The notes under the pieces: generated by a model | Databases searched by the model: none | What the model saw: the letters and a program-made list of their open reading frames with translations, nothing else | What the model was told of the DNA's origin: nothing | In this document: one piece after another, positions 1-64,000 of the stretch | Layout: each line of letters opens with the position of its first letter | Position numbering within the stretch: position 1 is the first letter of the stretch | Translations under genes and position numbers: made by a program | DNA from: Zootoca vivipara | Lineage: Eukaryota | NCBI RefSeq assembly: GCF_963506605.1 | Contig: NC_083277.1 | Span: 17,608,001 to 17,672,000 of the forward strand | Length of the DNA: 64,000 nt | Direction: 5' to 3'

Positions 1-3000
1 GACAGTCAAACAAGTTTGGCTGGGAGTTTTCCACTGACAGCTTGACAGATGCTTTGGAAGTTTCGGCATAGCTATTAGTCTGCTGGTGGGGGTGGGTGAG
101 GGAGTTCCTGGCTTTGGCTGGATGGACTTGACTGGACCTCAGCTCCTGGTGGAAAGAAATGCTCAAGGTGTTTTGATTTGGAAAGTGGTAGGTCTGGAAG
201 AGGTCCCTCTTATTTGAAGTCCCCATGCTGAAGAAGCCACTATCGACACATAAATAACTCTCATTCATTGACTGAATTTACTTTGCCTGACATTCATTTA
301 CTTCAGTAGACCAGGCTGAGGCACTTGGTTGTGGGTTCCGTCCGCCCAGCCATGACTGGGAAGTGGGGAGGCTTAGAAGTTACTGTGGCCTGCAGCTCCC
401 AAAGGAAATACCTGTTTGGATTCTGCTGTGCCTGTGTTGGGGGTTGGAATGGGGGGGGGGAAAGGAGGGGTGTTGGGTATAAAACAGACCCGTTGGGTAT
501 AAAACAGACCCGATGCTCCAATGTTCTTGAAACATGGAACTGAAAACAGGAGGGGGTCGAATCCTGCAAATCTCACTGAGTCTAGTTGTGGGCATGACTA
601 ATCCATGTGACGTGTGTTCATGCACTTGGAATGTTTTCTTTTGCTAGGAGCTGAAGGGAATATATGAGGCAGCCCCGAGGAAGTCTTATTCAGCCCAAAG
701 AAAGAAGAGGCCTGTTGAAGCTAACTTTGTGTTTGGATTTGGTCATGAGATCCCAGAGTTATCACCCCAACCCAGCTGGAGGATTTGTAGTTGCCTCAAA
801 ATTATTTGATGATGGTGTGCTTTGTGAGATGAACGAGTTGGTTGAAGCATTTTGAAAACTAGGGCTGAATTCCTGAACACACTTACCTGGGAGAAATTGA
901 GTTTCATCCATTTTAAAAATGAGATCAGTAAACATCAAGCTGGCCAAACTTTGGATATTATGGTTAATACAGGCCAGGTTCTTCGCAGTTATTACATGGA
1001 GGCATCTCATTCCATCATTCTCTTGGGGGATGGGTTTCCTTGCCATGTTTGCAAGCACAGCAATCATGGCCTACAGTGTTAATAAATGTCAGTCAGCTCT
1101 TTAACTTCAAAGACTTAACTCGGGAGTTAACACTCCTGGCTTGGTCTGAACCAAGGGAAGCAGTCTGCAAGATGTCTTGGTCCCAAATTGTTTAGTGCTT
1201 TAAGTGTCTGTATCGAAATATGGACTTGACTGGGTAGCTTATTAGCAGCCACTGCAGATCTTTCAATGCAAGTGGAATATGCATAAAGATGCCTCGATAA
1301 TTTATTTTATGAGGTGTCATAGAAAAAGCAAACAAAGAAATAGAAGAGTGCCCTAGCAGCTGTATTTTGAACTAGCAGGAGCTTTCAAACCAGGTGCAAA
1401 TGTAGCCCCACATACAGTGCATTGCAGTACTCTAATTGTGAGGTTACCATTGTATGGACCACTGTAGCCAACGCTATCCCTGTCTAGGAATGGTTCTAGT
1501 TGACACACCAACGGAGGTTGATGGGCACACCTAGCCACTGAGGGCCCCTGGACCCCTAGTGACAAATTAAATCCAGATCCCTTGGGAACATTGGATCACT
1601 TTTACAGTTTCTGTAGGTGTGTGTATTCTGTGTGTATATTTGTGTTCATGCTGAAGGTCCTTTAAAAGGTTTTATAGACCTGGCACACATTACATTTTGA
1701 AAAAGCACATCTTTCACAATCCAAACTTCATCCCACATCTTTTTAGTGGTGGGGAATGAGAATGAGTTGCTCTGTGGTGGTTTTTTAGGGCATGAGGAGT
1801 CCTCATGCTAATTTTATAGAGGATGTTGTGTTTGGACTAGCAGAATCTGGGGTCAGTGGAGTTCGTCAAGTAATTGGGAAAGGAAGGAGTGTTTGGAAGA
1901 TAAGACAAGAAAAGGAAGTTGAATTGGAGTACCGATTTTACATTAGGCGAGGGGTCCTTCACCACCATCTCTCACACACACACGAAAGTAGTAGAAGTTG
2001 GCAGGATACTTCTCGGTAATTGGGATTGTGCTGCTGCTGCACCTCTTTAAAATGCATCCTGTTTGAGGATTCTGAAGGGGAAGGGCCTATTCTGCTCAGA
2101 GCCTATTCTGCTCAGGTTATGAGGATGATGGAATTTTACTGTACTGATACTACCGGTACTATGGTGTAAGCTGCCCTGATCCTAAGGTATATTATATAGG
2201 ATGTGAATCTGAAGAGGGCTTTACCTGCAAGCTTGCATATGTTTGCATAGAATACAGTAACTGTTGCTTTCTCATCCCTTACTTATTAAACAAACATATG
2301 GGGGGGAATCAAAACTTCTGCTCAAGGTATAGACAAATTTGGCGGCTACTATGCAGAATGGCTATGTTATTCCACCACTTTGGGATCAATAGCCCCCTGA
2401 ATGCTAGTTGCTGGAAGCAGCAAGTGGGGAGGGCTCTGTTGGAGGCATCCCATAAACATTTGGTTGACTACAGTGAGAGATCTTTTTATTGGTTGTAGAG
2501 GGGAGTATTATCCCTCCTCCCCCCTTTTTTGCCTCCCTAGAAGAATTCTAAATTTATTCTCCACCTATGTTCCCTAAATTATCTCAATGGACAACTTTGA
2601 TTAGAGCCTAGAATTGAAATGGAAAGAGGTGGGATCTGTCCTACACATCTGAGGTTCTCCATGCATTTTAGAGGGTGTTTTGTCACCAGGGTAGAATTCC
2701 CCTGCTTAGACATTATCCCCTTTCCCTTTGTTGCTCTTTCCCTGTCCCTTCTCTGCCTTCTACTTCCTGCCTTCTGTAATTTGGCCCTTTCTCAGTGCTT
2801 GTTCTGAATCTGGCACAAGGGGATGCTTTAATATTTTTGTGGTTTCCAGTGTTGTAGTGCAGGACAACAGTTTAAGAACTTTCTTTGTATTCTTGCATTT
2901 GAGGTGGCTTTGCAAACTTTTTGAACCTGCCTGCTCAACCTACCCTACATTCTGTCCCTTGCCTCAGCTTACCCAATGCTAACCCTCTGCTCTACAGTAG

Positions 3001-3745
3001 AGTGCACAGCAGCCCTTCAGCACAGTACAAAGATCTGTGAAGGACACATGACACTCACGTGACATACCTTGCAGGGGGTTGGACTAGATGACCCTTGGAT
3101 CCCTTCTAACTCTGAAGATTCTATGATTAGAAAAGGAGTAGAATAAGACACCTCTGTGATCCCCTCCTAAAGCTACTTTTCCCAAATCTGATTGGGATGG
3201 TGGTGTAAATTTGAGAGAAGGCATCCCTCAGTCCAGTATTACTCAGAGAGGATCCTCTTGGTTGATAGGCAGAGGAAGGGTACAGTTTTCTCAGTCATAT
3301 TCTTCCCTGGACATTTGTTTCCTCTTCCAGGTTTTCCACCTATTTCCTACCCAATCTTTCCTGCAGTTCAAAAGCCACTGTTCTAAAGAAATATAAAATG
3401 ACTTTGAGTTGAAGTGGCCCCCTTGAGTAGGACTTCTACTGCTTAGGAGCTGCCCCTTGTCCTCCATCTTTGGTTCCATTCCTTTTCATGTGTCCTAGTT
3501 TCCCTTTCTCTTGAACATACGAAACTGACTTACACTGAGTCCATCCAAAGGTCTATTTGGCCAGGGCTGTCTACTCAAACTAGCATCAGTTCTCCAATGT
3601 CTCAGATCTTTCCTAGTGCTGCCTTTCAGTTGGAGCTATTGAGGATGGCTCCTGGAGCTTCTTCTATGCAAAGCATCTGCTGAGCTGTGGTTCCTATGGC
3701 TACTGCCTTGGTGTTCATAACAAAGCTCTTTCTGTTTTACCCCAG

Positions 3746-3911
3746 GAAAAATGCAAACCTGTAGGATATTTATTTTGACCCATTTGTTTATTATGCAAAA
3801 ACTCTAATACAGCGTTCAGAATTTGGAGAAGATTGACAAGGAGAAATTTGGTGCCAGGAAAGATACCGAAAGTTAATACCAATTAGTGCCAGTACATGCA
3901 GGAGATGGCAG
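3746..3911 (+). other. Candidate non-coding (5' UTR) exon of MGAT1
   Basis: Polypyrimidine acceptor (ctctttctgttttaccccag) and donor (CAG/gtaaca) bracket 166 nt upstream of the MGAT1 coding exon. Vertebrate MGAT1 has upstream non-coding exons. Motif evidence only. Confidence 0.25.
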
Positions 3912-6900
3912 GTAACAAAGCAGACACTCTTTCAAATTTCACTCATCTAGCAGATTGGGTTATGAACAGCACAGCTTGCTGTAAGTTGTAGAATATGAGC
4001 TGGAACACTGACTAGTAAGTCTTGAGATAAGTTATAAGTATTGCTAGTTATTAAAGTTTAAACCCACAACTGCATCCCATGGATGGTGAAGCCTTCTCTT
4101 CCCATCATCACCCTGTGGTTTGTTTGCACATGATGTGTCTCAGTGACCATTGGGAAATAAAAATGAGACTCCAGGCAGATAAAAGCCCATACCAGAAATG
4201 TCCATAGATCTCATTCCACAGCTCCCTTTCTTTGCTTTCCACCATGCTGCCCATGCTACGGTAGTACAATCAACATTCTTGGGGGGGGGAGTAATGGGGT
4301 TGGAATAAATCATGCAACTTAACTCGAAAATTTGCATAATTCCTATTCTGGGTGCAAGGTATCTGTCTGCGTGTTACAGACCTTGCACTTCTTTGTTGGG
4401 AGTACATGGTTGTCTGGCTTTGCATGAATATGAGTGCTTCTTCTCCATTAAGACCTTGACAGATACAGTTGGACTTTCTCCTCATTTATATCAGTGGCTT
4501 AGTGAACTTGCCTTTTGAGATCAGTGTGCTCCTGCGATAATCTGCTTTAAAGCTGACTTGGTTCTCGTATGCCTTGCAGATAAGGATGGAGTGTGGTGCT
4601 GTGGCAAGAAAACATTCTCTGCAAGCAGAAGATTGCATGTTCAGTCCCAGGCATCTCCAGGTTTGGCTCAGAAAGACTCCTCTACAACCCTGGAGAACTG
4701 TTGCCAGTTGGTGTAGAGTGATTGGTATTAAGCTAGGCAGACAAATGGTCTGACCTGGTATCAGCCAACTTTCTGTGTTCTGTCACAGAGGGATGTAGGA
4801 AGAACATGAGCATGTGTGCTGGTGCTTGGGAATGCCATCCTGAAAACTCTACCTCACTCAAGGCTCTTTTGTGACTTGCTCACTGCTGATTTAGGCAATC
4901 CTCTGCTTTCTCTTGTTTCTGGCATCCATGGGTGGAATGCAAAATATATGCAGTCTTTGGTTTTGCGGAGTGCAAAGATAGAGTTGTTCTCTCATCTCTC
5001 TGCTTTGCTGAATCAGAAATGTGTGCCTGCTTCTACTTCTGGCTCATTCTTAAGGTGGCTGCCCTTGCAAGAGTGTCAGGCCCTCTTTGTTCACAGGCCA
5101 GCAAGTTAATTCTGCCAGTGCCCACGTCACTGAAAACATTTAGGGGACTTTCTCTTCAGACTCTGTTGACACTGATGTTGTAATGTTCTAAGAACAATGA
5201 TACTGCTAAGAGTTCTCTTTTGTATCACCATATCCTTCCCCCAACCCCCTTCTAAATTCCTGACTAATATTTATTTTTGCAAGGCATGTGGAAAAAACAC
5301 AACTTCCTGTTCTAAACTGCCCTCAGTTTTTTAGCCAGGCGAATACAGTTCCTCTGAAACAGTTAAAAGCAAACCTGTTCTTCTGCATGACGCTTGCCTA
5401 GTTTGGCATTCAAGCACACAACTGTTTTCGGCCAGATTCATGAGGCCCTCTAAAGTTGCATCCAGAGCTGTTTATACTATGCAGTTAATACCTGAGCAGA
5501 CCTTTTGCAGAACATGCACTCTGGAATAGAATCCAGGCACTGGAGATTGTAATCCTCATGGCTGTGAAGAAATGCAAGTAACATGTATGTGACTGGTGCA
5601 AGGCTGGGAGTGAGTGCCTTTTGAGTGCCCTAGTTGAGGGTATTGTTGCCGCGGGGGGGGGCGTGTGTGTGTCTTCTGTGTTCTGCTTTTAGCAATGTGT
5701 TCCTGTGGGATCAATCGTTGCAACTGGGTAGCCAGAGGTGGGAAGTAACTAGATTTCCTTCCTTGACTGCCCCACCTTAGTTTTGTTTTTCTGCTTCATT
5801 TTTAAGCTCCCCATTCAAACTATAGGCATGTTTGGTGCTACTTCAGTTGAATAGTCAGGCATAGGGTAGGGCGTGGGCGTTCCCATTTGTCATGTGCGTG
5901 TTGTGACAGAGATATGGCAGTGGTGGCTGGGCTTGCCAGGTGAGATAAGGAGGTGTTGAGCAAAAAGCAAACTTCGCTTTTTACTCTACCTCCTTTACTG
6001 GGGACTCTAATTGCCAAGTCAGCTTCTCTTTGCCTGTTCCTGTTAAATGCCAGATCAGTCTTAAAAGGAACAGCGGTAATTCAGCATTTGATCCTGGATA
6101 ACAAAGCCACTCTGGCGTGGATCACAGAGCTGGTGGGATGAGGCAGCTGACCCTGCGACTGTCCTACTTTCTCCAGCCAGGTATTTGATCTAGCATCAGT
6201 GTAGTGGTGGTGGAAGCAGAGGAATCTATAAAGATTTTATCACTCTCACCAGACACCTTGTCCTGCAGAGGGTTTTATTTAGTACATTTATCTTGTATGG
6301 CAGGGACAGCCTGGGGGCTTGGTCGTCATTCCACCCATCATAGTGCCTGACTCCCTGATTGACTGTGCAGATGTGATCTCAAATTTGGTGTTTAGCCATC
6401 TCAAAGCGATTCCTCCTTCTTTTTTAGTGCAGTCCAAGACAACCAAGAGGCCAGTGTATTTTGAGCTCGACACAGTCTACCAGTCATAGATTCATTTTGG
6501 GTTTTGCATAGCCTATGAGAGCTGTTTCTGGTGTCTTAGCCATAAACCGTGAAGGGTCAGTATCACAGGGTTTAGTTATTTTCTGCAGGGGACCTGTTGA
6601 AATGGTCTGTCCCTAGGAGCAGTTGAATCTGTTGGCTTTCCAAGCTACTCTTTGGGTTTTCCAGCAGACCTTGCAAGCTCTCCTGTCAAATTGCTGGTCT
6701 GTTCCTAGCATAAGGTATTAAGATGGGGGGCTGACTATTGCTCCTTTAGTCCAGTGACTAAAACAAAGGCTGCTCCTTAGTTTTTTGAGCTGTAGGAGAT
6801 TAAGCAGTTGGGATAGCAGCAAGAGTGCAAGTGGTAGACTATTCAAGGAAAATCCAACTGAAGACTTATTAACACTTTCCTATTGCCCCTCTCTTTCCAG

Positions 6901-9439
6901 GCACAAGTCTGAAATTAAAAGCTCCGTGTACAAGCATTTTTTAAAATTTTGGCCCAGAGCTTTCCCCACAAAAACCCATACTTTAGCACTCAATTGAAGC
7001 AAGTATCATTTCGGGTTTTCTGTGGATTGCTGTTTACTTCAATAAAGCTTTAAAGGGTACTTACTGGTTGTTTTCAGCACCTGTCGCTCCAGGTTCTCTT
7101 CGGTGAAGCTATCCCCCCCACCCCCATCTTTAGCAGTCTGATTTTAGCACCCAGTGTTGCAATAAAGGAAACAACCGTGGTAGCTCTGGCTGATGACTTC
7201 TCCCAAGAGAAGTATGAGGGAGTGTGACCACGTTTCATAGAGAAGTTATCTTTCCAGATTCCCTTTGTGGATTGGTGTTTGGAGACACCATATTGTGGCA
7301 GTTTTGCTCTTATGTGGAGGGTAGAATTCAGAAGGCAGTGCTAGAGAATAGTTACTCCTGTGAGTTTCCACAGGGATCAGTGTCATCTTCTGTTGTATTT
7401 GGTGCCGCGCTGACTGAAGCTATCTGGGGATGTGGTGTCATCAGCAGGCAAACTGGTCACTTGTTCAGGCCATCCAGTTTTCTCCAGAACACAGACAATA
7501 AACTGATGCTAAGCTGCTTCTATCTGTTGGGTGGACTAGCCTGCTTCATGTATCTTGGATCTGATCCAGTAAAACCTTCTGTATTCCTCTGCAGTCTTCT
7601 TGGATAGTTAACATGGGTAGTCTGGGTCCCAAGGGCCACAGCTTCTGTGCTTTTCCTTTCTGCTGCCAAACGTTTGGAAGAAGGCAGTGACTATTGGAGG
7701 GGAGGAAAGGGAGTGAGAGATCTGTGTTGCTGGGTAGATCCACTGGAGCTTCTGCCTTAATTGTTTCTTTCAAGTACTGGATCTGCTTTTTAAAAAAATC
7801 TTACCCATGAAAACTGTGGAACCTTTCCTTGAGATCATCATCCAATGTCCTCTGGCAGCTTGAATTTTTTATTGTACTGCCTGAGTGCTTGCTATCCTGA
7901 CCGTGTTCTTTCTAACCCCTACCTGGACAAGAGGTGGTCATTTCAGGAATCTGACTGACTTAAACAGATGTTGAAGGAAACATCTTGAGAGCACTGCTGA
8001 GCAGCACAGAGGGACACCAGACAAGCACATAAATGTAACTTCTGCCTGCCATCTCCTATAAGAAGCTGAGGTTCCCTCAGAGTAGCCTGGCTATTAAGTG
8101 GGATTCCAGGGCCTCAGAATGACTAGGTTTTGCACAAGCCTGGCTGCAAAGTCCATATCAAACCCTGCAATGTTAAATGTCTATGTCTGGTTCTCTTACT
8201 GAGTGGGGATTAGGAATGTTGCCCATGCAGCTGCTAAGCAGCAGGGGCCAAAGGGAGTCAAGAAGATTGGAGGATTGAGGATTAGTGTTTAAGGGGACAA
8301 GTGGTTATGGGGGTCAGCTGCAGAGTTGTGGGGGGTTAAATCAGAGGGATTTACAGGTCACTCACACCACAGACCCATAGCATGAAGTGTAAAGGTTTAG
8401 ATGAAAGCCTATTGAACCATACTTTTATGCCTTTCAAAAAGTCCCTATCTGCAACCTCACATTCATGAAACCTACAGCTCCATAGGTAATGCATGCTATC
8501 AACTTTGTTATGCTGTGTGGTTTTTGCCAGTATTTTCCATTTTCCCATAACTGGGTTTATGGCTGCTGTTCCCCTATATCACATGACAAGCAAATTATGA
8601 GCAGGGATGCTTTTAAGCCCTTGATAATTTACTGCTGCGAACTCTTGAAGTTGATGCCACTGGAGACTTGACACGTAGAACAAACTACCTTTACTTACTA
8701 CTCTGAAACCCTTACTGCTGCAGCTGATCTCAAAACACTTCTTTCATCAGCTTTCAGTTCGCTTTTCACATTACCTCTGCACCCACCCACTCATGAAATG
8801 TGTTGTATTATTATAATAATTTATTCATTTATATCCCCATCTTTCTACTTACCAAGGTAGTGCTTAAGATGACTACTGGCCATATCCAAAATTCCTACTA
8901 TCATTGAGCGGGAGAGAGGCTGATCTGAACCTTGGTTGCTCACAGAGGAACTTGTGGATATAACTATACTACAGGAGTGGTCTTGGTTAGGCAGGGCCTT
9001 GCTCTCTTTCCCATTCTGAGTGTGCTGGTTTCAATGACTAGGTTCATTGCTGGGTATGGCAGCACTGATTCATTGTGGAATAGTCAAGTTCCAAGGTAGC
9101 CAACAAGGGTCCCTTCAAATGTTCTTGGATTTTAATCCCCACCAGCCCTAGTTGGCATAGCCAATGCTCAAGGGCAATGGGAGTTGTAGTCCAACAACAT
9201 CTGGAGGTCACCATTTTGGCTCTCCTAAGTCTAGCAACACTCAAGCCCCTCCGTCCTAATTGAACTGTGCACCCTTAGGTGTGCGTAAGTTGGTCATCTG
9301 CTTAGGACGTGTGCCTAGGGGAAAGTGTTTCACTTAGATCAGAGTTCAGATTACAGCCTCCTTAAGGCTTTTCCAGTTGCAGCCTAGTGGGGAGTCTAAG
9401 CAGAATTCTAGTGGACAGGGGTATGTGATTTCAGGGCTC

Positions 9440-9860
9440 CCTGTTCCTTTGTCTCGCTATCCGAGACCCGAAACAGCAAATGTGTGCATCGTAATAGGGC
9501 CGCCTACCACAAAATGAAACCTGGTTGATAATCAGCTACTTCTGTCCGAGCTAGGAAGAGAGCAGAGGGAATTGTCGCAGATCCTTTGCATCCTGGCCAT
9601 CATCTGTTTGATTTACTTCCATCTGGACATCGCTACAGAACTCTATACACGAAAACGGCTAGACACAGGAAAAGTTTTTCCCCTTGTGCCATCAAATTGT
9701 TAAATTTGTAGTTGTGTAGCAGAAGAGGAGGCCAGTTATAGGTGGGGTTTCTTTGCTCTACTATTGTATTGTGAGTGGAACAGTGTTTGTATAAGGTATG
9801 TTTATATTGTAATGTAGTCGAAGCAAAATTCCAAGTATGTTTGGTACTTCGCCAATAAAT
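9440..9860 (+). mobile_element. Rex1/Babar-like LINE 3' fragment
   Basis: Degenerate translation ..IVADPLHPGHHLFDLLPSGHRYRTLY.. then ..KTARHRKSF..CAIKLLN resembles the Rex1 RT C-terminus; ends near AATAAA. Boundaries approximate. Confidence 0.55.
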
Positions 9861-10478
9861 TATTCCTTATTCCTTCTTAACTGATCAGCTGGTTGGTTAA
9901 TAAAATAAATGTGCATGTTCTAGATTTCTCTTAAGAGCTTACATTTTTAATAAAGGCTGCCACTCACTATTAGAAAGCTGTCTCAAATATTTCCTCTTTT
10001 CTTCCTTACTGCGGTGGCGATACCTGTAGCCAAAGAAAGACAGGCCTGGCTTTGATTCACCCTGGTCTGTAGCAAACTGCTGCTGGATACTCTAGTCATG
10101 GCTCTGCAGTGCTGGGTTGGGCTTCGTGCCAGTCCGTGCCGTGCTTGGGTAGTCTCCATTCAGTTTTGTGGTTTCCTCAAGAAGTTAATTGTGCTCTTTC
10201 TTTGCCCTGAAAGGAGACCTGTCCGTGCTTTGTTCTCCCCAAAGATCGGATTCTGCTTTCCAAATAAATTATGCAAATGAGAGTGATACAAAATTGTCTT
10301 GTGCTCAACAAGCTCATGTTACTTGCTTTGTTTTGATCTCAAGTTCTTGAGGCTTTCTGGAGGGAGAAGCATGGTGAAAATAGACTGAGCTGAGCAAAGG
10401 AACATGGGGACTGAATGGAGAAGGGGCAGGAGATTTCAAGGCCACAGCTCCAAACACACACAGCAGGCCAGTCGGCAC

Positions 10479-10568
10479 CATAGCTGCCAAGTTTTCCCTT
10501 TTCTCGCGAGGAAGCCTATTCAGCATAAGGGAAAATCCCTTAAAATAAGGGATAACTTGGCAGCTATG
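10479..10568. mobile_element. 90-bp hAT-type MITE, copy 1
   Basis: TIR catagctgccaagtt / aacttggcagctatg with 8-bp TSD gtcggcac; identical to 46941-47030. Confidence 0.9.
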
Positions 10569-12606
10569 GTCGGCACGTGTTGTGCAGCATAATTGCTCAG
10601 CAAAGTGAATTGTTCAGTCGAAGCAGGGATATAACTGATGTGCCCTTCCCCAGCATTTGGGATGTTGCCTAGTGGTGGGAAAGGAGATTCCCCCCTCAAG
10701 CTTTTAAATCTCCCTCTGCCAAAAAACTATTGTCAAAAGAAGTGTTTGTGTTTGCTTCTACTGGTTGGTGGAGATGAAAGGCTGGCTGGGGGTATAAAGA
10801 AGTGTGTTTCTCTTCTGCCCAACCCAAGCAGTGAATGACAATATGCATTTTTGATTTTGTCATTGAATTGTTTTATGTGGACACTGAAAAAAATGTATAG
10901 CTTTACTCATCTTTTGTACGCAGCCTTTGCCCTGAAACACAAAATGCAAGGGCTTTAAAAATAAATGTCGGCCTTCAGCAAGGAATGAGGGGAGATGGGA
11001 AGGCCTTAATTCATTGTTTAAGCCTGTTGGTCTGCTTTGCCTTAGGGCAGGAGGGTGTGGCTTGACCAAACTGGCCTGTTGGGCCTAATTCAGCCTGTGG
11101 GGCAGAGTGTGGGGCACATTTCCTATGAAGAATTGGCTGATTAGTGTTTTGCAGGCAAAATAAAGGCTCATCTGGTGTCATTGTGATGCCTGGTGATTGA
11201 CAGATGAGCAGTACTATCCACCTGTCAAACTTAGCCCACCACAGGTGGGGGAGATAAGCTGGCCAGATTCAGTTCCCCACCCCTGCATTAGATGCTAAGG
11301 CTGTCCTAACTCCATTTACCTGGGAATAAGTCCCACTGAGTTCAGCAGGACTTACTTTTGAGTAGGCATGACTAGAAATGTGCCTTAAGTTTTCAGGTCT
11401 CTTCTGGGTAGTACACAGAACGGGAAAGGAGTTTATGTAGGGCACAAAACCAAGAAACCCTGAGTGGCAGCTGCTGCTGTTAGCCAATACAGTACTCCTG
11501 CTTTGAAAATAGGCAGAGATTTTTCCACCCCACCCTGGTCTGTTAAACACTCTTTAATTCGGAAAAGAATGGAACTGGAGTGTATTTATAGGGCAGATGT
11601 TGGGATCGCTTTCTCTTCTACCCAACTGAGGACAAGACTGTAGCAAGAAGCAGTGATTGTCCCAAAGCTGCTACATTGAGCATTTGTATTCTTTGTGGTT
11701 TTCCCTCTATAAATTCAGATACAGTAGTTTGCTCAGAACCTCCAAGTGTCCCTATTTTCCAAGGACGTCCCTGATTTAGAGAAGCCATCTTGGTTTCTGA
11801 TTTGATTCCGGAATGTCCCGCTTTTCCTTAGGATGTCCCTATTTTCTTTGGAGAATTGTTGGAGGGTATGACTTTGCTCTGTTTTAAAGTTTTCTTATTT
11901 CAAGAATGCTGCACTGTAGACAAGCTACTGTGATTGCAGGCATGCAAATACCCATTTAGCAGATTGCCTGTGGTAGAAGAACCGTCTCCAAATGCCCAGA
12001 CAGGGAACTTAACAAAAGTCTTTTTTAATTTACAAAATGACTGACATAGTAAAAAAAAAATGTATGTGGGCTTGTAACGTTTTCTGGACTTGCTGGTACA
12101 GCTGCTTTGTCTACAGTGAGCAGTATAATCTCTGTGCTGGGCAGGACCATGCCCTCAGCTGACTCTTTTTCTCTGCAAAACTATGGTTCTCAGTGATTGG
12201 TCATAGGAGCCCTGTTGGACTTCATCAAATGGATATTTATATATAGGGCAATCAGTGCCAGTCCAAGCAAGCTAGATTGTGTAGGCCTCTGATTTGATGT
12301 GACCATGTTTTCTTGCCACAATGACTCTGGCATTGTGTTTGTTTCCTTGCAACAGTTCTGTATTTCAAGTAGCCCAAACATTTAGCATAACTGGTTTGCT
12401 TCCATTGCCCTCCTCCAATACGGCTAAAATAAATGGTGAGGCCTATATGGAGCACGGGAGTAAGGTGGAGTAGACTTCAAAGTAAAAGTGATGCTGAAGG
12501 TAGATGATGAATTGAGACTGAATATACCTCTGATGTTTCTCTTGTTGAAATATCTGGAAAGCACTGAGAGCGCAGGCCCATTAAATCTCTGCTACCTACT
12601 GCAGAT

Positions 12607-12816
12607 CCTGCCAACATAGCAGTTCAAAAGCACGCCAAAAAGTGCAAGTAGATAAATAGGTACCACTCTGGCGAGAAGGTAAACGGCATTTCCATGCGCC
12701 AGAAGCTGTCTGCGGACAAACGGCGGCTCCCTTGGCCAGTAAAGCGAGATGAGCACCGCAACCCCGGAGTCTTCCGCGACTGGACCCTAGTGGTCAGGGG
12801 TCCCTTTACCTTTACC
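12607..12816 (+). mobile_element. Sauria SINE, 5'-truncated
   Basis: Matches the 3' half of the fuller copies at 41688 and 43968; ends ggtccctttacctttacc. Confidence 0.85.
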
Positions 12817-13323
12817 TACTGCAGAATTGCTCCTTCCATTTAGAGACCTGTGTTAAGCATTGCATGTATCATCATCTTTTTAACAGCCTGGGTTGGTAGA
12901 GGGCAAGCAGTGATGTGGGGTAAAAATAATGAATAGATGCCAACTGCAAATGCAATTTTATGCAAGCTTGGCAGTTTTCATTGTTGTAATAGTTGTTTTT
13001 CAAGTAATTATCTCTGGCAGTGAGATAGTCAGCATATCATGCACAAGCCTTTGGATTGCTAAAAAGAATTAGTGTGTCAACAGTTTTCAGCACCTCTGTT
13101 TTTTTGCTTGAATTTTAACAGTATAAGGAAAGCGCATGCTATTAACTGTCTCTCCCAGTAATTCTTTCCCCACCCCCATAATGCAACATTTAAACCACAT
13201 TAATTTAATAAATGATGATGATGATAAAAGAAGGCTTTGATTTTCATCCCCTCAAATATATCGAGTCAAACTTTTGTGGTGTGTTGGGAAAAATTAACAT
13301 GGGGTTAAAAACAAACAAACTAA

Positions 13324-13448
13324 TGTTTACTAAATACAAGCAAAATACACGTGATAAATTAGTTCATTCTCTAAGGTATATAAAACAACTTTTGTTTACT
13401 AAATACAAGCACAATAAACGTGATAAATTAGTTCATTCTCTAAGGTAT
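13324..13448. repeat. Local tandem duplication, period 69 bp
   Basis: tgtttactaaatacaagca..gtgataaattagttcattctctaaggtat occurs at 13324 and 13393. Confidence 0.85.
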
Positions 13449-13678
13449 CGGAACTTGCCTACAAGCAAATTATCCTAATTTGCATAGGATTTTTATGTTT
13501 GGAAAATCCACATCACTGAGGGCAAGGAAGGAGGAGGAAAAAGAGATGGAACATGTTGTGGCCTCCCCTAACACCCTTTTATTTCTCCCCACTTGTGCAG
13601 GTCCATGGTGGTATTGTGACGCCCATCAGAGGGGAAAGCGAGCACGAGAAGACAGGGTGGGGCCTGCGCCTGTGAAGG

Positions 13679-15028
13679 ATGCTGAAGAAAAGCAACCTGG
13701 TTCTCTGGGGCGTGGTGCTTTTTGTGGCCTGGAACGCCCTGATCCTCTTCTTCCTGTGGACTCGGCCTCAGTCCTCCTCTGACCACAGCCGCCTCACTGA
13801 AGAGGTCATCCGACTGGCCCAGGACGCAGAGGTGGAGCTGGAGCACCAGAAGGAGCTCCTGCATCAAATCTACCGCTACAGTGCTCTCTGGAACAGGAGG
13901 AAGGCTACCGAAGCCAAAAGACTCCACCTCTCGGTTGCGTCCTCCGCCCTGCCTTCAACAGCTGCCCCCTTGTCCCGTCGCAGCCAAATCTCTCCGGACG
14001 CCGTCTTGCCGGTGCTGGTGATTGCCTGTGACCGCAGCACGGTCCGCCGTTGCCTCGACAAGCTGCTGCATTACCGCCCCTCCAAGGAGCGCTTCCCCAT
14101 CATCGTGAGCCAGGACTGCGGACACGAGGAGACCGCCAGGGTCATCGCCTCCTATGGAGACGCCATCATGCACATCAAGCAGCCCAACCTGAGCGACATC
14201 CCTGTGCCCACCGACCACCGCAAGTTCCAAGGCTACTACAAGATCGCCCGACACTATCGCTGGGCCCTGAGCCAGGTTTTCCGGAACTTCAAGTACCAGG
14301 CGGCCATTGTGGTGGAAGATGACCTGGAAGTCGCTCCAGACTTCTTTGAATACTTCCAGGCCGCTTTTCCACTCCTGCTCGCCGACCCCACCCTTTGGTG
14401 TCTCTCCGCCTGGAACGACAACGGCAAAGAGCAGATGGTAGACGCCAACCACCCGGAGCTCCTCTACCGTACGGATTTTTTCCCCGGGCTGGGCTGGCTT
14501 TTGCTGTCTGACCTGTGGGACGAGCTGGAGCCCAAGTGGCCCAAGGCCTTCTGGGATGATTGGATGCGACACCCTGAGCAACGGCAGGGCCGTTCGTGCA
14601 TCAGGCCCGAAGTGTCGCGCACCATGACTTTCGGCCGCAAGGGCGTGAGCCACGGTCAGTTCTTTGACCAGTACCTGAAGTTCATCAAGCTCAACGACCG
14701 CTTCGTGCCTTTCACCCAGATGGACCTCTCTTACCTCAAGAAGGATGAGTACGAGCGCTCATTCCTAGCCCAGGTCTACGGGGCCCCTGAGCTACGGGTC
14801 GAGGAGCTGCAGGGTAACCAGCGCCGGGAGCTGGGCACTGTCCGAGTGCAGTACACCACTCGCGACTCCTTCAAGGCCTTCGCCAAGGCCTTAGGGGTCA
14901 TGGACGACCTCAAGTCCGGAGTGCCCCGTGCCGGCTACCAGGGCATTGTCAGCTTCCTCTTCAGAGGCCGCCGCGTTTACTTAGCACCTCCTTCGGACTG
15001 GACAGGCTACGACCCTAGCTGGAGTTAG
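13679..15028 (+). CDS. MGAT1: Alpha-1,3-mannosyl-glycoprotein 2-beta-N-acetylglucosaminyltransferase (GnT-I, GT13), 449 aa, single coding exon
   Basis: N-terminus MLKKS plus type II TM helix (LVLWGVVLFVAWNALILFFLW); motifs VLVIACDR, IIVSQDCG, YYKIARHYRWAL, EDDLEVAPDFFEYF, SAWNDNGK, RTDFFPGLGW; C-terminus YDPSWS. Splice acceptor at 13599-13600, 78 nt upstream of the ATG. Confidence 0.98.
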   Translation: MLKKSNLVLWGVVLFVAWNALILFFLWTRPQSSSDHSRLTEEVIRLAQDAEVELEHQKELLHQIYRYSALWNRRKATEAKRLHLSVASSALPSTAAPLSRRSQISPDAVLPVLVIACDRSTVRRCLDKLLHYRPSKERFPIIVSQDCGHEETARVIASYGDAIMHIKQPNLSDIPVPTDHRKFQGYYKIARHYRWALSQVFRNFKYQAAIVVEDDLEVAPDFFEYFQAAFPLLLADPTLWCLSAWNDNGKEQMVDANHPELLYRTDFFPGLGWLLLSDLWDELEPKWPKAFWDDWMRHPEQRQGRSCIRPEVSRTMTFGRKGVSHGQFFDQYLKFIKLNDRFVPFTQMDLSYLKKDEYERSFLAQVYGAPELRVEELQGNQRRELGTVRVQYTTRDSFKAFAKALGVMDDLKSGVPRAGYQGIVSFLFRGRRVYLAPPSDWTGYDPSWS

Positions 15029-18000
15029 CAGCTGACAACCCTTAAGCATGTTGGACCCTGTTGTCAAAGGGGTGCTTGGAGTTGGGAGTGGGGGGCGGGG
15101 ACAAAACTCTGTATTTTTCTTTTCCTGTGTGGCATTCGAGTGCATTCCAGGGATGAGGGTGGTTTTGTGCACTTAAAATTATGGGGTAGGAGGGGCGGGG
15201 TTGCGGGGGTTATTCCGATGCCCCAAAGAGGGGGTGAGGTGGAGCGTTTTGAGTGCTCTCTCCGTTCTACCCTCCAGTGCCTATTCTCCTTTTTTTGACG
15301 TGGTGGTCTGTTCACTCATTAGATCCTTGGTGGCTTCTCCAAGTCGGTGTGTTTTTGAGGTCAAAGCCCGTGCTAAACCAAAGCAGCAACCCATCGAGGT
15401 TTTCCCAGCTTCGCTGAGCTCACGGAAGCCTGTGCAGCTTGCGGCCCAGCAAGCCAGGTGCAGCTCCGCAGGCACACAACATGGGTTGATAACTTCCCTG
15501 TTCCAAGCAAAAAAGTTGCTGACCTCCTGTTAGGTCGCTTTGCTTGGCTGGTGTGTTGCATTCTGCCTGATGGGTCGCAGTTTGTTCAGGCCTGAGCAAT
15601 AGGGAGGAAATGAGGGCCTTTTCTCCCCTCTTGACTGCCTGTTCCTTTCTCATTTGGACATAGTTGAATGCTAGCATTGCAAAAAGGAAACTCCTTTGGA
15701 CGTTCAGTGAGTCCCTTAGAAGGACCACTTTTATTGACCATATTGGCCATTTTTACTTGGGTCTCCTGAATAACTCATTATTGAACTGTGTTCGATGGGA
15801 GGTAAGGTGCGTGCACTGATAAAGGTGATGTAAGGATTGCTCAGGTGAGGCGAGTGTCTAAATCTCCGGTTGTTTTTACCTGGGTAATAAGGAAACGGTG
15901 GCATGGGGGGAGATGTAGTCGGTTGCCAAAACTGGTTCTTGTCAGCTGGTCCTTTCTGTAAGCTACGGCGACTGAAATCCGGAAGGGCTGGACCATTTCA
16001 GATGGCAGGTGGGGGATTAAATTTGAAAACTCACCCACATGAAATTCCCCTTATATGTGCAAGGCTAGCATGTCCAGGAGAAGGTCTTGGGCTAGCTTTT
16101 TCCGTGACGTGTGTGAAGGAGCATTCGAACTCCCACTTAGTCAGAAATGGTACCGTCCTGAACGCCTATTTGCTCTCAGTTATGTTTTGTAGCCACCATT
16201 ATATAATAGCTACATGACATTTAAGGAGAGGTTGGCTTAATTATGGCGTGATGCCACGTTCTCTTCCCAGATTGAGTGAGGAAACTTGTCCCCAATGGCT
16301 GCCTTAATTCGCCTTGGGTTTTGGGGGGAGGGGCAGTCTCTAAATTCAGCCCCAGCACAGAGGTGGCTTATCCCTGAGTAGCTTTCTTGCAACTGGTTGC
16401 CATATTAGCACTGATCCACCACCAGGTCTGTGGGAGCAACGGGGCAGAGGGAGAATCCCCGAGTCAGCAGAACACACCATGGGAGGAGCCCAGCCTTACT
16501 CAGCGGTGCAGAAGCTTCTTTCCCCATTCTTGCCTCTAGAAGGCGCTGCTGAGCTGCTCCAGAGCCACTAGATAAAATAAGCATGGAGAAGGAGTTTCGG
16601 ACCTCATATGGCCAAATTCAGACCACACCAAAGGGTAGTATTTTGTTTCTTTCTTTGGATGCTGTATTACTTTCTGTCTTTTTTAAAAACAACAACACAA
16701 AACTCTCCATGGTGAATGAAGAAAGAAATACGGGGTTGTATTCAACTTAGCACTAAGGAGATCATTCTGTCAGCGCAGCGGTTTCTTCTGGTCCAACAGA
16801 ATGATCTCCCCTGTTCTCCTCCATCCCTGTGTGCTGTTCTGGGTTTTCCTAACCCTCTGAAGCAGATATGGAAAGGGCGTGGGGAGGAGAGGGGAGAAAG
16901 TCCTATTGTGCTAGCTGGGATCCTTCCATTGGCTTTCACTGGTTCCACAATTTCGTTGAATACGGCCCCTTGTCTCTGCTTTGGAATTCCACTTCAGTAA
17001 GGAATTTCTCTCCTGCGGCCAAGTTCAGCGAAATGGGTGTGGGAGGCCTTCCTTCCTCATCTGTTTTCCTAGCTGGTGCAGATGGAAGAACAGGAGATGA
17101 TGCCTCTGGGGAACCACATTTGAATGAACTTGTTGCATCTATTTAATTATGTTTCATTATTACTTCCTTGAAAATGCAGTATTGCTACTGGGATTGTGAG
17201 AGAAAGATGTCTCTTCCGTTGAAAACCCTGATCATGAGATTATTATTTTCTTTTTCAAAGGGTGATCCATCTCGGTTTTCTCTCAGAGGTGGAACCTCTG
17301 TGAGGGGATACATATTGGTAAGGTTTTGGGGAAAATATTCCGTTCGAAAGGGTGTTCACTTATGAATGGGGAGATTCTTCATTGAAGGCAAAGGCCTTCT
17401 TTTCTCCTCTTGAATGGGTACCTGTGGACAGACCATAGGAGGTTGAAAGAGAGCGTGTGGTGATGGCGAGTTGCACTCTCGGTAGGTCCTACACCCTTCT
17501 TTGAAATTTGCCTGAATTGGGAGTGGCAGGGAGACATCAAGATGAAAATGAGGAGTACCTCCAGGACTCTTTAGTTCGGGGTTCACATTCCTAGACTCAA
17601 ACTGATTTCCAGTGCAGGGAAGGAAGCACTTGAAATATGACCTCTTTGGCCAGTGAAAGGCGGTTAGTGAGGTTGGGGTTGGAGGAAGGAGGAGCACATT
17701 ATGCCCCTATGCTTCCCCTTTCTGTCTTTAGGGGCACAGGCAAAGTCCCCTGAATTAGAATGGGAAGGAGAGATCCTCTCCCTTTTACCGCAATTGCTCA
17801 CCTTGCCTGTGTATCTACCCTTCTTCCTCGTGTCCAGGCAGGAGTTGGTATTATTACCCACCTGTAGAATTCTGAAGATTCAGCCAGTGGGTGGGACAGT
17901 GTTTTTAGGGAACTGACTCTACCTTTAACACCAGTGCAAGGGCCTGACATTGAGGACTTTCTCTGTCCTTCCCACCCAACCCATTGTTTTGGGTGGCACA

Positions 18001-18878
18001 GTTCTGTCCATCCATGTCATCTATGGCCTGAACTCTTTCTTGTGGCATGTGGTCCGTGTTTTGTGTGAATGTCCTAGCTCACAGTGCTACTACCTCCCTT
18101 TCCATTCCCAGGGAGTGCTTCAGGTGAAGGGACTTGAGATCAGCTGAGATGGCATTGGCCCCGGAAGAACATTTTGGGTCAGTTGGGGAGAATCCACCAG
18201 CATCTTCAGTTCCCCCCTTCTCTCCCAAGCTCCCTTTCCGCTCCTGGAATGGTCCATTTTGAAATTCCAACTGAAAGCAAAAGCTTGTGAAATTTCGGGG
18301 TGGTTGAACTCTTAAGGTGTTTGCTAGAGAGATGCTGTTTTTAATGTCCAAATTTCAATTGGTGAAATGTTTGAAGATGCAAAAACTTATTTTCCACAGC
18401 AAAATAAAAGCCGGTCCTTTTCAAACAGCTCTTGTCTTTTGTGTCTTTGATCTTGCAGAATCGCTCGGTGTCAATTCTTCCGCGTTTCACGAGAGTCTGT
18501 AACAAAGGTCTGGCAGGGAGCAGGCAGGGAATGAGCATTGCCTTATTGGTTCAGACCAGAGATTCATTCTAGTTCATTGTTCTGTCCCAAAGTGGCTGGC
18601 TAGTTGCTCCTGGACAGTTCAGAAGCAGGATGCAATAGTGATTTATTACACATGCCCTCTTGTTCATTGGCAGCATAATGGGTCCAGAGGCAGCATACAT
18701 CTTAACCTGACAGCTCCATTATACTTTGAATATGGAGTTTACATACCTAGTTAACATAGCTACCGGTAACAAGAGCCATTGGCTAACCTATTCTCTAGCC
18801 TCCTATTGAGTAAATACGCCTCAGGTGGAAGAGGCATCTGTATAATTGGCACTGACGTTTGAAATGTGATGTAACATG

Positions 18879-18884
18879 AATAAA
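18879..18884 (+). terminator. Candidate MGAT1 polyadenylation signal (alternative AATAAA at ~18403)
   Basis: AATAAA after ~3.8 kb of repeat-poor sequence downstream of the stop codon. Confidence 0.35.
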
Positions 18885-20571
18885 ACCTGCAGCTTTCTCA
18901 CTCATGTGGCTACACGTTGAGGTTAGCTATGTGGGCAGCTCCTTTCTCATACTTTTTTCACTGGAAATTTATTTAAGAAAAGAAAAACATGCACAAGGGG
19001 ACAATGAAACAACAGAAGAATTGCCATCTACAGTCACAATAAATATAGATCTATTCATATTTACACTTAACGTATTGACATAGGCTCTCCAACTCATAGA
19101 ACTGTAGAGTTGGGATGTCTGAATAGGTATTCAAACGAAGTCGGTGTTTATAGAAAATAAGTTTGAATGTAGCAAGGGCATTAAGGTGAATATTTACCCT
19201 TCTAAATCTCTTAGCACCTGCAAAGGTTTGTAATTTCCATTTTTTGTCGTGCTGCTTGCTACCATGTTACAAGAATATAATGCAAAAATAAAGGATTTCA
19301 CTGATAATCAGGAGGTAGTATGGACAGCAACTTCAGACCAAAACGGAAATATCGCTGGACAAGCCCAGATATCTGGGCAGTTCATGATGAAATCTCAAGA
19401 GGCCTTGGCAGAGCAGACCGGTTGAGGCATCACAGGAATGGGAATAAATGCTTGAATAACTTCATGGGTATATTTTGTACAGTATATACCTCTTCTCTTT
19501 CAAACAGCAACACGAAACCTTCCATTCTTTGCAATCGGAAGCTTATGCAAAATATGCCAACACATGCAAGTCTGTTGTTTAATCCAGATGTCAAATAAAA
19601 CAACAAGATTCCCTTCATTTGAAAGTGTATGTTTAAGCAGAGACATTGCTGCTTATACCTCTGCAAACATCTGGATTTGTTGGGCGGTGTAACCTGCATT
19701 TTTCATCTCATGAAATCAGTTTCTCCTCTCAAAGCCTCCCAGATTCTACGTACAGTACAAGTAGGCTTTCTCCCACCCATTCAAAAGTTGACAGGGTTGT
19801 CATTTGTAATTAAGGAACAGATTTCCACCCTGGATAACAGGATCTCTCTGTGTTCCAAGGTGTTCCTTTATTTCAAATGGGAATTCCTGTGTTTTCATAG
19901 GCAGTACCAGCAGTAGAGTCATGAAACCTGGGGCAGCATCTGACTTGGCCAGCTTTTCTTCATGTGTTTCTCTAGAATACCTGCAGTATCCTAAGAAGAT
20001 GTGGCAGCTGTCCATGAAATACCAGTAAGATACAACAAATGCTTTGCAACACTCGATGACTCCCTGGCCTAGAAGGAGAGGTTGTAATTCCGGGTCTGTT
20101 CCTGGGAAATCAGGACACTCGGAGAGTATGAATTCCTTGCAGTGATGAAACAATTGCCTTAGCTGGGTTTGGCCTGCTGTGTGCTTCTTGCTACTTAGCA
20201 GGTGCATATAGCAAAGCATACTATGCTACATACGTGGTGGTGATTCTAACTTATAGTACATAACCTTCCTACTGCCCCAAACTGTTCACCTACCAGTGCT
20301 TCTTAAGGTGACCTTAACTGTACCCACCAGCAGATCACTACAAAGAGAGCAAAAGGCTCAAATGACTCGTGCAGGCGAGCCAGTCTCCTCAGTCTGAATG
20401 GGATGGAACCCCCTCCCCACTCCCCAGAACAAACTCACAGCGCATGCCTTCCTCAACTCAAACTGGATCAGCTGGACAATGATCACAGGTTAAATTCGGC
20501 AAGCTGCCTTAATCTTACAGCTGGAGTCGCAGAATTGTAGAGTCGGAAGGGACCCTGAGGATCATCTAGAT

Positions 20572-20859
20572 CAGGCATCCCCAAACTGCAGCCCTCCAGA
20601 TGTTTTCGCCTACAACTCCCATCATCCCTAGCTAACAGGACCAGTGGTCAGGGATGATGGGAGTTGTAGTCCCAAAACATCTGGAGGGCCGGAGTTTGGG
20701 GATGCCTGATCTAGATTCTAGTCCAGGCACCCCCAAATTTGGCCCTCCTGCTGTTTTGGGACTACAACGCCCATCATCCCTAGCTAATAGGACCAGTGGT
20801 CATGGATGACGGGAATTGTAGTCCCAAAACAGCAGGAGGGCCAAGTTTGGGGGTGCCTG
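20572..20859. mobile_element. Two adjacent ~135-bp hAT-type MITEs (20572-20708, 20724-20859) inserted in a CR1-tail/SINE remnant
   Basis: TIR caggcatccccaaact / agtttggggatgcctg; the first copy has 8-bp TSD atctagat. Confidence 0.85.
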
Positions 20860-22249
20860 TCCAACCCCCTGCAATGCAGGAATATGCAGCTCTCCCATAC
20901 AAGGATCAAACCTGCAACCTGCTCTCTAATCAACTGAGCTATCCAGGTCCTACAATATCATTCAGTCAATGTGTGGTGGTTCCTGATAGGTTCAATATGT
21001 TTCTATATTTGTGCTTCCATTGAGTGGAAAGGAGCAGGTGAATTGTGTGGAAAAACAGTGATATCATCAGTGTAAACTTTATGTGGAACCATTATGGTGG
21101 AGCTTGCAAATCCTGTCTTTTGCTACTTTTTTATTTTTTACTTGCTTTCCTGCTTGATTAAGTGGCCTGGGATATTGTCTGATCTGAATGGTCACAGCAG
21201 TGCCATTGTTACTATTCTATATATCTTTTTTTAAGGAGAGAAATCAGAGCGGGGCAGGGGGAGAATGAGAAAAGAGGAAGAAGAAAATTTGACAGGTGGG
21301 TTTTTAGAAAGGAAAGGAGAGGGGAGAGGAAAACAAGATTAGGCCTGAAGGTGAGCCCTGCTTCTGTTTTTATAAAAGAGAACCAACTGTGATTTAAGGA
21401 AAAAAGTTCCTTGTTCTGCACCAGGAAGGACCAGCAAAGGGGATCAAGAACATTTCAAATTAAAACCAGTTATTCTCTCACACGCATACCCCACAACAAA
21501 ATGCAGAGGGAACAGATGTAGGTAATGATTGCTTTGCCAACAACAGCAAAAACTTCCTGGAATGGCTCCTGTTGGATCTTCCAGCAAATTCTTTTGTTTC
21601 CTTCCTCTGTGCATTTAAGTGACAGTTCAGGAGAGAGGGCTGCACTTTTCCCCCTCTTTCCTGCCAAACTCCTGCGTGCTTGAAAGCAGGCCTGCCCAAA
21701 CAGCCTGCCAGTCACCTAAGGCAGCCAACCAGAATCTCAATAATTCAAAAGACAATAAAAACAAGTCAGTCAGTGAGATGTTGCCGATGCTGATGTGGCA
21801 GGCGACCTTCAGCTTGACAGCCTGTTTTATTTTTTATTTTATTTCATAAAAAGTTATGCACCGCTTGATTGTTTAAAAAGCCCCCATAGCTGTTTGCAAA
21901 AAGATAAAACCATAAAAATCCACAAAATTTTCCACCCATGCTATAATAAAGCATTACAAAAGTTACAAAATTAAAACTTATTAAAATTGCCACCACTTTC
22001 TAAGCACCTGCATAGACTTGTCTCACCAGGAATGTTTTTAATCAGGTGCCAAAAGTATAGTGAAGGTGCCTGCTTGATCTCAATAGGCAGGGAGTTCCAA
22101 AGTTTAGGCGCCGCCACACTCTAGCCCTGGAATCTCCAGTCTGGCTCCACGAAAATCTTGCTGGTGTGAATAAAATAGATTAGAAATAGAAGTGTGCCAG
22201 GAGAGGAAAGTATCAAGATTCCAAGCGTGAGAGTTGGAACCACTGGAAG

Positions 22250-22860
22250 AATCGGACCCGCAGATCGTGATCCAGCCTCGGCGCTGACCTACCGCCACCG
22301 TGTGGCGGATCCAAGGTAGGGCAGCTGTTTTGCTTGGGAAGCTGAGCTGCAAATACAGTATGCATAAGCACACGCGCGCGCCCATAGGAAGGTTCACACG
22401 TTACGCGCGCCTACCTATATGCACACGCGCGCCCATTTGTACACGTTCCTGTGCCTCTCTCCGCGTCTGTCCTTCACGCCCTGCCGCCGCCTCGGCCAGT
22501 CCGATTAGCAGGATTGCCACCCTGCACGCGTTAATCTGAGAGTAATCCTTTCTGAACACTGAGGAGCTTCCAAGTCAACGTGGATAGCATCGACCAGTAG
22601 CTGCTGCACGACGACCAGCGTTCCCATCTGTCTGCGAAAAGCAATATATATATATATGATTGCTTCCCCCTCCATGCTAAATTGGTCAGCTTTACAGAAT
22701 GTGGTTGGAATGCGTTGCTTTAGCAACGTGCCGATCAATTGCCTTCAACGTCATCTTTTCTGTTGCGTCGACATATGTGTAATTTGGAAGGCGGAAAAGC
22801 AAAGAAACGAAACTCTGATCGCGGAGGCACTTATTTGCTGTGACTAAAAGCCGCGAGTGC
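22250..22860. promoter_or_regulatory. CpG-rich island upstream of tRNA-Tyr
   Basis: Dense CpG with repeated cacgcgcgcc-type motifs at 22370-22445. Confidence 0.5.
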
Positions 22861-22863
22861 GCT

Positions 22864-22952
22864 CCTTCGATAGCTCAGCTGGTAGAGCGGAGGACTGTAG
22901 AATGCATAAGAGAGTCATCCTTAGGTCGCTGGTTCGATTCCGGCTCGAAGGA
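22864..22952 (+). tRNA. tRNA-Tyr(GTA) with 16-nt intron (22901-22916)
   Basis: CCTTCGATAGCTCAGCTGGTAGAGCGGAGGACTGTAG-[aatgcataagagagtc]-ATCCTTAGGTCGCTGGTTCGATTCCGGCTCGAAGGA is the canonical vertebrate tRNA-Tyr; a T-run Pol III terminator follows. Confidence 0.97.
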
Positions 22953-24115
22953 CATTGTGTTTTTTTCCCTTTTCTATTATAAATGTCCCACCAAATTTCA
23001 GATGCATTCTCAATTTAATTCACAGGTAATCAGAGTGCACTGGAGGCTGAGGGCATCAATCTCCTCCCCCCCAAAAAAGAGGCCCCGCCACTGGAATGCA
23101 TTTTCTTTTAAAGGTGTTACGACCAGAGAACCTGGTACAGTATACAGTTAGGCTCCGCTGTGTCAGATCTCACATGTTTCTCGGGCAATACTAGACAGAC
23201 AGACAAATAGATAATGGAAGTTTTAATCTGTTTCTCTGCTTTCTGATCGTGGACTTGGCTTGGGTTGCACGTGTGAGCTTTGACTGCAATCCTGTATTTA
23301 CTTGGGAAGATGTTCGTTGAACTAATGGGTGTTACTCGAGAGTAGGCATGCACAGGATCGCGCTGTTTGTCTTCCTTTAAAAAAAAAAAAAGTACTGTAA
23401 CTCCAAATCCCAAGATCGGGTAATAATACCGTTAGTGGCACAATCTAAAAGGTCACAAAAGCATGGCAAGCTTTCCGAGTCTGCAAAACGCTGCAGAACG
23501 CAAAGGATCGGGCAAGAAGGGTAACCGCAACAATGATGGAGAGGGTCTGTTATTAGGCTGCACCTGGAATGAATTTCCTTACGTAAAAACAGTACGGGGT
23601 AGGAATAGAACTTCTGGGGAAATGCTTAAGTACGGAACTGGAACTAAGCTCTGCGATTGGCTCGTTGAAATTGTAAAGAGGTCACACTATTGGGTGCAAA
23701 ATCCTATGGAAGCAGCGAGCGCTATTGGTTGGTCTGTTGACTTGGGCCACCCCATTGGCTACTACTTTTTAAAGTTAGGCATCCCACTTTCTGCTTTTTT
23801 CTCTTTAGCCTTGACTCTCTGCTCATCCGCTTTGAACACATGGAACCGAAAATGCCATTTTTTTCTTGTTAGCACACGTTGGAGAAGCCACAGAGATCTC
23901 ACTGAGTAACAAGGCACAGAATTCTAGAACAGCTGTTGATCACTGTGGACTAGAATCTTGTCCTGAAGTGATTAGGAAAAATACAACGCCGTCTTATATA
24001 CTGGACCTTGGTCCGCCCAGCTCAGCGTTGTCCACACTGTCTGGCAGCAGCTACCGGTATCTCTCTCAGCCCTCACTGGAAATGCCGACCTTCGGCCTTT
24101 CCGCAAAAGGTAATG

Positions 24116-24204
24116 TCCTTCGAGCCGGAATCGAACCAGCGACCTAAGGATGACTTTCTTATGCATTCTACAGTCCTCCGCTCTACCAGCTGAGCTATCG
24201 AAGG
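24116..24204 (-). tRNA. tRNA-Tyr(GTA) with 16-nt intron
   Basis: Mature sequence identical to the 22864 copy; intron aatgcataagaaagtc differs by 1 nt; TTTT downstream on the minus strand. Confidence 0.97.
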
Positions 24205-24766
24205 AGCGTACTCAGGTATCAAAGGAAGATCATTTAAACCAGCTTGCTCAAGAGTGTTTTGCCTTGTGCATTTGTCCCTATAAAAATAATAATGTAAAAC
24301 TCAACAGGTACCTTTAAAGTTCTGCTAATTTAAACATGTCAGCAGTGCAAATGATCAAGAATCAAAGTGTAGTCACACACAGGCAAATCAGCCCACGTTA
24401 GTCATCCTGTTAAATAAATCTTACTTGCTTGATCAAATGAATTTTAATGGATTGATTAAGTCTGCATGGATTTGCACCCTAATGCAGAAACAGGATTTTT
24501 ATTTTTAAAGTAGTTTCTTTTTAAATGTTCGTGTATTGCAGCAGGTACAGACTGGAAGAGGAATTCCATACAAGGGAGGTGTTGTCAGAAGGATGATGTG
24601 AAGGGAATAATAGAATCATAGAACCCCAAGGGTCATTTGTTCCAACCTCTTGCAATGCAGTAAATCTCAGTACAAAAATAGCATGAATATCTCTCCATCT
24701 ATCACATCTTGCATGAAGTTTAAAACTCAGCCTTTCCCACCTCAAATTTACGTTTCTTTGTATCTG

Positions 24767-24782
24767 CTGCCACCTTGTGGCC
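24767..24782 (-). promoter_or_regulatory. CTCF-like motif
   Basis: Reverse complement GGCCACAAGGTGGCAG fits the CTCF core CCAC(C/A)AG(G/A)(T/G)GGC. Confidence 0.45.
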
Positions 24783-24871
24783 CTCTTGAGGCAATTTCAT
24801 TAAAGATCACTTTGTTATGCAAACTGCTGCCAAAAGGGATCACCAAAGTCAGGCGGAGTCCAGTGCAAGAT

Positions 24872-25127
24872 TTGTTGTGTTTAGTTGTTTAGTCGTGTCT
24901 GACTCTTCGTGACCCCATGGACCATAGCCATGGTCAAACTCATGTTGCTGGCTTCGAGAACACTGTCCAACCATCTCGTCCTCTGTTGTCCCCTTCTCCT
25001 TCTGCCCTCCATCTTTCCCAACATCAGGATCTTTTCCAGGGAGTCTTCTCTTCTTGTGAGGTGGCCAAAGTATTGGAGCCTCAGCTTCAGGATCTGTCCT
25101 TCCAGTGGGCACTCAGGGCTGATTTCC
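24872..25127 (-). mobile_element. BovB (RTE) LINE 3' fragment
   Basis: KEISPECPLEGQILKLRLQYFGHLTRREDSLEKILMLGK and a (CAA)-type tail. Confidence 0.9.
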
Positions 25128-25885
25128 TTATAATAATAATAATAATTTAGGTTTGATTTTATTGCAGTCCATACCAACCTCCAATTTTCTAAGATGAAGC
25201 TGCCCCATCTCCCCTCAGCAGGATTTGCCAGGGATTTGAACCTGTGATCTCTGGTGCCTCTTCTCCCCTCAGATAGCCCCTGAGACATGGTGTGGTTGTT
25301 GACTTAGGAGAGAACTACAGTACACTAAAAACTGGTGCTTTTCTAAGAACCATAAGAGCTGTGCTGGATCAGGCCAATGGCCCACCTACTTCAGCATCCT
25401 GTTCTCACAGTGGCCAACCAGATGCCTGTGGGGGAAACCATAACCAGGCCCCGAGCACAAGATCCCTCTTCTCTCTTGCCCTTTCCAGCTTAGCCTAAAT
25501 TGGGCTTCTAATTGTGTCCATTCAAGATCGCCTGGGTGATCAGATTGATTTATTCAGTGGCTATCTTTGTCTATTCTGTGCCTAAGTGCTTCTAAGCTCA
25601 CCAGCTGCTGCAGAGTGGAAAGCCTGGAGAGATTTTATGCCAAATCATTGCTTCCCAGGCTCAGAGAATCCTTGCTGTTTCAGTTTGGTGATGGTGCCAA
25701 TAACTCTGTAACAGGCCTCCAGCTCTCCTTACAGAACTTTAAATCCCGGGATTCCTTGGCCTGGGGAGAGATAATATTAAAATTATGTCTAGCGCAGGAG
25801 ATGTGCCCTTTCATAACAGTGCTCTCACAGGCATGGCAGCCTCACTTTCTTAAGGATGGTTTCTTTTTAAATGGCCTCAAGTTAC

Positions 25886-26108
25886 TGTTAAGTTGTGGGT
25901 AAGCATAGCAGACGACACAGCAATCTCTCCAAAGCAGCTCTTTATTTGGAAGCTGGAACAGAACTGAACTGCATTGCCGAGCTGGCCTGCTTTTATAGAG
26001 GCTGGCTCAAACAATGTATCAAACATAATTCAAAGTTCCCCCCTAAAGTTCCCTCCTAAAACAACTGTCAAGGACCTGAGGGAAAACTATATATACTAAT
26101 ACATAACA
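25886..26108 (-). mobile_element. Solo LTR, 223 bp (Gypsy-like)
   Basis: TGTTA...TAACA termini, 5-bp TSD GTTAC on both sides, minus-strand AATAAA and TATA-like motif. Confidence 0.8.
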
Positions 26109-26315
26109 GTTACAATCTTATCTCACTAACCTTTCTCCTATGCATTCAAAAGCTCTCATTAACTGTTGCTTTTTCTGCATTTGCAGCACTGAAGTGACCT
26201 CCCTGGGCTGCAAGCCTGGGCAGTGTATATGGAGGTCCTGGGCTGCCCAGATAACAAGACCCCCCTCTTGGCCTTGCTGATGTGGTTCAAAGGAAAGGAA
26301 AGAAATATTTTTGGC

Positions 26316-26796
26316 TGCAAAGCAATAACAAACCTAGACAGCATCTTAAAAAGCAGATACATCACCTTGCCGACAAAGGTCCGTATAGTTAAAGCTATGG
26401 TTTTCCCAGTAGTGATGTATGGAACTGAGAGCTGGACCATGAAGAAGGCTGAACGCCAAAGAATTGATGCTTTTGAATTATGGTGCTGGGGGAGACCCTT
26501 GAGAGTCCCGTGGACTGCAAGAAGATCAAACCTATCCATTCTGAAGGAAATCAGCCCTGAGTGCTCACTGGAAGGACAGATCCTGAAGCTGACTCCCTGG
26601 AAAAGACCCTGATGTTGGGAAAGATTGAGGGCAGGAGGAGAAGGGGATGACAGAGGACGAGATGGTTGGACAGTGTTCTCGAAGCTACGAAGATGAGTTT
26701 GACCAAACTGCGGGAGGCAGTGCAAGACAGGAGTGCCTGGCGTGCTATGGTCCATGGGGTCACGAAGAGTCGGACACGACTAAACTAAACAACAAC
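26316..26796 (+). mobile_element. BovB (RTE) LINE 3' fragment
   Basis: KAMVFPVVMYGTESWTMKKAERQRIDAFELWCW..RVPWTARRSNLSILKEISPECSLEG; tail actaaacaacaac. Confidence 0.92.
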
Positions 26797-27429
26797 GTTT
26801 GGCTGTAGGAGTTGCCAGAAGGAGGCGTACAAAGCAACATCTGACCCTTTTAGGGACTCCACTCCTGATATGTGTACGGTTTACTCCTTAGCCGTTTATT
26901 CTCCCGAAGATGTCCCACATGCCAGCAGGTATGAATTTTTCCTCGGGGTTCAAAAATGAGTATATCCACAAGGCAGCGGAGGTTTAGGATCAGAGTTTTC
27001 CATCTCCTAGATGGGCTACCTTTCCAGGTTGATGGGCCCCATCTGTTCTACAGCAGGTGCAGAAGCCACCTTCTTGATCATTGAATCCACTATTGATCTC
27101 ATCCACTCAATCCGCCATCTTCGCATTCAGAAGTTCCTAACTCATGGAGGGTTTGAGACCCATCGGCTACCCTTACCTGGTTTAGCCGGCGAGCCAAAGC
27201 CATTCCCAGAGTGTGACTACTGCCGCATGCTGATTGGTGTACATCATTTCTGCAAGCGAAGCCACACCCTACCCCAGCATACAAATGAAGTGCAGGTGAA
27301 AGCTTCACTGGAAAGGTTGTTGAAGGTGCAGGATGGAAGGGAGCAGGCAGGTGAACAGTCCTCAGCAATCCTAATAGTGCTGTTTGAATGCATGCTTATA
27401 CAGAAGCCCAACTGCATTCAGTGGGGCTT

Positions 27430-27745
27430 AAAGGTAAAGGGATCCCTTTACCAGTCACGGACGACACTGGGTTTGCGGCACTCATCTCGCTTTACTGGCC
27501 GAGGCAGCCAGCGTACAACTTCCGGGTCATATGGCCAACATGACAAAGCTACTTCTGGCGAACCAGAGCAGCACACGGAAACACCGTTTACCTTCCCGCC
27601 GGAGCAATACCTATTTATCTACTTGCACTTTGACGTGCTTTCTGCAGGAGCTGGGACCGAGCAACGCGAGCTCACACCGTCACAGAGATTCGAACCGCTG
27701 ACCTTCTGATCGGCAAGCCCTAGGCTCTGTGGTTTAACCCACAGC
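27430..27745 (-). mobile_element. Sauria SINE
   Basis: Reverse complement of the Sauria SINE body seen at 41688 and 43968. Confidence 0.85.
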
Positions 27746-28429
27746 TCCCAGGTAAACCTGCAAAGGGCAGCAGCAATCCTGCATGTTTACTCAGAGGTAA
27801 ACCCTACCAAGCATCTTAGTAAACATGTATGGAATTGCAGCCTGCAGATCCCATCTTATACAGACATCCTGGAGACAAAATCACATTGAATTCAACGGGG
27901 CTGACTTCCGAGTAGCCATGCATAGGCTTGCACAACAAATCTATTTCAAAATGTTTGTTCATTATTTTCCCATGTGATTTATACACTGCTTCATTGCAAA
28001 ACAAAGAAACAACACACTCAAAGCGGTTTACAAAACAGGACAAAACAATAAAATTATCAATAAGGAAAAGTTACAATATTTTTATTACATATTTTGTGGG
28101 GTTTTTTTCCAATATTGAATATTGTGTGTGTGAACGACCCTGAGATCTGCGGGTGGATGGCCATATACAAAATAAATTTATAGAATAACTCCTCCCTCCC
28201 CCCCAAAATTTAAACAGTAGACTAAAAACGGATTAAAACTTGCATCAACTTTCTAAACATCTGCCGAAACAAAAGCGTTCCTTCCAGGCTCCATAAAGCC
28301 TCCAGGAACAAAATCACAACTTAAAACAAACAAACAAATACCCCCACAATCAGCCATGCAAATTTGGCCTCTGAGCTCTGGGTAAAATATATATGTATTT
28401 TGAAACCCCCATCGCATCCACACCCCCTC

Positions 28430-29120
28430 CTTTCCAAGGCGTTGGTCGCTGCTTGCTCCTCTCGGCATCTGCACTACAAACACAAACCGGTTCCAAAACT
28501 AGTTCAGCTAGTCCGGGTCCGCTCTCTCCCAGGGAACTCTGGGAGTTGTAGTTCTGGCGGGGAACAGAGAGACTCCGGCGAAGAGAGGCGCGGCCTCTGG
28601 CGGAACTACAGTACCCGGGCTGCCTTGCAAGGGAAGCCACGACAGCTCCGAGTGCCTGGGTCTTCTTTTTTTCCATGTTTCCCCGCTCGGTACCGCGAAG
28701 TGTGTGGACGTGCTGGCGAGTGTCCTCCGCCTCCTTTCCTCGGAAGCAGCAGCCGGAGCCATTGCCACCGAGGCTGCCTCCTCCTCGCCGCGTTACAAAC
28801 GCGCTCCAGGATCGCGGAGGCTTTGCAGACGCGTCACTTTTGCAGAAACCAAACACCCAGCAGGTAGGAAGGTAAAAAAAGGGAAAAGGTGCGTCTCTAG
28901 GACCTGACCGGAGTTGGGCGAAGTGTGTGAGTCATTCTGGCAGGTCGGGGTGGCCCTGGAAGTGCATCAGAGTTTGGGGTGCTCTCCAGAATAATGCGAG
29001 TAGAGACCCCCCCTAACTCCCGTGATCGCGCGTTCTCACATGCTTTTTTATGCTTCCGCGCTGTTCCTGCTTCTCTTGCAGGTCTTGGGGCTTGGGAGTG
29101 GGTGTGGGTGTGCGGTGGAT
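28430..29120 (+). promoter_or_regulatory. CpG-island promoter and candidate first exon(s) of the KRAB-B/Myb-SANT gene
   Basis: CpG-dense; ZNF143/THAP11-type motif ACTACAACTCCCAG (minus strand, 28539-28552) and ACTACAGTACCC (28605); donor CAG/gtagga after 28863; acceptor before 29082. Confidence 0.65.
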
Positions 29121-30104
29121 CGGGCGAGGAAACAGCAGAAACTTTGCAGAAAGAGAAATCCCCCCCCAATAATGATTGCTAGAAATCCAGAAACAGAGGT
29201 TTCTGCCTCCCACTGAAACACAAGAAGTGGAGAAGGCGATTAGGGAGCTGAGATCCTCCCCCCTCTCCTGCTAAGAACGACTTGTCTGGGCTTAAGGTAG
29301 GGCTGGGGAAAGTAGGATGGTGGTCCGTGCTGGCCGACGTTTTCCCTGGGGCTGTGTAAGCGCAACATGATGGAACTCAGTGGAACTTGTTTCTGAGAAG
29401 ACAGCAATAAACTGGTGGGAGGCTGGGGGCGGGGGGGGGTGTTGTTGTTCCTGTTTATGCCTGCATAAATCCACCCGGATGAGGAAGAGAAGGTTGAGAA
29501 GTCCTGGGCAAGAAGCGAGGTGCTTCTACCCCTGGTTTCTTCAAATTCCCTAAAGAAAATTGAGATCAGTACCGCCACTCTCACTGAAACTCCAATGTCT
29601 TTCTCGTTTTTCAGTCCTGGGGTCCTCAGTTGACACCCTCACCCCTGCGTCCCTCTGTGTGTGGCCTCAGCTGCACAATATTATTATTATTACTGTATTA
29701 TTATTATTTACCTGCCCTTCACACCATGGTCCCAGGGTGGGTTTCATCATTAAAGCGTAACATAAAAACTTACAATCAAGAGAGGTCAATATACACCTCT
29801 GGGGTCAAAAGCTAGGATAAAGAGTCTTCACAGCACTTTAAACAATCATGGCTCCCCCCCCCCAGAATTCTGGGAGTTGTAGTTTGTTAAGGGTGCTGGA
29901 AGTGGTTAGGAGAACCCTGTCCCCCTCTTAGAGCTACGATTCCCAGAGTGGTTTAACAATCAGTTCCTCTTCCTAGGAACCTCTGCGAGCTGAAGCTCTG
30001 TGAGGGGAATAGGGGTCTCCTTCAACAGCTCTCAGCACCCATAACAAACTACAGTTCCCAGGATTCTTTAGCCATGGCTGTTTGTATGGTATGATACTGT
30101 CCAC

Positions 30105-30520
30105 AAACAACAATATTCTGGAGATCCCGAGCCATAAGGTGGCTAGATTGGCCTCAACTAGGGCCAGGGCCTTTTCAGTATTGGCCCCAACTTGGTGGAA
30201 CGCTCTTTCACAGGAGACCAGGGCCCTGCGGGATTTGTCATCTTTCCGCAGGGCCTGCAAGACAGAGCTGTTCCGCCTGGCCTTTGGGTTGGATTCAGTC
30301 TGATCCCTGTGTTTTCCTCCCTCGTGGTTTGGATTTATGGACTACTTAAAATGAGGCTGCATTTTAAATTTTAAATTTTAATATTGTATTTTAATCTGTA
30401 TTTTAATTAATTGTTTTCTTTTCTTTTATGTCTTATTGTAATTTTATTGGTGTTAGCCGCCCTGAGCCTGGTTTTGACTGGGGAGGGCGGGGTATAAATA
30501 CAAATAATTTATTATTATTA
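30105..30520 (+). mobile_element. L2-clade LINE 3' end
   Basis: RARAFSVLAPTWWNALSQETRALRDLSSFRRACKTELFRLAF followed by an AT-rich 3' UTR and (TTA)n. Confidence 0.75.
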
Positions 30521-31004
30521 TTATTATTCAAATTTATACACCACCTTTCATCCAAAAATCTCAGGGCGATTCACAAGATAATGTATAGGGCCCGAGTTCT
30601 GATTTTTATTTTTAGCATGTCACTACTTTAATTATTTACTTTTAAGAGAGAGTTGCAGGTGGCATGAGAGAGGCAGTGTTCTCCAGGTGTGTGTGCGTGC
30701 ATTGTTAGTATCCCCAGGTACGTTATGCTACATTTGCTACTTTGATTTCCTTCTGTCTCGGGACAGTTTCCCAAGCGGTGGCTCTTATTTTTAAACAAAT
30801 CAACAAGGCATTTGGAATCTGGTTTCAGCCACCTTCCTCTCTAGGCAGACACGACTTGCCCATCGTACTCCAAAAAGCATCAGGCAAGATTCCTGGCTGG
30901 GCTTCCAATTAAGATCTCACCTGTTTTAAAGCAGCTGGATTGGTTGCCGGTTCATTTCCAGGCCCAATATAAGGTGCTCAAAATAAGCCCTAAATGCCTT
31001 AGAC

Positions 31005-31427
31005 CAGGCATCCCCAAACTGCGGCCCTCCAGATGTTTTGGCCTACAACTCCCATGATCCCTAGCTAACAGGACCAGTGGTCAGGGATGATGGGAATTGT
31101 AGTCCAAAACATCTGGAGGGCCAAAGTTTGGGGATGCCTGCCTTAGACCCCCCCCCAACTATCTGGAAGACCTTCCTTTCCTGGAGTCCTTCCCGGGTGC
31201 TGTGATAGACAGAAGGGCCCCTCCTGGCAGTTCCTCCACCCTCAGTGGGTGGCAGCCTGGGAGAGGGCATTCTCGGTGGCAACCTCTAAGTCAGGCATAT
31301 GCAAACTCCGGCCCTCCAGATGTTTGGGACTACAATTCTCATCATCCCTAGCTAACAGGACCAGGGGTCAGGGATGATGGGAATTGTAGTTCCAAACATC
31401 TGGAGGGCCGGAGTTTGCCTATGCCTG
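31005..31427. mobile_element. Two ~135-bp hAT-type MITEs (31005-31140, 31292-31427)
   Basis: Same family as 20572; TSD ccttagac (perfect) and ctctaagt/ctctacgt. Confidence 0.85.
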
Positions 31428-31977
31428 CTCTACGTTGTGGGGGTCTCTCCCCACAGAGTGGCACCTCTACTGCACAGCTTCTGGTGGTGGCTAAAGAAAT
31501 AGCTCTCTACCCTTGCTTTTGAGGTGTACATTTTTAGCACCTGCCTTATTTTTGTGACTATAAAACTGTTTTTAATATTGCAGTTTGGTGTTGCAATTCC
31601 CCAGGACCTTAGGGTGAAGGGTGGGCAAGGAATAATAAGACCAACCACAGAGACAGGCTCTCAGCACAGAAAATAATCTCTCCTGAGATTCAGAGGTGGC
31701 ATCTTAGAGCCATTGTCGTTGCTCAACGTATGCATACTCGCGGTCTCTTTCCCCAACCCCACCAGCAGCTGGGATCTCTGTTCAAACTAGTTTTGCGGGT
31801 TTTGATGGTGCTTTTGACGCAGGACCCAGGGAGGAAAAAGCCACCCTGAAATTGCCAGGGTCGGGTGTCCCGGAAGGCTCAGAGCAGCTTCCGAAACCTG
31901 GTGGCTCTCTCAGGGGTGCTGTAGTTGCATCCCTGTATTGTCGATCCTGTATGGAGCAGTGGGGTTGGGCTAGAGCA

Positions 31978-32051
31978 GACCATGGCTGATTATCGGTTAA
32001 ACATCTGGCAAGTTTAGATGACAGATGTTTAACCGATAATCAGCCATGGTC
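31978..32051. repeat. Perfect 30-bp inverted repeat with 14-nt loop
   Basis: gaccatggctgattatcggttaaacatctg (31978-32007) and its exact reverse complement (32022-32051). Confidence 0.9.
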
Positions 32052-32201
32052 AGTCCAGGAGAAGATGGCAAGTATCAGGCAGGAAGTTCCAAGGACAATC
32101 AATATATTTTGATTTTGGGAATGATTCACGTTCTTATGTAGCTGCATCATTTTATACTTTCTGGCTGTCCCATGATCATATTATAAAGCAGTTGTGTTCT
32201 G

Positions 32202-32571
32202 CAGGTGAAACTCGGAAAATTAGAATATCGTCGAAAAGTGCATTTATCTCAGTAATGCAACTTAAAAGGTGAAACCAATATATGAGATAGATGCATGACA
32301 TGCAAAGCAAGATATGTCAAGCCTTTATTTGTTGTAATTGTAATTATTTGTCGTTAGGCGGGTCAATTATAAATGGAATGTAATTAATGAAATGTAATAG
32401 CGATGTTTATTTTTGTATTACCGTATTGTAACTACAGGTATTTGTTTTATTACTGTGGAATTTCCAAAAGAAAGTATTTGTAAAAATTAATAATAATAAT
32501 AATAATAATAAGTTGCATTACTGAAATAAATGCACTTTTCGATGATATTCTAATTTTCCAAGTTTCACCTG
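32202..32571. mobile_element. Tc1/mariner non-autonomous element
   Basis: Long TIR caggtgaaactcggaaaattagaatatcgtcgaaaagtgcattta.. and TA at the right end; second copy at 38251 in opposite orientation. Confidence 0.8.
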
Positions 32572-33155
32572 TATGTTATAAATCAAACGCTGCTAGAAGT
32601 TGTTGCATTCCCCCCTCCCCAATGTATTTCTTAGCAATAAAATACTTTGTGGTATTTGCAAGCAAATTTTTATTCTGAAAGTGTGGCCCAGAGAAAAAAG
32701 TTTCAGAACCACTGGTCTAAAGCAACTAATATAAACAATGTGATAAACATCAATAGTTAAAAATGGCACCAATTCACAGACAGTGACACCTGGTATAATA
32801 GAACGAGCTGTGCAGAGCCAAAGGCTCCAGAAAAAAAATGACAAATTTTAAAGAGAGCTTTGAACATATGGAGTGAGGGGGCAACTCACCACTGCTTCCT
32901 GGAAGGTGATTCCAAGCATATGGAGCATAAAAAGTAAAAGGACCAAGATACGCTAGAGAACAAGAAACTCTTGAATGAGTTAGAAGCACAGAATCAGAAA
33001 GAAAACAGACCAGGCGACCAGGCTTTGGCTTCAACCTTGTTGCGGCATTGAGTGCTCCCAAATGATTCACCTTTTCCTCTGCTTTCCCCCTACATGTCAC
33101 AGTTCCTTGGTAGAAACCGTGGGAAGAGAAATTTGACCCCGTGTATTTCTTCTGG

Positions 33156-33281
33156 ATGGTGGTGACTCTTGAGCCCAACGGTGGTGGGACTTCATCAGGG
33201 AGCTGTTTTGGACCAGAACCAAAGAGCCCTGCGCTGGGGGTGTTGTCATGCAGAACAACTTTGCAAGGATGGCCTTGCTGG
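33156..33281 (+). pseudogene. Degenerate (frameshifted) KRAB-A exon whose 3' end can supply the start codon
   Basis: Three frames give VTLE.. / LDQNQRAL / VMQNNFARMALL(G), matching KRAB-A VTFEDV..LDPAQRALY.DVM.ENY..L.SLG. It ends at a phase-1 donor G/gtaaga, 162 nt before a KRAB-B exon. The expected acceptor reads ..ttctgg rather than ..cag. Confidence 0.6.
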
Positions 33282-33613
33282 GTAAGAACCCCAAATCCTG
33301 CCCCCTCCCCACCCCCAACCTTTCCATCCAGTAATGATGGAATTCTTTTTAGCGTGGACTCTGGAGAACGTCTCCCTAGCCAGTGATGGGTAGAATGGCC
33401 AACTCACCTGGGCCTTGCTGCTCTTCTGCTCCTTCCTGCGCAGGGTTGCCTGTTGAAGAGCCGGAGGTGATCTGCAAGATTGAGTCCGAGGAAGAGCCGT
33501 GGATCCCAAGCGAGCAAGCCGCGAGAGGGAGGCGGATCCTGCCTGGAAGCAGGAAGTTAGGTGAGGGGCCAACTCCACCTGGAAGGGCTAGGGCATGCCT
33601 TCTAACCAGGAAT

Positions 33614-33664
<51 letters not shown>

Positions 33665-36600
33665 ATTTTTATTAAACTTTCTGTTTTACAATTTAGAGAA
33701 TACTCATTTAAGCAACCTGAAAATGTCAGTGGTTTCCCTTCTTTTCTTTCCATGGTTCATTTTGCATATCATAAATCCCTGCATATTTTACATAAACTAA
33801 ACCATTCAGTATTCCATTATTACATGCACCAAAACTGGTTTACACTGTTGAATTTATCTTAATGCTGCCAACCTTTTCAACCTTTTCCCCCATACATTCA
33901 ATAAACATTTTCCAATCTTTAAACATATGTTCTTCTTGTTCTCTTATGTTAGGTCCGCAAGCTGCACTTATTCCATCAGTTTAACCTTTTTTGACACCTA
34001 GGAATTTCCGTCTGGATTATCCCCAGCAAAAAGGACTCTGGTTTCTTTTTTTAAAAAAGTACTTTGAAACATTTTTTCCCCCAATTCATTATGAATTATT
34101 TCCCAATGCTCTTTTACCATTTTACAGTTCCACCACATATGAAAGAATGTTCCCTCAACCTCAATGCAGGGAAGTCTATTCTCCCTCTGTCTGCCCAGAG
34201 TTTGAATGAGCAGGTTACGCTCACCCAGCGTTGAGGAAGATGCACCCTCCTTATTCAAAGCATCAAAGAAGAATCAAAGAATCGTAGAGTTTGAAGGAAC
34301 CACGAGGGTCATCTAGTCCAACCCCATGCAATGCATGAATCTCTTGCCCAATGTAGGGCTCGAACCCACGACCCTGAGATTAACAGTCTCATGCTCTCCC
34401 AACTGAGCTATCCCAGGGGATTCGTGCATTGTGTGCCTCAAGCCTGGCTGCACAGCAGAGTCCACTTGAGGAATGCTGAAAACCTTCTAGTTTCTTAGTT
34501 TCAGATCTAGCGCAGTCCTTATTTTTGTTGAAACAAAATAAAAAAAATCCTTCCAGTAGCACCTTAGAGACCAACTAAGTTTGTCATTGGTATGAGCTTT
34601 CGTGTGCATGCACACTCCTTCAGATTTCGTGCATGCACACAAAAGCTCATACCAATGACAAACTTAGTTGGTCTCTAAGGTGCTACTGGAAGGATTTTTT
34701 TTATTTTGTTTTGAGTACGGCAGACCAACATGGCTACCTACCTGTAACTTATTTTTGTTGATACCTCCTTCTGTTTCAAGAGTTTAAAAATTATTGTACT
34801 GTAATTGTGATGCTTCAGGACACACATGCCCAAAAAAAAAGAATTAAATTTTCTCAGCTCTTTTCTCCCCACCCTGTCCTGTCTGAGTTAACCTTTCTCT
34901 CTCTTTCTCTCTTCACCTCCCTCCCACTTGGCTTCACCTCCATCCCACTTGGCTTTCCAGCTGCCGAAACGCCCGAGCCGGCCATTGCCCCCTACAGGCA
35001 GTATCGCGGCACCACGTGGACCTACCCCGAGATCATAGACCTGCTGGTCATTTGGCGCGAGCGGGAGATCCAGCAGGAGCTGCAGCGGAGCCACCGGAAC
35101 ATCGAGACTTTCCAAGTGGTGGCCAGCAAGATGGCGCAGAGAGGCCACAAGCGCTCTGCCCTGGAGTGCCGCTCCAAGATCAAGACTCTGAAGAGGGACT
35201 ACCGGATAGCCAAGGCCAACAACTCCCCGGGGAAAGGACATTTGGCCTGGCTCTTCTACGACCAGCTCGACCACCTGTTGGCCAACGAGGCGGACCTCTC
35301 ACCCCCAGAGGCGCTGCCCGCCTTGAGCCGCCGCGGGGCGTCTGTCGCCGACTCGATGTCTCAGTGCTCCACCGAGGAGGAAGCTGTGGCGGAGGGGGCC
35401 AAAGCGGGCAGCCAGGAAACGCTGCCTCTAAGGACGCGCTCGCCTCCCCAGGTCCCCAGCCTGGGGGGTGGCTTCCCTATACTGTACATAAAGGAGGAAG
35501 CCCCCGACGAAATGCCCGTGACATCTCCCATGGGTCAGTAGCGGCATTTGGTGTCTGAGGAGACCCCTGTGGAATGAGGTTTTCGAAATAGCCTTTTTTT
35601 TTAAAAAAAAAAGGAATCCCTGGGAGACAGTGTCTTTCATTTTATTTTCTTGCATTTAGATTCCGCCTTTTCTTCCAAGAAGGCTGAGGTAGGGTACATG
35701 GTTGTCCTCCTCATTTAATCCCCCACAACAACCCTGCGAAGTGTCTAAAGGTCCTTTACCTTTACCTTTTACCATGAGATGTAGTGACAGCCGGCCAGCT
35801 TAGATGAGTTTACTGGATAAATTCACGGAGGATAAAAAAAAAAACACCAGTGACTACCTGCCACAATGGCTCCGTAATACCTGCAGCGTTACAGACAGTG
35901 AGTCCTATCCAAAGTAGCAATCAAACCTTGCAAGAGCAGAGCTACTTCCGCTTGTACAGTGAGACTTCCCACCCCCACAGTGAGCTCCCTAAATCTGTTC
36001 TGCGGTTGCCTCCGTGCCTCCAGAACAGATTCGGGGAGGGCATGAAGCATGTGCACGTCCTTCCTCTCATGCAGTTGTTTAGTTATGGGATGTTTAGTCA
36101 GAATCTCCTTTCTTGCAACTTGGTTTTGGTCCTACCCTCTAAATTGCGAGGAAAAAAAAGCTTGCTCCATCGTCCATGTGACAGCCCTTGAGATATTTGA
36201 AGATGGATATCCTATCTCTTCTTTTCCAGGGTAAACATACCCATCTCCTTCAACTGGTCCTCATAAGGCTTGGTTGCCTTTGGCTGCCAGGATTAGTGCT
36301 TGAAGACAACAACACTGTTATATGATGTTCTTGAACTCGATAATCAAAATGCAAGGGCTGGGTTAATGCCCAAGGGACTGCGGTGTGTTTTGTATATAAT
36401 GATCATTTCATTCTGATGCTTTCTGCATTCACACATCTGCCCCAAGCATTTCCTCAGCCCATTCTGCGCAACAACATTGTGTAGCCTGCAAGTGGTTTGT
36501 GATACAATAGACCAGAAGCTTGGGGGGGGGGGCTAGGATTGTTGCTGTGGACAAAGGCCAGCTATGCTCCTGAAATTAATCAATGTTATGTCTGTCTTCA

Positions 36601-37892
36601 GGAATAGCAGAAGCCAGCAGTCCGGCTCCACCTCTGCTGTCTACTCCCTGCGATAAACCGGGCAGCTCTGCCTCAACAGTAGGTAAGAACAGGACAAAAC
36701 AATTACTGTAGATAAGAACTGCCAGTTCCTGAGGTTAATCGTTTGAATGACTGGATGTAAATTAGATGCTCACCTGGGGCAAGGAAGAATCCTTTCTAAT
36801 AGGTGGAGTTAGGTTAATAGGTAGCCTTACTAATTTATAAATCACTTTTTACATACTGTCTCAAGGCAATTTGCAGGCAGGCCACAGAAGGAGCGGAACA
36901 CACAGACACACACGCAAAAGCTATTAAAAGCAGCACCAAAAGCCAACGTTTGAAAAAGTTGACGTTTTCATTTTGTATTGTTAAACCTAAGGCCGTTTCT
37001 GTGTTGAAACAAATTTGTCTTCAGTGTTTCCAGAAATGTTATTCGTTTCCAGAAAGTACTGGTAGCGAGTGCTTGTCTCATGTCAACAGGGACGCTGTTC
37101 GAGGGAACAGCCTTGCAGGTTGGTCTTGCAGCCCACAATTTGCAGCAAGGGATGGATAGGAGCCAACATGTTTGTCTTTACTTCGCACTGTGGCTCAGTT
37201 GAACCAACCCATAGTAGAGAGAGCTTACAGATCAATTTTTTAAAAAATCAAGCTATACCAAAAAATGACACAACACAAAAGGATAATAGGAGGAGAAAGG
37301 AGGGGGGGGGAGAAGCAAACTCATGCACTGCTTCTTAAAGTTAACACTGAAAATCCGAATCATGTTGACTCAGAAAGTCCCACTTTGTTCAATGGGACTT
37401 GCTGTTGAGGAAGTGAGTTCTAAGCATAGTTTTGTTTCGTGCTTTTCAGACGGGGCCATAACCCCCTCCCCAAGTCCCTTGCCTGACCCCGCCAGGTCGT
37501 ACGCCGCAGAGCGCCTCGCCAACATCCGGAAGCGGAAGAGGAAAAACAGGCAGGATCTGGCGCTGGAAATCACCCACGCGGCTGACAGGAGGGTGCAGAC
37601 GGCCACCGACCGGATCCTGGCGGCCCTGGGCGAGTACGCGAAGGCCGATCTGGAGGAGCGGGAGCGGGACCGCGTAGACACTGAACAGATCATTGCGCTC
37701 ATGAACCGCCAGACGGAACTGCTAGAGTCGCTCGTGCGAAAGCAGGCAGAGGCGCAGGCTCCCCCGGCCCCGGCCTTAACCCGGCAGGCCCGGCTACCCC
37801 GGCTCGGGCAGCCCGGTCACGCGGCAGACGCTTCTCCCTTGCGCTTGGGGTCCGCCAGGCGGCCCATGGCGCGGGCGAGGTACCGGAGGTGA
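33248..37892 (+). CDS. KRAB-B-like + Myb/SANT (trihelix, MSANTD/ZSCAN29-type) protein derived from a Harbinger Myb ORF; ~415 aa; exons 33248-33281, 33444-33560, 34961-35533, 36602-36682, 37450-37892
   Basis: All introns are GT-AG and phase 1, and the frame stays open across them (1248 nt). Exon 2 GLPVEEPEVICKIESEEEPW is KRAB-B-like. Exon 3 WTYPEIIDLLVIW..F..VASKM..RGHKRSALECRSKIKTLKRDY is Myb_DNA-bind_4-like. The last exon has basic NLS-like RKRKRKNR and a coiled-coil-like segment. Start codon uncertain (33248 or 33269). Confidence 0.8.
33665..34185 (-). mobile_element. L1-clade LINE 3' fragment (intronic), next to (TC)n
   Basis: Minus-strand CIEVEGTFFHMWWNCKMVKEHWE resembles the L1 ORF2 C-terminal Cys/His motif. 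Confidence 0.65.
34270..34418 (-). mobile_element. tRNA-Lys-derived SINE head with CR1-like tail
   Basis: Minus strand tagctcagttgggagagcatgagactgttaatctcagggtcgtgggttcgagccctacattgggc resembles tRNA-Lys(CTT) with a broken acceptor stem, fused to ggttggactagatgaccc..ctacgattc. Confidence 0.7.
34531..34747. mobile_element. Penelope-like element remnant, inverted terminal duplication (~85-bp arms)
   Basis: ccttccagtagcaccttagagaccaactaagtttgtcattggtatgagctt is repeated in inverse orientation; flanking direct repeat cttatttttgttga. Confidence 0.65.
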
Positions 37893-38250
37893 CTCCCAAG
37901 ACGGCTGTGGCGGCGATGTGGCTGTGGCGGCACTCTTTGGCTGTAGTTCCATTAGCGTGCGGGGCATCCGGGCTACGTTTGTAACGGGTTGTAGTTTTCT
38001 TTTTCAGGAATTTAAAAAACTTTTTTTGCAGTTAATGATTTTGTAATTAGGAAGGGGGGCGGGATAAAAGTTGGAGGGTGGGGTTCTTTTCCCCCTACTC
38101 TTTTTTCTCCCCACATTACTAGTTCTGGTAAATAAGGGGTGGGAGGAAAATGTTGTAGCACAGAGACTCACGTGCCACTCAACACAAAACCATTTTGTTC
38201 GATCTTCATAGTTCTCTGTATACACACAAACACACACCCATATATATATA

Positions 38251-38608
38251 CAGGTGAAACTCTGAAAAATAAAATATTGTCGAAAAGTGCATTTATTTCA
38301 GTAATGCAACTTTTTATTTTTTTATTTTTCTTTTAATTTTTACAAATGCTTTCTTTTGGAAATTCCACAGTAATAAAACATATAGATACAATAATACAAA
38401 ATAAACATCGCTATAACATTTCATTAATTACATTCCATTTATAATTGACCCTCCTAACGAGAAATAATTACAATTACAACAAATAAAGGCTTGACATATC
38501 TTGCTTTGCATGTTATGCATCTATGCCATATATTGGTTTCACATTTAAGTTGCATTACTGAAATAAATGCACTTTTTTACGATATTCTAATTTTCCAAGC
38601 TTCACCTG
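38251..38608. mobile_element. Tc1/mariner non-autonomous element (same family as 32202)
   Basis: caggtgaaact..agcttcacctg TIRs inside a TA-rich tract; internal sequence is the reverse complement of the 32202 copy. Confidence 0.8.
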
Positions 38609-38659
38609 TGTATGTATATATATGTGTGTGTGTGTGTCACATATATGGGACCTTAGGTT

Positions 38660-38935
38660 GAATGGTTTTTTGTTGGCATCTGTCTGTCTCGGGAGACAAT
38701 GGAGGAGTGCGCTTTTTGGGGTGAAGTCAAACCATTAGAGAATCACAGCACCTGCTGTGGCCGTAGAGGCCGATACAGGAGAGACATGTTTTGTTGCAGC
38801 TGGGGCAGATGAAGGCATCTGGTTGTGTTGCTGCAGATGCACCATGGCATTTCTTCTCTTTGTACTTGCCCCAGTGGTCATCATTCCTCCTCTGGTCACT
38901 GCTACGGATACACAACCTGTCTGTCTCCAGGCACA
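38660..38935 (-). mobile_element. RTE-clade LINE 3' fragment (related copy 41245-41490)
   Basis: FICPSCNKTCLSCIGLYGHSRCC resembles the C-terminal zinc finger of RTE-type ORFs. Confidence 0.55.
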
Positions 38936-40689
38936 TTTTTACAATGATGAATGGCCTGGAGAACGTGGATAGGGAAAAGTTGGTGGCAGCGTCTTCTATG
39001 ATCTCAGATGCACCTCTTGGGGAACACAAAAGACATAATAAAACAGGAGCAAAACAGACCCCTCCCACAATCTATCTGAGTGGGTGGGAGCCAACATACA
39101 TAAACCTACAGGCAATTTCTTCAATGTATGGTTCCTATATGCCGGTTCTACTGTGGGATCCATACGCAGGAAGTTGTAAGCTCCATGCTGGAGAATGACT
39201 TACTAGGATAGGTTAAAAGAATAGGCTGGTGTTTGAAATAACCCCCAGCCATTGGCTAAGCTGCTGCAACATCACGGAATGTTGTCGAGTATTCTTAAGT
39301 GCAGAAGAGGAAGTGATAGTTACATACTGTTGACAAATCACCTGGGAAGGAAATGAAAATAGATTGGGCTGGAAGAAAACTCTCCGCGTATGTGTGTGTT
39401 GAAAAGAGGGTTGGCGGGGTTAGAACTGGGGAGTGGAAGGGAGCCCAGAGGACGGGAGGATAAAGGGCAGGGTGGCTGAAAGATGGAGACAAAAGCAAGC
39501 AATAATGAATAAGAGCGCAATGGGTCAGTGCACCTGGGTGTTAACCAGAAGGTCGGTGTTTCGAGCCCACCCAGAGATGGCTGTGGGCTGGATTCCTGCA
39601 TTGCAGGGGGGTGGGCTAGATGACCCATGGGGTACCTTCCAACTCTTATGAGTTTGTGCTGGGGGGGGGGGCAAGAAGAAGACTCTGGGAGGCAGGGTTG
39701 AGTAAATTGCTGTGGATGAGAAGGAGGATGGACAAGGCAGGAAAACGGGTTCTGGGATGGTCTGTCTCAGGAGTTAGCAAACTTTTTCAGCAGGGGGCCG
39801 GTCCACTGTCCCCTCAGACCTTGTGGGGGGGGCAGACTATATTTTGAGGGTGGGAGATTGAATTCCTATGCCCCACAAATAACCCAGAGACGCATTTTAA
39901 ATAAAAGGACACATTTTACTCATGTAAAAACATGCTGATTCCCGAACTGTCCGTGGGCCAGATTTAGCAGGTGATTGGGCCGGATCCGGCCCCCGGACCT
40001 TAGTTTGCCTACCCATGGCCTTTCTGCAAGCTTCTGGTTAGGGGTGGTGCTACGTCAGAGAAGTGGTAGATTTGTCCTTTGCAAAAGGGTTTGGAGGTGG
40101 CAGCGGTGAAGAGACCTTGTCAGACGGGTCTGCCTGGATGGGTCTGTTTGCGTGAAGAGGGCTCTTGTTGACACACCCGCCTCTTCTTTGAGAATGGCCT
40201 GGAGCATCTTTTGTTTTGTGGGATGCAAGAACCAGCTGTTCCTACCTAGACACATTATAACAAACAGCCTCCACACTGGGGGGCGCCTGTGAACCATGCA
40301 GACCCAAACAACCCCACCCTCCTTCCTTGGTATCATTTACTGGTATCTTCTAAGCATTTCTGCGTAAGCATTTCTGTACTGAAAATTCAGACAAAAAGCT
40401 TCACATCCCCCACGGCTGCCAGATGAACATGGCACTACAAGACCCATCATCCCTAAGGTAGGTGGTGTTGAAGTCCAGTAACACCCCGAAGCCTACAGGT
40501 AGGGGAGAATTCCTCTCCCATGAGTGATGGGATGATTGGTGGGAGAATTTGTCTCGGAGCTAAACATTTATCGCCTGCTACTCCTGTCAAAGGCACAGCT
40601 ACTGCAGCCAGTTGAAAGCCACACGGGAGTGTGGTGTGTTGCTTGGCATCTGTGAGCTTTGGGAGACTTGAAAAGAAGAGACTTGAGAA

Positions 40690-40930
40690 GGAGATAGGAT
40701 AGCCCATCTTCCAGTATCACAAGGCCTGTCACATGAAAGATGGAGCAAGCTCGTTCTTTCCTCTCCGGAGGGCAGGATTTGAACCAATGGCTTCAAGTTA
40801 CAAGAAAAAAGATTCCGACTAAACATCAGAATGGTCAGAGCTGTTCAAAAGTGGAATGGACTCTTTTTTCAGGTGGTGGACTTACCTTCCTTGAAGGTTT
40901 TTAAAGCAGAGGTTGGATGGCCATCCATCA
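40690..40930 (+). mobile_element. CR1 LINE 3' fragment (related minus-strand piece ~36075-36270)
   Basis: aatggcttcaagttacaagaaaaaagattccgactaaacatcag and ccttccttgaaggtttttaaagcagaggttggatggcc are typical of CR1 ORF2 3' ends. Confidence 0.7.
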
Positions 40931-40938
40931 TGCATATA

Positions 40939-41188
40939 CAGTTGAACCTTGGATCCCAAATGCCTTGTGAGTTGAACGTTTTGGCTCCTGAACGCCGCAA
41001 ACCTGGAAGTGAGTGTTCTGGTATGTGAACGTTCTTTGGAACCCAAACGCCTGACGCAACTTATGCAACTTCCAGTTGGCTACAGAAACTTCCTGCAGCC
41101 AATCGGAAACCGCACCTTGGTTTTCAAACGTTTTGGAAATCGAATGGACTTCCAGAACGGATTCCTTTCAACTTCCGAGGCACCACTG
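40939..41188. mobile_element. Tigger/pogo-like MITE (related elements 45664-45894 and 49437-50071)
   Basis: TA-flanked CAGT(G/C)GTACCT-type TIRs; right ends ccgaggcaccactg, ccaaggtatgactg and ccaaggtaccactg. Confidence 0.7.
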
Positions 41189-41549
41189 TACTTTAGTTCA
41201 GAATCCAGCATTGGAGAGGGTTGGATATTTAGATTACCTTCCAGTTGTCTTCCATCTCGCCAATTTTATGATTCTATGGAAGAGTGTACCTTGGGGGGTA
41301 AAGTCAAACCGCTGGAGAGTCACAGCGCCTGCTGTGGCTGTAGAGACTGATGTAGGAGAGACATGTTTTGTTGAAGGTGGGGCAGATGAAGGTATCCAGT
41401 TGTGCCGCTGCAGATGCCCCATGGCGTTTCTTCTCTCTGGGCTCCTCCCAGCAGTCATTCCTCCTCTGGTCACTGCTGTGGATGCCTGACCCATGGTGAC
41501 AGGGCACAGTCATGATGCCTAAGTGTAGCAGGAAGAACTGCATCGCAGG

Positions 41550-42290
41550 CAGGGCCGGATTTAGGTCTGATGAGGCCCTAAGCTACTGAAGGCCCTAAGC
41601 TACTTTATATGTCCAGCCGTCCTTTGTCAACAACAAAGGGTCACTGTTTTTGGTGTTGAATATACCGTATGCTATAAGGTAATTTGTGGGACGCGGGTGG
41701 CGCTGTGGGTTAAGCCACAGAGCCTAGGGCTTGCCGCTCAGAAGGTCGGCGGTTCGAATCCCTGTGAGGGGGTTGCTCGGTCCCTGCTCCTGCCAACCTA
41801 GCAGTTCGAAAGCACCTCAAAGTGCAAGTAGATAAAAAGGTACCGCTACAGTGGGAAGGTAGGCATTTCCGTGTGCTGCTCTGGTTCGCCGGAAGCAACT
41901 TTGTCATGCTGGCCACATGACCTGGAAGCTATACGCCGGCTCCCTCGGCCAATAACGCGAGATGAGCGCCGCAACCCCAGAGTCAGTGATGACTGGACCT
42001 AATGGTCAGGGGTCCCTTTACCTTATAAGGTAATTTATGGACCTAACAGGTATCTAAAGCCATTTGCACATGTTGCCATGCAACCAGTCCATGCAGAATG
42101 TAGGCACCCTATATCTAGAAAGAGCAAACCTGTGATATTTTAGGGAGCAGGCTAGCTTACTATATGTAGCTTTTATTTGTTTTTTATCTTATATTTTGGA
42201 AATGTACACCCAGGGTGTTTTTTTTTTTTTGGCCCCCAAGAGAGTGGGGCCCTAAGCTATAGCTTAGATTTATAGGTAAATCCGGCACTG
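41550..42290. mobile_element. hAT non-autonomous element carrying a nested Sauria SINE
   Basis: TIR cagggccggattta / taaatccggcactg; 8-bp TSD atcgcagg. Confidence 0.85.
41688..42023 (+). mobile_element. Sauria SINE, near full length
   Basis: gggacgcgggtggcgctgtgggtt..ggttcgaatccc..ggtccctttacc; TSD tataaggtaattt. Confidence 0.9.
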
Positions 42291-42329
42291 ATCGCAGGCA
42301 CAGTCTTGGTGAAGAAGCCGACCCAGAAT

Positions 42330-43022
42330 AACAACTCCCAGAAGCAGGCGGGCTTTAGGACCCTGAGGGGAGCTGACACGTAAGAGATCTTCGGGCGCAG
42401 CCGCCACAGGAAGAGGATCTCCTCGGCCCCGTGGCTCTCGGAGGAGGGTGTGCTGCCGATCCTGGATTCGTGTCTCTTCTTGCACGCTGCACGCGCGTTT
42501 CCTGCGTGCATTTGCAGAATCCGCGAGACCTCCAGGAAGTGGGGGATCCCAGGAGATCCCAGTCTTCTCTGCTGCTTACAAGGCGGAGGAATCGTGCGGG
42601 GGGTGGGCGGATTTAAGAAACCCAACTTTGCCCGGAGAGCCGAGCCGATCCTGGGGGTGAATCTGAGATCTTTTCATCTCCCAGATGGAGCGACCAGGAT
42701 GATTCCTGTGGTCCGCAGCTTGCGATAAAGGAGCCTGGCGCCTCCCTGAATGCAAACGGGAGGATGGGATAAGGAAGACGCCGACAAGGCTGGATCAAGT
42801 GGGAATCCGTAGGCGGAAGGTGGCTCGAGATCTGGATGGTTTGCAGTAGATCGGCAAGGGCTTCCAGCGCTCGGTCGTCCCATCAGCAGTGAAGAAATGA
42901 TATTCTCCACCTAAACATAAATTCCTGAACTGCGGGGGGGAGGGGGATTCCTGCGTTAAATTCAGCTCCGGCTCAATTCCTTTCTGGCCCTGGAAATAAA
43001 TTATTGCTGCTCAGAACACAAG
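42330..43022 (+). promoter_or_regulatory. CpG-rich candidate promoter/first exon of the Harbinger-transposase gene
   Basis: Local CpG enrichment not explained by a repeat, GC boxes, donor AAG/gtaact after 43022. Confidence 0.45.
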
Positions 43023-43967
43023 GTAACTCCACCGGCGCCCTTAAGCCGCTTTGGATTATAGCTCCCATTGTCCCTGACCTTTGGGAATGCAGGCTGGGTC
43101 GTAGTTTGAAGTATCAGAAGCCCCACACTGGCTGCCCCTGCCCTAGAGCAAGGTTTCCCAAACTTTGGTCTGCAGCTGTTTCTGGACTACAATTCCCATC
43201 ACCCCGACCCCTGGTCCTGCTAGCTAAGGATGATGGGAGTTGTAGTCCCAAAAAAACCAACCACAGTTGGCGACCCACCTTTGGGAAAACCCCGCCCTGG
43301 AGGCATGCCTTTTGCATCTGGCTCTGGTTGGAAGCTCTTGGTCTTCTAGGTAAAAATAAATAGGATATTAGACAAACCGGAAGACTGACTGCCTCTGATT
43401 TAGCTATATATTGTCTGCAGCTGCAGCCAGTGGCAAGTCTCCAAAGTCCTGGCACTGTGGGACTCCAGTTCCCATCAGCCACAGGCAACGTAGCCAGTGA
43501 CCAGGGACGGTGGACGTTGTTGCCCCCAGCTATCCTCCCCCCTCATCCCTGCCATAGCCAGGTCCCAAGCCTTCTCAGGCTAGCGGCCTGAAATCCTGAG
43601 GTCCCTGGGATTAAACCTAAGACCTCCTCCACCGCAGAGGAGTGGCCACCTTCCCCAATCCCAGCCCAATCCTGTGCATGTTTCTTTTGGAGCAAGTGCC
43701 AATGAGTTCAGCGAGACTGACTTCCCAGGAAGCTTGTTTAAGGGTCGCTATTTTAAGTTGGCAGCCGCCTGCACAATTTCCTAGAAATGGGTCCAACACA
43801 GACTTCTTCTGCACTATACCATTACTGTAAACCAGCGTCATGACACTTGAAAGGCTGTGGTTTACCCCCAAGAATGCTGGGAACTGGAAACAGTGTTGTT
43901 TAACCCCAGGGAACTCTGGGAATAATGTCTCTGCAGGTGGAATAGGGGTCTTCTACCTGCCTCACTA

Positions 43968-44307
43968 GGGACGCAGGTGGCGCTATGGTCTAAACCAGAG
44001 CCTAGGGCTTGCCGATCAGAAGGTCGCCGGTTCAAATCCCCATGAGGGGGTGAGCTCCCGTTGCTCGGTCCCTGCTCCTGCCAACCTAGCAGTTCGAAAG
44101 CACGTCAAAGTGCAAGTAGATAAATAGGTACCGCTCCGGTGGGAAGGTAAGTGCCGTTTCTGTGCACTGCTCTGGTTCGCCAGAAGCGTCTGTCATGCTG
44201 GCCACATGACCCGGAAACTGTACGCCGGCTCCCTTGGCCAATAAAGTGAGATGAGCGTCGCAAGCCCAGAGTCGTCCGCGACTGGACTTAACGGTCACGG
44301 GTCCCTT
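43968..44307 (+). mobile_element. Sauria SINE, full length
   Basis: Complete head and tail; TSD tacctgcctcacta. Confidence 0.9.
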
Positions 44308-44983
44308 TACCTGCCTCACTAAGCCAATGGCTCATCCAATGGCCTGTGGGGAGGTTTGCCAGCAGGCTGGAGCACAACAGTTGCCCCGCTGCACTTCCCA
44401 GTGACTGGTAGTCAGAGGCATGCAATGACACTCGGCACCTTTAACAAACTACATTTCCCAGAATTCTTCGGGGGGAAGCCATTAATCTTTTTTTGAACGG
44501 AATGATACTGCTTTAAATGTACAGTACAGATGGGGATGTGGTGTTGCTGTGGGGTCTGGTGGGCATTAAAATAGCGGATAAACCACAATGCCTGGCACTG
44601 TTCAGAGCGCTGGGTAGATCTGCTCTGATGCCCAAGGATGTGAGGCACATTGCCCCTGCTCAGTATGGTCATACAGAGTATGTGAGTGTCTCCAGTCTCT
44701 TGATGATTTTGGTTCCATTTTTCTGGAGCTTTTTCAGCTCTACCAGGAAACCAAGCTGTAATTCCTGCATTCGAATCATAGAGTTGGAAAGGGACCACAC
44801 GGGTCATCTAGTCCAACCCCCTGCAATGCAGGATTCTTTTGCTCGAACCCACGACCCTGAGATTGAGAATCTCATGCTCCACCAACTGGATGACGTTTGA
44901 GGTCCCTTCCAACTCTACAATCCTATGAAAATCTGTTCCAGACCCTACTCTGCTCAGCACATGCTTGGATGATTATCATCTTT

Positions 44984-45035
<52 letters not shown>

Positions 45036-45450
45036 GATACACCAAAAGGGGGGGGGACAAAAATACAAATCTAAACAGTGATAAAGACAGTATGAATTAC
45101 AAATCAATAAAGCAAAAAGTGGTCCTTGAACTATAGACCCGACCTCCCGTCTATTCCTTATTTCAGTTATATATTACAGTATTTGTTGCCAGTACCCACT
45201 TTTATCATAGATTAACTAATTATTGGTTTATCTTAGGTCTCATATCTTTCTTAAAGCTACTACTGAAATTATTCAGATGCTGGGAGGATGATTATAATCT
45301 TTGGAGCTTCTCATCTTGTAAAGGCAGCATCTTGGCGCAGTAGGAGCGGCAGGCCTTGTTGGGATCTGCCAGCCCCTGGCGGTTGCCTTTGTTCTGGCTT
45401 CTCTTTCCTGATTAGGTTCTCCTTTCTTAAAGCCTAAGGTGAGGTTGAGG

Positions 45451-48400
45451 ATGGAGAGAGAAGATGAAACGTGGAACCTCCAGGACCCTGAGAAAGAGGA
45501 GATGCCAAGGAATAGCAGCTCAGGTAAGGACTCGGACAGAAAAACTAAACAGAAGAGTATTTCAATGGCAACCATGTGAGTCATAAGTTTGATTTCATCA
45601 GGTGGGAGGTGGATGTGCTTTGCTGGCTTTTGCATCCCTTCTGTCTGGTGTGCTTTTGAAGTACAGTCGTACCTCGGAAGTCGAACAGAATCCGCTCCAT
45701 AAGTCAGTTCGACTTCCAAAACGTTTGAAAACCAAGGCGTGGCTTCCAGTTGGCTGCAGGAAGCTCCTGCCGCCAATCAGAAGCCGCGTCGGACGTTCGG
45801 GTTCCAAAGAATGTTTGCAATCCGGAACTATCACTTCCGGGTTTGCAGCGTTCGGGAGGCGTTCAGAAGGCGTTCGTCAACCAAGGTATGACTGTATATC
45901 TAAACTAGGTATCCTCTGCCCACAATAAGTTGCTCGTTTCACAAAGCAGGAGAATAAGCTAGCGTTTTTGTTTATATTTGTAACTCTCGCATAGCTATTG
46001 AGAGACTTAAAAGATGCGTGCCTAGGTACATGTTCATAGAATTAAAAGAGGGTAGGGATTTTTTCTTTCTTTTTTTAGTTTATTAGATTTGAGAATGAGG
46101 GTGTGTGACCAAGAAGAGCCTTCAAGGGCTGCTGTGAAGGGTGTGCATGCGAAACTGATAAACAAGGCAGTTTCCACTTCCTTCTCAGGCTTCCAAGAAC
46201 ATACCAGTCCGGCCCTAGCTTGTGCAAACTCTTGTAGTGCAAACTCTGGGATGTTTTCAGCTTTTGAGAGATTAAACCAACATGTCAAGGTCGGTTTTTA
46301 CTCTCAACGGCTGGCAAAACACAAAAGAATTTCAGCATTTCCTGCTACAAGCAGGAAATCTCTCTCTTTTTAATTCTATCCTATTCAATGTAAAACAACA
46401 ACAAAATCCTGGACCTACAGAAGTAGCCTGGCCTTTTCCATGACTGCAAGTTTCAAACGTGGAAATTCTCCTTGTACAGGAGGAAGCATTCAAATATTTG
46501 GGAGGGAGGGCAGGATCCAGGGCCTGAGCTTAACTGGGGGGGAAATTGAGATAGGGCTGAAAAGTAGAAGCATAGCTGGATGGCACTGTGCTACAGTTAG
46601 AAAATTGGGGGGGGGCAGCAGGGGACAAAGAAGGGAGAGTGGTGGATAGGTGGCAAAAGAGTGGGAATAGGGTGAGGAGCAACAATAGGTTATTTTCTGA
46701 TTGATTAAGATCAGGCATCCCCAGACTTCGGCCCTCCAGATGTTTTGGACTAAATAAATTTAAGGAACTGCAGAAAGAGGGAAAAGGAAGTCGAGTTTTG
46801 AAATGTTAGAAGAATTGTAAAATTATTGAAATGTCAAAAACTGAAAATCATTTTTTAAAAACCATGCACTGCGTGAAAAAAACCCTTTCTTTTAGAGGCC
46901 CCACCTAATCAGCAGGATAAGGTCCAGTTGTAGAATGAGGCATAGCTGCCAAGTTTTCCCTTTTCTCGCGAGGAAGCCTATTCAGCATAAGGGAAAATCC
47001 CTTAAAATAAGGGATAACTTGGCAGCTATGGAATGAGGTGACCATTTCTATTGAGTTGCAATATAAATAATAATAATATAAATAAAAATAATAATATAAA
47101 TAAACAAATGCCACTGAACACTGAACCTGGCCTAAAATGCAAGTAAAGTCCATTTCTGGAAATGAGGAGGTCTGTAGCTTAGCCAGAGAGAGGCTACTTG
47201 GCCTGTACCTTCAGCCTCAAGCATCTCCTGCTCAGGCCAAAGCTGGTGTGAGGCTCTTCCCCACTGAGGCTCCTGGGACCCACTGCCTAAAAGACATGGA
47301 GCTCCATCGCCAGAATCTCCCCTAGTACAAAACAGCTAATTCCTGGTGTTCCCAAAACAGTCTCTCTTGTCTTTCCTCTTCTCCAGAAAGCGATCAGATG
47401 GTGTCAGCAGCTCTCGCCGCCGCCACAGCTGCCGTGGCTGCCATCACGACCGTCGTGGGGGTCCAGTCGCGCATCTTTGCACGGCTGGCAACACGCCGGA
47501 AGCTTCTGCCGCGAGGGCGCGACGACCTGGCCGAGCTGGAGGAGATGGTGGAGAACGCTGCATCGGTGCGCCTCCGAGCGGTGGTGGAGTCGAGCATCGA
47601 CTCTCTGAAGGCTATGATGTGCTCGTGCCTCTTCCAGTCGCCGGCTGTCCTGGCTGGCCTGATTGACGAGCTCTACATCATGGAGAGGGCCTTCTGGGTG
47701 CAGCCGGGCCGCTCCGAATGGTGGGAGAAAGTGGTCCTGCCCCACTGGGACGACCATCTCTGGCGAGAGAACTTCCGGATGAGCAGGAGGACCTTCACGG
47801 AGCTGTGCGATCGGCTGAGGCCCGTCCTCGAGCGGCAGACCACCAACATGCGCGCTCCGATCACCGTCGAGAAGCAGCTGGCCATCGCCGTCTGGAAGCT
47901 GGCCACCCCGGATAGCTATCGCTCGGTGGCCGAGTGCTTTGGGGTGGGCCGCTCCACGGTCTCCAGGATCGTCATGGAAGTCTGCCAAGCGCTCTACGAC
48001 GTCTACCACCACGTGGTCCAGCTGGCCGGTGCCCAGGAGGTGATGAAAGGCTTCGCTGCCAAGGGCTTCCCTCACTGCATCGGGGTCCTCGACGCCACCC
48101 ACATCCCCATCATCGCCCCGGCGCACAGAGCCACCGAGTACATCAACAGCAAAGGCTACTACTCCATGGTCCTGCAGGTTCTGGTGGACCACAGAGGCAG
48201 GTTCACGGACGTCTATGCAGGGCGCTCCGGGAAGCTTCCCGGCGCCCGGATTTTCCGTGGGTCGCCCATCTTCCGCGCCATGAACCAAGGCACATTTGGT
48301 CCCAGCGTGACCATGGACATGGGGGGCGAGCAGCTGAAGCCGGTGATCCTCGGAGACCCCGCTTACCCGCTGCTGGCCTGGCTGATGACTCCGTACGGCG

Positions 48401-48753
48401 GGCACTTGGATGCCCGCCAACAGTGGTTCAACAACGCCCTCGCCAGCTGCCACGCGGTGGCAGAGTCCGCCTTCGAGCGCCTTCGGGGCCGCTGGCGCTG
48501 CCTGCTCTCCCGCCTGGACGTGAGGGAGCGCTACGCCCCCCGGGTCATTGTGGCCTGCTGCATCCTGCACAACATTTGCGAGACCAGAGGGGAGCCTCTC
48601 CAGGAAGGCTGGCAGGAAGTGGTCAGATCCGTCTCGCGGTCTTACCAGCAGCCAGAAAGGCAGCCAGTGTACGCAGCCAACCCCCGAGCGCGGGAGATCA
48701 GGGATCTTTTGAGCACGTACATGGAAAGGAAAGAGCAGGGGAAGTCGGACTGA
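45451..48753 (+). CDS. KRAB-B-like + PIF/Harbinger transposase-derived protein (HARBI1/ALP1-like, DDE_Tnp_4); ~479 aa; exon 45416-45523 spliced to 47387-48753
   Basis: Intact 451-codon ORF (47398-48753) with WRENFRMSRRTF, HTH YRSVAECFGVGRSTV, GVLDATHIPI, YINSKGYYS, ILGDPAYPL, ESAFERLRGRWRCL, ACCILHNICE. The upstream 108-nt phase-1 exon (GSPFLKPKVRLRMEREDETWNLQDPEKEEMPRNSSS) joins in frame via the acceptor at 47385-47386 and contains ATG 45451 in strong context (aggATGG). The transposase call is solid; the 5' exon is a model. Confidence 0.85.
46941..47030. mobile_element. 90-bp hAT-type MITE, copy 2
   Basis: Identical to 10479-10568; 8-bp TSD gaatgagg. Confidence 0.9.
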
Positions 48754-49279
48754 ATCTGTTGCTTTCCCCTAAAGGAACCCTCATGGCAGGTCTTGGGAAG
48801 AACGGGCCTTCTCTGCAGTGGCTCCCCGTCTGTGGAATGCTCTCCCCAGGGAAGTTCGCCTGCCGCCTTCATTATACACTTTTAGGCGCCAGCCAAAATT
48901 GTTCCTTTTGTTGACCTGATCAACATACTTATACCCTTTTAAAATGCAACTCTTTTTTGGGCGGGTGTTATTGGGTCATTGTTTTTATTTTGATTTTATA
49001 TATTGTGATCTTTGCTGTGAGACCTCCGGGCATAGGGCGGTATATAAATTCAATAAATAAATAAGAAAGAAAGAAATAAGAAGAGACCCTCTCTTCTGTC
49101 CCCATATGAAATAAAAATAAATAGCCTCTTTTGACGTCAGCTATGAAATATGTGGGTCCCGGCTGGCTCTTATGTAGAGGGAAAGGATGTCATAGCATAA
49201 TGGCTGAACACCTGTGCTACAAATTTGAGAGTTGCCCTCTCCTCTCTTGTAATGAGTCCACTCAGGTAACCTAGACAAG

Positions 49280-49329
<50 letters not shown>

Positions 49330-50504
49330 CCTCCCTCCCTCCCTCCCTCCCTCTCTGTCACCTCTGCTATTTGCAGCCTGCCTTGCAGGCTTGTTGTAAG
49401 AATTGCAAATGTATGTGAAAGGTTTGAATACGAGTACAGTGGCACTTTGGTTCTCAAACTTAATCAATTCTGGAAGTCAGTTCCAAAACCAAAGCGTCCC
49501 AAAACCAAGGTGTGCTTTCCCCTATAAAATAATGCAAAACGGATTAATCTGCTCCAAACAACCCCTAAAACAGCAATTTAACATTAATTTTACTATCTAA
49601 TGAGACCATTGATCCATAAATGAAAGCAAGAACCAATGCAGTGTACTATAAAATAAATAAGACAGTATTGTAGATGATAAAAATTTAAAAATAAAAAATT
49701 ATTACCTGCACTGATGATAGTCATTGTTTGGATGGGTTTGGTTTTTTTAAAAAATCCATTTCCGCAGTCACACAATCAATCAATCAATCAATCAATCAGT
49801 AGCTGAACTGGGTTCCACATAGTCACAAAAACAAATTAACTGAAAATGCCTCAAAAACAAAAATGCAAAATAAATTGCAAAACAAAAGCGCCAAACTTAA
49901 TCTGTTCCGAAAGTCCGTTTGACTTCTGAAATGTTTAAAAACCAAGGTGCAGCTTCTTATTGGTGCCCCGAAACAATAGCCGAGAGCAACATCAGATGTT
50001 CAGCTTCCGAAAAACATTCGAAAACTGGAACACTTCCGGGTTTTCAGCGTTTGGGAACCAAGGTACCACTGTACAGCATGGATATTCCTATAATTATACA
50101 AAGCTGACAAGAGGAAGCAAATTGGGGGGAGGGAGGGGGGAGGGCAAGCAATCTGTGGCAATCGATGCCCCCCTCGATATTCCCAAAGTAACTTCACCTG
50201 CAATTGTCAAAACTTTTTTCCACAGGTAGACACTGTGCCACCAATTGCAGAGGCCCGTGTGGCAGGAACAAGTCTGTTTAATTAGGGGTTGGATGAGATT
50301 AACTTCACATATACCCAATATGTATTACCTCACCATTATCAATTATGTTTAAAGTAAAAATTAAGTTCAATTGACTCATTTTCTCCTCCCTTAGCCCACT
50401 CCCCACCACACATAAAAATTAATGTGGGGACCCTAATATTCCAACCTACCTCGCAGTGTCATTAGAATTTCTAAGAGAACGTATCAGTGTGTTTTCAGCA
50501 ATCT

Positions 50505-51085
50505 GTTGTTGTCGTTTAGTCATTTAGTCGTGTCCGACTCTTTGTGACCCCATGGACCAGAGCACGCCAGGCACTCCTGTCTTGCACTACCTCCCGCAGT
50601 TTGGTCAAACTCATGTTCGTAGCTTCGAGAACACTGTCCAACCATCTCGTCCTCTGTCGTCCCCTTCTCCTTGTGCCAACATCAGGGTCTTTTCCAGGGA
50701 GTCTTCTATTCTCATGAGGTGACCAAAGTATTGGAGCCTCAGCCTCAGGATCTGTCCTTCCAGTGAGCACTCGGGGCTGATTTCCTTCAGAATTGATAGG
50801 TTTGATCTTCTTGCAGTCCATGGGACTCTCAAGAGTCTCCTCCAGCACCATAATTCAAAAGCATTAATTCTTCGGCGATCAGTCTTCTTTATGGTCCAGC
50901 TCTCACTTCCATACATCACTACTGGGAAAACCATAGCTTTAACTACCGTATATCGACCTTTGTCGGCAAGTGATGTCTCTGCTTTTTAAGATGCCGTCTA
51001 GGTTTGTCATTTCTTTTCTCCCAAGAAGCAGGCATCTTTTAATTTATTGACTGCTGTCACCATCTGCAGTGATCATGGAGCCCAA
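50505..51085 (-). mobile_element. BovB (RTE) LINE 3' fragment (smaller piece at ~56362-56515)
   Basis: MVFPVVMYGSESWTIKK..AFELWCWRRLLRVPWTARRSNLSILKEISPECSLEG. Confidence 0.92.
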
Positions 51086-51698
51086 GCAATCTGTAGTGCT
51101 GTATAAATGTTTAGAGTTATCATTATTAAAATCTACTCAAGGTTGTGAGCTCTCGTTGCCCAAGACTCCATTCCTTTGAGGGCTCCAAGTGTCTGGAACT
51201 AAGGAGGCAGAACATTTATACCTCTCCCCGTACTGGAATTTGCTGGAAAGAAATCCCATCGAGGTAAAGTAACATCTTCCCCACATCTCCCTTAAAAGAG
51301 GCGCTCCTTATGATCATTTTGAAAAAAGGGGGGGGGGAACGAGGGGAAAGCTGTAGTGGATGTATGGAAAATACGGGAAGGAGAAAAGGCAGAGGGGCAG
51401 TGTGGTGTAGTGGTTAGAGTGCTGGGCTAGGACCTGGGAAGCCAGGGTTCAAATCCCCACTCAGCCATTTAACTCGGGGGGGGGGGAGGTCGGACCTTGA
51501 GGTAGACTAAGCTATGCTGACACCTAGATAGGGTTGCTGCATTTGGTCAGCTTTTCCATCTGAGATTGAGCTGAGGACCATTGTACAGAAGCTGCTGCTT
51601 TTCAGCATGGTAATGCAGAGATGGGAAAGCCATACCTATTGGATTTTTTTGCCTGTGGAGGAGCTAATTCAGAGACTTAATCTTCACTTATTTATCTG

Positions 51699-51738
<40 letters not shown>

Positions 51739-52555
51739 TATATACAACCCTTCAATCAGAAGACCACAGACACTTTACACCACACAACTACATAACATAA
51801 TATCAATGCAACGTAGAAATCAAAACAGTTATATTAATACATTTATAACGGTAATATTTGCATATATTACCTGATTTGCCATAGAGGCTGCTGCTTCCCT
51901 GTCTTCTACCATCCACCTTGTTTATTAGGATTGTTTGCTGTTCAGCGAAAGACACCTGCCTGCTCCTGTCCCTTTAAAGCGGCCTGGTGTGCAGAAACCA
52001 GCAAATGAAGCTTTTCATGGTATGAGGATGAAACATCATCTCCTGCTCATTGCTGCAGATCAACAACAAAAGTGAAAGCTGTGGCCACTGGGATTGTGAC
52101 TCTGCCTTACAGCAAGCAGGTGACACACCCGTGTCCTGAATAGGTGTCTTGTTTTAAGGTGCGGCAATCAACTCTGTGCAAGGTCTTTGCAAGCGGTTGT
52201 AGACAAAACAGTGGAAGCTCCATTGTGTAGATCAGTAAGTGCCCATGGCTAGGAGTCCGTCTACGTCAGGACCTCTTGGCCTCTATGGGATGTGGGCTAG
52301 ATCAGCTTTCGCCAACCTGGTGCCCTCCAGAGGCTTTAGCTGATGGGAGCTACAGCCCCCAAACATCTGGAGGGCTCACCAGATTGGTGAAAGTTGATCT
52401 AGTCCACATCCCAGGGTGAGGCCACCAGTCCAATCTGCCTAGAGATTCTTAAGGAGCCTGTGATTCTGGACTGCAGGTGCAATTTTTAAAACTGCTTGTA
52501 TTATCTGGTGCTGGCAAGGCTCTTTCAACCTTTCCAAAGAGATACTTCTGCCTTT

Positions 52556-52572
52556 TGGCCACTAGGTGGCAA
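52556..52572 (+). promoter_or_regulatory. CTCF-like motif
   Basis: TGGCCACTAGGTGGCAA closely fits the CTCF consensus. Confidence 0.5.
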
Positions 52573-52739
52573 CCACATACACATTTCTTGCAGTATTTCC
52601 ATACTACTGTACAGTATAGGAAAGGCTTGACCTGTTGGGTTTCTGCCAGCCACACAGCTGTTAGAGGCTAAAGATCCCTGGCCACGTGCCCAAAGGCTAA
52701 ATTGTGCTTTTGCTAGTACTACTACTACTACTACTACTA

Positions 52740-52779
<40 letters not shown>

Positions 52780-53626
52780 TTTTTTATTATTTATACCCCA
52801 ACCACCTGGCTGCATTTCCCCAGCCACTCTGAAAATCTCCCAGAAGAATAGTAAAAATACAATAAAACATCAAACATTAAAAACTTCCCTAAACAGGACT
52901 GCCTTCAGATGTCTTCTAAAAGTCAGGTACTGTAGTTGTTTATTTCCTTGACATCTAAAGGGAGGGTGTTCCACAGGGAGGAAGTGACTACTAAGAAGGC
53001 CCTCTTTCCATTCTTCATCCTGCTGAGATATGGAGCCCAGATGAAATTATGTACCGGTACTTAAAGGTCTGGACTGGCAACCGACTTACTAGAGAGGCTA
53101 GCCAGTCTAGTTAAGTTTTAGAGTTACGCTGTTTACTGGGTAATGTTTTCATAGGATTGTATATAAATCTCAAAAGTTGTACATTTTCCTCCAAAGCTAA
53201 AAATTAATAAAGTACTGAAATATTTCTGAGCTGTTGTGTTTTCTTATGCCACTAGACCCCCCCCAGGGGTGGGGAAGAGATGAAACCACTGACAAGTACA
53301 GGGTGAGTCCTTTAAAAGGGGCCCCGTGGATACAGAGTACACATGTTCCACGGGGCCTCCTTAAAAAGACTCACCCTGTATAAGATACATGGCTTCTCCT
53401 AGACAGAGGTGAAGCTTGTCAGTTCTACTTTGGTGAATGTTTGGATTCTCACAGAATGCTGATCCAAAACAGTGACCTGAGGCTGGGGGCAGGGAAATCG
53501 ATAACACTTGTTCAACCTGTGTATTTGTTACCAGAAGAGCTTGTCTTTCCCCACAATACCCTCTTAGTTTACTCCAAGCTGTCACTGTTTCAGCAACCTG
53601 CAAAAGGGGTGGGTTGGGTTGAGAGG

Positions 53627-53629
<3 letters not shown>

Positions 53630-53692
<63 letters not shown>
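53630..53692. repeat. (CTG/TGC)21 microsatellite
   Basis: Uninterrupted trinucleotide run. Confidence 0.95.
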
Positions 53693-53693
<1 letters not shown>

Positions 53694-54178
53694 ACAAAGT
53701 GAGTCAGAACCCTTTTCAAATCCCCCAAGTGTACAGTTGGACAATAGCGCAGGGCACTGGAGGCAGTGCCTTTTGGTGCAAGTTGGTATACAAAATAGTT
53801 GGAAAGCTGCTAGTATAACTGACTGCAGGCTGTATCCGACCATACAGCTAGCTTCACCAGTTAGATAAGAAATCATCAGATAGTGACCCATTTTTGAGTT
53901 ATGCAACAGTTTTCCTAAAACATGGGGTGCTGGTGCTCATATGGATGTATGGTGCATGCAAGCATTGGTCCCCAATATTGCTAATGAGTCACAAAAAGTT
54001 GGGATTTAAGTGTCTAACCAAAGCAAGGGATGCGACCAGCTTAAATGTGATTTTATATCCTAAAATGACCCTGAAACCTAATTTCCCAGGAGTCTTAAAA
54101 ATCAACGGGCCAATTGTCCAAGTTAACACCTGAATTTATTTACGATAGTGGTTTCGTTCTTCTAGGAGCGTCGTGGGT

Positions 54179-54194
54179 GGCTCTGAAAAGAGCC
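54179..54194 (-). terminator. Histone 3' stem-loop (H2A copy 1)
   Basis: GGCTCTTTTCAGAGCC preceded by CCCAAA and followed by ACCCA on the minus strand. Confidence 0.95.
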
Positions 54195-54247
54195 TTTGGG
54201 TCTGGGTATTTGGTCGCCCTGGGCAGGACTATTTTGCCATTTGCTCT

Positions 54248-54724
54248 TTACTGAACTGCAACGGGCGCGGTGCTGGCCTTAAGGGCCACTTTGGTGCCTT
54301 TGGCCGCCTTGGTCAGGGGCTTGGACGCGGCCTTGGCGCTGGCCGCGCTATGCAGAGCTTCGGTCTTCTTGGGCAGCAAGACGGCGTGGATGTTGGGCAA
54401 GACTCCGCCCTGCGCGATGGTCACTCCGCCCAGCAGCTTGTTCAACTCCTCGTCGTTGCGCACCGCCAGCTGCAGGTGCCGAGGGACGATGCGGCTCTTC
54501 TTGTTGTCCCTGGCTGCGTTGCCGGCCAGCTCCAGGATTTCTGCACTGAGGTACTCGAGCACAGCGGCCAAATAAACGGGCGCTCCGCCGCCGATGCGCT
54601 CGGCGTAGTTTCCCTTGCGCAACAGCCGATGGACTCTGCCCACGGGAAACTGCAGGCCGGCCCTGGAAGAGCGGGACTTGGCCTTGGCCCGCGCCTTGCC
54701 GCCTGTCTTGCCGCGACCGGACAT
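54248..54724 (-). CDS. Histone H2A, long-tailed variant, copy 1 (158 aa)
   Basis: [45 protein letters not shown] plus tail [37 protein letters not shown]; TATAAAA and CCAAT boxes upstream; intronless. Confidence 0.96.
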
Positions 54725-57700
54725 CTTCAAAACCTCCTGACTTCTATCTCGACCAAAGAACGAAAGGAATGCAGGTGCTTGGAGTGCTTGGAGCCTTTTA
54801 TACGTTTCTTGACCTAGCTGCGATTGGTCGAAGACGAACAGGCCAATAAAAGAAAGGATTCTATTTCTAAACCAATGGGCGACGAGTGCGCGCGGGTGTG
54901 GTCCTGGGAGAGGGGAACGGTATATATTTATTGTAGAAGAAAAGAACAAATACTGTCTATCTCTGCTTTCTGTTCACCCGACCCTTCCCGTACAGTTTTC
55001 TAATGGAAATATTGATGCTCGTGGGTTGTTGTGTTTTTTGGGGTTTTTTTACCCATACGATGTTTTGTGAGAACGGGATATTTTGCTAGTTTCTCCCGTC
55101 TATACAGTTTCTAGCAGATTCCTTTGCTTCTACATTTCCAGCGCGTGAAAGCTACAACGGTCCGCCAAGAAACCTGTTACGCAGTTTACGTTAGACAATT
55201 CCCTGCGATACTTCGTAAAAGTGCACCTCTAACCTCTAGTCTAGGACTAAACAGGCCCAGGCTGCGGTAGAGAAAGCAGAGGGGGGCGGGGTTTGATGCT
55301 CCTGAGCAGTTGGCGGAAATGGCTGCCAAGCGCTTCAGATTTTCCCGCCTTTTCCCCTCCCCGGCACCTCGCTCGCCTGCCTGAGGGAAATGTTGAGCCG
55401 CTCAAAAAGACACTTATTAGAGACGTTGTAAATGTAATTAGTCTTGACGTTCACATAGACAAAAGAAGGTTACCAATACCAACAAATAACATCTCATTTT
55501 AATCTTTTCGTTTAAAATATAATCCCTGTGCGACATAGTTACCTTTCATGAACTCAAATTATATTTCAAAAACTGTTGGTTTTCCGTAATAATTACCCAT
55601 ATGTATAATCTTATAAGGGGATGAGGAGCCACCTTCTCCTCACAGCAGTCTTCATGGCAACTTTTTTTTATAAAAAAACAACTAAGAAGTATATTCCGGC
55701 AGCAGCTTTTTTTGCACTGTAGTCCCACATTTATCTTACATTTTTTTAATTTACAGATGTTAAGGATTTACAGATTGTGTGTCCTCTTACCTGTGAGTAA
55801 GCCACTGAATATAGTGGGACACACATAGGATATACCACTTCTTCCAGGTATCCGAGGAAATAGGAACATCATACTGAACTGCGTTTGTGTTATATTTTGG
55901 GTGCAGTGCTTCATTTTTAGATTTGATTCTATTTTTAAAAATGTGCACAGAAATATTCTGGGCATTTGTATTAGGTGGCAAATAAATTGAAATAATAATA
56001 ATATTACTCTGTATGTATATAGTGCTTCTGATTTGGTTATCTCACAAGCGCAGCCTTAAATTGTTCCTGGTTAGTTCACTGAGAGTCTGAAACCTGGAAA
56101 AAGACTTCAGATCTATGTCATTTTATTCATTCATTCATTCATTCATTTGATTTATATACTGCCCTTCATCATAAGATCTAAAGGCGGTTCTTGCCAACTA
56201 ATGTCAGAGAGGCAGATTGAGCATGATTTTTGTTAATTTCTGTAGCAGTCAAAGGTTTTACAGTAGCAGCAAAACAATTTTAGGAATTTCTGCATTCACT
56301 TCACATCAGGACCGGACTGAGATGTCATCCACTGTATTTTCCAGACAATTCCAACATTTTTTGTCGTTTAGTCGTGTCCGATTCTTCGTGACCCCATGGA
56401 CCATAGCACGCCAGGCACTCCTGTCTTCCACTGCCTCCCGCAGTTTGGTCAGACTCATGTTCATAGCTTCGAGAACACTGTCCAACCATCTCGTCCTCTG
56501 TCGTCCCCTTCTCCCCAAACCCAACATCTGGGTCTTTATTAGCCATCGCCATAAAGAGTCCCTAGCTATTATTGTATTCATATTACTATCCACTATCAAG
56601 TCTATTTCATGTACCAATTGCCAAATCCGCACAATACCATAGAACCACAGAACATCCTGGCTTCCTTTCACCTTTCAATCATCCCTTTTTTTTTGTAAAC
56701 ATTTTTGACACCACACAAAATCCTTCTTCTGTTCCTGGATGTTCAAATTAACGCCTGAAGTTTTGTTGGCAGATTCCGCCCCGCCCCCCTTTGGTACTTA
56801 TCCCGTCCTTTACTCAGTGGGAACAGTCTGGCTTAAATACATGCATGCATTGACCTTTGTTACTAACTTTTAGACCAATCTGCAGAACCTACTTTTTAAA
56901 AATCCAATGTGTATTAATCATCAGGATGAATAGTAAACAGAAACCGGAGTTTGTGTATGTGCATAAAAAGGCTGACATCAAGGCACCTTTCCCCGCCTCT
57001 CCCTTCGCCTTTGCTGTTGTTACAGAAGAGCTTTGTAAACACAGCTTGTCCCTTCGTTTTGTGACATTTTGGCTTCTCCTAATAAATGCATTGTGGAATC
57101 ATGCACTGAAACGTGCAAAGCTGTGGCAAAACAAAATCAATTTCAAAGAATCCACGATCCCCGCGTCCATACCACACATACCAGATGACGCATCTCAAGT
57201 ATGTTCTCGCTAGGGAAACTTTTTTTTGTTTTGCTCAGACGTCTTTTGCATTGGTAGTCGCAGTTATAAATTGCCTCCAGGTTTTATTTTATCTTTCCTT
57301 TCCTGATTCCACTTTGGTACGCAAATATATTTGCCCTTCAAACAGCGCGGGGAACACAAGATTGATCGGAGTAAAGATAATAATCTCCTATCTGAGATTA
57401 TAAATCACTGCGAACCACCTCCAGTGCGCGGAAGCAAGAAGAAACAGAAAATTAAAAGGATTGGTTTGGGTTGCTGCGTGAAAACAGCCAATGAGGCAGT
57501 CTACATTAAATATATTATAAATTAATATGATATCCAGCTTTCACGCGTTGGAAATGTATAACCAAAGGAATCGGTTAGAACCTCTATACACAGGGGAAAC
57601 TTGCAAAATAGGCCCGTTCTCACAAAACATCGTAGGGGTAAAAACAAAAACAAAAAACAACCCACGAGCATCAATATTTCCATTAGAAACCATTCGGGAA

Positions 57701-57959
57701 GGGTCTAACGAATAGAAAGCAGAGAGAGACAGTATTTGTCCTTTCTTCTACAATAAATATATACCGTTCCCCTCTCCCAGGACCACACCCGCGCGCACTC
57801 GTCTCCCATTGGTTTAGAAATAGAATCCTTTTTTCTATTGGCCTGTATGTCGTCGGCCAATCGCAGCTAGGTCAAGAAACGTATAAAAGGCTCCAAGCAC
57901 TCCAAGCACCTGCATTCCTTTCGTTCTTTGGTCGAGATAGAAGTCAGGAGGTTTTGAAG

Positions 57960-58433
57960 ATGTCTGGTCGCGGCAAGACAGGTGGCAAGGCGCGAGCCAA
58001 GGCAAAGTCCCGCTCTTCCAGAGCCGGCCTGCAGTTTCCCGTGGGCAGAGTCCATCGGCTGCTGCGCAAGGGAAACTACGCCGAGCGCATCGGCGGCGGA
58101 GCGCCCGTTTATTTGGCCGCTGTGCTCGAGTACCTCAGCGCAGAGATCCTAGAGCTGGCCGGCAACGCAGCCAGGGACAACAAGAAGAGCCGCATCATCC
58201 CGCGCCACTTGCAGCTGGCGGTACGCAACGACGAGGAGTTGAACAAACTGCTGGGCGGAGTGACCATAGCGCAGGGCGGAGTCTTGCCCAACATCCACGC
58301 CGTCTTGCTGCCCAAGAAGACCGAAGCTCTGCATAGCGCGGCCAGCGCCAAGGCTGCGCCCAAGCCCCTGACCAAGACCGCCAAAGGCACCAAAGTGGCC
58401 CCCAAGCCCAGCACCGCGCCCGTTGCGGTGTAG
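57960..58433 (+). CDS. Histone H2A, long-tailed variant, copy 2 (157 aa)
   Basis: Same fold; tail ..[27 protein letters not shown]; TATAAAA at ~57882 and CCAAT at ~57857. Confidence 0.96.
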
Positions 58434-58492
58434 TGAGGCCAAAAGGCCAAATAGCCCGGACCAGGGCCGCTGACAAAATACCCAGACCCAAA

Positions 58493-58508
58493 GGCTCTTT
58501 TCAGAGCC
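58493..58508 (+). terminator. Histone 3' stem-loop (H2A copy 2)
   Basis: CCCAAA-GGCTCTTTTCAGAGCC-ACCCA followed by purine-rich AGAAGAA (HDE-like). Confidence 0.95.
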
Positions 58509-59035
58509 ACCCACAACGCTCCTAGAAGAACGGAAGCACTACCGCCGAAAATATAATTAAACCTCTCCGCTCGCTCGGACACTTCCCCCATTGCTTCGAA
58601 AACGCCTCCCAAATGTTGGCTGAGGCTCCCTGTCATTTTACGCCTTTCTTAAAAACACCTTAAGGCTGCTGCTGCTGGTCACAAATTTATACACACACAC
58701 CCCTGCTTGGTCGGCATACTTTAATCCCATGCGAATGGAAATCCAACTTTTCATCTGACTGCCCGCTTGCACAGAAGATTATTACATCTTATTGAGTCCA
58801 TGACAGCTATTTTCTGCTGGCATCCAGAATACATCAGTATGAGCAATAGGACCCCATGTTCTGTGAAAAGCAATGCATAACCCCAATCGGGCACTAAACA
58901 ACCCAATCCCCTAAATTTGCAGCCTGTAGCCAGGAATACTTAGTAGCTTTCCAACTTTTCATTTTGTATACCAACCTCGCAAAAATACACTGGCAATACA
59001 CTGGCTCCAGTGTTCTGCCCTGTTTTTCCACTTGC

Positions 59036-61438
59036 GGTTCGAGGACCCGCCCCCCCGCAAGAAATAAAGACACAGTGACACGTGGTATTAAGGTTAATGG
59101 GTAGAATAAGGCCACAACTTTATTGGTTAAAGCAAGTGAGTGGTATTGGCTTAGGCATTGGACTCCCTAGCAAGCGTGACTCCACCCCGCTCGGCGGGGG
59201 GTCATATCAGGTTAACACCCCAAGGAGCCTGTTGATGCAAATACAACTGAAAGCTCCCCCTGGTGCCACCGGGGTCATGCCATGGCCCTAGCCACCCGCA
59301 GGGCGTAGGACGGGATCCACGACCGCTGGATCCCTTAAGGCACGGGTGTCAAACACAAGGCCCGGGGGCCAAATCCGGCCCGCCAGACCTCGTCATGTGG
59401 CCCGCCGAGCGCCCCAGCCAGCGGGACCCAGCAGTGGGACCTTGCTGCTGAAGCGCCGCGCCGACAAACAGCTGGGGCCGGGGGGGGGGGGGTAGAAAGG
59501 CAGCTGGAGCAGCGCTGCGTAGAGTGCCCCGAGCCACAGCAGGAGAAGGAGGAGGCAGCTTGCCGGGTCGGTGCCCGGCAGCGCCGCACGGAGAGTCCCG
59601 AGCCTCTGCGACACAGCAGTGCTCTGTAGCACTTTGAATCCTCCTCCTCCTGCCACGGCTCGGCGCCTGGAAACAGCTGCTGCTGCTGCTGAAGCACAGA
59701 CAAAGCACCCAGCAGTGCCGCGTGGAGGAGGAGGAGGATTCAAAGTGCTACAGAGCACTGCTGCGTCCCAGAGGCTCGGGACTCTCCGCACGGCGCTGCC
59801 GGGCACCGACCCGGCAAGCCGCTGCCTCCTCCTCCTCTTGCCTCACCTCCTCCTCCTCCTGCCGCGGCTCAGCCTCATGAACGTGAGCTCAGCAGCGGCT
59901 CAGCCTCACGAAGTGTAACTCTGAGGCTTTACGCACTTCTCCTAAAACGGACACCCGCTGCCTCACGCTGCACGGGAAATGCTTTTTGCCCCTGGGTCCC
60001 TTCGCGCTCTTTTCTGGCGCTGAATCAAGGCGGCGACCCCCCCTCCCTTTCTTTCTTCCTCTCTCTCGTTCTTATTCTTTCTTTCCCTCTCCTTCCTTCC
60101 TTCTTTATCTCTGTCTTTTCTCCCTCTTTCTTTTTCTTTCCTTCTTTATTCCTTCTTTCCTACTCTTCCTCTCTCCCTCCTGCTGCCTCTTTTCTTTCTT
60201 TCTTCCTTACTTCCTTCCTTTCTTCCTTCCGTCCTTCCCAACTTTCTTCCTCTCCCTCATTCTTATTCTTTCTTTCCCTCTACTTCCTTCCTTCTTTCTC
60301 CCTTTCCGTCTTCTCTCCCTCTTTCTTTTTCTTTCCTTCTTTATTCCCTTCCTTATTTCCTACTCTTCTTTCTCTCCCCTCTTTCCTTCCTTCCTCTCTC
60401 CCTCCCACTCCCTCTTTCCTTCCTTCCTTCCTTCCTCCCCTCCCCTCCCTCTCCCTCTCCTCAGAAACATAGGATGCTGCTTTATACTTCTGGCCCTTAA
60501 ACCCTGGAACCAGGAGAGCAGCTTCAGTGAGTCAACCTCAGCCAGTCCCTTGGTGAAGGGTGGTGGCTCACTGGCAGAACATCTGTCCTGCATGCAGAAG
60601 GACCCCAGCATCTCCAGGTACTAGTAGCTCTGCAAAGGTCCTGCATGAAACCCTAGCGAGCCTCCACCACCCAGTGCAGTTACCAAAAATCATTTTTCAA
60701 TAAATTGTACAATAATTGTACATTTGAATATCTACTTGCCATTATTCTGACTATGTTTCTGCTTTCAGAGCTAGTTATTACTTACATTATTACAAAAACA
60801 GTAATAATTGAATGCAGTGACAATAATTTATGATAATAAAGAGTGGACACATAGTCCTACAGATACAACCGGCCCTTTGAGGGTGACCAAACTGCTGATG
60901 CGGCCCCCGATGAATTTGAGTTTGACACCCCTGCCTTAAGGGGATACCCCTATACGAGGAGGGTTGGATGATGGCCACAACCAGTCCTCGAACACACCAG
61001 ACAACTCCATATTCCATTGCCTACCGCCAAATACCGAAGAAGAAGTTGTGACGAATTGCTACGAGGTAGGCGAAAAAACCAAGAGGCCGGTGCCAATTAG
61101 CCAATTGGAGAAAAAACTCCTACCCGGACCCTTTGGGCCACCAAAGGCGACCCAAAGGCGACCAACCGAAGTCCATAGCAAGGTCAAAATGTACCTGACT
61201 AAGGGACGACCTAAAGGGCGGGTGGGTGGGAGATCCGATGAGGTGCAGGGGCGAGAAGGGGCGATCTGGAGCCTGCCGCGCTATTTTAAAGACCTCTTAG
61301 CCCCGCCCCCCCAGCTGGCCCTATTGGCCAGCCCTAAGCGCGGCAGGTAAAGGTGGAGCAGGGGGCGGACCCCGCCCCCTGCTTGCTGCGTAGAGCGGGT
61401 CCCGCCCGCAAATTCCCCCCTCTCTGAAGAGGAGGGGT
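59036..61438 (-). mobile_element. LTR-like insertion (~800 bp after removing the nested hAT), class uncertain (possibly DIRS/Ngaro-type)
   Basis: Interrupts sequence that is continuous in the paralogous H2A unit (~62730-62770); flanked by direct CTTGC; minus-strand CCAAT, TATA-like motif and AATAAAGTTGTGGCC; ends are not TG..CA. Confidence 0.5.
59341..60933. mobile_element. hAT non-autonomous element with internal ~100-bp inverted repeat and a polypyrimidine tract
   Basis: TIR cacgggtgtcaaac / gtttgacacccctg; 8-bp TSD ccttaagg. Confidence 0.85.
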
Positions 61439-63101
61439 CTTGCTCCAGAATGCTAGATCTGGGAGATGTGGAACTAGCATCAATACATTGCTATATATAT
61501 CCCTGCATTTATACAGGTATCTACTTAAAGTTAGGCCCCAATCAGAAAGGATATGGTGTTGCCACAACTATTATGCAGTGCACTTGAGAGCATACAAATA
61601 ACGGAAAGTGATGGGAGGAGGGCCCCAAATAAATATTTAAGAAGCTTACGTTTTTCTTTGCTCTGGGCTCCGTATTACCCAGTCTGCCCCTAGCCTGGAC
61701 TTGCCTCTAATGTGGATTTGCTCTGTTCTTCCATAAGCAAATCTGACGAAGGGTCCAAATAGTGTGCATCCACACCTAGTGCTGTTTGAAAATTGAAAGT
61801 GCATGAAGCATGGCTCTCTAACTACCTAAATGTATTTTGATTCGGTTGTCTGTGCACTGTGCTGTGAGGGCTTTGCCTCAGGGAGGCATTACTGGTAGGT
61901 AGCGATAATTTTGCGGGGTGGGCGCTGGGCTGTGGGTGTTGCTATGGAATCTGTCAAAACGATAGGTGGAATTGCAGTGGGTCTTGATAGGGGATCTGGG
62001 CTCTGAAATCAGATCTGTTTTCTGCCTTGGGGGACATAGTTCAGCAGAATCCGTGTTTATCAGGACTGCGAGGGTGGGAGAATAGCATTTTTTGATGCCA
62101 GTTCCAGTAGTTTGATTACCACTTTCATGGCAGTTGCTTTTGCTGGGGAGATAAGTTTTCCATTATTCATACTGCTGATATATGGAGCCCAGATGTATTT
62201 GAAGGCTCTGAATTGGACTTCAAAACTTTACCATTCCTCTGTCTGTAGCATGGCTAGCTGTATGTCACCCAGTCATATTGCAGAGGAAGGATAAAGCTTT
62301 AACAAACAACAGGGGTGGGGAAGAGATGAAACCACTGACAAGTACTGTATAAGACACTTGGGTCCTCTTAGATAGAGATGAGTTTGTCAGTTCTGCTTTG
62401 GTGAATCTTTGGATTCTCACAGGATGCCGATTCAAAATATTGGAAGCGGGGGTGGGGGGGGGGAAAGCAGGGCAATATATAGCACCTGCACTACCTGTGT
62501 TTTGGTACCAGAACTAATATTGTATTTCACCACAATCCCCTCTTTTTGCCAATTATTTCTTTATTGTTTTTCTAAGTTATTAACACCCCATAAATTCCTC
62601 TTGGTTCACTCCAAGCTGTCACTGTTTCAGCAACCTAGGAAGGGGGCTGGGTGTGTTTAATGCTTTGGCATTGCTGCTGCTGGTAAGTCCTTTAAAAAAT
62701 ACGATTCATAACTTTTTGCAAATCCTCCAGTGTCCTAGCATTATGTAGCAGGTGGAGAACAGTGCAGAGCCTTGGAGTGTCTTTTGGTACGAATTGGTTT
62801 ACAAAAGAAAAATGCGGACAGCTACTAGAATCATTGGCTGCAGGCTGTATCTCTGCTTCACCAAGCAGGGGATAAAGTCCTTGGTCGTCGTGGTGCTTTT
62901 ATAGATGTGCTGTGGGTGGCAGGAAATAGCTATCAGGGGCACAAAAAGGTCGATTGCCATTCAAGGTGTTTTTAAGAAAGGCGTAAAATGACAGGGAGCC
63001 TCAGCTAACATTTGGGAGGAGTTTTCGAAGCAATGGAGAGCCGAGAGGTTTAATTATATTTTTGGCGGCAGTGTTTCAGTTCTTCTAGGAGCGTTGTGGG
63101 T

Positions 63102-63117
63102 GGCTCTGAAAAGAGCC
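63102..63117 (-). terminator. Histone 3' stem-loop (H2A copy 3)
   Basis: GGCTCTTTTCAGAGCC on the minus strand. Confidence 0.95.
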
Positions 63118-63175
63118 TTTGGGTCTGGGTATTTTGTCAGCGGCCCTGGTCCGGGCTATTGGCCTTTTGGCCTCA

Positions 63176-63649
63176 CTACACTGCAACGGGCGCGGTGCTG
63201 GCCTTGAGGGCCACTTTGGTGCCTTTGGCGGCCTTGGTCAGGGGTTTGGGAGCAGCCTTAGCGCTGGCCGCGCTATGCAGAGCTTCGGTCTTCTTGGGCA
63301 GCAAGACGGCGTGGATGTTGGGCAAGACTCCGCCCTGCGCTATGGTCACTCCGCCCAGCAGTTTGTTCAACTCCTCGTCGTTGCGCACCGCCAGCTGCAA
63401 GTGGCGCGGGATGATGCGGCTCTTCTTGTTGTCCCTGGCTGCGTTGCCGGCCAGCTCTAGGATCTCTGCGCTGAGGTACTCGAGCACAGCGGCCAAATAA
63501 ACGGGAGCTCCGCCGCCGATGCGCTCGGCGTAGTTTCCCTTGCGCAGCAGCCGATGGACTCTGCCCACGGGAAACTGCAGGCCGGCCCTGGAAGAGCGGG
63601 ACTTGGCCTTGGCCCGCGCCTTGCCACCTGTCTTGCCGCGACCAGACAT
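63176..63649 (-). CDS. Histone H2A, long-tailed variant, copy 3 (157 aa)
   Basis: Same as copies 1 and 2; tail ..[27 protein letters not shown]; same promoter layout. Confidence 0.96.
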
Positions 63650-64000
63650 CTTCAAAACCTCCTGACTTCTATCTCGACCAAAGAACGAAAGGAATGCAGG
63701 TGCTTGGAGTGCTTTGAGCCTTTTATACGTTTCTTGAGCTAGCTGCGATTGGTCGAAGACATACAGGCCAATAGAAAAAAGGATTCTATTTCTAAACCAA
63801 TGGGCGACGAGTGCGCGCGGGTGTGGTTCTGGGAGAGGGGAACGGAATATATTAATTGTAGAAGAAAGGACAAATATTGTCTCTCTCTGCTTTCTGTTCA
63901 CCCGACCCTTCCCGTACAGTTTTCTAATGGAAATACTGATGCTCGTGGGTTGTTGTGCCCCCCCCCCCATACGATGTTTTGTGAGAGCTGGGGATATTTT

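What the first reader, a model, noticed from the sequence alone, without database searches (positions are those of the whole stretch)
28430..48753. Both genes of a PIF/Harbinger transposon apparently co-domesticated as a linked tandem pair (Myb/SANT + transposase)
Seen: a 5-exon intact Myb/SANT gene followed, in the same orientation and ~7.5 kb later, by an intact HARBI1/ALP1-like transposase gene. Both have clean splice sites and GC/CpG-rich codons. Introns and spacer are filled with many unrelated TEs, yet no coding exon is hit, and I saw no enclosing TIRs. Known: autonomous Harbingers encode exactly these two interacting proteins, with the Myb protein binding DNA and importing the transposase. 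Domesticated pairs exist (vertebrate HARBI1/NAIF1; plant ALP1/ALP2 and HDP1/HDP2 in chromatin regulation) but are typically unlinked. Inference: an immobilised Harbinger was kept as a two-component, sequence-targeted chromatin or transcription module in squamates, distinct from the HARBI1/NAIF1 orthologues.
Basis: partly seen in the sequence, partly recalled or inferred. Interest (0 to 1): 0.9.

Follow-up and report, generated by a model that had tools for sequence, protein, structure and literature searches.

The report
Linked domesticated Harbinger gene pair
In the common lizard the two genes of an ancient Harbinger jumping gene sit side by side as ordinary, intron-bearing host genes that lizards have kept for roughly 200 million years; this is a new vertebrate example of a kind of transposon taming already known from insects, plants and the HARBI1/NAIF1 pair.

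Summary
The window is Zootoca vivipara. An intact Myb/SANT gene (LOC118080950, 415 aa, five coding exons at 33248-37892 plus a 5' exon near 28.5 kb) is followed on the same strand by an intact Harbinger-type transposase gene (LOC118080949, 479 aa). The transposase gene is not a single ORF: a short KRAB-B-like exon (45451-45523) splices to 47387-48753.

Both are host genes, not a live transposon.
- Each has one 70-96% identical orthologue per species across geckos, skinks, lacertids, amphisbaenians, anguimorphs and iguanians.
- Both lie on the same chromosome, with adjacent gene numbers where those can be read.
- The nearest other relatives are about 50% identical, mostly multi-copy turtle proteins.
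- There are no enclosing TIRs, and each gene has its own CpG island.

Co-domestication from one insertion is the best reading (about 0.65). That the two proteins work as a complex is inferred only.

Two caveats. No Myb partner was found in snakes, which do keep the transposase gene. The third catalytic residue also drifts (E/D/G).

Linked co-domesticated PIF pairs are already known in insects, and Anolis Harbinger ORFs were called domesticated in 2010. This is therefore a new member of a known kind. The scan holds notes on other Harbinger-derived genes elsewhere in this genome, but none on this pair.

The parts
28430..29250 (+). 5' exon and CpG-island promoter region of the Myb gene. It is non-coding in the main Zootoca model and supplies an alternative N-terminus in Podarcis isoform X3.
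   Evidence: tblastn of P0123 residues 4-112 onto 28683-28973. CpG island at 28501-29250, with GC 0.55-0.60 and CpG o/e 0.69-0.79. Exon borders were not determined.
33248..33281 (+). Myb gene coding exon 1. It holds the start codon and 'MQNNFARMALLG', which looks like the tail of a KRAB-A box.
   Evidence: Exact reconstruction of P0121 with a GT donor. The upstream frame holds stop codons. It aligns to the KRAB-A tail of turtle P0186. Pfam KRAB does not match.
33444..33560 (+). Myb gene coding exon 2, KRAB-B-like ('LPVEEPEVICKIESEEEPW...').
   Evidence: AG/GT borders. 40% identity over 46 residues to the KRAB-A tail plus KRAB-B of P0186. 15 of 50 N-terminal columns are invariant across 9 species.
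34961..35533 (+). Myb gene coding exon 3: the Myb/SANT (trihelix) DNA-binding domain plus the start of the disordered linker.
   Evidence: PF13837 E 2e-17. 82 of 100 domain columns are invariant from geckos to lacertids. Modelled with pLDDT about 90.
36602..36682 (+). Myb gene coding exon 4, a 27-codon linker exon that some isoforms skip.
   Evidence: It is absent from Podarcis isoforms P0122 and P0123.
37450..37892 (+). Myb gene last exon. It holds a basic cluster (RKRKRKNR, a candidate nuclear import signal), an 88-residue continuous helix (residues 284-371) and the stop codon.
   Evidence: Helix modelled with pLDDT 85-97. 62 of 88 columns are invariant. Homologous to the C-terminal part of the turtle Myb-like protein P0204.
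42250..43000 (+). CpG island and alternative first exon of the transposase gene (coding 'MQTGGWDKEDADKAGSSGNP' at 42750-42809 in isoform X1/X2 models).
   Evidence: CpG island. tblastn of P0001 residues 1-20, 90% identity. P0354 (Zootoca isoform X1) carries this N-terminus. An RNA-type contig covers 42700-42960.
45451..45523 (+). Coding part of the KRAB-B-like exon of the transposase gene (start codon, 'MEREDETWNLQDPEKEEMPRNSSS', GT donor). The exon itself begins some 20-35 nt upstream ('GSPFLKPKVRLR').
   Evidence: The spliced translation is identical to P0351. The exon's peptide is present in all 26 orthologues, including snakes. There is a short match to KRAB-B of P0186.
47387..48753 (+). 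Main exon of the transposase-derived gene. It encodes N-terminal helices, an HTH region and the DDE_Tnp_4 catalytic-type core (D at 'VLDATH', D at 'LGDPAY', E at 'AVAESAF'), then the stop codon.
   Evidence: PF13359 E 8e-32. AG acceptor at 47385-47386. Model mean pLDDT 83, pTM 0.75. Motif table. Sense-strand RNA reads in X21 and X22, and contigs in X1 and X3.

Best explanation
What it is. One PIF/Harbinger transposon that inserted beside MGAT1 before the radiation of living squamates lost its ends, and both of its genes became host genes. They are still adjacent and co-oriented. Each gene acquired its own CpG-island promoter, introns and a KRAB-B-like 5' coding exon. The Myb gene also keeps the last 12 residues of a KRAB-A box.

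Shown:
- Both genes are intact.
- Each has one slowly evolving orthologue per lizard species.
- They stay linked.
- Conservation is concentrated in the DNA-binding domains, in the Myb protein's long C-terminal helix, and in residues 96-235 of the 479-aa transposase protein (the conserved N-terminal block and the HTH region).
- Spliced transcripts exist.

Inferred mechanism:
- The Myb protein binds specific DNA through its trihelix domain and carries the basic nuclear-import cluster.
- Its 88-residue C-terminal helix binds the N-terminal helices of the transposase-derived protein, as mapped for Ping and for ALP1/ALP2, and takes that protein into the nucleus and onto chromatin.
- The complex then acts as a sequence-targeted regulator rather than as a transposase. 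The third catalytic residue is allowed to change (E, D or G), and lacertids have lost the neighbouring HD motif.
For: Orthologue pattern, transposase. Thirteen squamate clusters are 79-96% identical to the window ORF, then identity drops sharply to 50% or less in multi-copy turtle proteins. The 14 orthologues sampled form one clade (SH-aLRT 100) with a stem of 0.46 and tips of 0.008-0.11 changes per site, broadly following squamate groups. Turtle copies form bushy within-species radiations.

Orthologue pattern, Myb. Nineteen lizard orthologues are 67-88% identical over the full length, with no closer paralogue than 48%.

Linkage. LOC118080949/118080950 are adjacent here. Heteronotia has LOC132572327/8 and Phrynocephalus has JRQ81_003390/392. 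Both genes lie on the same chromosome or scaffold in Podarcis muralis, P. raffonei, Rhineura, Varanus (21.5 Mb), Sphaerodactylus, Pogona and Tiliqua.

Constraint.
- Invariant columns: 82/100 in the Myb domain against 23/124 in the linker; in the transposase protein, 54/65 at residues 96-160, 64/75 in the HTH region and 129/190 in the DDE core.
- 3.6% of possible substitutions in the ORF create a stop codon. At only 0.1 neutral changes per site, the chance of no stop is 0.0055 per lineage, yet 26 species have it open.
- Of 10 variants seen in Zootoca runs, 7 are synonymous where 24% are expected (binomial P 0.0035).

Host-gene anatomy. All borders are GT-AG and the translations match NCBI models exactly. 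The two genes have separate CpG islands. There are no TIRs.

Expression.
- Sense-strand reads on the ORF in two RNA runs, with zero depth in the adjacent unique intron.
- Logan contigs of 1.7-1.8 kb encode the whole 485-aa protein, including the upstream exon.
- Logan contigs of 1.7-2.6 kb encode the whole 410-aa Myb protein. These contigs are too short to be unspliced.

Harbinger origin of both genes. The Myb protein aligns over residues 59-385 to the turtle Myb-like protein P0204, C-terminal helix region included. Turtles also hold the nearest multi-copy transposases.

Interaction precedent. The C-terminal part of the Myb-type protein binds the transposase in ALP2/ALP1 and in Ping (PMC7282668). 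The Myb-like protein imports the transposase by binding its N-terminal end (Sinzelle 2008, as summarised in PMC9392472). The models show a long helix in each protein.
Against: - Synteny outside this window therefore rests on gene numbering and chromosome identity, and dN/dS was not computed.
- No snake Myb orthologue or paralogue was found, although 13 snake species keep the transposase gene at 94% identity or more among the snakes compared. Either the partner is dispensable there or it is not annotated.
- The Myb gene has two squamate paralogue families with the same C-terminal helix, and a turtle gene has the same KRAB-plus-Myb layout. The Myb gene could therefore come from a host gene family rather than from this insertion.
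- The acidic triad is largely kept: D1 in 26 of 26, D2 in 25 of 26, and E or D at the third position in 24 of 26. A nuclease role is not excluded.
- The splice junction 45523>47387 was not seen in the reads that were laid, because coverage was too low.
Confidence: 0.65

Rival explanations
1. The two genes share a history but do not work together. They may have come from one insertion, but the transposase-derived protein now acts alone or with other partners, and the Myb protein is an independent transcription factor. Linkage then persists only because nothing has broken it.
For: Snakes keep the transposase gene (13 species, 483 aa), but no Myb orthologue was found for them. The two genes have separate CpG-island promoters about 14 kb apart. 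The complex prediction gave no support, which by the tool's own rules is not evidence either way.
Against: The parts that mediate the interaction in other Harbinger pairs are among the best conserved here: the Myb C-terminal helix (62/88 columns invariant) and residues 96-160 of the transposase protein (54/65 invariant). The transposase-derived protein has no obvious conserved basic import signal, whereas the Myb protein has RKRKRKNR (read directly from the sequences). Linkage has held across roughly 200 My of squamate history.
Confidence: 0.2
2. The genes have independent origins. The Myb gene is a duplicate of an older KRAB/SCAN-Myb host gene family, and the transposase gene was domesticated from a separate insertion that happened to land next to it.
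For: Squamates have two Myb paralogue families (about 528 aa and about 335-358 aa) that share the C-terminal helix, the 528-aa family lying on the same chromosome in four species. A conserved turtle gene (P0186) has the same layout of KRAB-A tail, KRAB-B and Myb. Many ZSCAN20/29-like reptile proteins carry this Myb domain.
Against: Adjacency and shared orientation are kept in geckos, lacertoids and iguanians. The Myb protein keeps the whole architecture of a transposon Myb-like protein, not just the DNA-binding domain. The turtle gene's Myb domain visibly resembles the turtle transposon protein P0204 more than the squamate gene does (sequences shown; not aligned to each other), which points to separate captures. 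No closer paralogue than 48% exists.
Confidence: 0.12
3. The pair is a live or only recently immobilised Harbinger transposon.
For: Both ORFs are intact and the D-D-E triad is present in Zootoca.
Against: - No TIRs were found.
- The gene pair spans 20 kb and carries host-type exons and introns.
- There is a single orthologue per species at a conserved position.
- The nearest paralogue is 54% identical or less.
- Exon read depth is 2-11, against 10^3-10^4 for the repeats in the introns and spacer.
Confidence: 0.01

Closest known systems
Linked co-domesticated PIF/Harbinger pairs of insects: DPLG7-DPM7 in Drosophila, APLG1-APM1 and APLG2-APM2 in Anopheles, LPLG2-LPM2 in Lepidoptera (PMC9710019)
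   Same: Both the transposase gene and the DNA-binding-protein gene of one PIF insertion are kept as adjacent single-copy host genes. They lack TIRs and TSDs and are under purifying selection. In most cases only one partner has a nuclear import signal.
   Different: Those DNA-binding partners are of the MADF type and the pairs are 28-140 My old. This pair is in a vertebrate, has a trihelix Myb_DNA-bind_4 partner, is at least as old as crown squamates, and each gene has gained a KRAB-B-like 5' exon and its own promoter.
HARBI1 / NAIF1 of vertebrates (Kapitonov and Jurka 2004; Sinzelle 2008, as summarised in PMC9392472)
   Same: A Harbinger transposase-derived gene and a Myb-like-derived gene are kept together in a vertebrate lineage. 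Their proteins interact, and NAIF1 imports HARBI1 into the nucleus.
   Different: HARBI1 and NAIF1 are unlinked and are shared by jawed vertebrates, mammals included. The genes here are lineage-restricted. Their nearest relatives are sauropsid transposon copies at about 50% identity, and no mammalian protein is among the best 120 hits. They are therefore a separate and later domestication.
ALP1/ALP2 and HDP1/HDP2 of Arabidopsis (PMC7282668, PMC5339849)
   Same: These are co-domesticated Harbinger pairs. The Myb-type partner binds the transposase-type partner through its C-terminal region and bridges it to chromatin complexes. Catalysis is not the retained function.
   Different: They are plant genes, unlinked, and their chromatin partners (PRC2 via MSI1; a histone acetyltransferase complex) were shown experimentally. 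Nothing of that kind is known here, and this transposase keeps most of its acidic triad.
Five PIF/Harbinger ORFs of Anolis carolinensis proposed as domesticated (Novick et al. 2011, PMC3014272)
   Same: Intact 442-466-aa Harbinger transposase ORFs without TIRs or TSDs in a lizard. The orthologue of this gene is very probably one of the five.
   Different: That paper gives one paragraph on the ORFs alone. It reports no orthologues in other squamates, no Myb partner, no linkage and no upstream exons.
Host-transposase fusion genes, especially KRAB-transposase fusions (Cosby et al., bioRxiv 10.1101/2020.05.07.082677)
   Same: Transposon coding sequence is spliced to host 5' exons of KRAB type. True KRAB-DDE_Tnp_4 fusions exist in a turtle (P0014, KRAB E 1e-24) and in kiwi (P0072).
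   Different: Here the KRAB-A box is gone in both genes and Pfam KRAB gives no match. Only KRAB-B-like peptides remain, so recruitment of KAP1 is unlikely. Both transposon genes were captured, not one.

Membership tests
PIF/Harbinger transposase (protein family) | DDE_Tnp_4 catalytic-type domain | tested here: met
   PF13359 E 8e-32 at residues 231-392 of the ORF; PF04827 E 1e-6.
PIF/Harbinger transposase (protein family) | Acidic D-D-E triad | tested here: met
   Present in Zootoca (VLDATH, LGDPAY, AVAESAF). Across 26 orthologues, D1 is kept in 26, D2 in 25, and the third position is E in 12, D in 12 and G in 2. Lacertids lack the 'HD' motif and the R four residues before the E.
PIF/Harbinger transposase (protein family) | RNase H-like transposase fold | tested here: inconclusive
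   The model is confident (pLDDT 83, pTM 0.75). The best solved matches are transposases and integrases (ISCth4, E 0.013, TM 0.29-0.35), but all are weak. No Harbinger transposase structure is solved.
Harbinger transposon (mobile element) | Terminal inverted repeats and 3-bp TTA/TAA target duplications around both genes | tested here: not met
   The only long inverted repeat around the pair is a dispersed repeat that also occurs at 24.9 and 56.4 kb. Short degenerate TIRs about 200 My old would not be detectable.
Harbinger transposon (mobile element) | Multiple near-identical copies in the genome | tested here: not met
   There is one protein cluster per species. The nearest paralogues are 54% identical or less. 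Exon read depth is 2-11, against 10^3-10^4 for neighbouring repeats. No whole-genome nucleotide search was possible.
Harbinger Myb-like protein | Myb/SANT trihelix domain (Myb_DNA-bind_4) with its conserved aromatic residues | tested here: met
   PF13837 E 3.5e-17. W70, W82 and Y131 are nearly invariant across the family alignment.
Harbinger Myb-like protein | C-terminal region shared with transposon-encoded Myb-like proteins | tested here: met
   Alignment to turtle P0204 runs from residue 59 to 385, including the helix region. That P0204 is transposon-encoded is inferred from its layout, not shown.
Domesticated transposon gene | Single-copy orthologues at the same locus in distant species | tested here: inconclusive
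   One orthologue per species in 26 species (transposase) and 19 species (Myb). Synteny was read only from adjacent gene numbers and shared chromosomes. Orthologous DNA could not be fetched.
Domesticated transposon gene | Purifying selection (dN/dS well below 1) | not testable with these tools
   No orthologous coding DNA was available. Three proxies all point to constraint: domain-wise invariance, ORF survival odds, and 7 of 10 within-species variants being synonymous.
Domesticated transposon gene | Transcribed and spliced as a host gene | tested here: met
   The NCBI models equal the spliced translation. Short Logan contigs encode the full proteins of both genes. Sense-strand RNA reads lie on the ORF. 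The Zootoca junction itself was not seen in the reads.
HARBI1 / NAIF1 orthologues | Highest similarity to HARBI1 or NAIF1 of other vertebrate classes, mammals included | tested here: not met
   The best 120 transposase hits are sauropsid only, and the named Myb hits are squamate only. The label 'HARBI1' is attached to three different squamate clades. No true HARBI1 or NAIF1 sequence was available for a direct tree.
KRAB domain proteins | KRAB-A box (PF01352) | tested here: not met
   No KRAB match at E up to 1 for P0121, P0001 or P0003, whereas P0014 and P0072 match at E 1e-24 and 5e-22. Only the last 12 residues of a KRAB-A box and KRAB-B-like peptides remain.
Linked co-domesticated PIF pair (as in insects) | Physical interaction of the two proteins | not testable with these tools
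   The one structure-based test returned no verdict. See Tried and rejected.

The most novel reading that the evidence does not exclude
The pair is not merely a tamed DNA-binding scaffold. In most squamates it would still be a working, Myb-targeted DNA-cutting enzyme used by the host for some programmed DNA transaction. Both aspartates are kept almost everywhere, the third acidic residue is E or D in 24 of 26 species, and the HD motif survives in all but lacertids. Lacertids, two iguanian or snake species with G at the third position, and one viper with G at the second aspartate would then be natural loss-of-catalysis variants. Snakes would run the enzyme without the Myb partner.
Probability: 0.1. 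Interest if true: 0.85.

Novelty: new member of a known kind. Interest (0 to 1): 0.6.

Why it matters
This would be the second co-domesticated Harbinger pair known in vertebrates, after HARBI1/NAIF1, and the first that is still physically linked. At roughly the age of crown squamates, it would also be older than the linked insect pairs.

The biological role of HARBI1/NAIF1 is still unknown. An independent pair in animals where gene editing works (Anolis sagrei, geckos) offers a second route to asking what such complexes do.

The locus also shows both transposon genes being fitted with KRAB-type 5' exons. That joins two known routes to new regulators: co-domestication and transposase capture.

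The natural variation gives ready-made comparisons for separating catalytic, DNA-binding and partner-binding roles. Snakes have no detectable Myb partner, lacertids have lost the HD motif, and the third catalytic residue is E, D or G depending on lineage.

Tried and rejected
No orthologous DNA could be fetched, so there is no direct synteny map and no dN/dS.
- Complex prediction, whole transposase ORF against Myb residues 269-415: no verdict, score 0.01 against a mark of 0.34.
- Read laying: coverage of the gene in the two raw RNA runs was a few reads only. The 45523>47387 junction was not listed, and most signal came from intronic and spacer repeats.
- TIR search: the striking inverted repeat that brackets the pair is a dispersed repeat. 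Rejected as TIRs.
- Fold search against the PDB: only weak matches to DDE transposases and integrases, adding nothing beyond Pfam. The sequence search of solved structures found nothing.
- Rate covariation between the two proteins: Spearman 0.79 on 8 non-independent lineages, confounded by lineage-wide rates and by one isoform difference. Not used as evidence.
- The search of earlier findings by sequence: blank.
- The careful tree search did not finish in time. The quick tree with SH-aLRT support was used instead.
- Papers: the published version of Cosby et al. was not held, and the preprint does not mention Harbinger or lizards in its text. 'MSANTD7', NCBI's similarity-based label for two of the orthologues, is an alias at the human HSPA14 locus. 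It was not pursued as an orthologue.
- Spliced models were never sent to a search tool as joined letters. Searches used single-exon references or database protein ids (P0121, P0351). The only joining was an in-script check that the spliced translation equals those database proteins.

Full report
**1. What is in the window**

The window is from Zootoca vivipara. The Myb exon is 100% identical to NCBI LOC118080950 (P0121), and the transposase gene is LOC118080949 (P0351).

The 451-codon ORF at 47398-48753 (+) matches Pfam DDE_Tnp_4 at E 8e-32. The ORF at 34807-35541 contains Myb_DNA-bind_4 at E 2e-17.

Mapping the annotated proteins back onto the window gives exact gene models.
- Myb gene: five coding exons at 33248-33281, 33444-33560, 34961-35533, 36602-36682 and 37450-37892. 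All have GT-AG borders, and this is the only combination that reproduces P0121. A further 5' exon and CpG island lie at about 28.5-29.25 kb.
- Transposase gene: it is not a single ORF. Its conserved start codon lies in a short exon at 45451-45523, which splices to 47387-48753. The result is 479 aa, identical to XP_034962893.1.
- An alternative first exon at 42750-42809 sits in a second CpG island at 42.25-43.0 kb. The two genes therefore look like separate transcription units on the same strand.

MGAT1 is a single exon at 13679-15028, and histone H2A-like genes follow at 54-64 kb. The window contains no N.

**2. Not a transposon**

The only long inverted repeat bracketing the pair (26.3-26.8 kb against 50.5-51.0 kb) is 87% identical over 510 bp. 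It also occurs at 24.9 and 56.4 kb, so it is a dispersed repeat and not a pair of TIRs.

Read depth over the coding exons is 2-11, while repeats in the introns and spacer reach 10^3-10^4.

No near-identical paralogue exists among annotated proteins. The closest other transposase-type proteins are 54% identical or less.

**3. Conservation of the transposase gene**

The search returned a group of squamate proteins 79-96% identical to the ORF, then a sharp drop to about 50% in multi-copy turtle proteins. The squamate group comprises Podarcis, Heteronotia, Sphaerodactylus, Varanus, Thamnophis, Pogona, Anolis sagrei, Phrynocephalus and Rhineura, plus Tiliqua and 13 snake species through cluster members.

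In trees the orthologues form one clade (SH-aLRT 100) with a long stem (0.45-0.46) and very short tips (0.008-0.11). Turtle sequences form bushy within-species radiations of the kind expected of a transposon family.

Gecko-to-lacertid identity is 80-82% and gecko-to-skink identity is 88%. Squamates have an evolutionary history of over 200 My (PMC10379679).

**4. Conservation of the Myb gene**

Nineteen lizard orthologues are 67-88% identical over the full length. The next relatives are paralogues at 41-48%.

Conservation is mosaic:
- Myb domain: 82 of 100 columns invariant across nine species, from geckos to lacertids.
- C-terminal helix region: 62 of 88.
- Linker: 23 of 124.

The transposase-derived protein shows the same pattern: 54/65 invariant at residues 96-160, 64/75 in the HTH region, 129/190 in the DDE core, and 0/24 in the first exon.

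**5. Linkage**

In Zootoca the two genes carry consecutive numbers and are adjacent, which validates the use of numbering as a proxy. The other species give:
- Heteronotia: LOC132572327/8.
- Phrynocephalus: JRQ81_003390/392.
- Rhineura: LOC133380896/902.
- Podarcis raffonei: LOC128408904/915.
- Podarcis muralis: LOC114588406/424.

In Varanus (a 21.5-Mb scaffold), Sphaerodactylus, Pogona and Tiliqua both genes lie on the same sequence. Linkage is therefore supported in Gekkota, Lacertoidea and Iguania, and is compatible with the data elsewhere.

**6. Selection**

dN/dS could not be computed. Three proxies agree.
- The domain-wise mosaic of conservation described above.
- ORF survival. 3.6% of possible substitutions in the transposase CDS, and 3.5% in the Myb CDS, create a stop codon. 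At only 0.1 neutral substitutions per site the chance of no stop in one lineage is 0.0055 (transposase) or 0.013 (Myb), yet 26 and 19 species have intact genes.
- Within-species variants. Of ten variants seen in Zootoca-labelled runs within the ORF, seven are third-position synonymous, against 24% expected (binomial P 0.0035). This last sample is small, and five of the ten are A>G changes, which could include RNA editing.

**7. Expression**

Two raw RNA-seq runs gave a few reads on the ORF. All had the first mate on the minus strand, the usual sign of plus-strand RNA in stranded libraries. Depth was zero in the unique intron sequence just upstream. Two contig-type runs hold 220-650-nt pieces of the ORF. 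The splice junction itself was not listed.

There is independent support from other squamates. Logan contigs of 1.7-1.8 kb encode the complete 485-aa protein, including the peptide of the upstream exon, and contigs of 1.7-2.6 kb encode the complete 410-aa Myb protein. These lengths are incompatible with unspliced genomic DNA if the introns are anything like those here.

**8. Anatomy that bears on function**

The Myb protein begins with 'MQNNFARMALLG' followed by 'LPVEEPEVICKIESEEEPW'. These align to the end of the KRAB-A box and to the KRAB-B box of a turtle KRAB-Myb protein (P0186). The frame upstream of the start codon contains stops, and Pfam KRAB does not match.

The transposase gene's first coding exon reads 'GSPFLKPKVRLRMEREDETW'. 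This again fits the KRAB-B pattern, and its peptide is present in all orthologues, including snakes. This agrees with the scan's notes s1-850935 and s1-850936.

The Myb model has a confident trihelix domain and a single 88-residue helix (residues 284-371, pLDDT 85-97), preceded by the basic cluster RKRKRKNR. The transposase model (pLDDT 83) has three long N-terminal helices of moderate confidence in front of a confident core.

[quoted passage not shown] This is the layout expected of a transposon-encoded protein.

In Arabidopsis ALP2 and in rice Ping, the C-terminal part of the Myb-type protein binds the transposase (PMC7282668). In zebrafish Harbinger, the Myb-like protein imports the transposase by binding its N-terminal end (Sinzelle 2008, as summarised in PMC9392472).

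**9. Catalytic residues**

This table extends note s1-850989.

| Feature | State across the 26 orthologues |
|---|---|
| First aspartate | Kept in 26 of 26 |
| Second aspartate | Kept in 25 of 26 (G in Vipera latastei) |
| Third residue | E in geckos, skink, Rhineura, Varanus, lacertids, pythons and boas; D in caenophidian snakes, Anolis and Pogona; G in Thamnophis elegans and Phrynocephalus |
| 'KVHD' motif | Changed to 'KLPG' in lacertids only |
| Arginine four residues before the glutamate | Changed to H in lacertids only |

The 37 residues that follow the variable glutamate site by four residues are almost invariant. Catalysis therefore looks less constrained than the scaffold, but the triad is far from abandoned, and I do not regard loss of nuclease activity as shown.

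**10. Caveats for the 'pair' reading**

No snake Myb orthologue or paralogue appeared in any search, although snakes keep the transposase gene. This could be a real loss or an annotation gap.

The Myb gene also has two squamate paralogue families with the same helix. The 528-aa family lies on the same chromosome as the pair in four species. A host-family origin for the Myb gene therefore cannot be excluded without a tree that includes transposon ORFs.

**11. Comparison with what is known**

- Unlinked pairs are known in vertebrates (HARBI1/NAIF1) and in plants (ALP1/ALP2, HDP1/HDP2).
- Novick et al. (PMC3014272) listed five TIR-less Harbinger ORFs in Anolis as probable domestications, without partners or orthologues.
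- Etchegaray et al. (PMC9392472) describe the MSANTD genes and do not mention lizards.

I found no paper describing this pair. It is best filed as a new member of a known kind: the first linked Harbinger pair in a vertebrate, with KRAB-type exon capture on both genes.

**12. Limits**

- The complex prediction returned no verdict.
- Spliced models were not sent to search tools as joined letters. Exon references or database ids were used, and the only joining was an in-script identity check.

Noticed in passing
Not in the window: proteins P0105/P0361-P0374 (clade B) and P0055, P0063, P0064, P0074, P0360 (clade C): Squamates have at least two further squamate-wide, slowly evolving Harbinger-transposase gene clades. 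Clade B comprises 451-aa proteins that are at least 90% identical from geckos to snakes and are often mislabelled 'IGFBP-3 receptor' (TMEM219). Clade C comprises 432-aa proteins in which both catalytic aspartates are glycine. Both fit the scan notes s1-853068 and s1-850512, and the five Anolis ORFs of Novick 2011.
   Followed up: partly
Not in the window: P0291 (Zootoca LOC118081260), P0311/P0314 (LOC118081250), same chromosome: The Myb gene has paralogues on the same chromosome that keep the long C-terminal helix (44% identity over 366 residues). Their gene numbers place them about 300 genes away. Scan note s1-848611 reports a domesticated Harbinger transposase 7.58 Mb upstream, so there may be a second linked pair, or a duplicated pair.
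   Followed up: no
Not in the window: snake proteins P0005, P0328-P0341: Thirteen snake species keep the transposase orthologue (483 aa), but no snake Myb orthologue or paralogue appeared in any search. Either the partner was lost in snakes or it is unannotated.
   Followed up: partly
window 48226-48237 and 48445-48447 (codons for 'KLPG' and for H of 'CHAVAE'): Only lacertids (Zootoca and three Podarcis species) replaced the conserved 'KVHD' with 'KLPG' and the arginine four residues before the catalytic glutamate with histidine. The lacertid stem branch is also the longest in the orthologue clade (0.11-0.12).
   Followed up: yes
Not in the window: turtle protein P0186 and its 24-member cluster: A gene conserved across turtles has the same layout as the Myb gene here: a truncated KRAB-A, then KRAB-B, then a Harbinger-type Myb domain. 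Its Myb domain resembles the turtle transposon type, which points to an independent capture.
   Followed up: partly
window 34531-34711: An 83-nt inverted repeat with 99% complementary arms 15 nt apart, in the intron just upstream of the Myb-domain exon. It looks like a young MITE-like or hairpin insertion.
   Followed up: no
window 26308-26796 and 50508-51027 (also 24872-25129 and 56359-56537): Copies of one dispersed repeat family in opposite orientation bracket the gene pair almost exactly. At first sight they mimic long TIRs.
   Followed up: yes
window 54248-54949 (-), 57954-58433 (+), 63176-63970 (-): Three near-identical H2A-like genes with a long lysine- and alanine-rich C-terminal tail lie downstream of the pair. 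This is the subject of scan note s1-850965.
   Followed up: no
window 46708-46752 and 46937-47030: RNA reads pile up (hundreds deep) and join 'opposite strands' around 46743-46752, with loose ends of many different sequences. This is a highly expressed, palindromic high-copy repeat in the intron of the transposase gene, and is not signal from the gene itself.
   Followed up: no

Follow-up and report, generated by a model that had tools for sequence, protein, structure and literature searches.

Results

KRAB/Myb gene structure and transcripts

The window (the whole stretch of 64,000 nucleotides of Zootoca vivipara DNA that was analysed; all features below are on its forward strand) contained a gene in which KRAB-derived exons were spliced in frame to a transposon-type open reading frame (ORF) with a Myb/SANT domain. 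A conserved Harbinger transposase gene, with its start inside a KRAB-B-like exon, lay 10 kb downstream. The original prediction of a KRAB-exon/Myb gene at 33156-35533 was confirmed: the exons were real, but the gene was larger, with exon 1 at about 28673-28863 and coding sequence to 37892. The account of the Myb gene stood, but the adjoining transposase gene, which likewise has a KRAB-B-like exon, had been overlooked.

A CpG island at 28500-28999 (GC 0.59; CpG observed/expected 0.80), the likely Myb gene promoter, surrounded exon 1 (28673-28863; 5' end approximate) and coincided with the onset of RNA depth. Exon 1 was joined in RNA to exon 2 (33103-33281; joint 28863>33103, 7 reads in run X23, 11 in run X24, also in an X2 contig) through an acceptor that is new and precedes the KRAB-A relic (AG at 33101-33102). 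As anticipated, RNA reads spanned the joint 33281>33444 (11 and 26 reads in two raw-read runs), which led to exon 3, the KRAB-B exon (33444-33560; 117 nt, phase 1 at both ends). The joint 33560>34961, based on RefSeq and the Logan-contig protein P0014, led to exon 4 (34961-35533), in which the Myb/SANT (trihelix) domain was followed by an acidic linker. Exon 5 (36602-36682; 81 nt) was absent from some annotated isoforms. The coding part of exon 6 (37450-37892) encoded an RKRKRK motif (residues 295-300) and a long predicted helix (residues 282-370), and poly(A)-type hexamers occurred downstream of the coding end from 38268. All splice junctions were in phase 1. The proposed in-phase joining of the KRAB exons to the trihelix exon agreed with the RNA joint 33281>33444 and with the spliced model, whose 415-aa product was identical to the Z. 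vivipara RefSeq protein P0001. RNA joints were found in two of three raw-read runs, chosen by species label, and in one contig set; run X22 had zero reads over the examined exons.

From N to C terminus, the protein comprised a KRAB-A tail, KRAB-B, Myb/SANT, and a basic motif plus long helix that resembled turtle Harbinger-type Myb proteins. The leader carried an upstream ORF of 83 aa from ATG 28675 in exon 1 (computed on the spliced mRNA) and a second of 50 aa from ATG 33156, out of frame and overlapping the main start.

KRAB-A relic and likely translation start

The KRAB-A relic (33156-33281; 126-127 nt) was broken across three frames as described, with VTLE (33162), LDQNQRAL (33208) and VMQNNFARMALLG (33245) each in a different frame. 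Motif spacings were 46 and 37 nt, compared with 51 and 33 nt in intact KRAB-A (18/18 exons matching all three motifs, out of 29 used), i.e. net frame shifts of -5 and +4 nt. The donor was intact (G/GTAAG directly after 33281, phase 1), and no acceptor AG was present at the old 5' end of the relic. A DNA profile was built from intact KRAB-A exons of the same genome (29 of 30 loci, one being omitted because it had no identifiable donor) and matched 33196-33288 (nhmmer E = 1e-9; runner-up in the window E = 0.13). The mean global score of the relic was 66, compared with 18.6 ± 4.8 in 200 shuffles (maximum 31). The 3' half outscored 300/300 shuffles, whereas the 5' half was weak (11/300 scored equally high). 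The similarity to KRAB profiles that had been expected was obtained with same-genome profiles but not with Pfam: PF01352 matched no relic frame and neither KRAB-B exon, and its precomputed annotation gave 0/20 orthologue matches. A genome DNA search with the two KRAB exons returned only their own locus.

The likely coding start (coding part of exon 2, 33248-33281) was the Met at KRAB-A position 32 of 42, so that only the last 11 KRAB-A residues would be translated and 31/42 positions would be untranslated. Reuse of a KRAB-A Met, as had been proposed, agreed with P0001, and a start at the same 'VMxxNY' Met, MQ(N/S), was found in 16/19 squamate orthologue rows, from geckos to iguanians. Assembly error as the source of the frameshifts was refuted by the RNA reads, with no indel row within 33103-33560 at depths of about 17-39 reads, and by the Varanus gene model, which carried the same off-frame peptide in register (19/32 residues). 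Because 16/19 squamate rows start at the VMxxNY Met, the KRAB-A break is, judging from the aligned sequences, old. No orthologue with an intact KRAB-A was found, and none from tuatara, turtles or crocodilians was present among the named matches.

The Myb gene thus lacked the intact, translated KRAB-A box of a canonical KRAB repressor. In the ZNF93 structure, as described in the text of PMC9753469, contacts to KAP1/TRIM28 are made only by KRAB-A residues; by analogy, TRIM28-dependent repression would be absent, and the Myb gene product may have lost repression.

KRAB-B exon

Retention of the KRAB-B exon was borne out by a profile match and by orthologue conservation. The pattern G.PV.KP.VI..LE..EEPW identified the exon correctly, but 'KP' reads 'EP' at the locus. 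A KRAB-B exon was in reach at 9 of the 30 loci; the profile made from these matched 33424-33511 (E = 3.4e-6), the protein-level score was equalled by 0/200 shuffles, and the orthologue profile matched the ZNF568 KRAB A/B junction (E = 0.049). KRAB-B was present with an open frame in 17/19 orthologue rows. Across 16 rows its core was 84.4% identical, whereas the tail of this exon reached 66.7% and the linker 57.6%. Transcripts skipping 33444-33560, which would have spoken against the fusion, existed in part: annotated isoforms of Podarcis (P0025, P0027) and Rhineura (P0035, P0036) lost all or most of KRAB-B in frame, but the main forms retained it.

Myb domain, C terminus and likely transposon origin

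The Myb/SANT domain occupied residues 69-156 (about 35014-35277; PF13837 E = 3.5e-17) and weakly matched the GT-1 structure sequence (E = 0.078); Pfam returned Myb families only. Mean identity across 16 orthologues was 95.6% for the Myb domain and 88.1% for the C-terminal block (residues 281-376). In a set of 400, the C terminus was weakly similar to those of turtle Myb proteins, with E values of about 1e-6 to 1e-3. Capture of a Myb ORF stood, but not its limitation to the Myb domain, the whole second Harbinger ORF having probably been taken in. The domain type, the C-terminal likeness and the transposase neighbour make derivation of the Myb reading frame from a Harbinger transposon likely. 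The gene resembled domesticated Harbinger Myb-like genes in its trihelix domain, single copy (best paralogue 57%), kept position and lack of terminal repeats; an exact 12-mer test for terminal inverted repeats at the locus gave only A/T-rich simple matches, and this Myb family was not found in any element with termini. A motif scan found no C2H2 zinc-finger array in 264 kb around the locus. The full-length structure model was of low confidence (mean pLDDT 53.9), with residues 1-70 predicted disordered (pLDDT under 50), and a fold search with it gave nothing at E ≤ 0.001.

Neighbouring transposase gene

An upstream exon of one annotated isoform (42750-42809; tblastn of P0050, N terminus of P0352) lay inside a CpG island (42500-42999; CpG observed/expected 0.71). 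It was followed by the KRAB-B-like exon (45416-45523; 108 nt, E = 7.6e-4), in which ATG 45451 was the transposase start; 0/200 shuffles scored as high, by a small margin (9.2 vs 7.6 bits). No KRAB-A relic was detected upstream of this exon; one suspected by eye at about 45277-45320 was unsupported and was dropped. The domesticated Harbinger (DDE_Tnp_4) transposase exon (47387-48753; PF13359 E = 8.4e-32) completed a spliced model equal to RefSeq P0349 (479 aa). Twelve squamate matches were 80-96% identical and turtle relatives about 50%, and the KRAB-B-derived leader drifted freely. The RKRKRK pattern of the Myb protein had no match in the transposase. Of 12 squamate rows, 2 had lost the HD motif and 4 had a change at the presumed third acidic residue; both are presumably catalytic. 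The terminal repeats, many copies and invariant catalytic motifs of an active Harbinger transposon were absent, the transposase being single copy. No solved structure matched the transposase profile.

Orthologues and paralogues

On sequence evidence the Myb gene is squamate-wide, from geckos to iguanian lizards. Both ORFs were conserved and, judged by gene numbering, adjacent: their LOC numbers directly followed each other in Zootoca, Anolis carolinensis, Elgaria and Heteronotia. For the Myb gene, neither the 20 nor the 32 named matches included a snake, whereas 15 of the members listed for one transposase cluster were snakes, so that the partnership may not be obligatory. The stem branch of the Myb orthologues was 0.53, compared with 0.04-0.10 in two sister paralogue groups.

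Genome matches (18 Myb, 15 transposase) were mostly unlinked, and no transposase was found within about 10 kb of the two closest Myb paralogues; a second Myb-then-transposase tandem occurred at G000:C12:59.51 Mb. The C8 sister paralogue had no KRAB exon within 19 kb, yet was conserved. A distant Myb paralogue at G000:C2:8.40 Mb (P0205/P0335) restarted at the same KRAB-A Met and kept KRAB-B, but its KRAB-A was broken by a different 16-nt deletion. It fell in a different supported clade from the locus gene (tree of 61 of 176 domain rows), and forced grouping was not rejected (p-AU 0.247). Intact KRAB-Myb fusions were present in alligator, Anolis, tortoise and Rhineura. The two KRAB-B exons at the locus were mutual best matches among 11, with a score (69) inside the range of unrelated paralogues (58 ± 21). 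The Myb and transposase genes shared repeats only, with no other duplicated unique sequence. That an entire KRAB-Harbinger unit was duplicated in tandem and then underwent reciprocal loss was unsupported, no leftover transposase or Myb fragments being found. The trees did not tie the two genes to a single Harbinger family.

Discussion

The interpretation of the gene as a KRAB-A relic with retained KRAB-B, in-phase splicing and Met reuse is supported. Beyond that, the preferred reading (probability about 0.55) is that KRAB exons were placed on a Harbinger Myb frame whose product is likely a TRIM28-independent chromatin regulator, together with the neighbouring KRAB-B-led transposase. A Harbinger element would have inserted amid KRAB genes before geckos separated from other squamates, and KRAB exons would then have been spliced in phase 1 to each of two Harbinger ORFs. 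KRAB-A would have decayed, the new acceptor at 33103 turning most of it into 5' leader and an internal Met becoming the start. The Myb domain would have changed fast on the squamate stem and then been frozen, a pattern that points to a constant set of DNA targets. Through its basic motif and C-terminal helix the Myb protein would both import and hold the transposase, like NAIF1 with HARBI1. KRAB-B would serve as an optional, flexible module at the N terminus, and the two upstream ORFs would hold output low. Myb protein and transposase would act together as a DNA-binding chromatin regulator, with TRIM28 not recruited. The pair probably no longer jumps, and silencing in the usual way has probably also been lost. 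A bolder version is unlikely: both genes of one Harbinger would have been KRAB-rewired at the squamate base and have shed KRAB-A, KRAB-B alone would be TRIM28-independent and repeatedly selected, and the outcome would be a chromatin regulator of two parts, specific to reptiles, bordering the volatile antiviral harbiTRIM cluster.

The retention of the transposase in snakes, where no Myb orthologue was found, would also fit independent captures by two neighbouring KRAB genes doing separate work, the Myb protein being a stand-alone transcription factor or having another partner. Between the ORFs lie a KRAB-B exon and a CpG island resembling a promoter, which one simple insertion does not explain; these, the lack of shared duplicated sequence and the mostly unlinked genome matches point the same way. 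Adjacency across squamates by gene numbering, the second Myb-then-transposase tandem and the restriction of the basic motif to the Myb protein argue for partnership instead, and independent captures are on balance doubtful. Whether the KRAB-B peptide works is a separate matter, compatible with either view of partnership. That the KRAB exons merely donated promoter, splice sites and start codon, the peptide being idle, has somewhat less than an even chance: the N terminus is predicted disordered, KRAB-B can be skipped in frame, the C8 paralogue is conserved with no KRAB exon nearby, the transposase leader drifts, and, according to the text of PMC9753469, KRAB-B mutations barely change KAP1 recruitment. 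The KRAB-B core is nevertheless better conserved than the linker and the tail of its own exon, and its frame is open in nearly all rows.

ZSCAN20, ZSCAN29 and ZKSCAN2 combine SCAN, tandem Myb domains and C2H2 fingers. Like them, the Zootoca gene joins KRAB-family exons to PF13837, and some annotators name its orthologues after ZSCAN20/29-type genes, as if the Myb exon had been duplicated from a SCAN-KRAB-Myb-zinc-finger gene whose fingers were then lost, and nothing had been newly captured from a transposon. The Zootoca gene, however, has no SCAN, tandem Myb or C2H2 fingers, and the SCAN-Myb rows P0256 and P0272 fall on a distant branch (support 100/100, length 1.74). Its C-terminal block is common to the KRAB-less C8 paralogue and, weakly, to turtle Myb proteins, and no zinc-finger array surrounds the locus; such an origin is disfavoured as quite improbable. 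ZSCAN20 itself is flagged as putatively Harbinger-derived in the text of PMC9392472. Least probable is a KRAB-A that is intact in life or a remnant that still recruits TRIM28. It has no direct support, although intact KRAB-Myb fusions occur in other reptiles, and it is opposed by the indel-free reads, the shared Varanus register, the common Met start and the untranslated bulk of KRAB-A.

KRAB capture of transposon ORFs is a known route to new repressors. The locus would represent a later or alternative outcome, in which the repressor box is dead, an internal Met is the start and the 'accessory' B box is constrained across squamates, and would offer a natural test of the role of KRAB-B without KRAB-A. 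The fusions KRABINER, KMARD1 and KTIGD1/3 described by Cosby et al. (bioRxiv 10.1101/2020.05.07.082677) have an intact, repressing KRAB-A. As in those fusions, KRAB-gene exons were spliced to a DNA-transposon ORF in a tetrapod and later conserved; unlike them, the Zootoca gene has a broken KRAB-A and took up the Myb partner instead of a transposase DNA-binding domain, and KRAB-B stands on both ORFs of transposon type. 'Harbinger', 'PIF', 'Myb' and 'SANT' do not occur in the main text of Cosby et al., whose supplementary tables may list the two Zootoca loci. No description of KRAB-derived exons on either of these two genes was found in the accessible parts of the literature. Reptile KRAB-transposon fusions have probably been undercounted, as Pfam-based surveys miss fusions of this kind, which have no PF01352 match.

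The locus is that of harbiTRIM: three TRIM starts in the alignment of PMC12262214 correspond to RING ORFs located 36-57 kb beyond the end of the window. The Harbinger there was already known, described in that text as intact, transcribed, apparently domesticated and the anchor of the locus. KRAB remnants at the locus were not found in print, and 'KRAB' and 'Myb' are absent from the main text of that paper (Fig. S3 may show more). On the present reading, the 'intact Harbinger' that borders the antiviral harbiTRIM cluster becomes two spliced, host-type genes with no termini found.

With this pair, vertebrates gain a candidate case in which both Harbinger genes were domesticated side by side. In the insect PIF co-domestications APLG/APM, LPLG2/LPM2 and DPLG7/DPM7, transposase and Myb/MADF genes adjoin and, as in Zootoca, a nuclear signal is often on one gene only and the intergenic gap grows (PMC9710019). 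The insect pairs have no host KRAB exons, whereas in Zootoca each ORF is served by a separate CpG island and separate leader exons. In plants, ALP1/ALP2 and HDP1/HDP2 are transposase and Myb pairs reused in chromatin complexes (text of PMC9392472), and would be the functional model for the Zootoca pair, apart from contact with PRC2 or an acetyltransferase. In NAIF1-HARBI1, as described in the same text, DNA is bound by the Myb protein, which also imports the transposase. Like NAIF1-HARBI1 and MSANTD1-4, the Zootoca genes are domesticated Harbinger Myb-like and transposase genes, but the former are pan-vertebrate and the latter squamate-specific, adjacent and KRAB-exon-led; 'KRAB', 'squamate' and 'lizard' had 0 occurrences in the text of PMC9392472. 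Two orthologues of the Myb gene carry the NCBI name 'MSANTD7', as a label only.

KRAB remnants of the Myb gene

The plus-strand Myb gene (exon 1 about 28673-28863, coding end 37892) originated, with a probability of about 0.9, by capture of KRAB exons. Its KRAB-A relic (33156-33281) was found broken as predicted, with the peptides VTLE, LDQNQRAL and a third motif at 33162, 33208 and 33245 in three different frames, spaced by 46 and 37 nt as against 51 and 33 nt in all of the intact KRAB-A exons with all motifs (18 of the 29 used for comparison). A DNA profile of those 29 same-genome exons matched 33196-33288 (E = 1e-9; next match E = 0.13). None of 200 shuffles reached the score of the whole relic; the 5' half taken alone was weak (11 of 300 shuffles scored as high). 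The AG lying 127 nt upstream of the donor in 27 of the 29 intact exons was absent from the relic. The 117-nt exon (33444-33560) matched a KRAB-B profile from nine exons (E = 3.4e-6), none of 200 protein-level shuffles scoring as high, which upheld its assignment to KRAB-B. The Pfam KRAB profile matched neither the relic pieces nor the KRAB-B exons, and the similarity came from the same-genome profiles instead. An N-terminus profile of Myb-gene orthologues aligned to ZNF568 at its KRAB A/B junction (E = 0.049).

Splicing and translation start

The reads over 28400-33700 were a sample of about 6% per run from three raw RNA runs (X22, X23, X24), supplemented by one contig set (X2). Among the joints listed, 28863>33103 had 7 reads in X23 and 11 in X24, and 33281>33444 had 11 and 26; X22 gave none for either within that 6%. 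A single X2 contig spanned both joints and ran on past 33560, and first mates lay on the minus strand, matching the expectation for plus-strand RNA. The joint 33560>34961, outside 28400-33700, is supported by the RefSeq protein and by the Logan-contig protein P0014, which spans it. Assembly error as the source of the KRAB-A breaks was refuted, because none of the seven indel rows in the read alignment fell within exons. The alignment held a further 17 joints and 511 loose ends, with which minor splice forms such as KRAB-B skipping may be compatible. As to transcripts omitting 33444-33560, main forms retained KRAB-B (17 of 19 orthologue rows), but annotated isoforms of Podarcis and Rhineura skipped it wholly or mostly, in frame, which counts against a strict need for it.

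Exons 33248-33281, 33444-33560, 34961-35533, 36602-36682 and 37450-37892 encoded 415 aa identical to P0001, and the Myb exon was 100% identical to Zootoca vivipara XP_034962895.1. The start Met fell at KRAB-A position 32 of 42, in the KRAB-A tail as anticipated. Two ATGs preceded the main start in the mRNA, one at 28675 (opening 83 aa) and one at 33156 (opening 50 aa that overlap this start). The exon-1 ATG (28675-28863) was out of frame in the Zootoca window, forming a uORF, and in Podarcis was in frame with an isoform skipping both KRAB exons.

Conservation among squamates

The Myb gene is real, expressed and squamate-wide. Nineteen of 20 matches at E ≤ 1e-10 were orthologue rows, spanning geckos, skinks, a cordylid, lacertids, an amphisbaenian, anguimorphs and iguanians; 16 of the 19 began MQ(N/S), and the two without KRAB-B were Podarcis isoforms joining exon 1 to the Myb exon. 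A Varanus gene model, off-frame through the relic, aligned gap-free to the same frame in Zootoca (19 of 32 residues), therefore the last frame shift is older than the Zootoca/Varanus split. Mean identity over 16 rows (three omitted for differing N-termini) was 68% in the KRAB-A tail, 84% in the KRAB-B core, 67% in the rest of the KRAB-B exon, 96% in Myb, 58% in the linker and 88% in the C-terminal block. The AlphaFold model predicted residues 1-70 with low confidence, a helical Myb region and a single long helix at 282-370.

Neighboring transposase gene and proposed mechanism

A Harbinger transposase gene, which the original prediction did not mention, lay on the plus strand too, 10 kb downstream (exon 47387-48753; DDE_Tnp_4 E = 8.4e-32), with identities of 80-96% over 12 squamate matches and about 50% to turtle relatives. 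Its upstream exon (45416-45523) was the second-best KRAB-B match of the window (E = 7.6e-4), with no KRAB-A relic detected ahead of it; ATG 45451 within this exon opened a reading frame of 479 aa, the same protein as RefSeq P0349, and most orthologues shared the leader ME(R/K)(E/G)E. The D, D and E residues, which we presume catalytic, were all present in Zootoca. The conserved HD motif (48232-48255) was replaced in two of 12 squamate rows, both lacertid, and the presumed catalytic E was altered in four of 12, which suggests from sequence that cutting is probably dispensable. An intron of the transposase gene contained a 127-aa open frame (44517-44900), possibly a retroviral relic, with a weak Gag_p24 match under the cut-off (E = 0.045).

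LOC numbers of the Myb and transposase genes were consecutive in Zootoca, Anolis carolinensis, Elgaria and Heteronotia and near in several others, but distant, on contigs of the same length, in Pogona, Hemicordylus and Eublepharis; such numbering does no more than suggest adjacency. What the analysis shows is the gene structure, its splicing, the break in KRAB-A, the conservation and the second gene led by KRAB-B. Of the KRAB boxes, only KRAB-A contacts KAP1/TRIM28 (available text of PMC9753469), and loss of TRIM28 repression in the Myb protein is very probable. Besides binding DNA, Harbinger Myb proteins serve to import the transposase, as NAIF1 does for HARBI1 (excerpts of PMC9392472), and in insect pairs the nuclear signal is often on one protein only (excerpts of PMC9710019). 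The transposase lacked the basic motif carried by the Myb protein. The Myb domain would bind fixed DNA sites, and the protein would recruit no TRIM28 and would carry the transposase to chromatin. A working partnership of the two is slightly favored; what speaks most strongly against an obligate pair is that snakes retained the transposase, with no snake Myb-gene orthologue among the named Myb matches.

Related fusions in reptiles

The genome held 18 Myb matches. The nearest paralogue (C2:8059527-8059404, 8.06 Mb; L050/L051), with orthologues from gecko to iguanians, had an open, heavily degenerate KRAB-A exon of 124 nt spliced to the Myb exon, and no KRAB-B was detected; the second-nearest, on C8, had no KRAB exon within 19 kb. 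Both formed a clade with the Myb gene (98/90), whose stem was long. In a more distant paralogue (G000:C2:8403273-8403163, 8.40 Mb; L056/L057) the shortened KRAB-A exon (111 nt) was frameshifted, while the annotated protein started at the same KRAB-A Met and kept KRAB-B. It grouped apart (95/89), although a forced clade with the Myb gene was not rejected (p-AU 0.247), and is likely a convergent restart at that Met. At G000:C12:59501446-59512411 (L060/L061), one strand carried an intact KRAB-A exon, a small number of C2H2 fingers, then a Myb ORF and, 2 kb on, a Harbinger transposase, whose relative P0085 lacked the GD motif.

Intact KRAB-Myb fusions occurred in alligator, Anolis sagrei, tortoise and Rhineura, KRAB with 7-8 tandem Myb domains in alligator and Anolis, RING-Myb fusions in Varanus and pythons, SCAN-Myb fusions also, and KRAB joined to a Harbinger transposase in a turtle protein (Emydura); the proteins with KRAB or RING were P0164, P0165, P0197, P0203, P0220, P0276, P0063, P0204 and P0212. 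These KRAB/RING-Myb-transposase fusions are a wide, little-described set, and capture of Myb or transposase ORFs by KRAB thus looks recurrent in reptiles.

Each ingredient had precedent: KRAB capture of transposon ORFs was known from 10.1101/2020.05.07.082677, domesticated Harbinger genes from PMC9392472, co-domestication of adjacent genes from PMC9710019, and the Harbinger at this same locus from PMC12262214. In the first, the second and the last of these, term searches of the main text turned up no tie between KRAB and Harbinger or Myb; supplements of the first and Fig. S3 of the last may bear on it. Literature searches found no published account of KRAB remnants on the Myb and transposase genes.

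Genomic context

The genome containing the window (G000:C2:17608001-17672000) was 1.44 Gb, and 264 kb scanned at the locus contained no intact KRAB-A exon and no zinc-finger array. The locus was flanked on one side by an ORF (13676-15028) whose sequence reads as MGAT1, and on the other by three near-identical minus-strand H2A genes (54248-54973, 57687-58433, 63054-63668) with an unusual Ala/Lys-rich C-terminal tail. The human interval from MGAT1 to BTNL/TRIM7/TRIM41/RACK1 contains the zinc-finger gene ZFP62, and the two KRAB-led genes (between 13676-15028 and 48753) may hold the matching position. Within 57 kb beyond the window end lay four minus-strand RING ORFs and a single plus-strand one, with adjoining PRY matches. 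Three of their starts matched common-lizard sequences in the supplement of PMC12262214, which identifies this as the harbiTRIM locus, the antiviral TRIM cluster anchored by Harbinger; the TRIM/PRY-SPRY cluster of that source starts just past the window end (G000:C2:17675000-17912000).

The Myb coding exons were flanked, at 32202-32583 and 38222-38637, by a repeat in two oppositely oriented copies with about 89% similarity; RNA reads marked it as a common repeat. Two inverted tRNA genes, anticodon not assigned, lay at 22864-22953 and 24115-24204 and probably contain introns.

Follow-up and report, generated by a model that had tools for sequence, protein, structure and literature searches.

Transposase exons captured by splicing to a KRAB-gene exon are described in the main text of Cosby et al. 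(bioRxiv 10.1101/2020.05.07.082677), with KRABINER, KMARD1 and KTIGD1/3 as examples; the gene analysed here appears to have arisen in a like manner, and as with the old KRAB-transposase fusions of that study only the fusion transcript was seen. A second class of described systems consists of pairs derived from the two ORFs of Harbinger elements. The insect pairs DPLG7-DPM7, APLG-APM and LPLG2-LPM2 are, according to the sections of PMC9710019 available to us, adjacent conserved transposase- and Myb-derived genes, just as in the squamate pair described below. The Arabidopsis pairs ALP1/ALP2 and HDP1/HDP2 are co-domesticated as well, and have a conserved Myb C-terminal region as is found here (PMC7282668, in part). 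HARBI1/NAIF1 and MSANTD1-4 are vertebrate genes likewise domesticated from Harbinger ORFs; these date to jawed vertebrates or sarcopterygians (PMC9392472, in part), whereas the present pair was found only in squamates. Finally, an intact, transcribed and apparently domesticated Harbinger is reported in the main text of PMC12262214 to anchor the harbiTRIM cluster.

The locus that we studied lies in a window of 64,000 nucleotides of the Zootoca vivipara genome (G000:C2:17608001-17672000; positions below count from its first letter), and differs from each of these systems. Unlike the fusions of Cosby et al., its protein has no KRAB-A, translation is initiated within the B exon and its transposase is of the Harbinger type; the terms 'harbinger', 'PIF' and 'Myb' do not occur in the main text of that preprint. 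Unlike the insect and Arabidopsis pairs, each squamate gene has a KRAB-gene-derived front end and a CpG-rich 5' region of its own. The terms KRAB, lizard and squamate do not occur in the available text of PMC9392472, nor KRAB or Myb in the main text of PMC12262214, whose Fig. S3 may show more. Transposase capture by KRAB genes and Harbinger co-domestication were thus already known, and both proteins are in RefSeq as uncharacterised entries; a description of KRAB-derived exons in this pair was not found in the literature, on which Tables S2/S3 of Cosby et al. and the harbiTRIM Fig. S3 may bear.

We favour the view that the internal Met of a remnant KRAB-B exon starts a squamate-wide domesticated Harbinger protein, which is likely a Myb partner and not a repressor. 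This reading starts from what was observed: how the transcript is spliced, where the coding sequence starts, its homology to KRAB-B and the lack of KRAB-A in the protein (Table 1), and the finding that the two genes are conserved and adjacent across squamates. We hold its anatomical part, a transposase gene with a KRAB-derived start, with high confidence. A complex of the transposase-like protein with the neighbouring Myb protein we favour only slightly.

Table 1. Features of the window, in order of position
Feature	Position	Strand	Evidence or remark
MGAT1-type glycosyltransferase ORF, single exon	13676-15028		Pfam GNT-I
CpG-rich stretch, likely Myb-gene promoter	28400-29200		GC 0.57, CpG o/e 0.75
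Frameshifted KRAB-A relic of Myb gene	33196-33281	+	profile E 1.1e-9; match about 33196-33288
KRAB-B exon of Myb gene	33444-33560	+	DNA profile E 6.5e-5; 0/1932 scored shuffles
Myb/SANT exon of Myb gene	34961-35533	+	Pfam Myb_DNA-bind_4 E 2e-17
Small linker exon of Myb gene	36602-36682	+	
Last Myb-gene exon, basic KRKRK stretch and conserved C-terminal segment	37450-37892	+	
CpG-rich stretch, likely the transposase gene's own promoter	42250-43050		GC 0.56, CpG o/e 0.75
Non-coding first exon of transposase gene	42433-43022	+	spliced contig; GT donor at 43023; 42433 is the contig end, not a mapped transcription start
Weak second KRAB-B-like relic inside exon 1	42673-42732	+	DNA profile E 0.0055, rank 3 in window
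Claimed KRAB-A tail relic	45265-45334	+	no profile match
KRAB-B-derived exon, long form	45416-45523 (108 nt)	+	AG acceptor, CAG/gtaagg donor, phase 1-1
KRAB-B-derived exon, short form	45433-45523 (91 nt)	+	transcript contig; phase 0-1
Coding part of KRAB-B-derived exon, start codon and first 24 residues	45451-45523	+	
Harbinger transposase-derived coding exon	47387-48753	+	Pfam DDE_Tnp_4 E 8e-32
Three near-identical histone H2A-like genes	54248-54973, 57687-58433, ~63054-63668	-	

The contig around the window is dense in KRAB and SCAN genes, and the window itself contains MGAT1, a Myb/SANT gene, the Harbinger transposase-derived gene and genes that we take to be H2A genes. Its Myb and transposase-derived proteins are identical to the lacertid RefSeq entries P0163 and P0121, both labelled Zootoca vivipara. 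The first-pass annotation had described the 108-nt exon with its acceptor, donor, translation and phase-1 join to position 47387, and all of this was reproduced exactly; the exon had not gone unnoticed, however, as RefSeq models already contain it.

The proposed junction between 45523 and 47387 was found in one transcript contig (run X18, record 2; 2123 nt, depth 2.7, 0 mismatches). This contig falls into three pieces with GT-AG introns, namely the non-coding first exon, the short form of the KRAB-B-derived exon and 47387-48828, so that the transcript extends to at least 48828; the exon edges were set by shifting three ambiguous letters. The donor at 43022, proposed earlier together with the junction, is indeed used, whereas entry occurs through a second acceptor at 45432, 17 nt inside the 108-nt exon, giving an exon of 91 nt. 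RNA evidence came from four runs over positions 41500 to 50000, the contig's run being of unrecorded type. In the other three, of which about 6% was read, raw reads gave a depth of 0 to 4.7 over the transposase exon, mostly in the mate orientation expected of plus-strand RNA, and of about 0 over two unique intron bins; the joints listed include no junction from raw reads. As a caveat, the evidence for this junction is one low-depth contig plus RefSeq models. The 108-nt form is present in the Podarcis muralis RefSeq model P0119, and the Paroedura and Crotalus models run through its sequence too.

None of the six ATGs of exon 1 is open in frame to the coding sequence, and with either acceptor the frame is closed upstream by a stop (42957, 42926) with no in-frame ATG after it. 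The first in-frame Met is at 45451 under both acceptors and has a strong context (A at -3, G at +4). Because it sits inside the exon, only 24 KRAB-B-derived codons are coding, and the exon's 5' 11 codons are untranslated in the Zootoca genome. Joining 45451..45523 to 47387..48753 gave a translation exactly equal to RefSeq XP_034962893.1 (P0121). The start is followed by an acidic motif (M-E/D..E) in 51 of 58 squamate records, which include isoforms and versions and hence do not stand for 58 species; the other seven, five of them assembly ORFs, begin further downstream or with other sequence. Some squamate models carry variable, unalignable extensions upstream of the start Met, and one isoform type (Podarcis, older Zootoca model) begins from sequence near 42750 by a splice that we could not reproduce from the letters of the window. 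The start Met corresponds to the L of the 'LEqGEepW' motif, and since a Met stands at the homologous position in 3 of 19 ordinary KRAB-B exons, it could pre-exist the capture.

The resemblance of the exon to KRAB-B exons was evaluated with a profile of 19 B exons of the same genome, 10 of which lie behind KRAB-A matches and 9 of which were recognised by similarity to one of those (2 further matches were dropped as non-exons). Positions 1-111 of the DNA profile aligned end to end to 45416-45523 (E 3.8e-4 in 64 kb). Among 40 rows for the window this match came second, after the B exon of the Myb gene. The score of the real exon was reached by 0 of 500 codon shuffles and, at the protein level, by 1 of 1950 scored shuffles. 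The resemblance noticed at first sight was thereby corroborated, and as judged by these comparisons the likeness is more than chance. The weak second KRAB-B-like stretch in exon 1 resembles, by eye, the N-terminal extension of the Paroedura model P0129; with regard to the idea that it is the start of a SCAN gene, the KRAB-B profile barely matched the 20 SCAN-gene starts examined.

The neighbouring Myb gene has the same design. Our five-exon model is identical to RefSeq P0163, and unlike the transposase gene it has a clear frameshifted KRAB-A relic, in which a 4-nt insertion lies directly before the Met at 33248. Because this Met opens the Myb protein, the coding sequences of both genes begin with a Met from within a decayed KRAB exon. 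The B exon of the Myb gene is 77% conserved, its main exon is 72-100% conserved across lizards, and residues 285-368 show 90% identity to 19 non-lacertid rows. Upstream of each gene, the CpG-rich stretches listed in Table 1 are the likely promoters on base composition; the observed/expected CpG ratio of four stretches flanking that of the transposase gene was 0.34-0.42, against 0.75 within it. A KRAB-B exon situated between the Myb and transposase genes requires either two KRAB genes or a duplication, since one insertion cannot produce this arrangement.

A tandem duplication of one promoter-KRAB-A/B-Myb-transposase chimera with reciprocal ORF loss, in place of two KRAB captures, is the origin that we consider possible but rather unlikely, although it would be compatible with the function that we propose. 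It would explain the intervening B exon, and a layout of KRAB-A exon, Myb ORF and transposase ORF in tandem exists at C12:59.50-59.51 Mb. The comparison of the two B exons (45416 and 33444) for paralogy pointed both ways: they ranked 3/20 and 2/20 for each other, but their mutual score of 75 was no higher than the mean of 78 +/- 18 among unrelated B exons. The exons were not sisters in the maximum-likelihood tree, but a single clade was not rejected either (p-AU 0.41, 37 columns), and these results do not show the second exon to be independent, as it had earlier been described. ORF relics were looked for as well: a transposase relic was absent downstream of the Myb gene, as was a Myb relic upstream of the transposase (the best match had 1.6 bits and lay on the wrong strand). 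After so long this is weak evidence, and the blastn matches between the two genes were, by inspection, in repeat-like intronic stretches and off the exons. Captures of this type also appear outside squamates: turtles have an intact KRAB-A/B-Myb protein (24-member cluster), colinear with the first 161 residues of the Myb gene product. Together with the Emydura model discussed below and the C12 tandem, this protein shows that such captures appear to recur.

The transposase gene is old. Orthologues were found in geckos, skinks, cordylids, lacertids, Rhineura, anguimorphs, iguanians and snakes, with 79-85% identity from gecko to snake. All 13 sampled squamate orthologues formed one clade (support 100/99) in a 33-row tree from which HARBI1 was left out, and this clade was separate from turtle elements and own-genome paralogues; the best non-squamate matches, in turtle and alligator, reached at most 54%. 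The nearest other matches in the own genome had at most 55% identity, and one close copy was found. Having a DDE_Tnp_4 domain, a single copy, orthologues and long conservation, the gene is by its sequence a domesticated Harbinger. Adjacency with the Myb gene holds across lizard species as judged from accessions and contigs: the LOC numbers of the two genes directly follow each other in Zootoca, Anolis carolinensis, A. sagrei, Elgaria and Heteronotia, and in Gekko both proteins are assigned to a contig of the same size (338,860 bases). No snake orthologue was named among 24 matches of the Myb gene (length 142-454; 4 of the 24 without a name) or among its 10 clusters, although the transposase gene itself is retained in snakes; this speaks against an obligate pair. 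The C-terminal segment of the Myb protein also occurs in two other paralogues, and no transposase was found in the 40 kb checked around them. They lie at G000:C2:8054001-8061435, with a degenerate KRAB-A-like exon, and at C8:64470262-64473717.

In the mechanism that we propose, Harbinger ORFs lying in a KRAB/SCAN zinc-finger region would have been joined by splicing to KRAB-gene exons with phase-1 donors, before the split of geckos from other squamates. KRAB-A would have decayed after capture, with translation shifting to an internal Met, namely the KRAB-A helix Met in the Myb gene and the 'ME..EE' Met of KRAB-B in the transposase gene. The KRAB gene would have contributed promoter, splice sites and start codon, but not repression. 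For ALP2, HDP2, NAIF1 and Ping, PMC7282668 states, in the part available, that the Myb C-terminal region binds the nuclease partner. By analogy, the Myb protein may bind DNA and, via its C-terminal segment, carry the transposase-like protein into the nucleus, where the pair might act as a chromatin or transcription regulator like HDP1/HDP2, ALP1/ALP2 or HARBI1/NAIF1, without transposing. One point against so limited a part for the KRAB remnants is that the Met with its acidic motif and the Myb gene's B exon are both conserved, so that they could have a function beyond supplying a start.

Alternatively, the protein could have remained an active nuclease under host control and, together with its Myb partner, cut or rearrange DNA, the volatile TRIM/PRY-SPRY cluster nearby being one possible target; we regard this as improbable. 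The window protein keeps D260, D348 and E384 with DD35E spacing, residues that we presume to be the catalytic triad, and with D260 kept in 58 of 58 squamate records and D348 in 57, nuclease activity may remain. However, E384 is altered in 20 of these 58 records, 17 having D and 3 having G against 38 with E, and the HD aspartate is kept in 48 and replaced by G in all 10 lacertid records. The signs of an active transposon, terminal inverted repeats and multiple near-identical copies, were lacking: none of the 25 longest of 144 inverted-repeat pairs flanks both genes, and the genome holds only one close copy. A PDB sequence search with the transposase-like protein found nothing, and Foldseek gave nothing at E 0.001 or better, its top rows being DDE transposases.

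The cluster itself begins about 3 kb beyond the window end. At G000:C2:17675133-17739972 we observed five RING exons (10-57 kb beyond the window end) and several PRY-SPRY exons, which correspond to the published antiviral harbiTRIM locus. The RING exons read, by eye, as three common-lizard harbiTRIM ORFs of the PMC12262214 supplement, and accessions listed in that paper neighbour those of our locus. The transposase gene is thus very likely the domesticated Harbinger of PMC12262214, whose main text treats it as an intact, transcribed element, whereas a KRAB-derived start is described here. Proximity of the RING exons fits a nuclease acting on the cluster, a possibility also raised in the Discussion of PMC12262214, but linkage alone is not function. 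A bolder combination appears more improbable still, in which one chimera duplicated in the squamate ancestor and split into the Myb and transposase genes, both losing KRAB-A, and the complex has kept its DNA-cutting activity in some lineages and controls or rearranges the harbiTRIM cluster; if true, this would be a RAG-like domestication in reptiles.

We strongly doubt that the locus encodes a functional KRABINER-like repressor, whose transcript would include a KRAB-A exon from further upstream, and for Zootoca vivipara this reading is largely refuted. KRAB is the most frequent host domain in transposase fusions according to the main text of bioRxiv 2020.05.07.082677, and the Emydura model P0014 (single-member cluster) does combine KRAB-A with a Harbinger transposase. 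Nonetheless, a profile built from 29 KRAB-A exons (30 loci, 1 skipped) had no match in 43023-45415, nor in 37900-45415; PF01352 was listed for 0 of 12 squamate cluster representatives; and the observed transcript goes from the non-coding exon 1 straight to the KRAB-B-derived exon. A weak KRAB-A tail relic claimed at about 45275-45320 gave no match to this profile, and 7 of 698 background windows, including the one with the Myb gene's true relic, scored at least as high; given its position, the segment is suggestive at most. That both Harbinger ORFs have KRAB-gene front ends, as the first-pass annotation also held, was borne out by the profiles, but to call the result a KRAB fusion was an overstatement. 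The transposase-gene protein contains no KRAB-A box, and translation covers just the last 24 codons of the B exon, which form the protein's least conserved part, with 38.7% identity against 94.9% for residues 86-235 (26 non-lacertid rows). In the structure model, residues 1-27 have pLDDT < 50 and the N-terminal segment is coil at a pLDDT of about 32, and is thus predicted to be disordered. Since KRAB-A alone makes the contacts to KAP1 and KRAB-B is accessory (PMC9753469, in part), neither protein is expected to repress via KAP1, and a non-repressor role of the exon is quite probable.

That an acidic, purine-rich exon merely happens to look like KRAB-B is barely credible and in practice refuted: the bias-corrected protein score is weak (5.5-8 bits overall; for the exon peptide with HMMER bias correction 5.5 bits, E 1.6, rank 6 among 2150 six-frame peptides), Pfam had no match to the exon peptide and an own-genome search with it found only itself, but the DNA alignment ends exactly at the exon boundaries, the phase is 1-1, the length lies in the 90-117 nt range of the 19 B exons, and besides the shuffle results above the Crotalus and Paroedura orthologues reach 18 and 16 bits with no shuffle as high (0/1960 and 0/1944).

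The remnant-exon reading establishes no new mechanism. What it reveals is a way of capturing transposases that would escape screens based on domains: a KRAB gene provides exons and a start codon and afterwards sheds its repressor box, apparently for both ORFs of a Harbinger pair. A start codon from a leftover KRAB exon speaks for a domesticated gene and likely against a repressor fusion. The pair likely represents, in a vertebrate, the linked co-domestication of Myb and transposase genes described in insects (PMC9710019, in part) and plants (PMC7282668, in part), and the domesticated Harbinger anchoring the antiviral harbiTRIM cluster of squamates thereby gains an anatomy that can be tested.

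Several other loci were observed in passing. About 3.7 kb before the window start lies a KRAB-B-like match (G000:C2:17604317-17604375, E 6e-4). At G000:C12:59491424-59512531, two KRAB-A exons, a Myb ORF and an open Harbinger transposase ORF stand in tandem on one strand; the transposase is without several acidic sites, and the locus is possibly a second captured Myb/transposase pair. A split Harbinger transposase at G000:C2:8221433-8231472 has a SCAN exon 6.5 kb upstream on the same strand, a putative SCAN-transposase fusion. More open Harbinger transposase-like ORFs are found at C13:27.02, 38.09, 49.57 and 52.06 Mb and at C2:10.03 Mb, two of them broken into two pieces and most in KRAB/SCAN-rich stretches. 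In snakes, the P0272 cluster (Liasis, Python, Candoia) has a RING domain fused to a Myb_DNA-bind_4 domain, and in Liasis the locus tag of this RING-Myb gene is five numbers away from that of the transposase orthologue.
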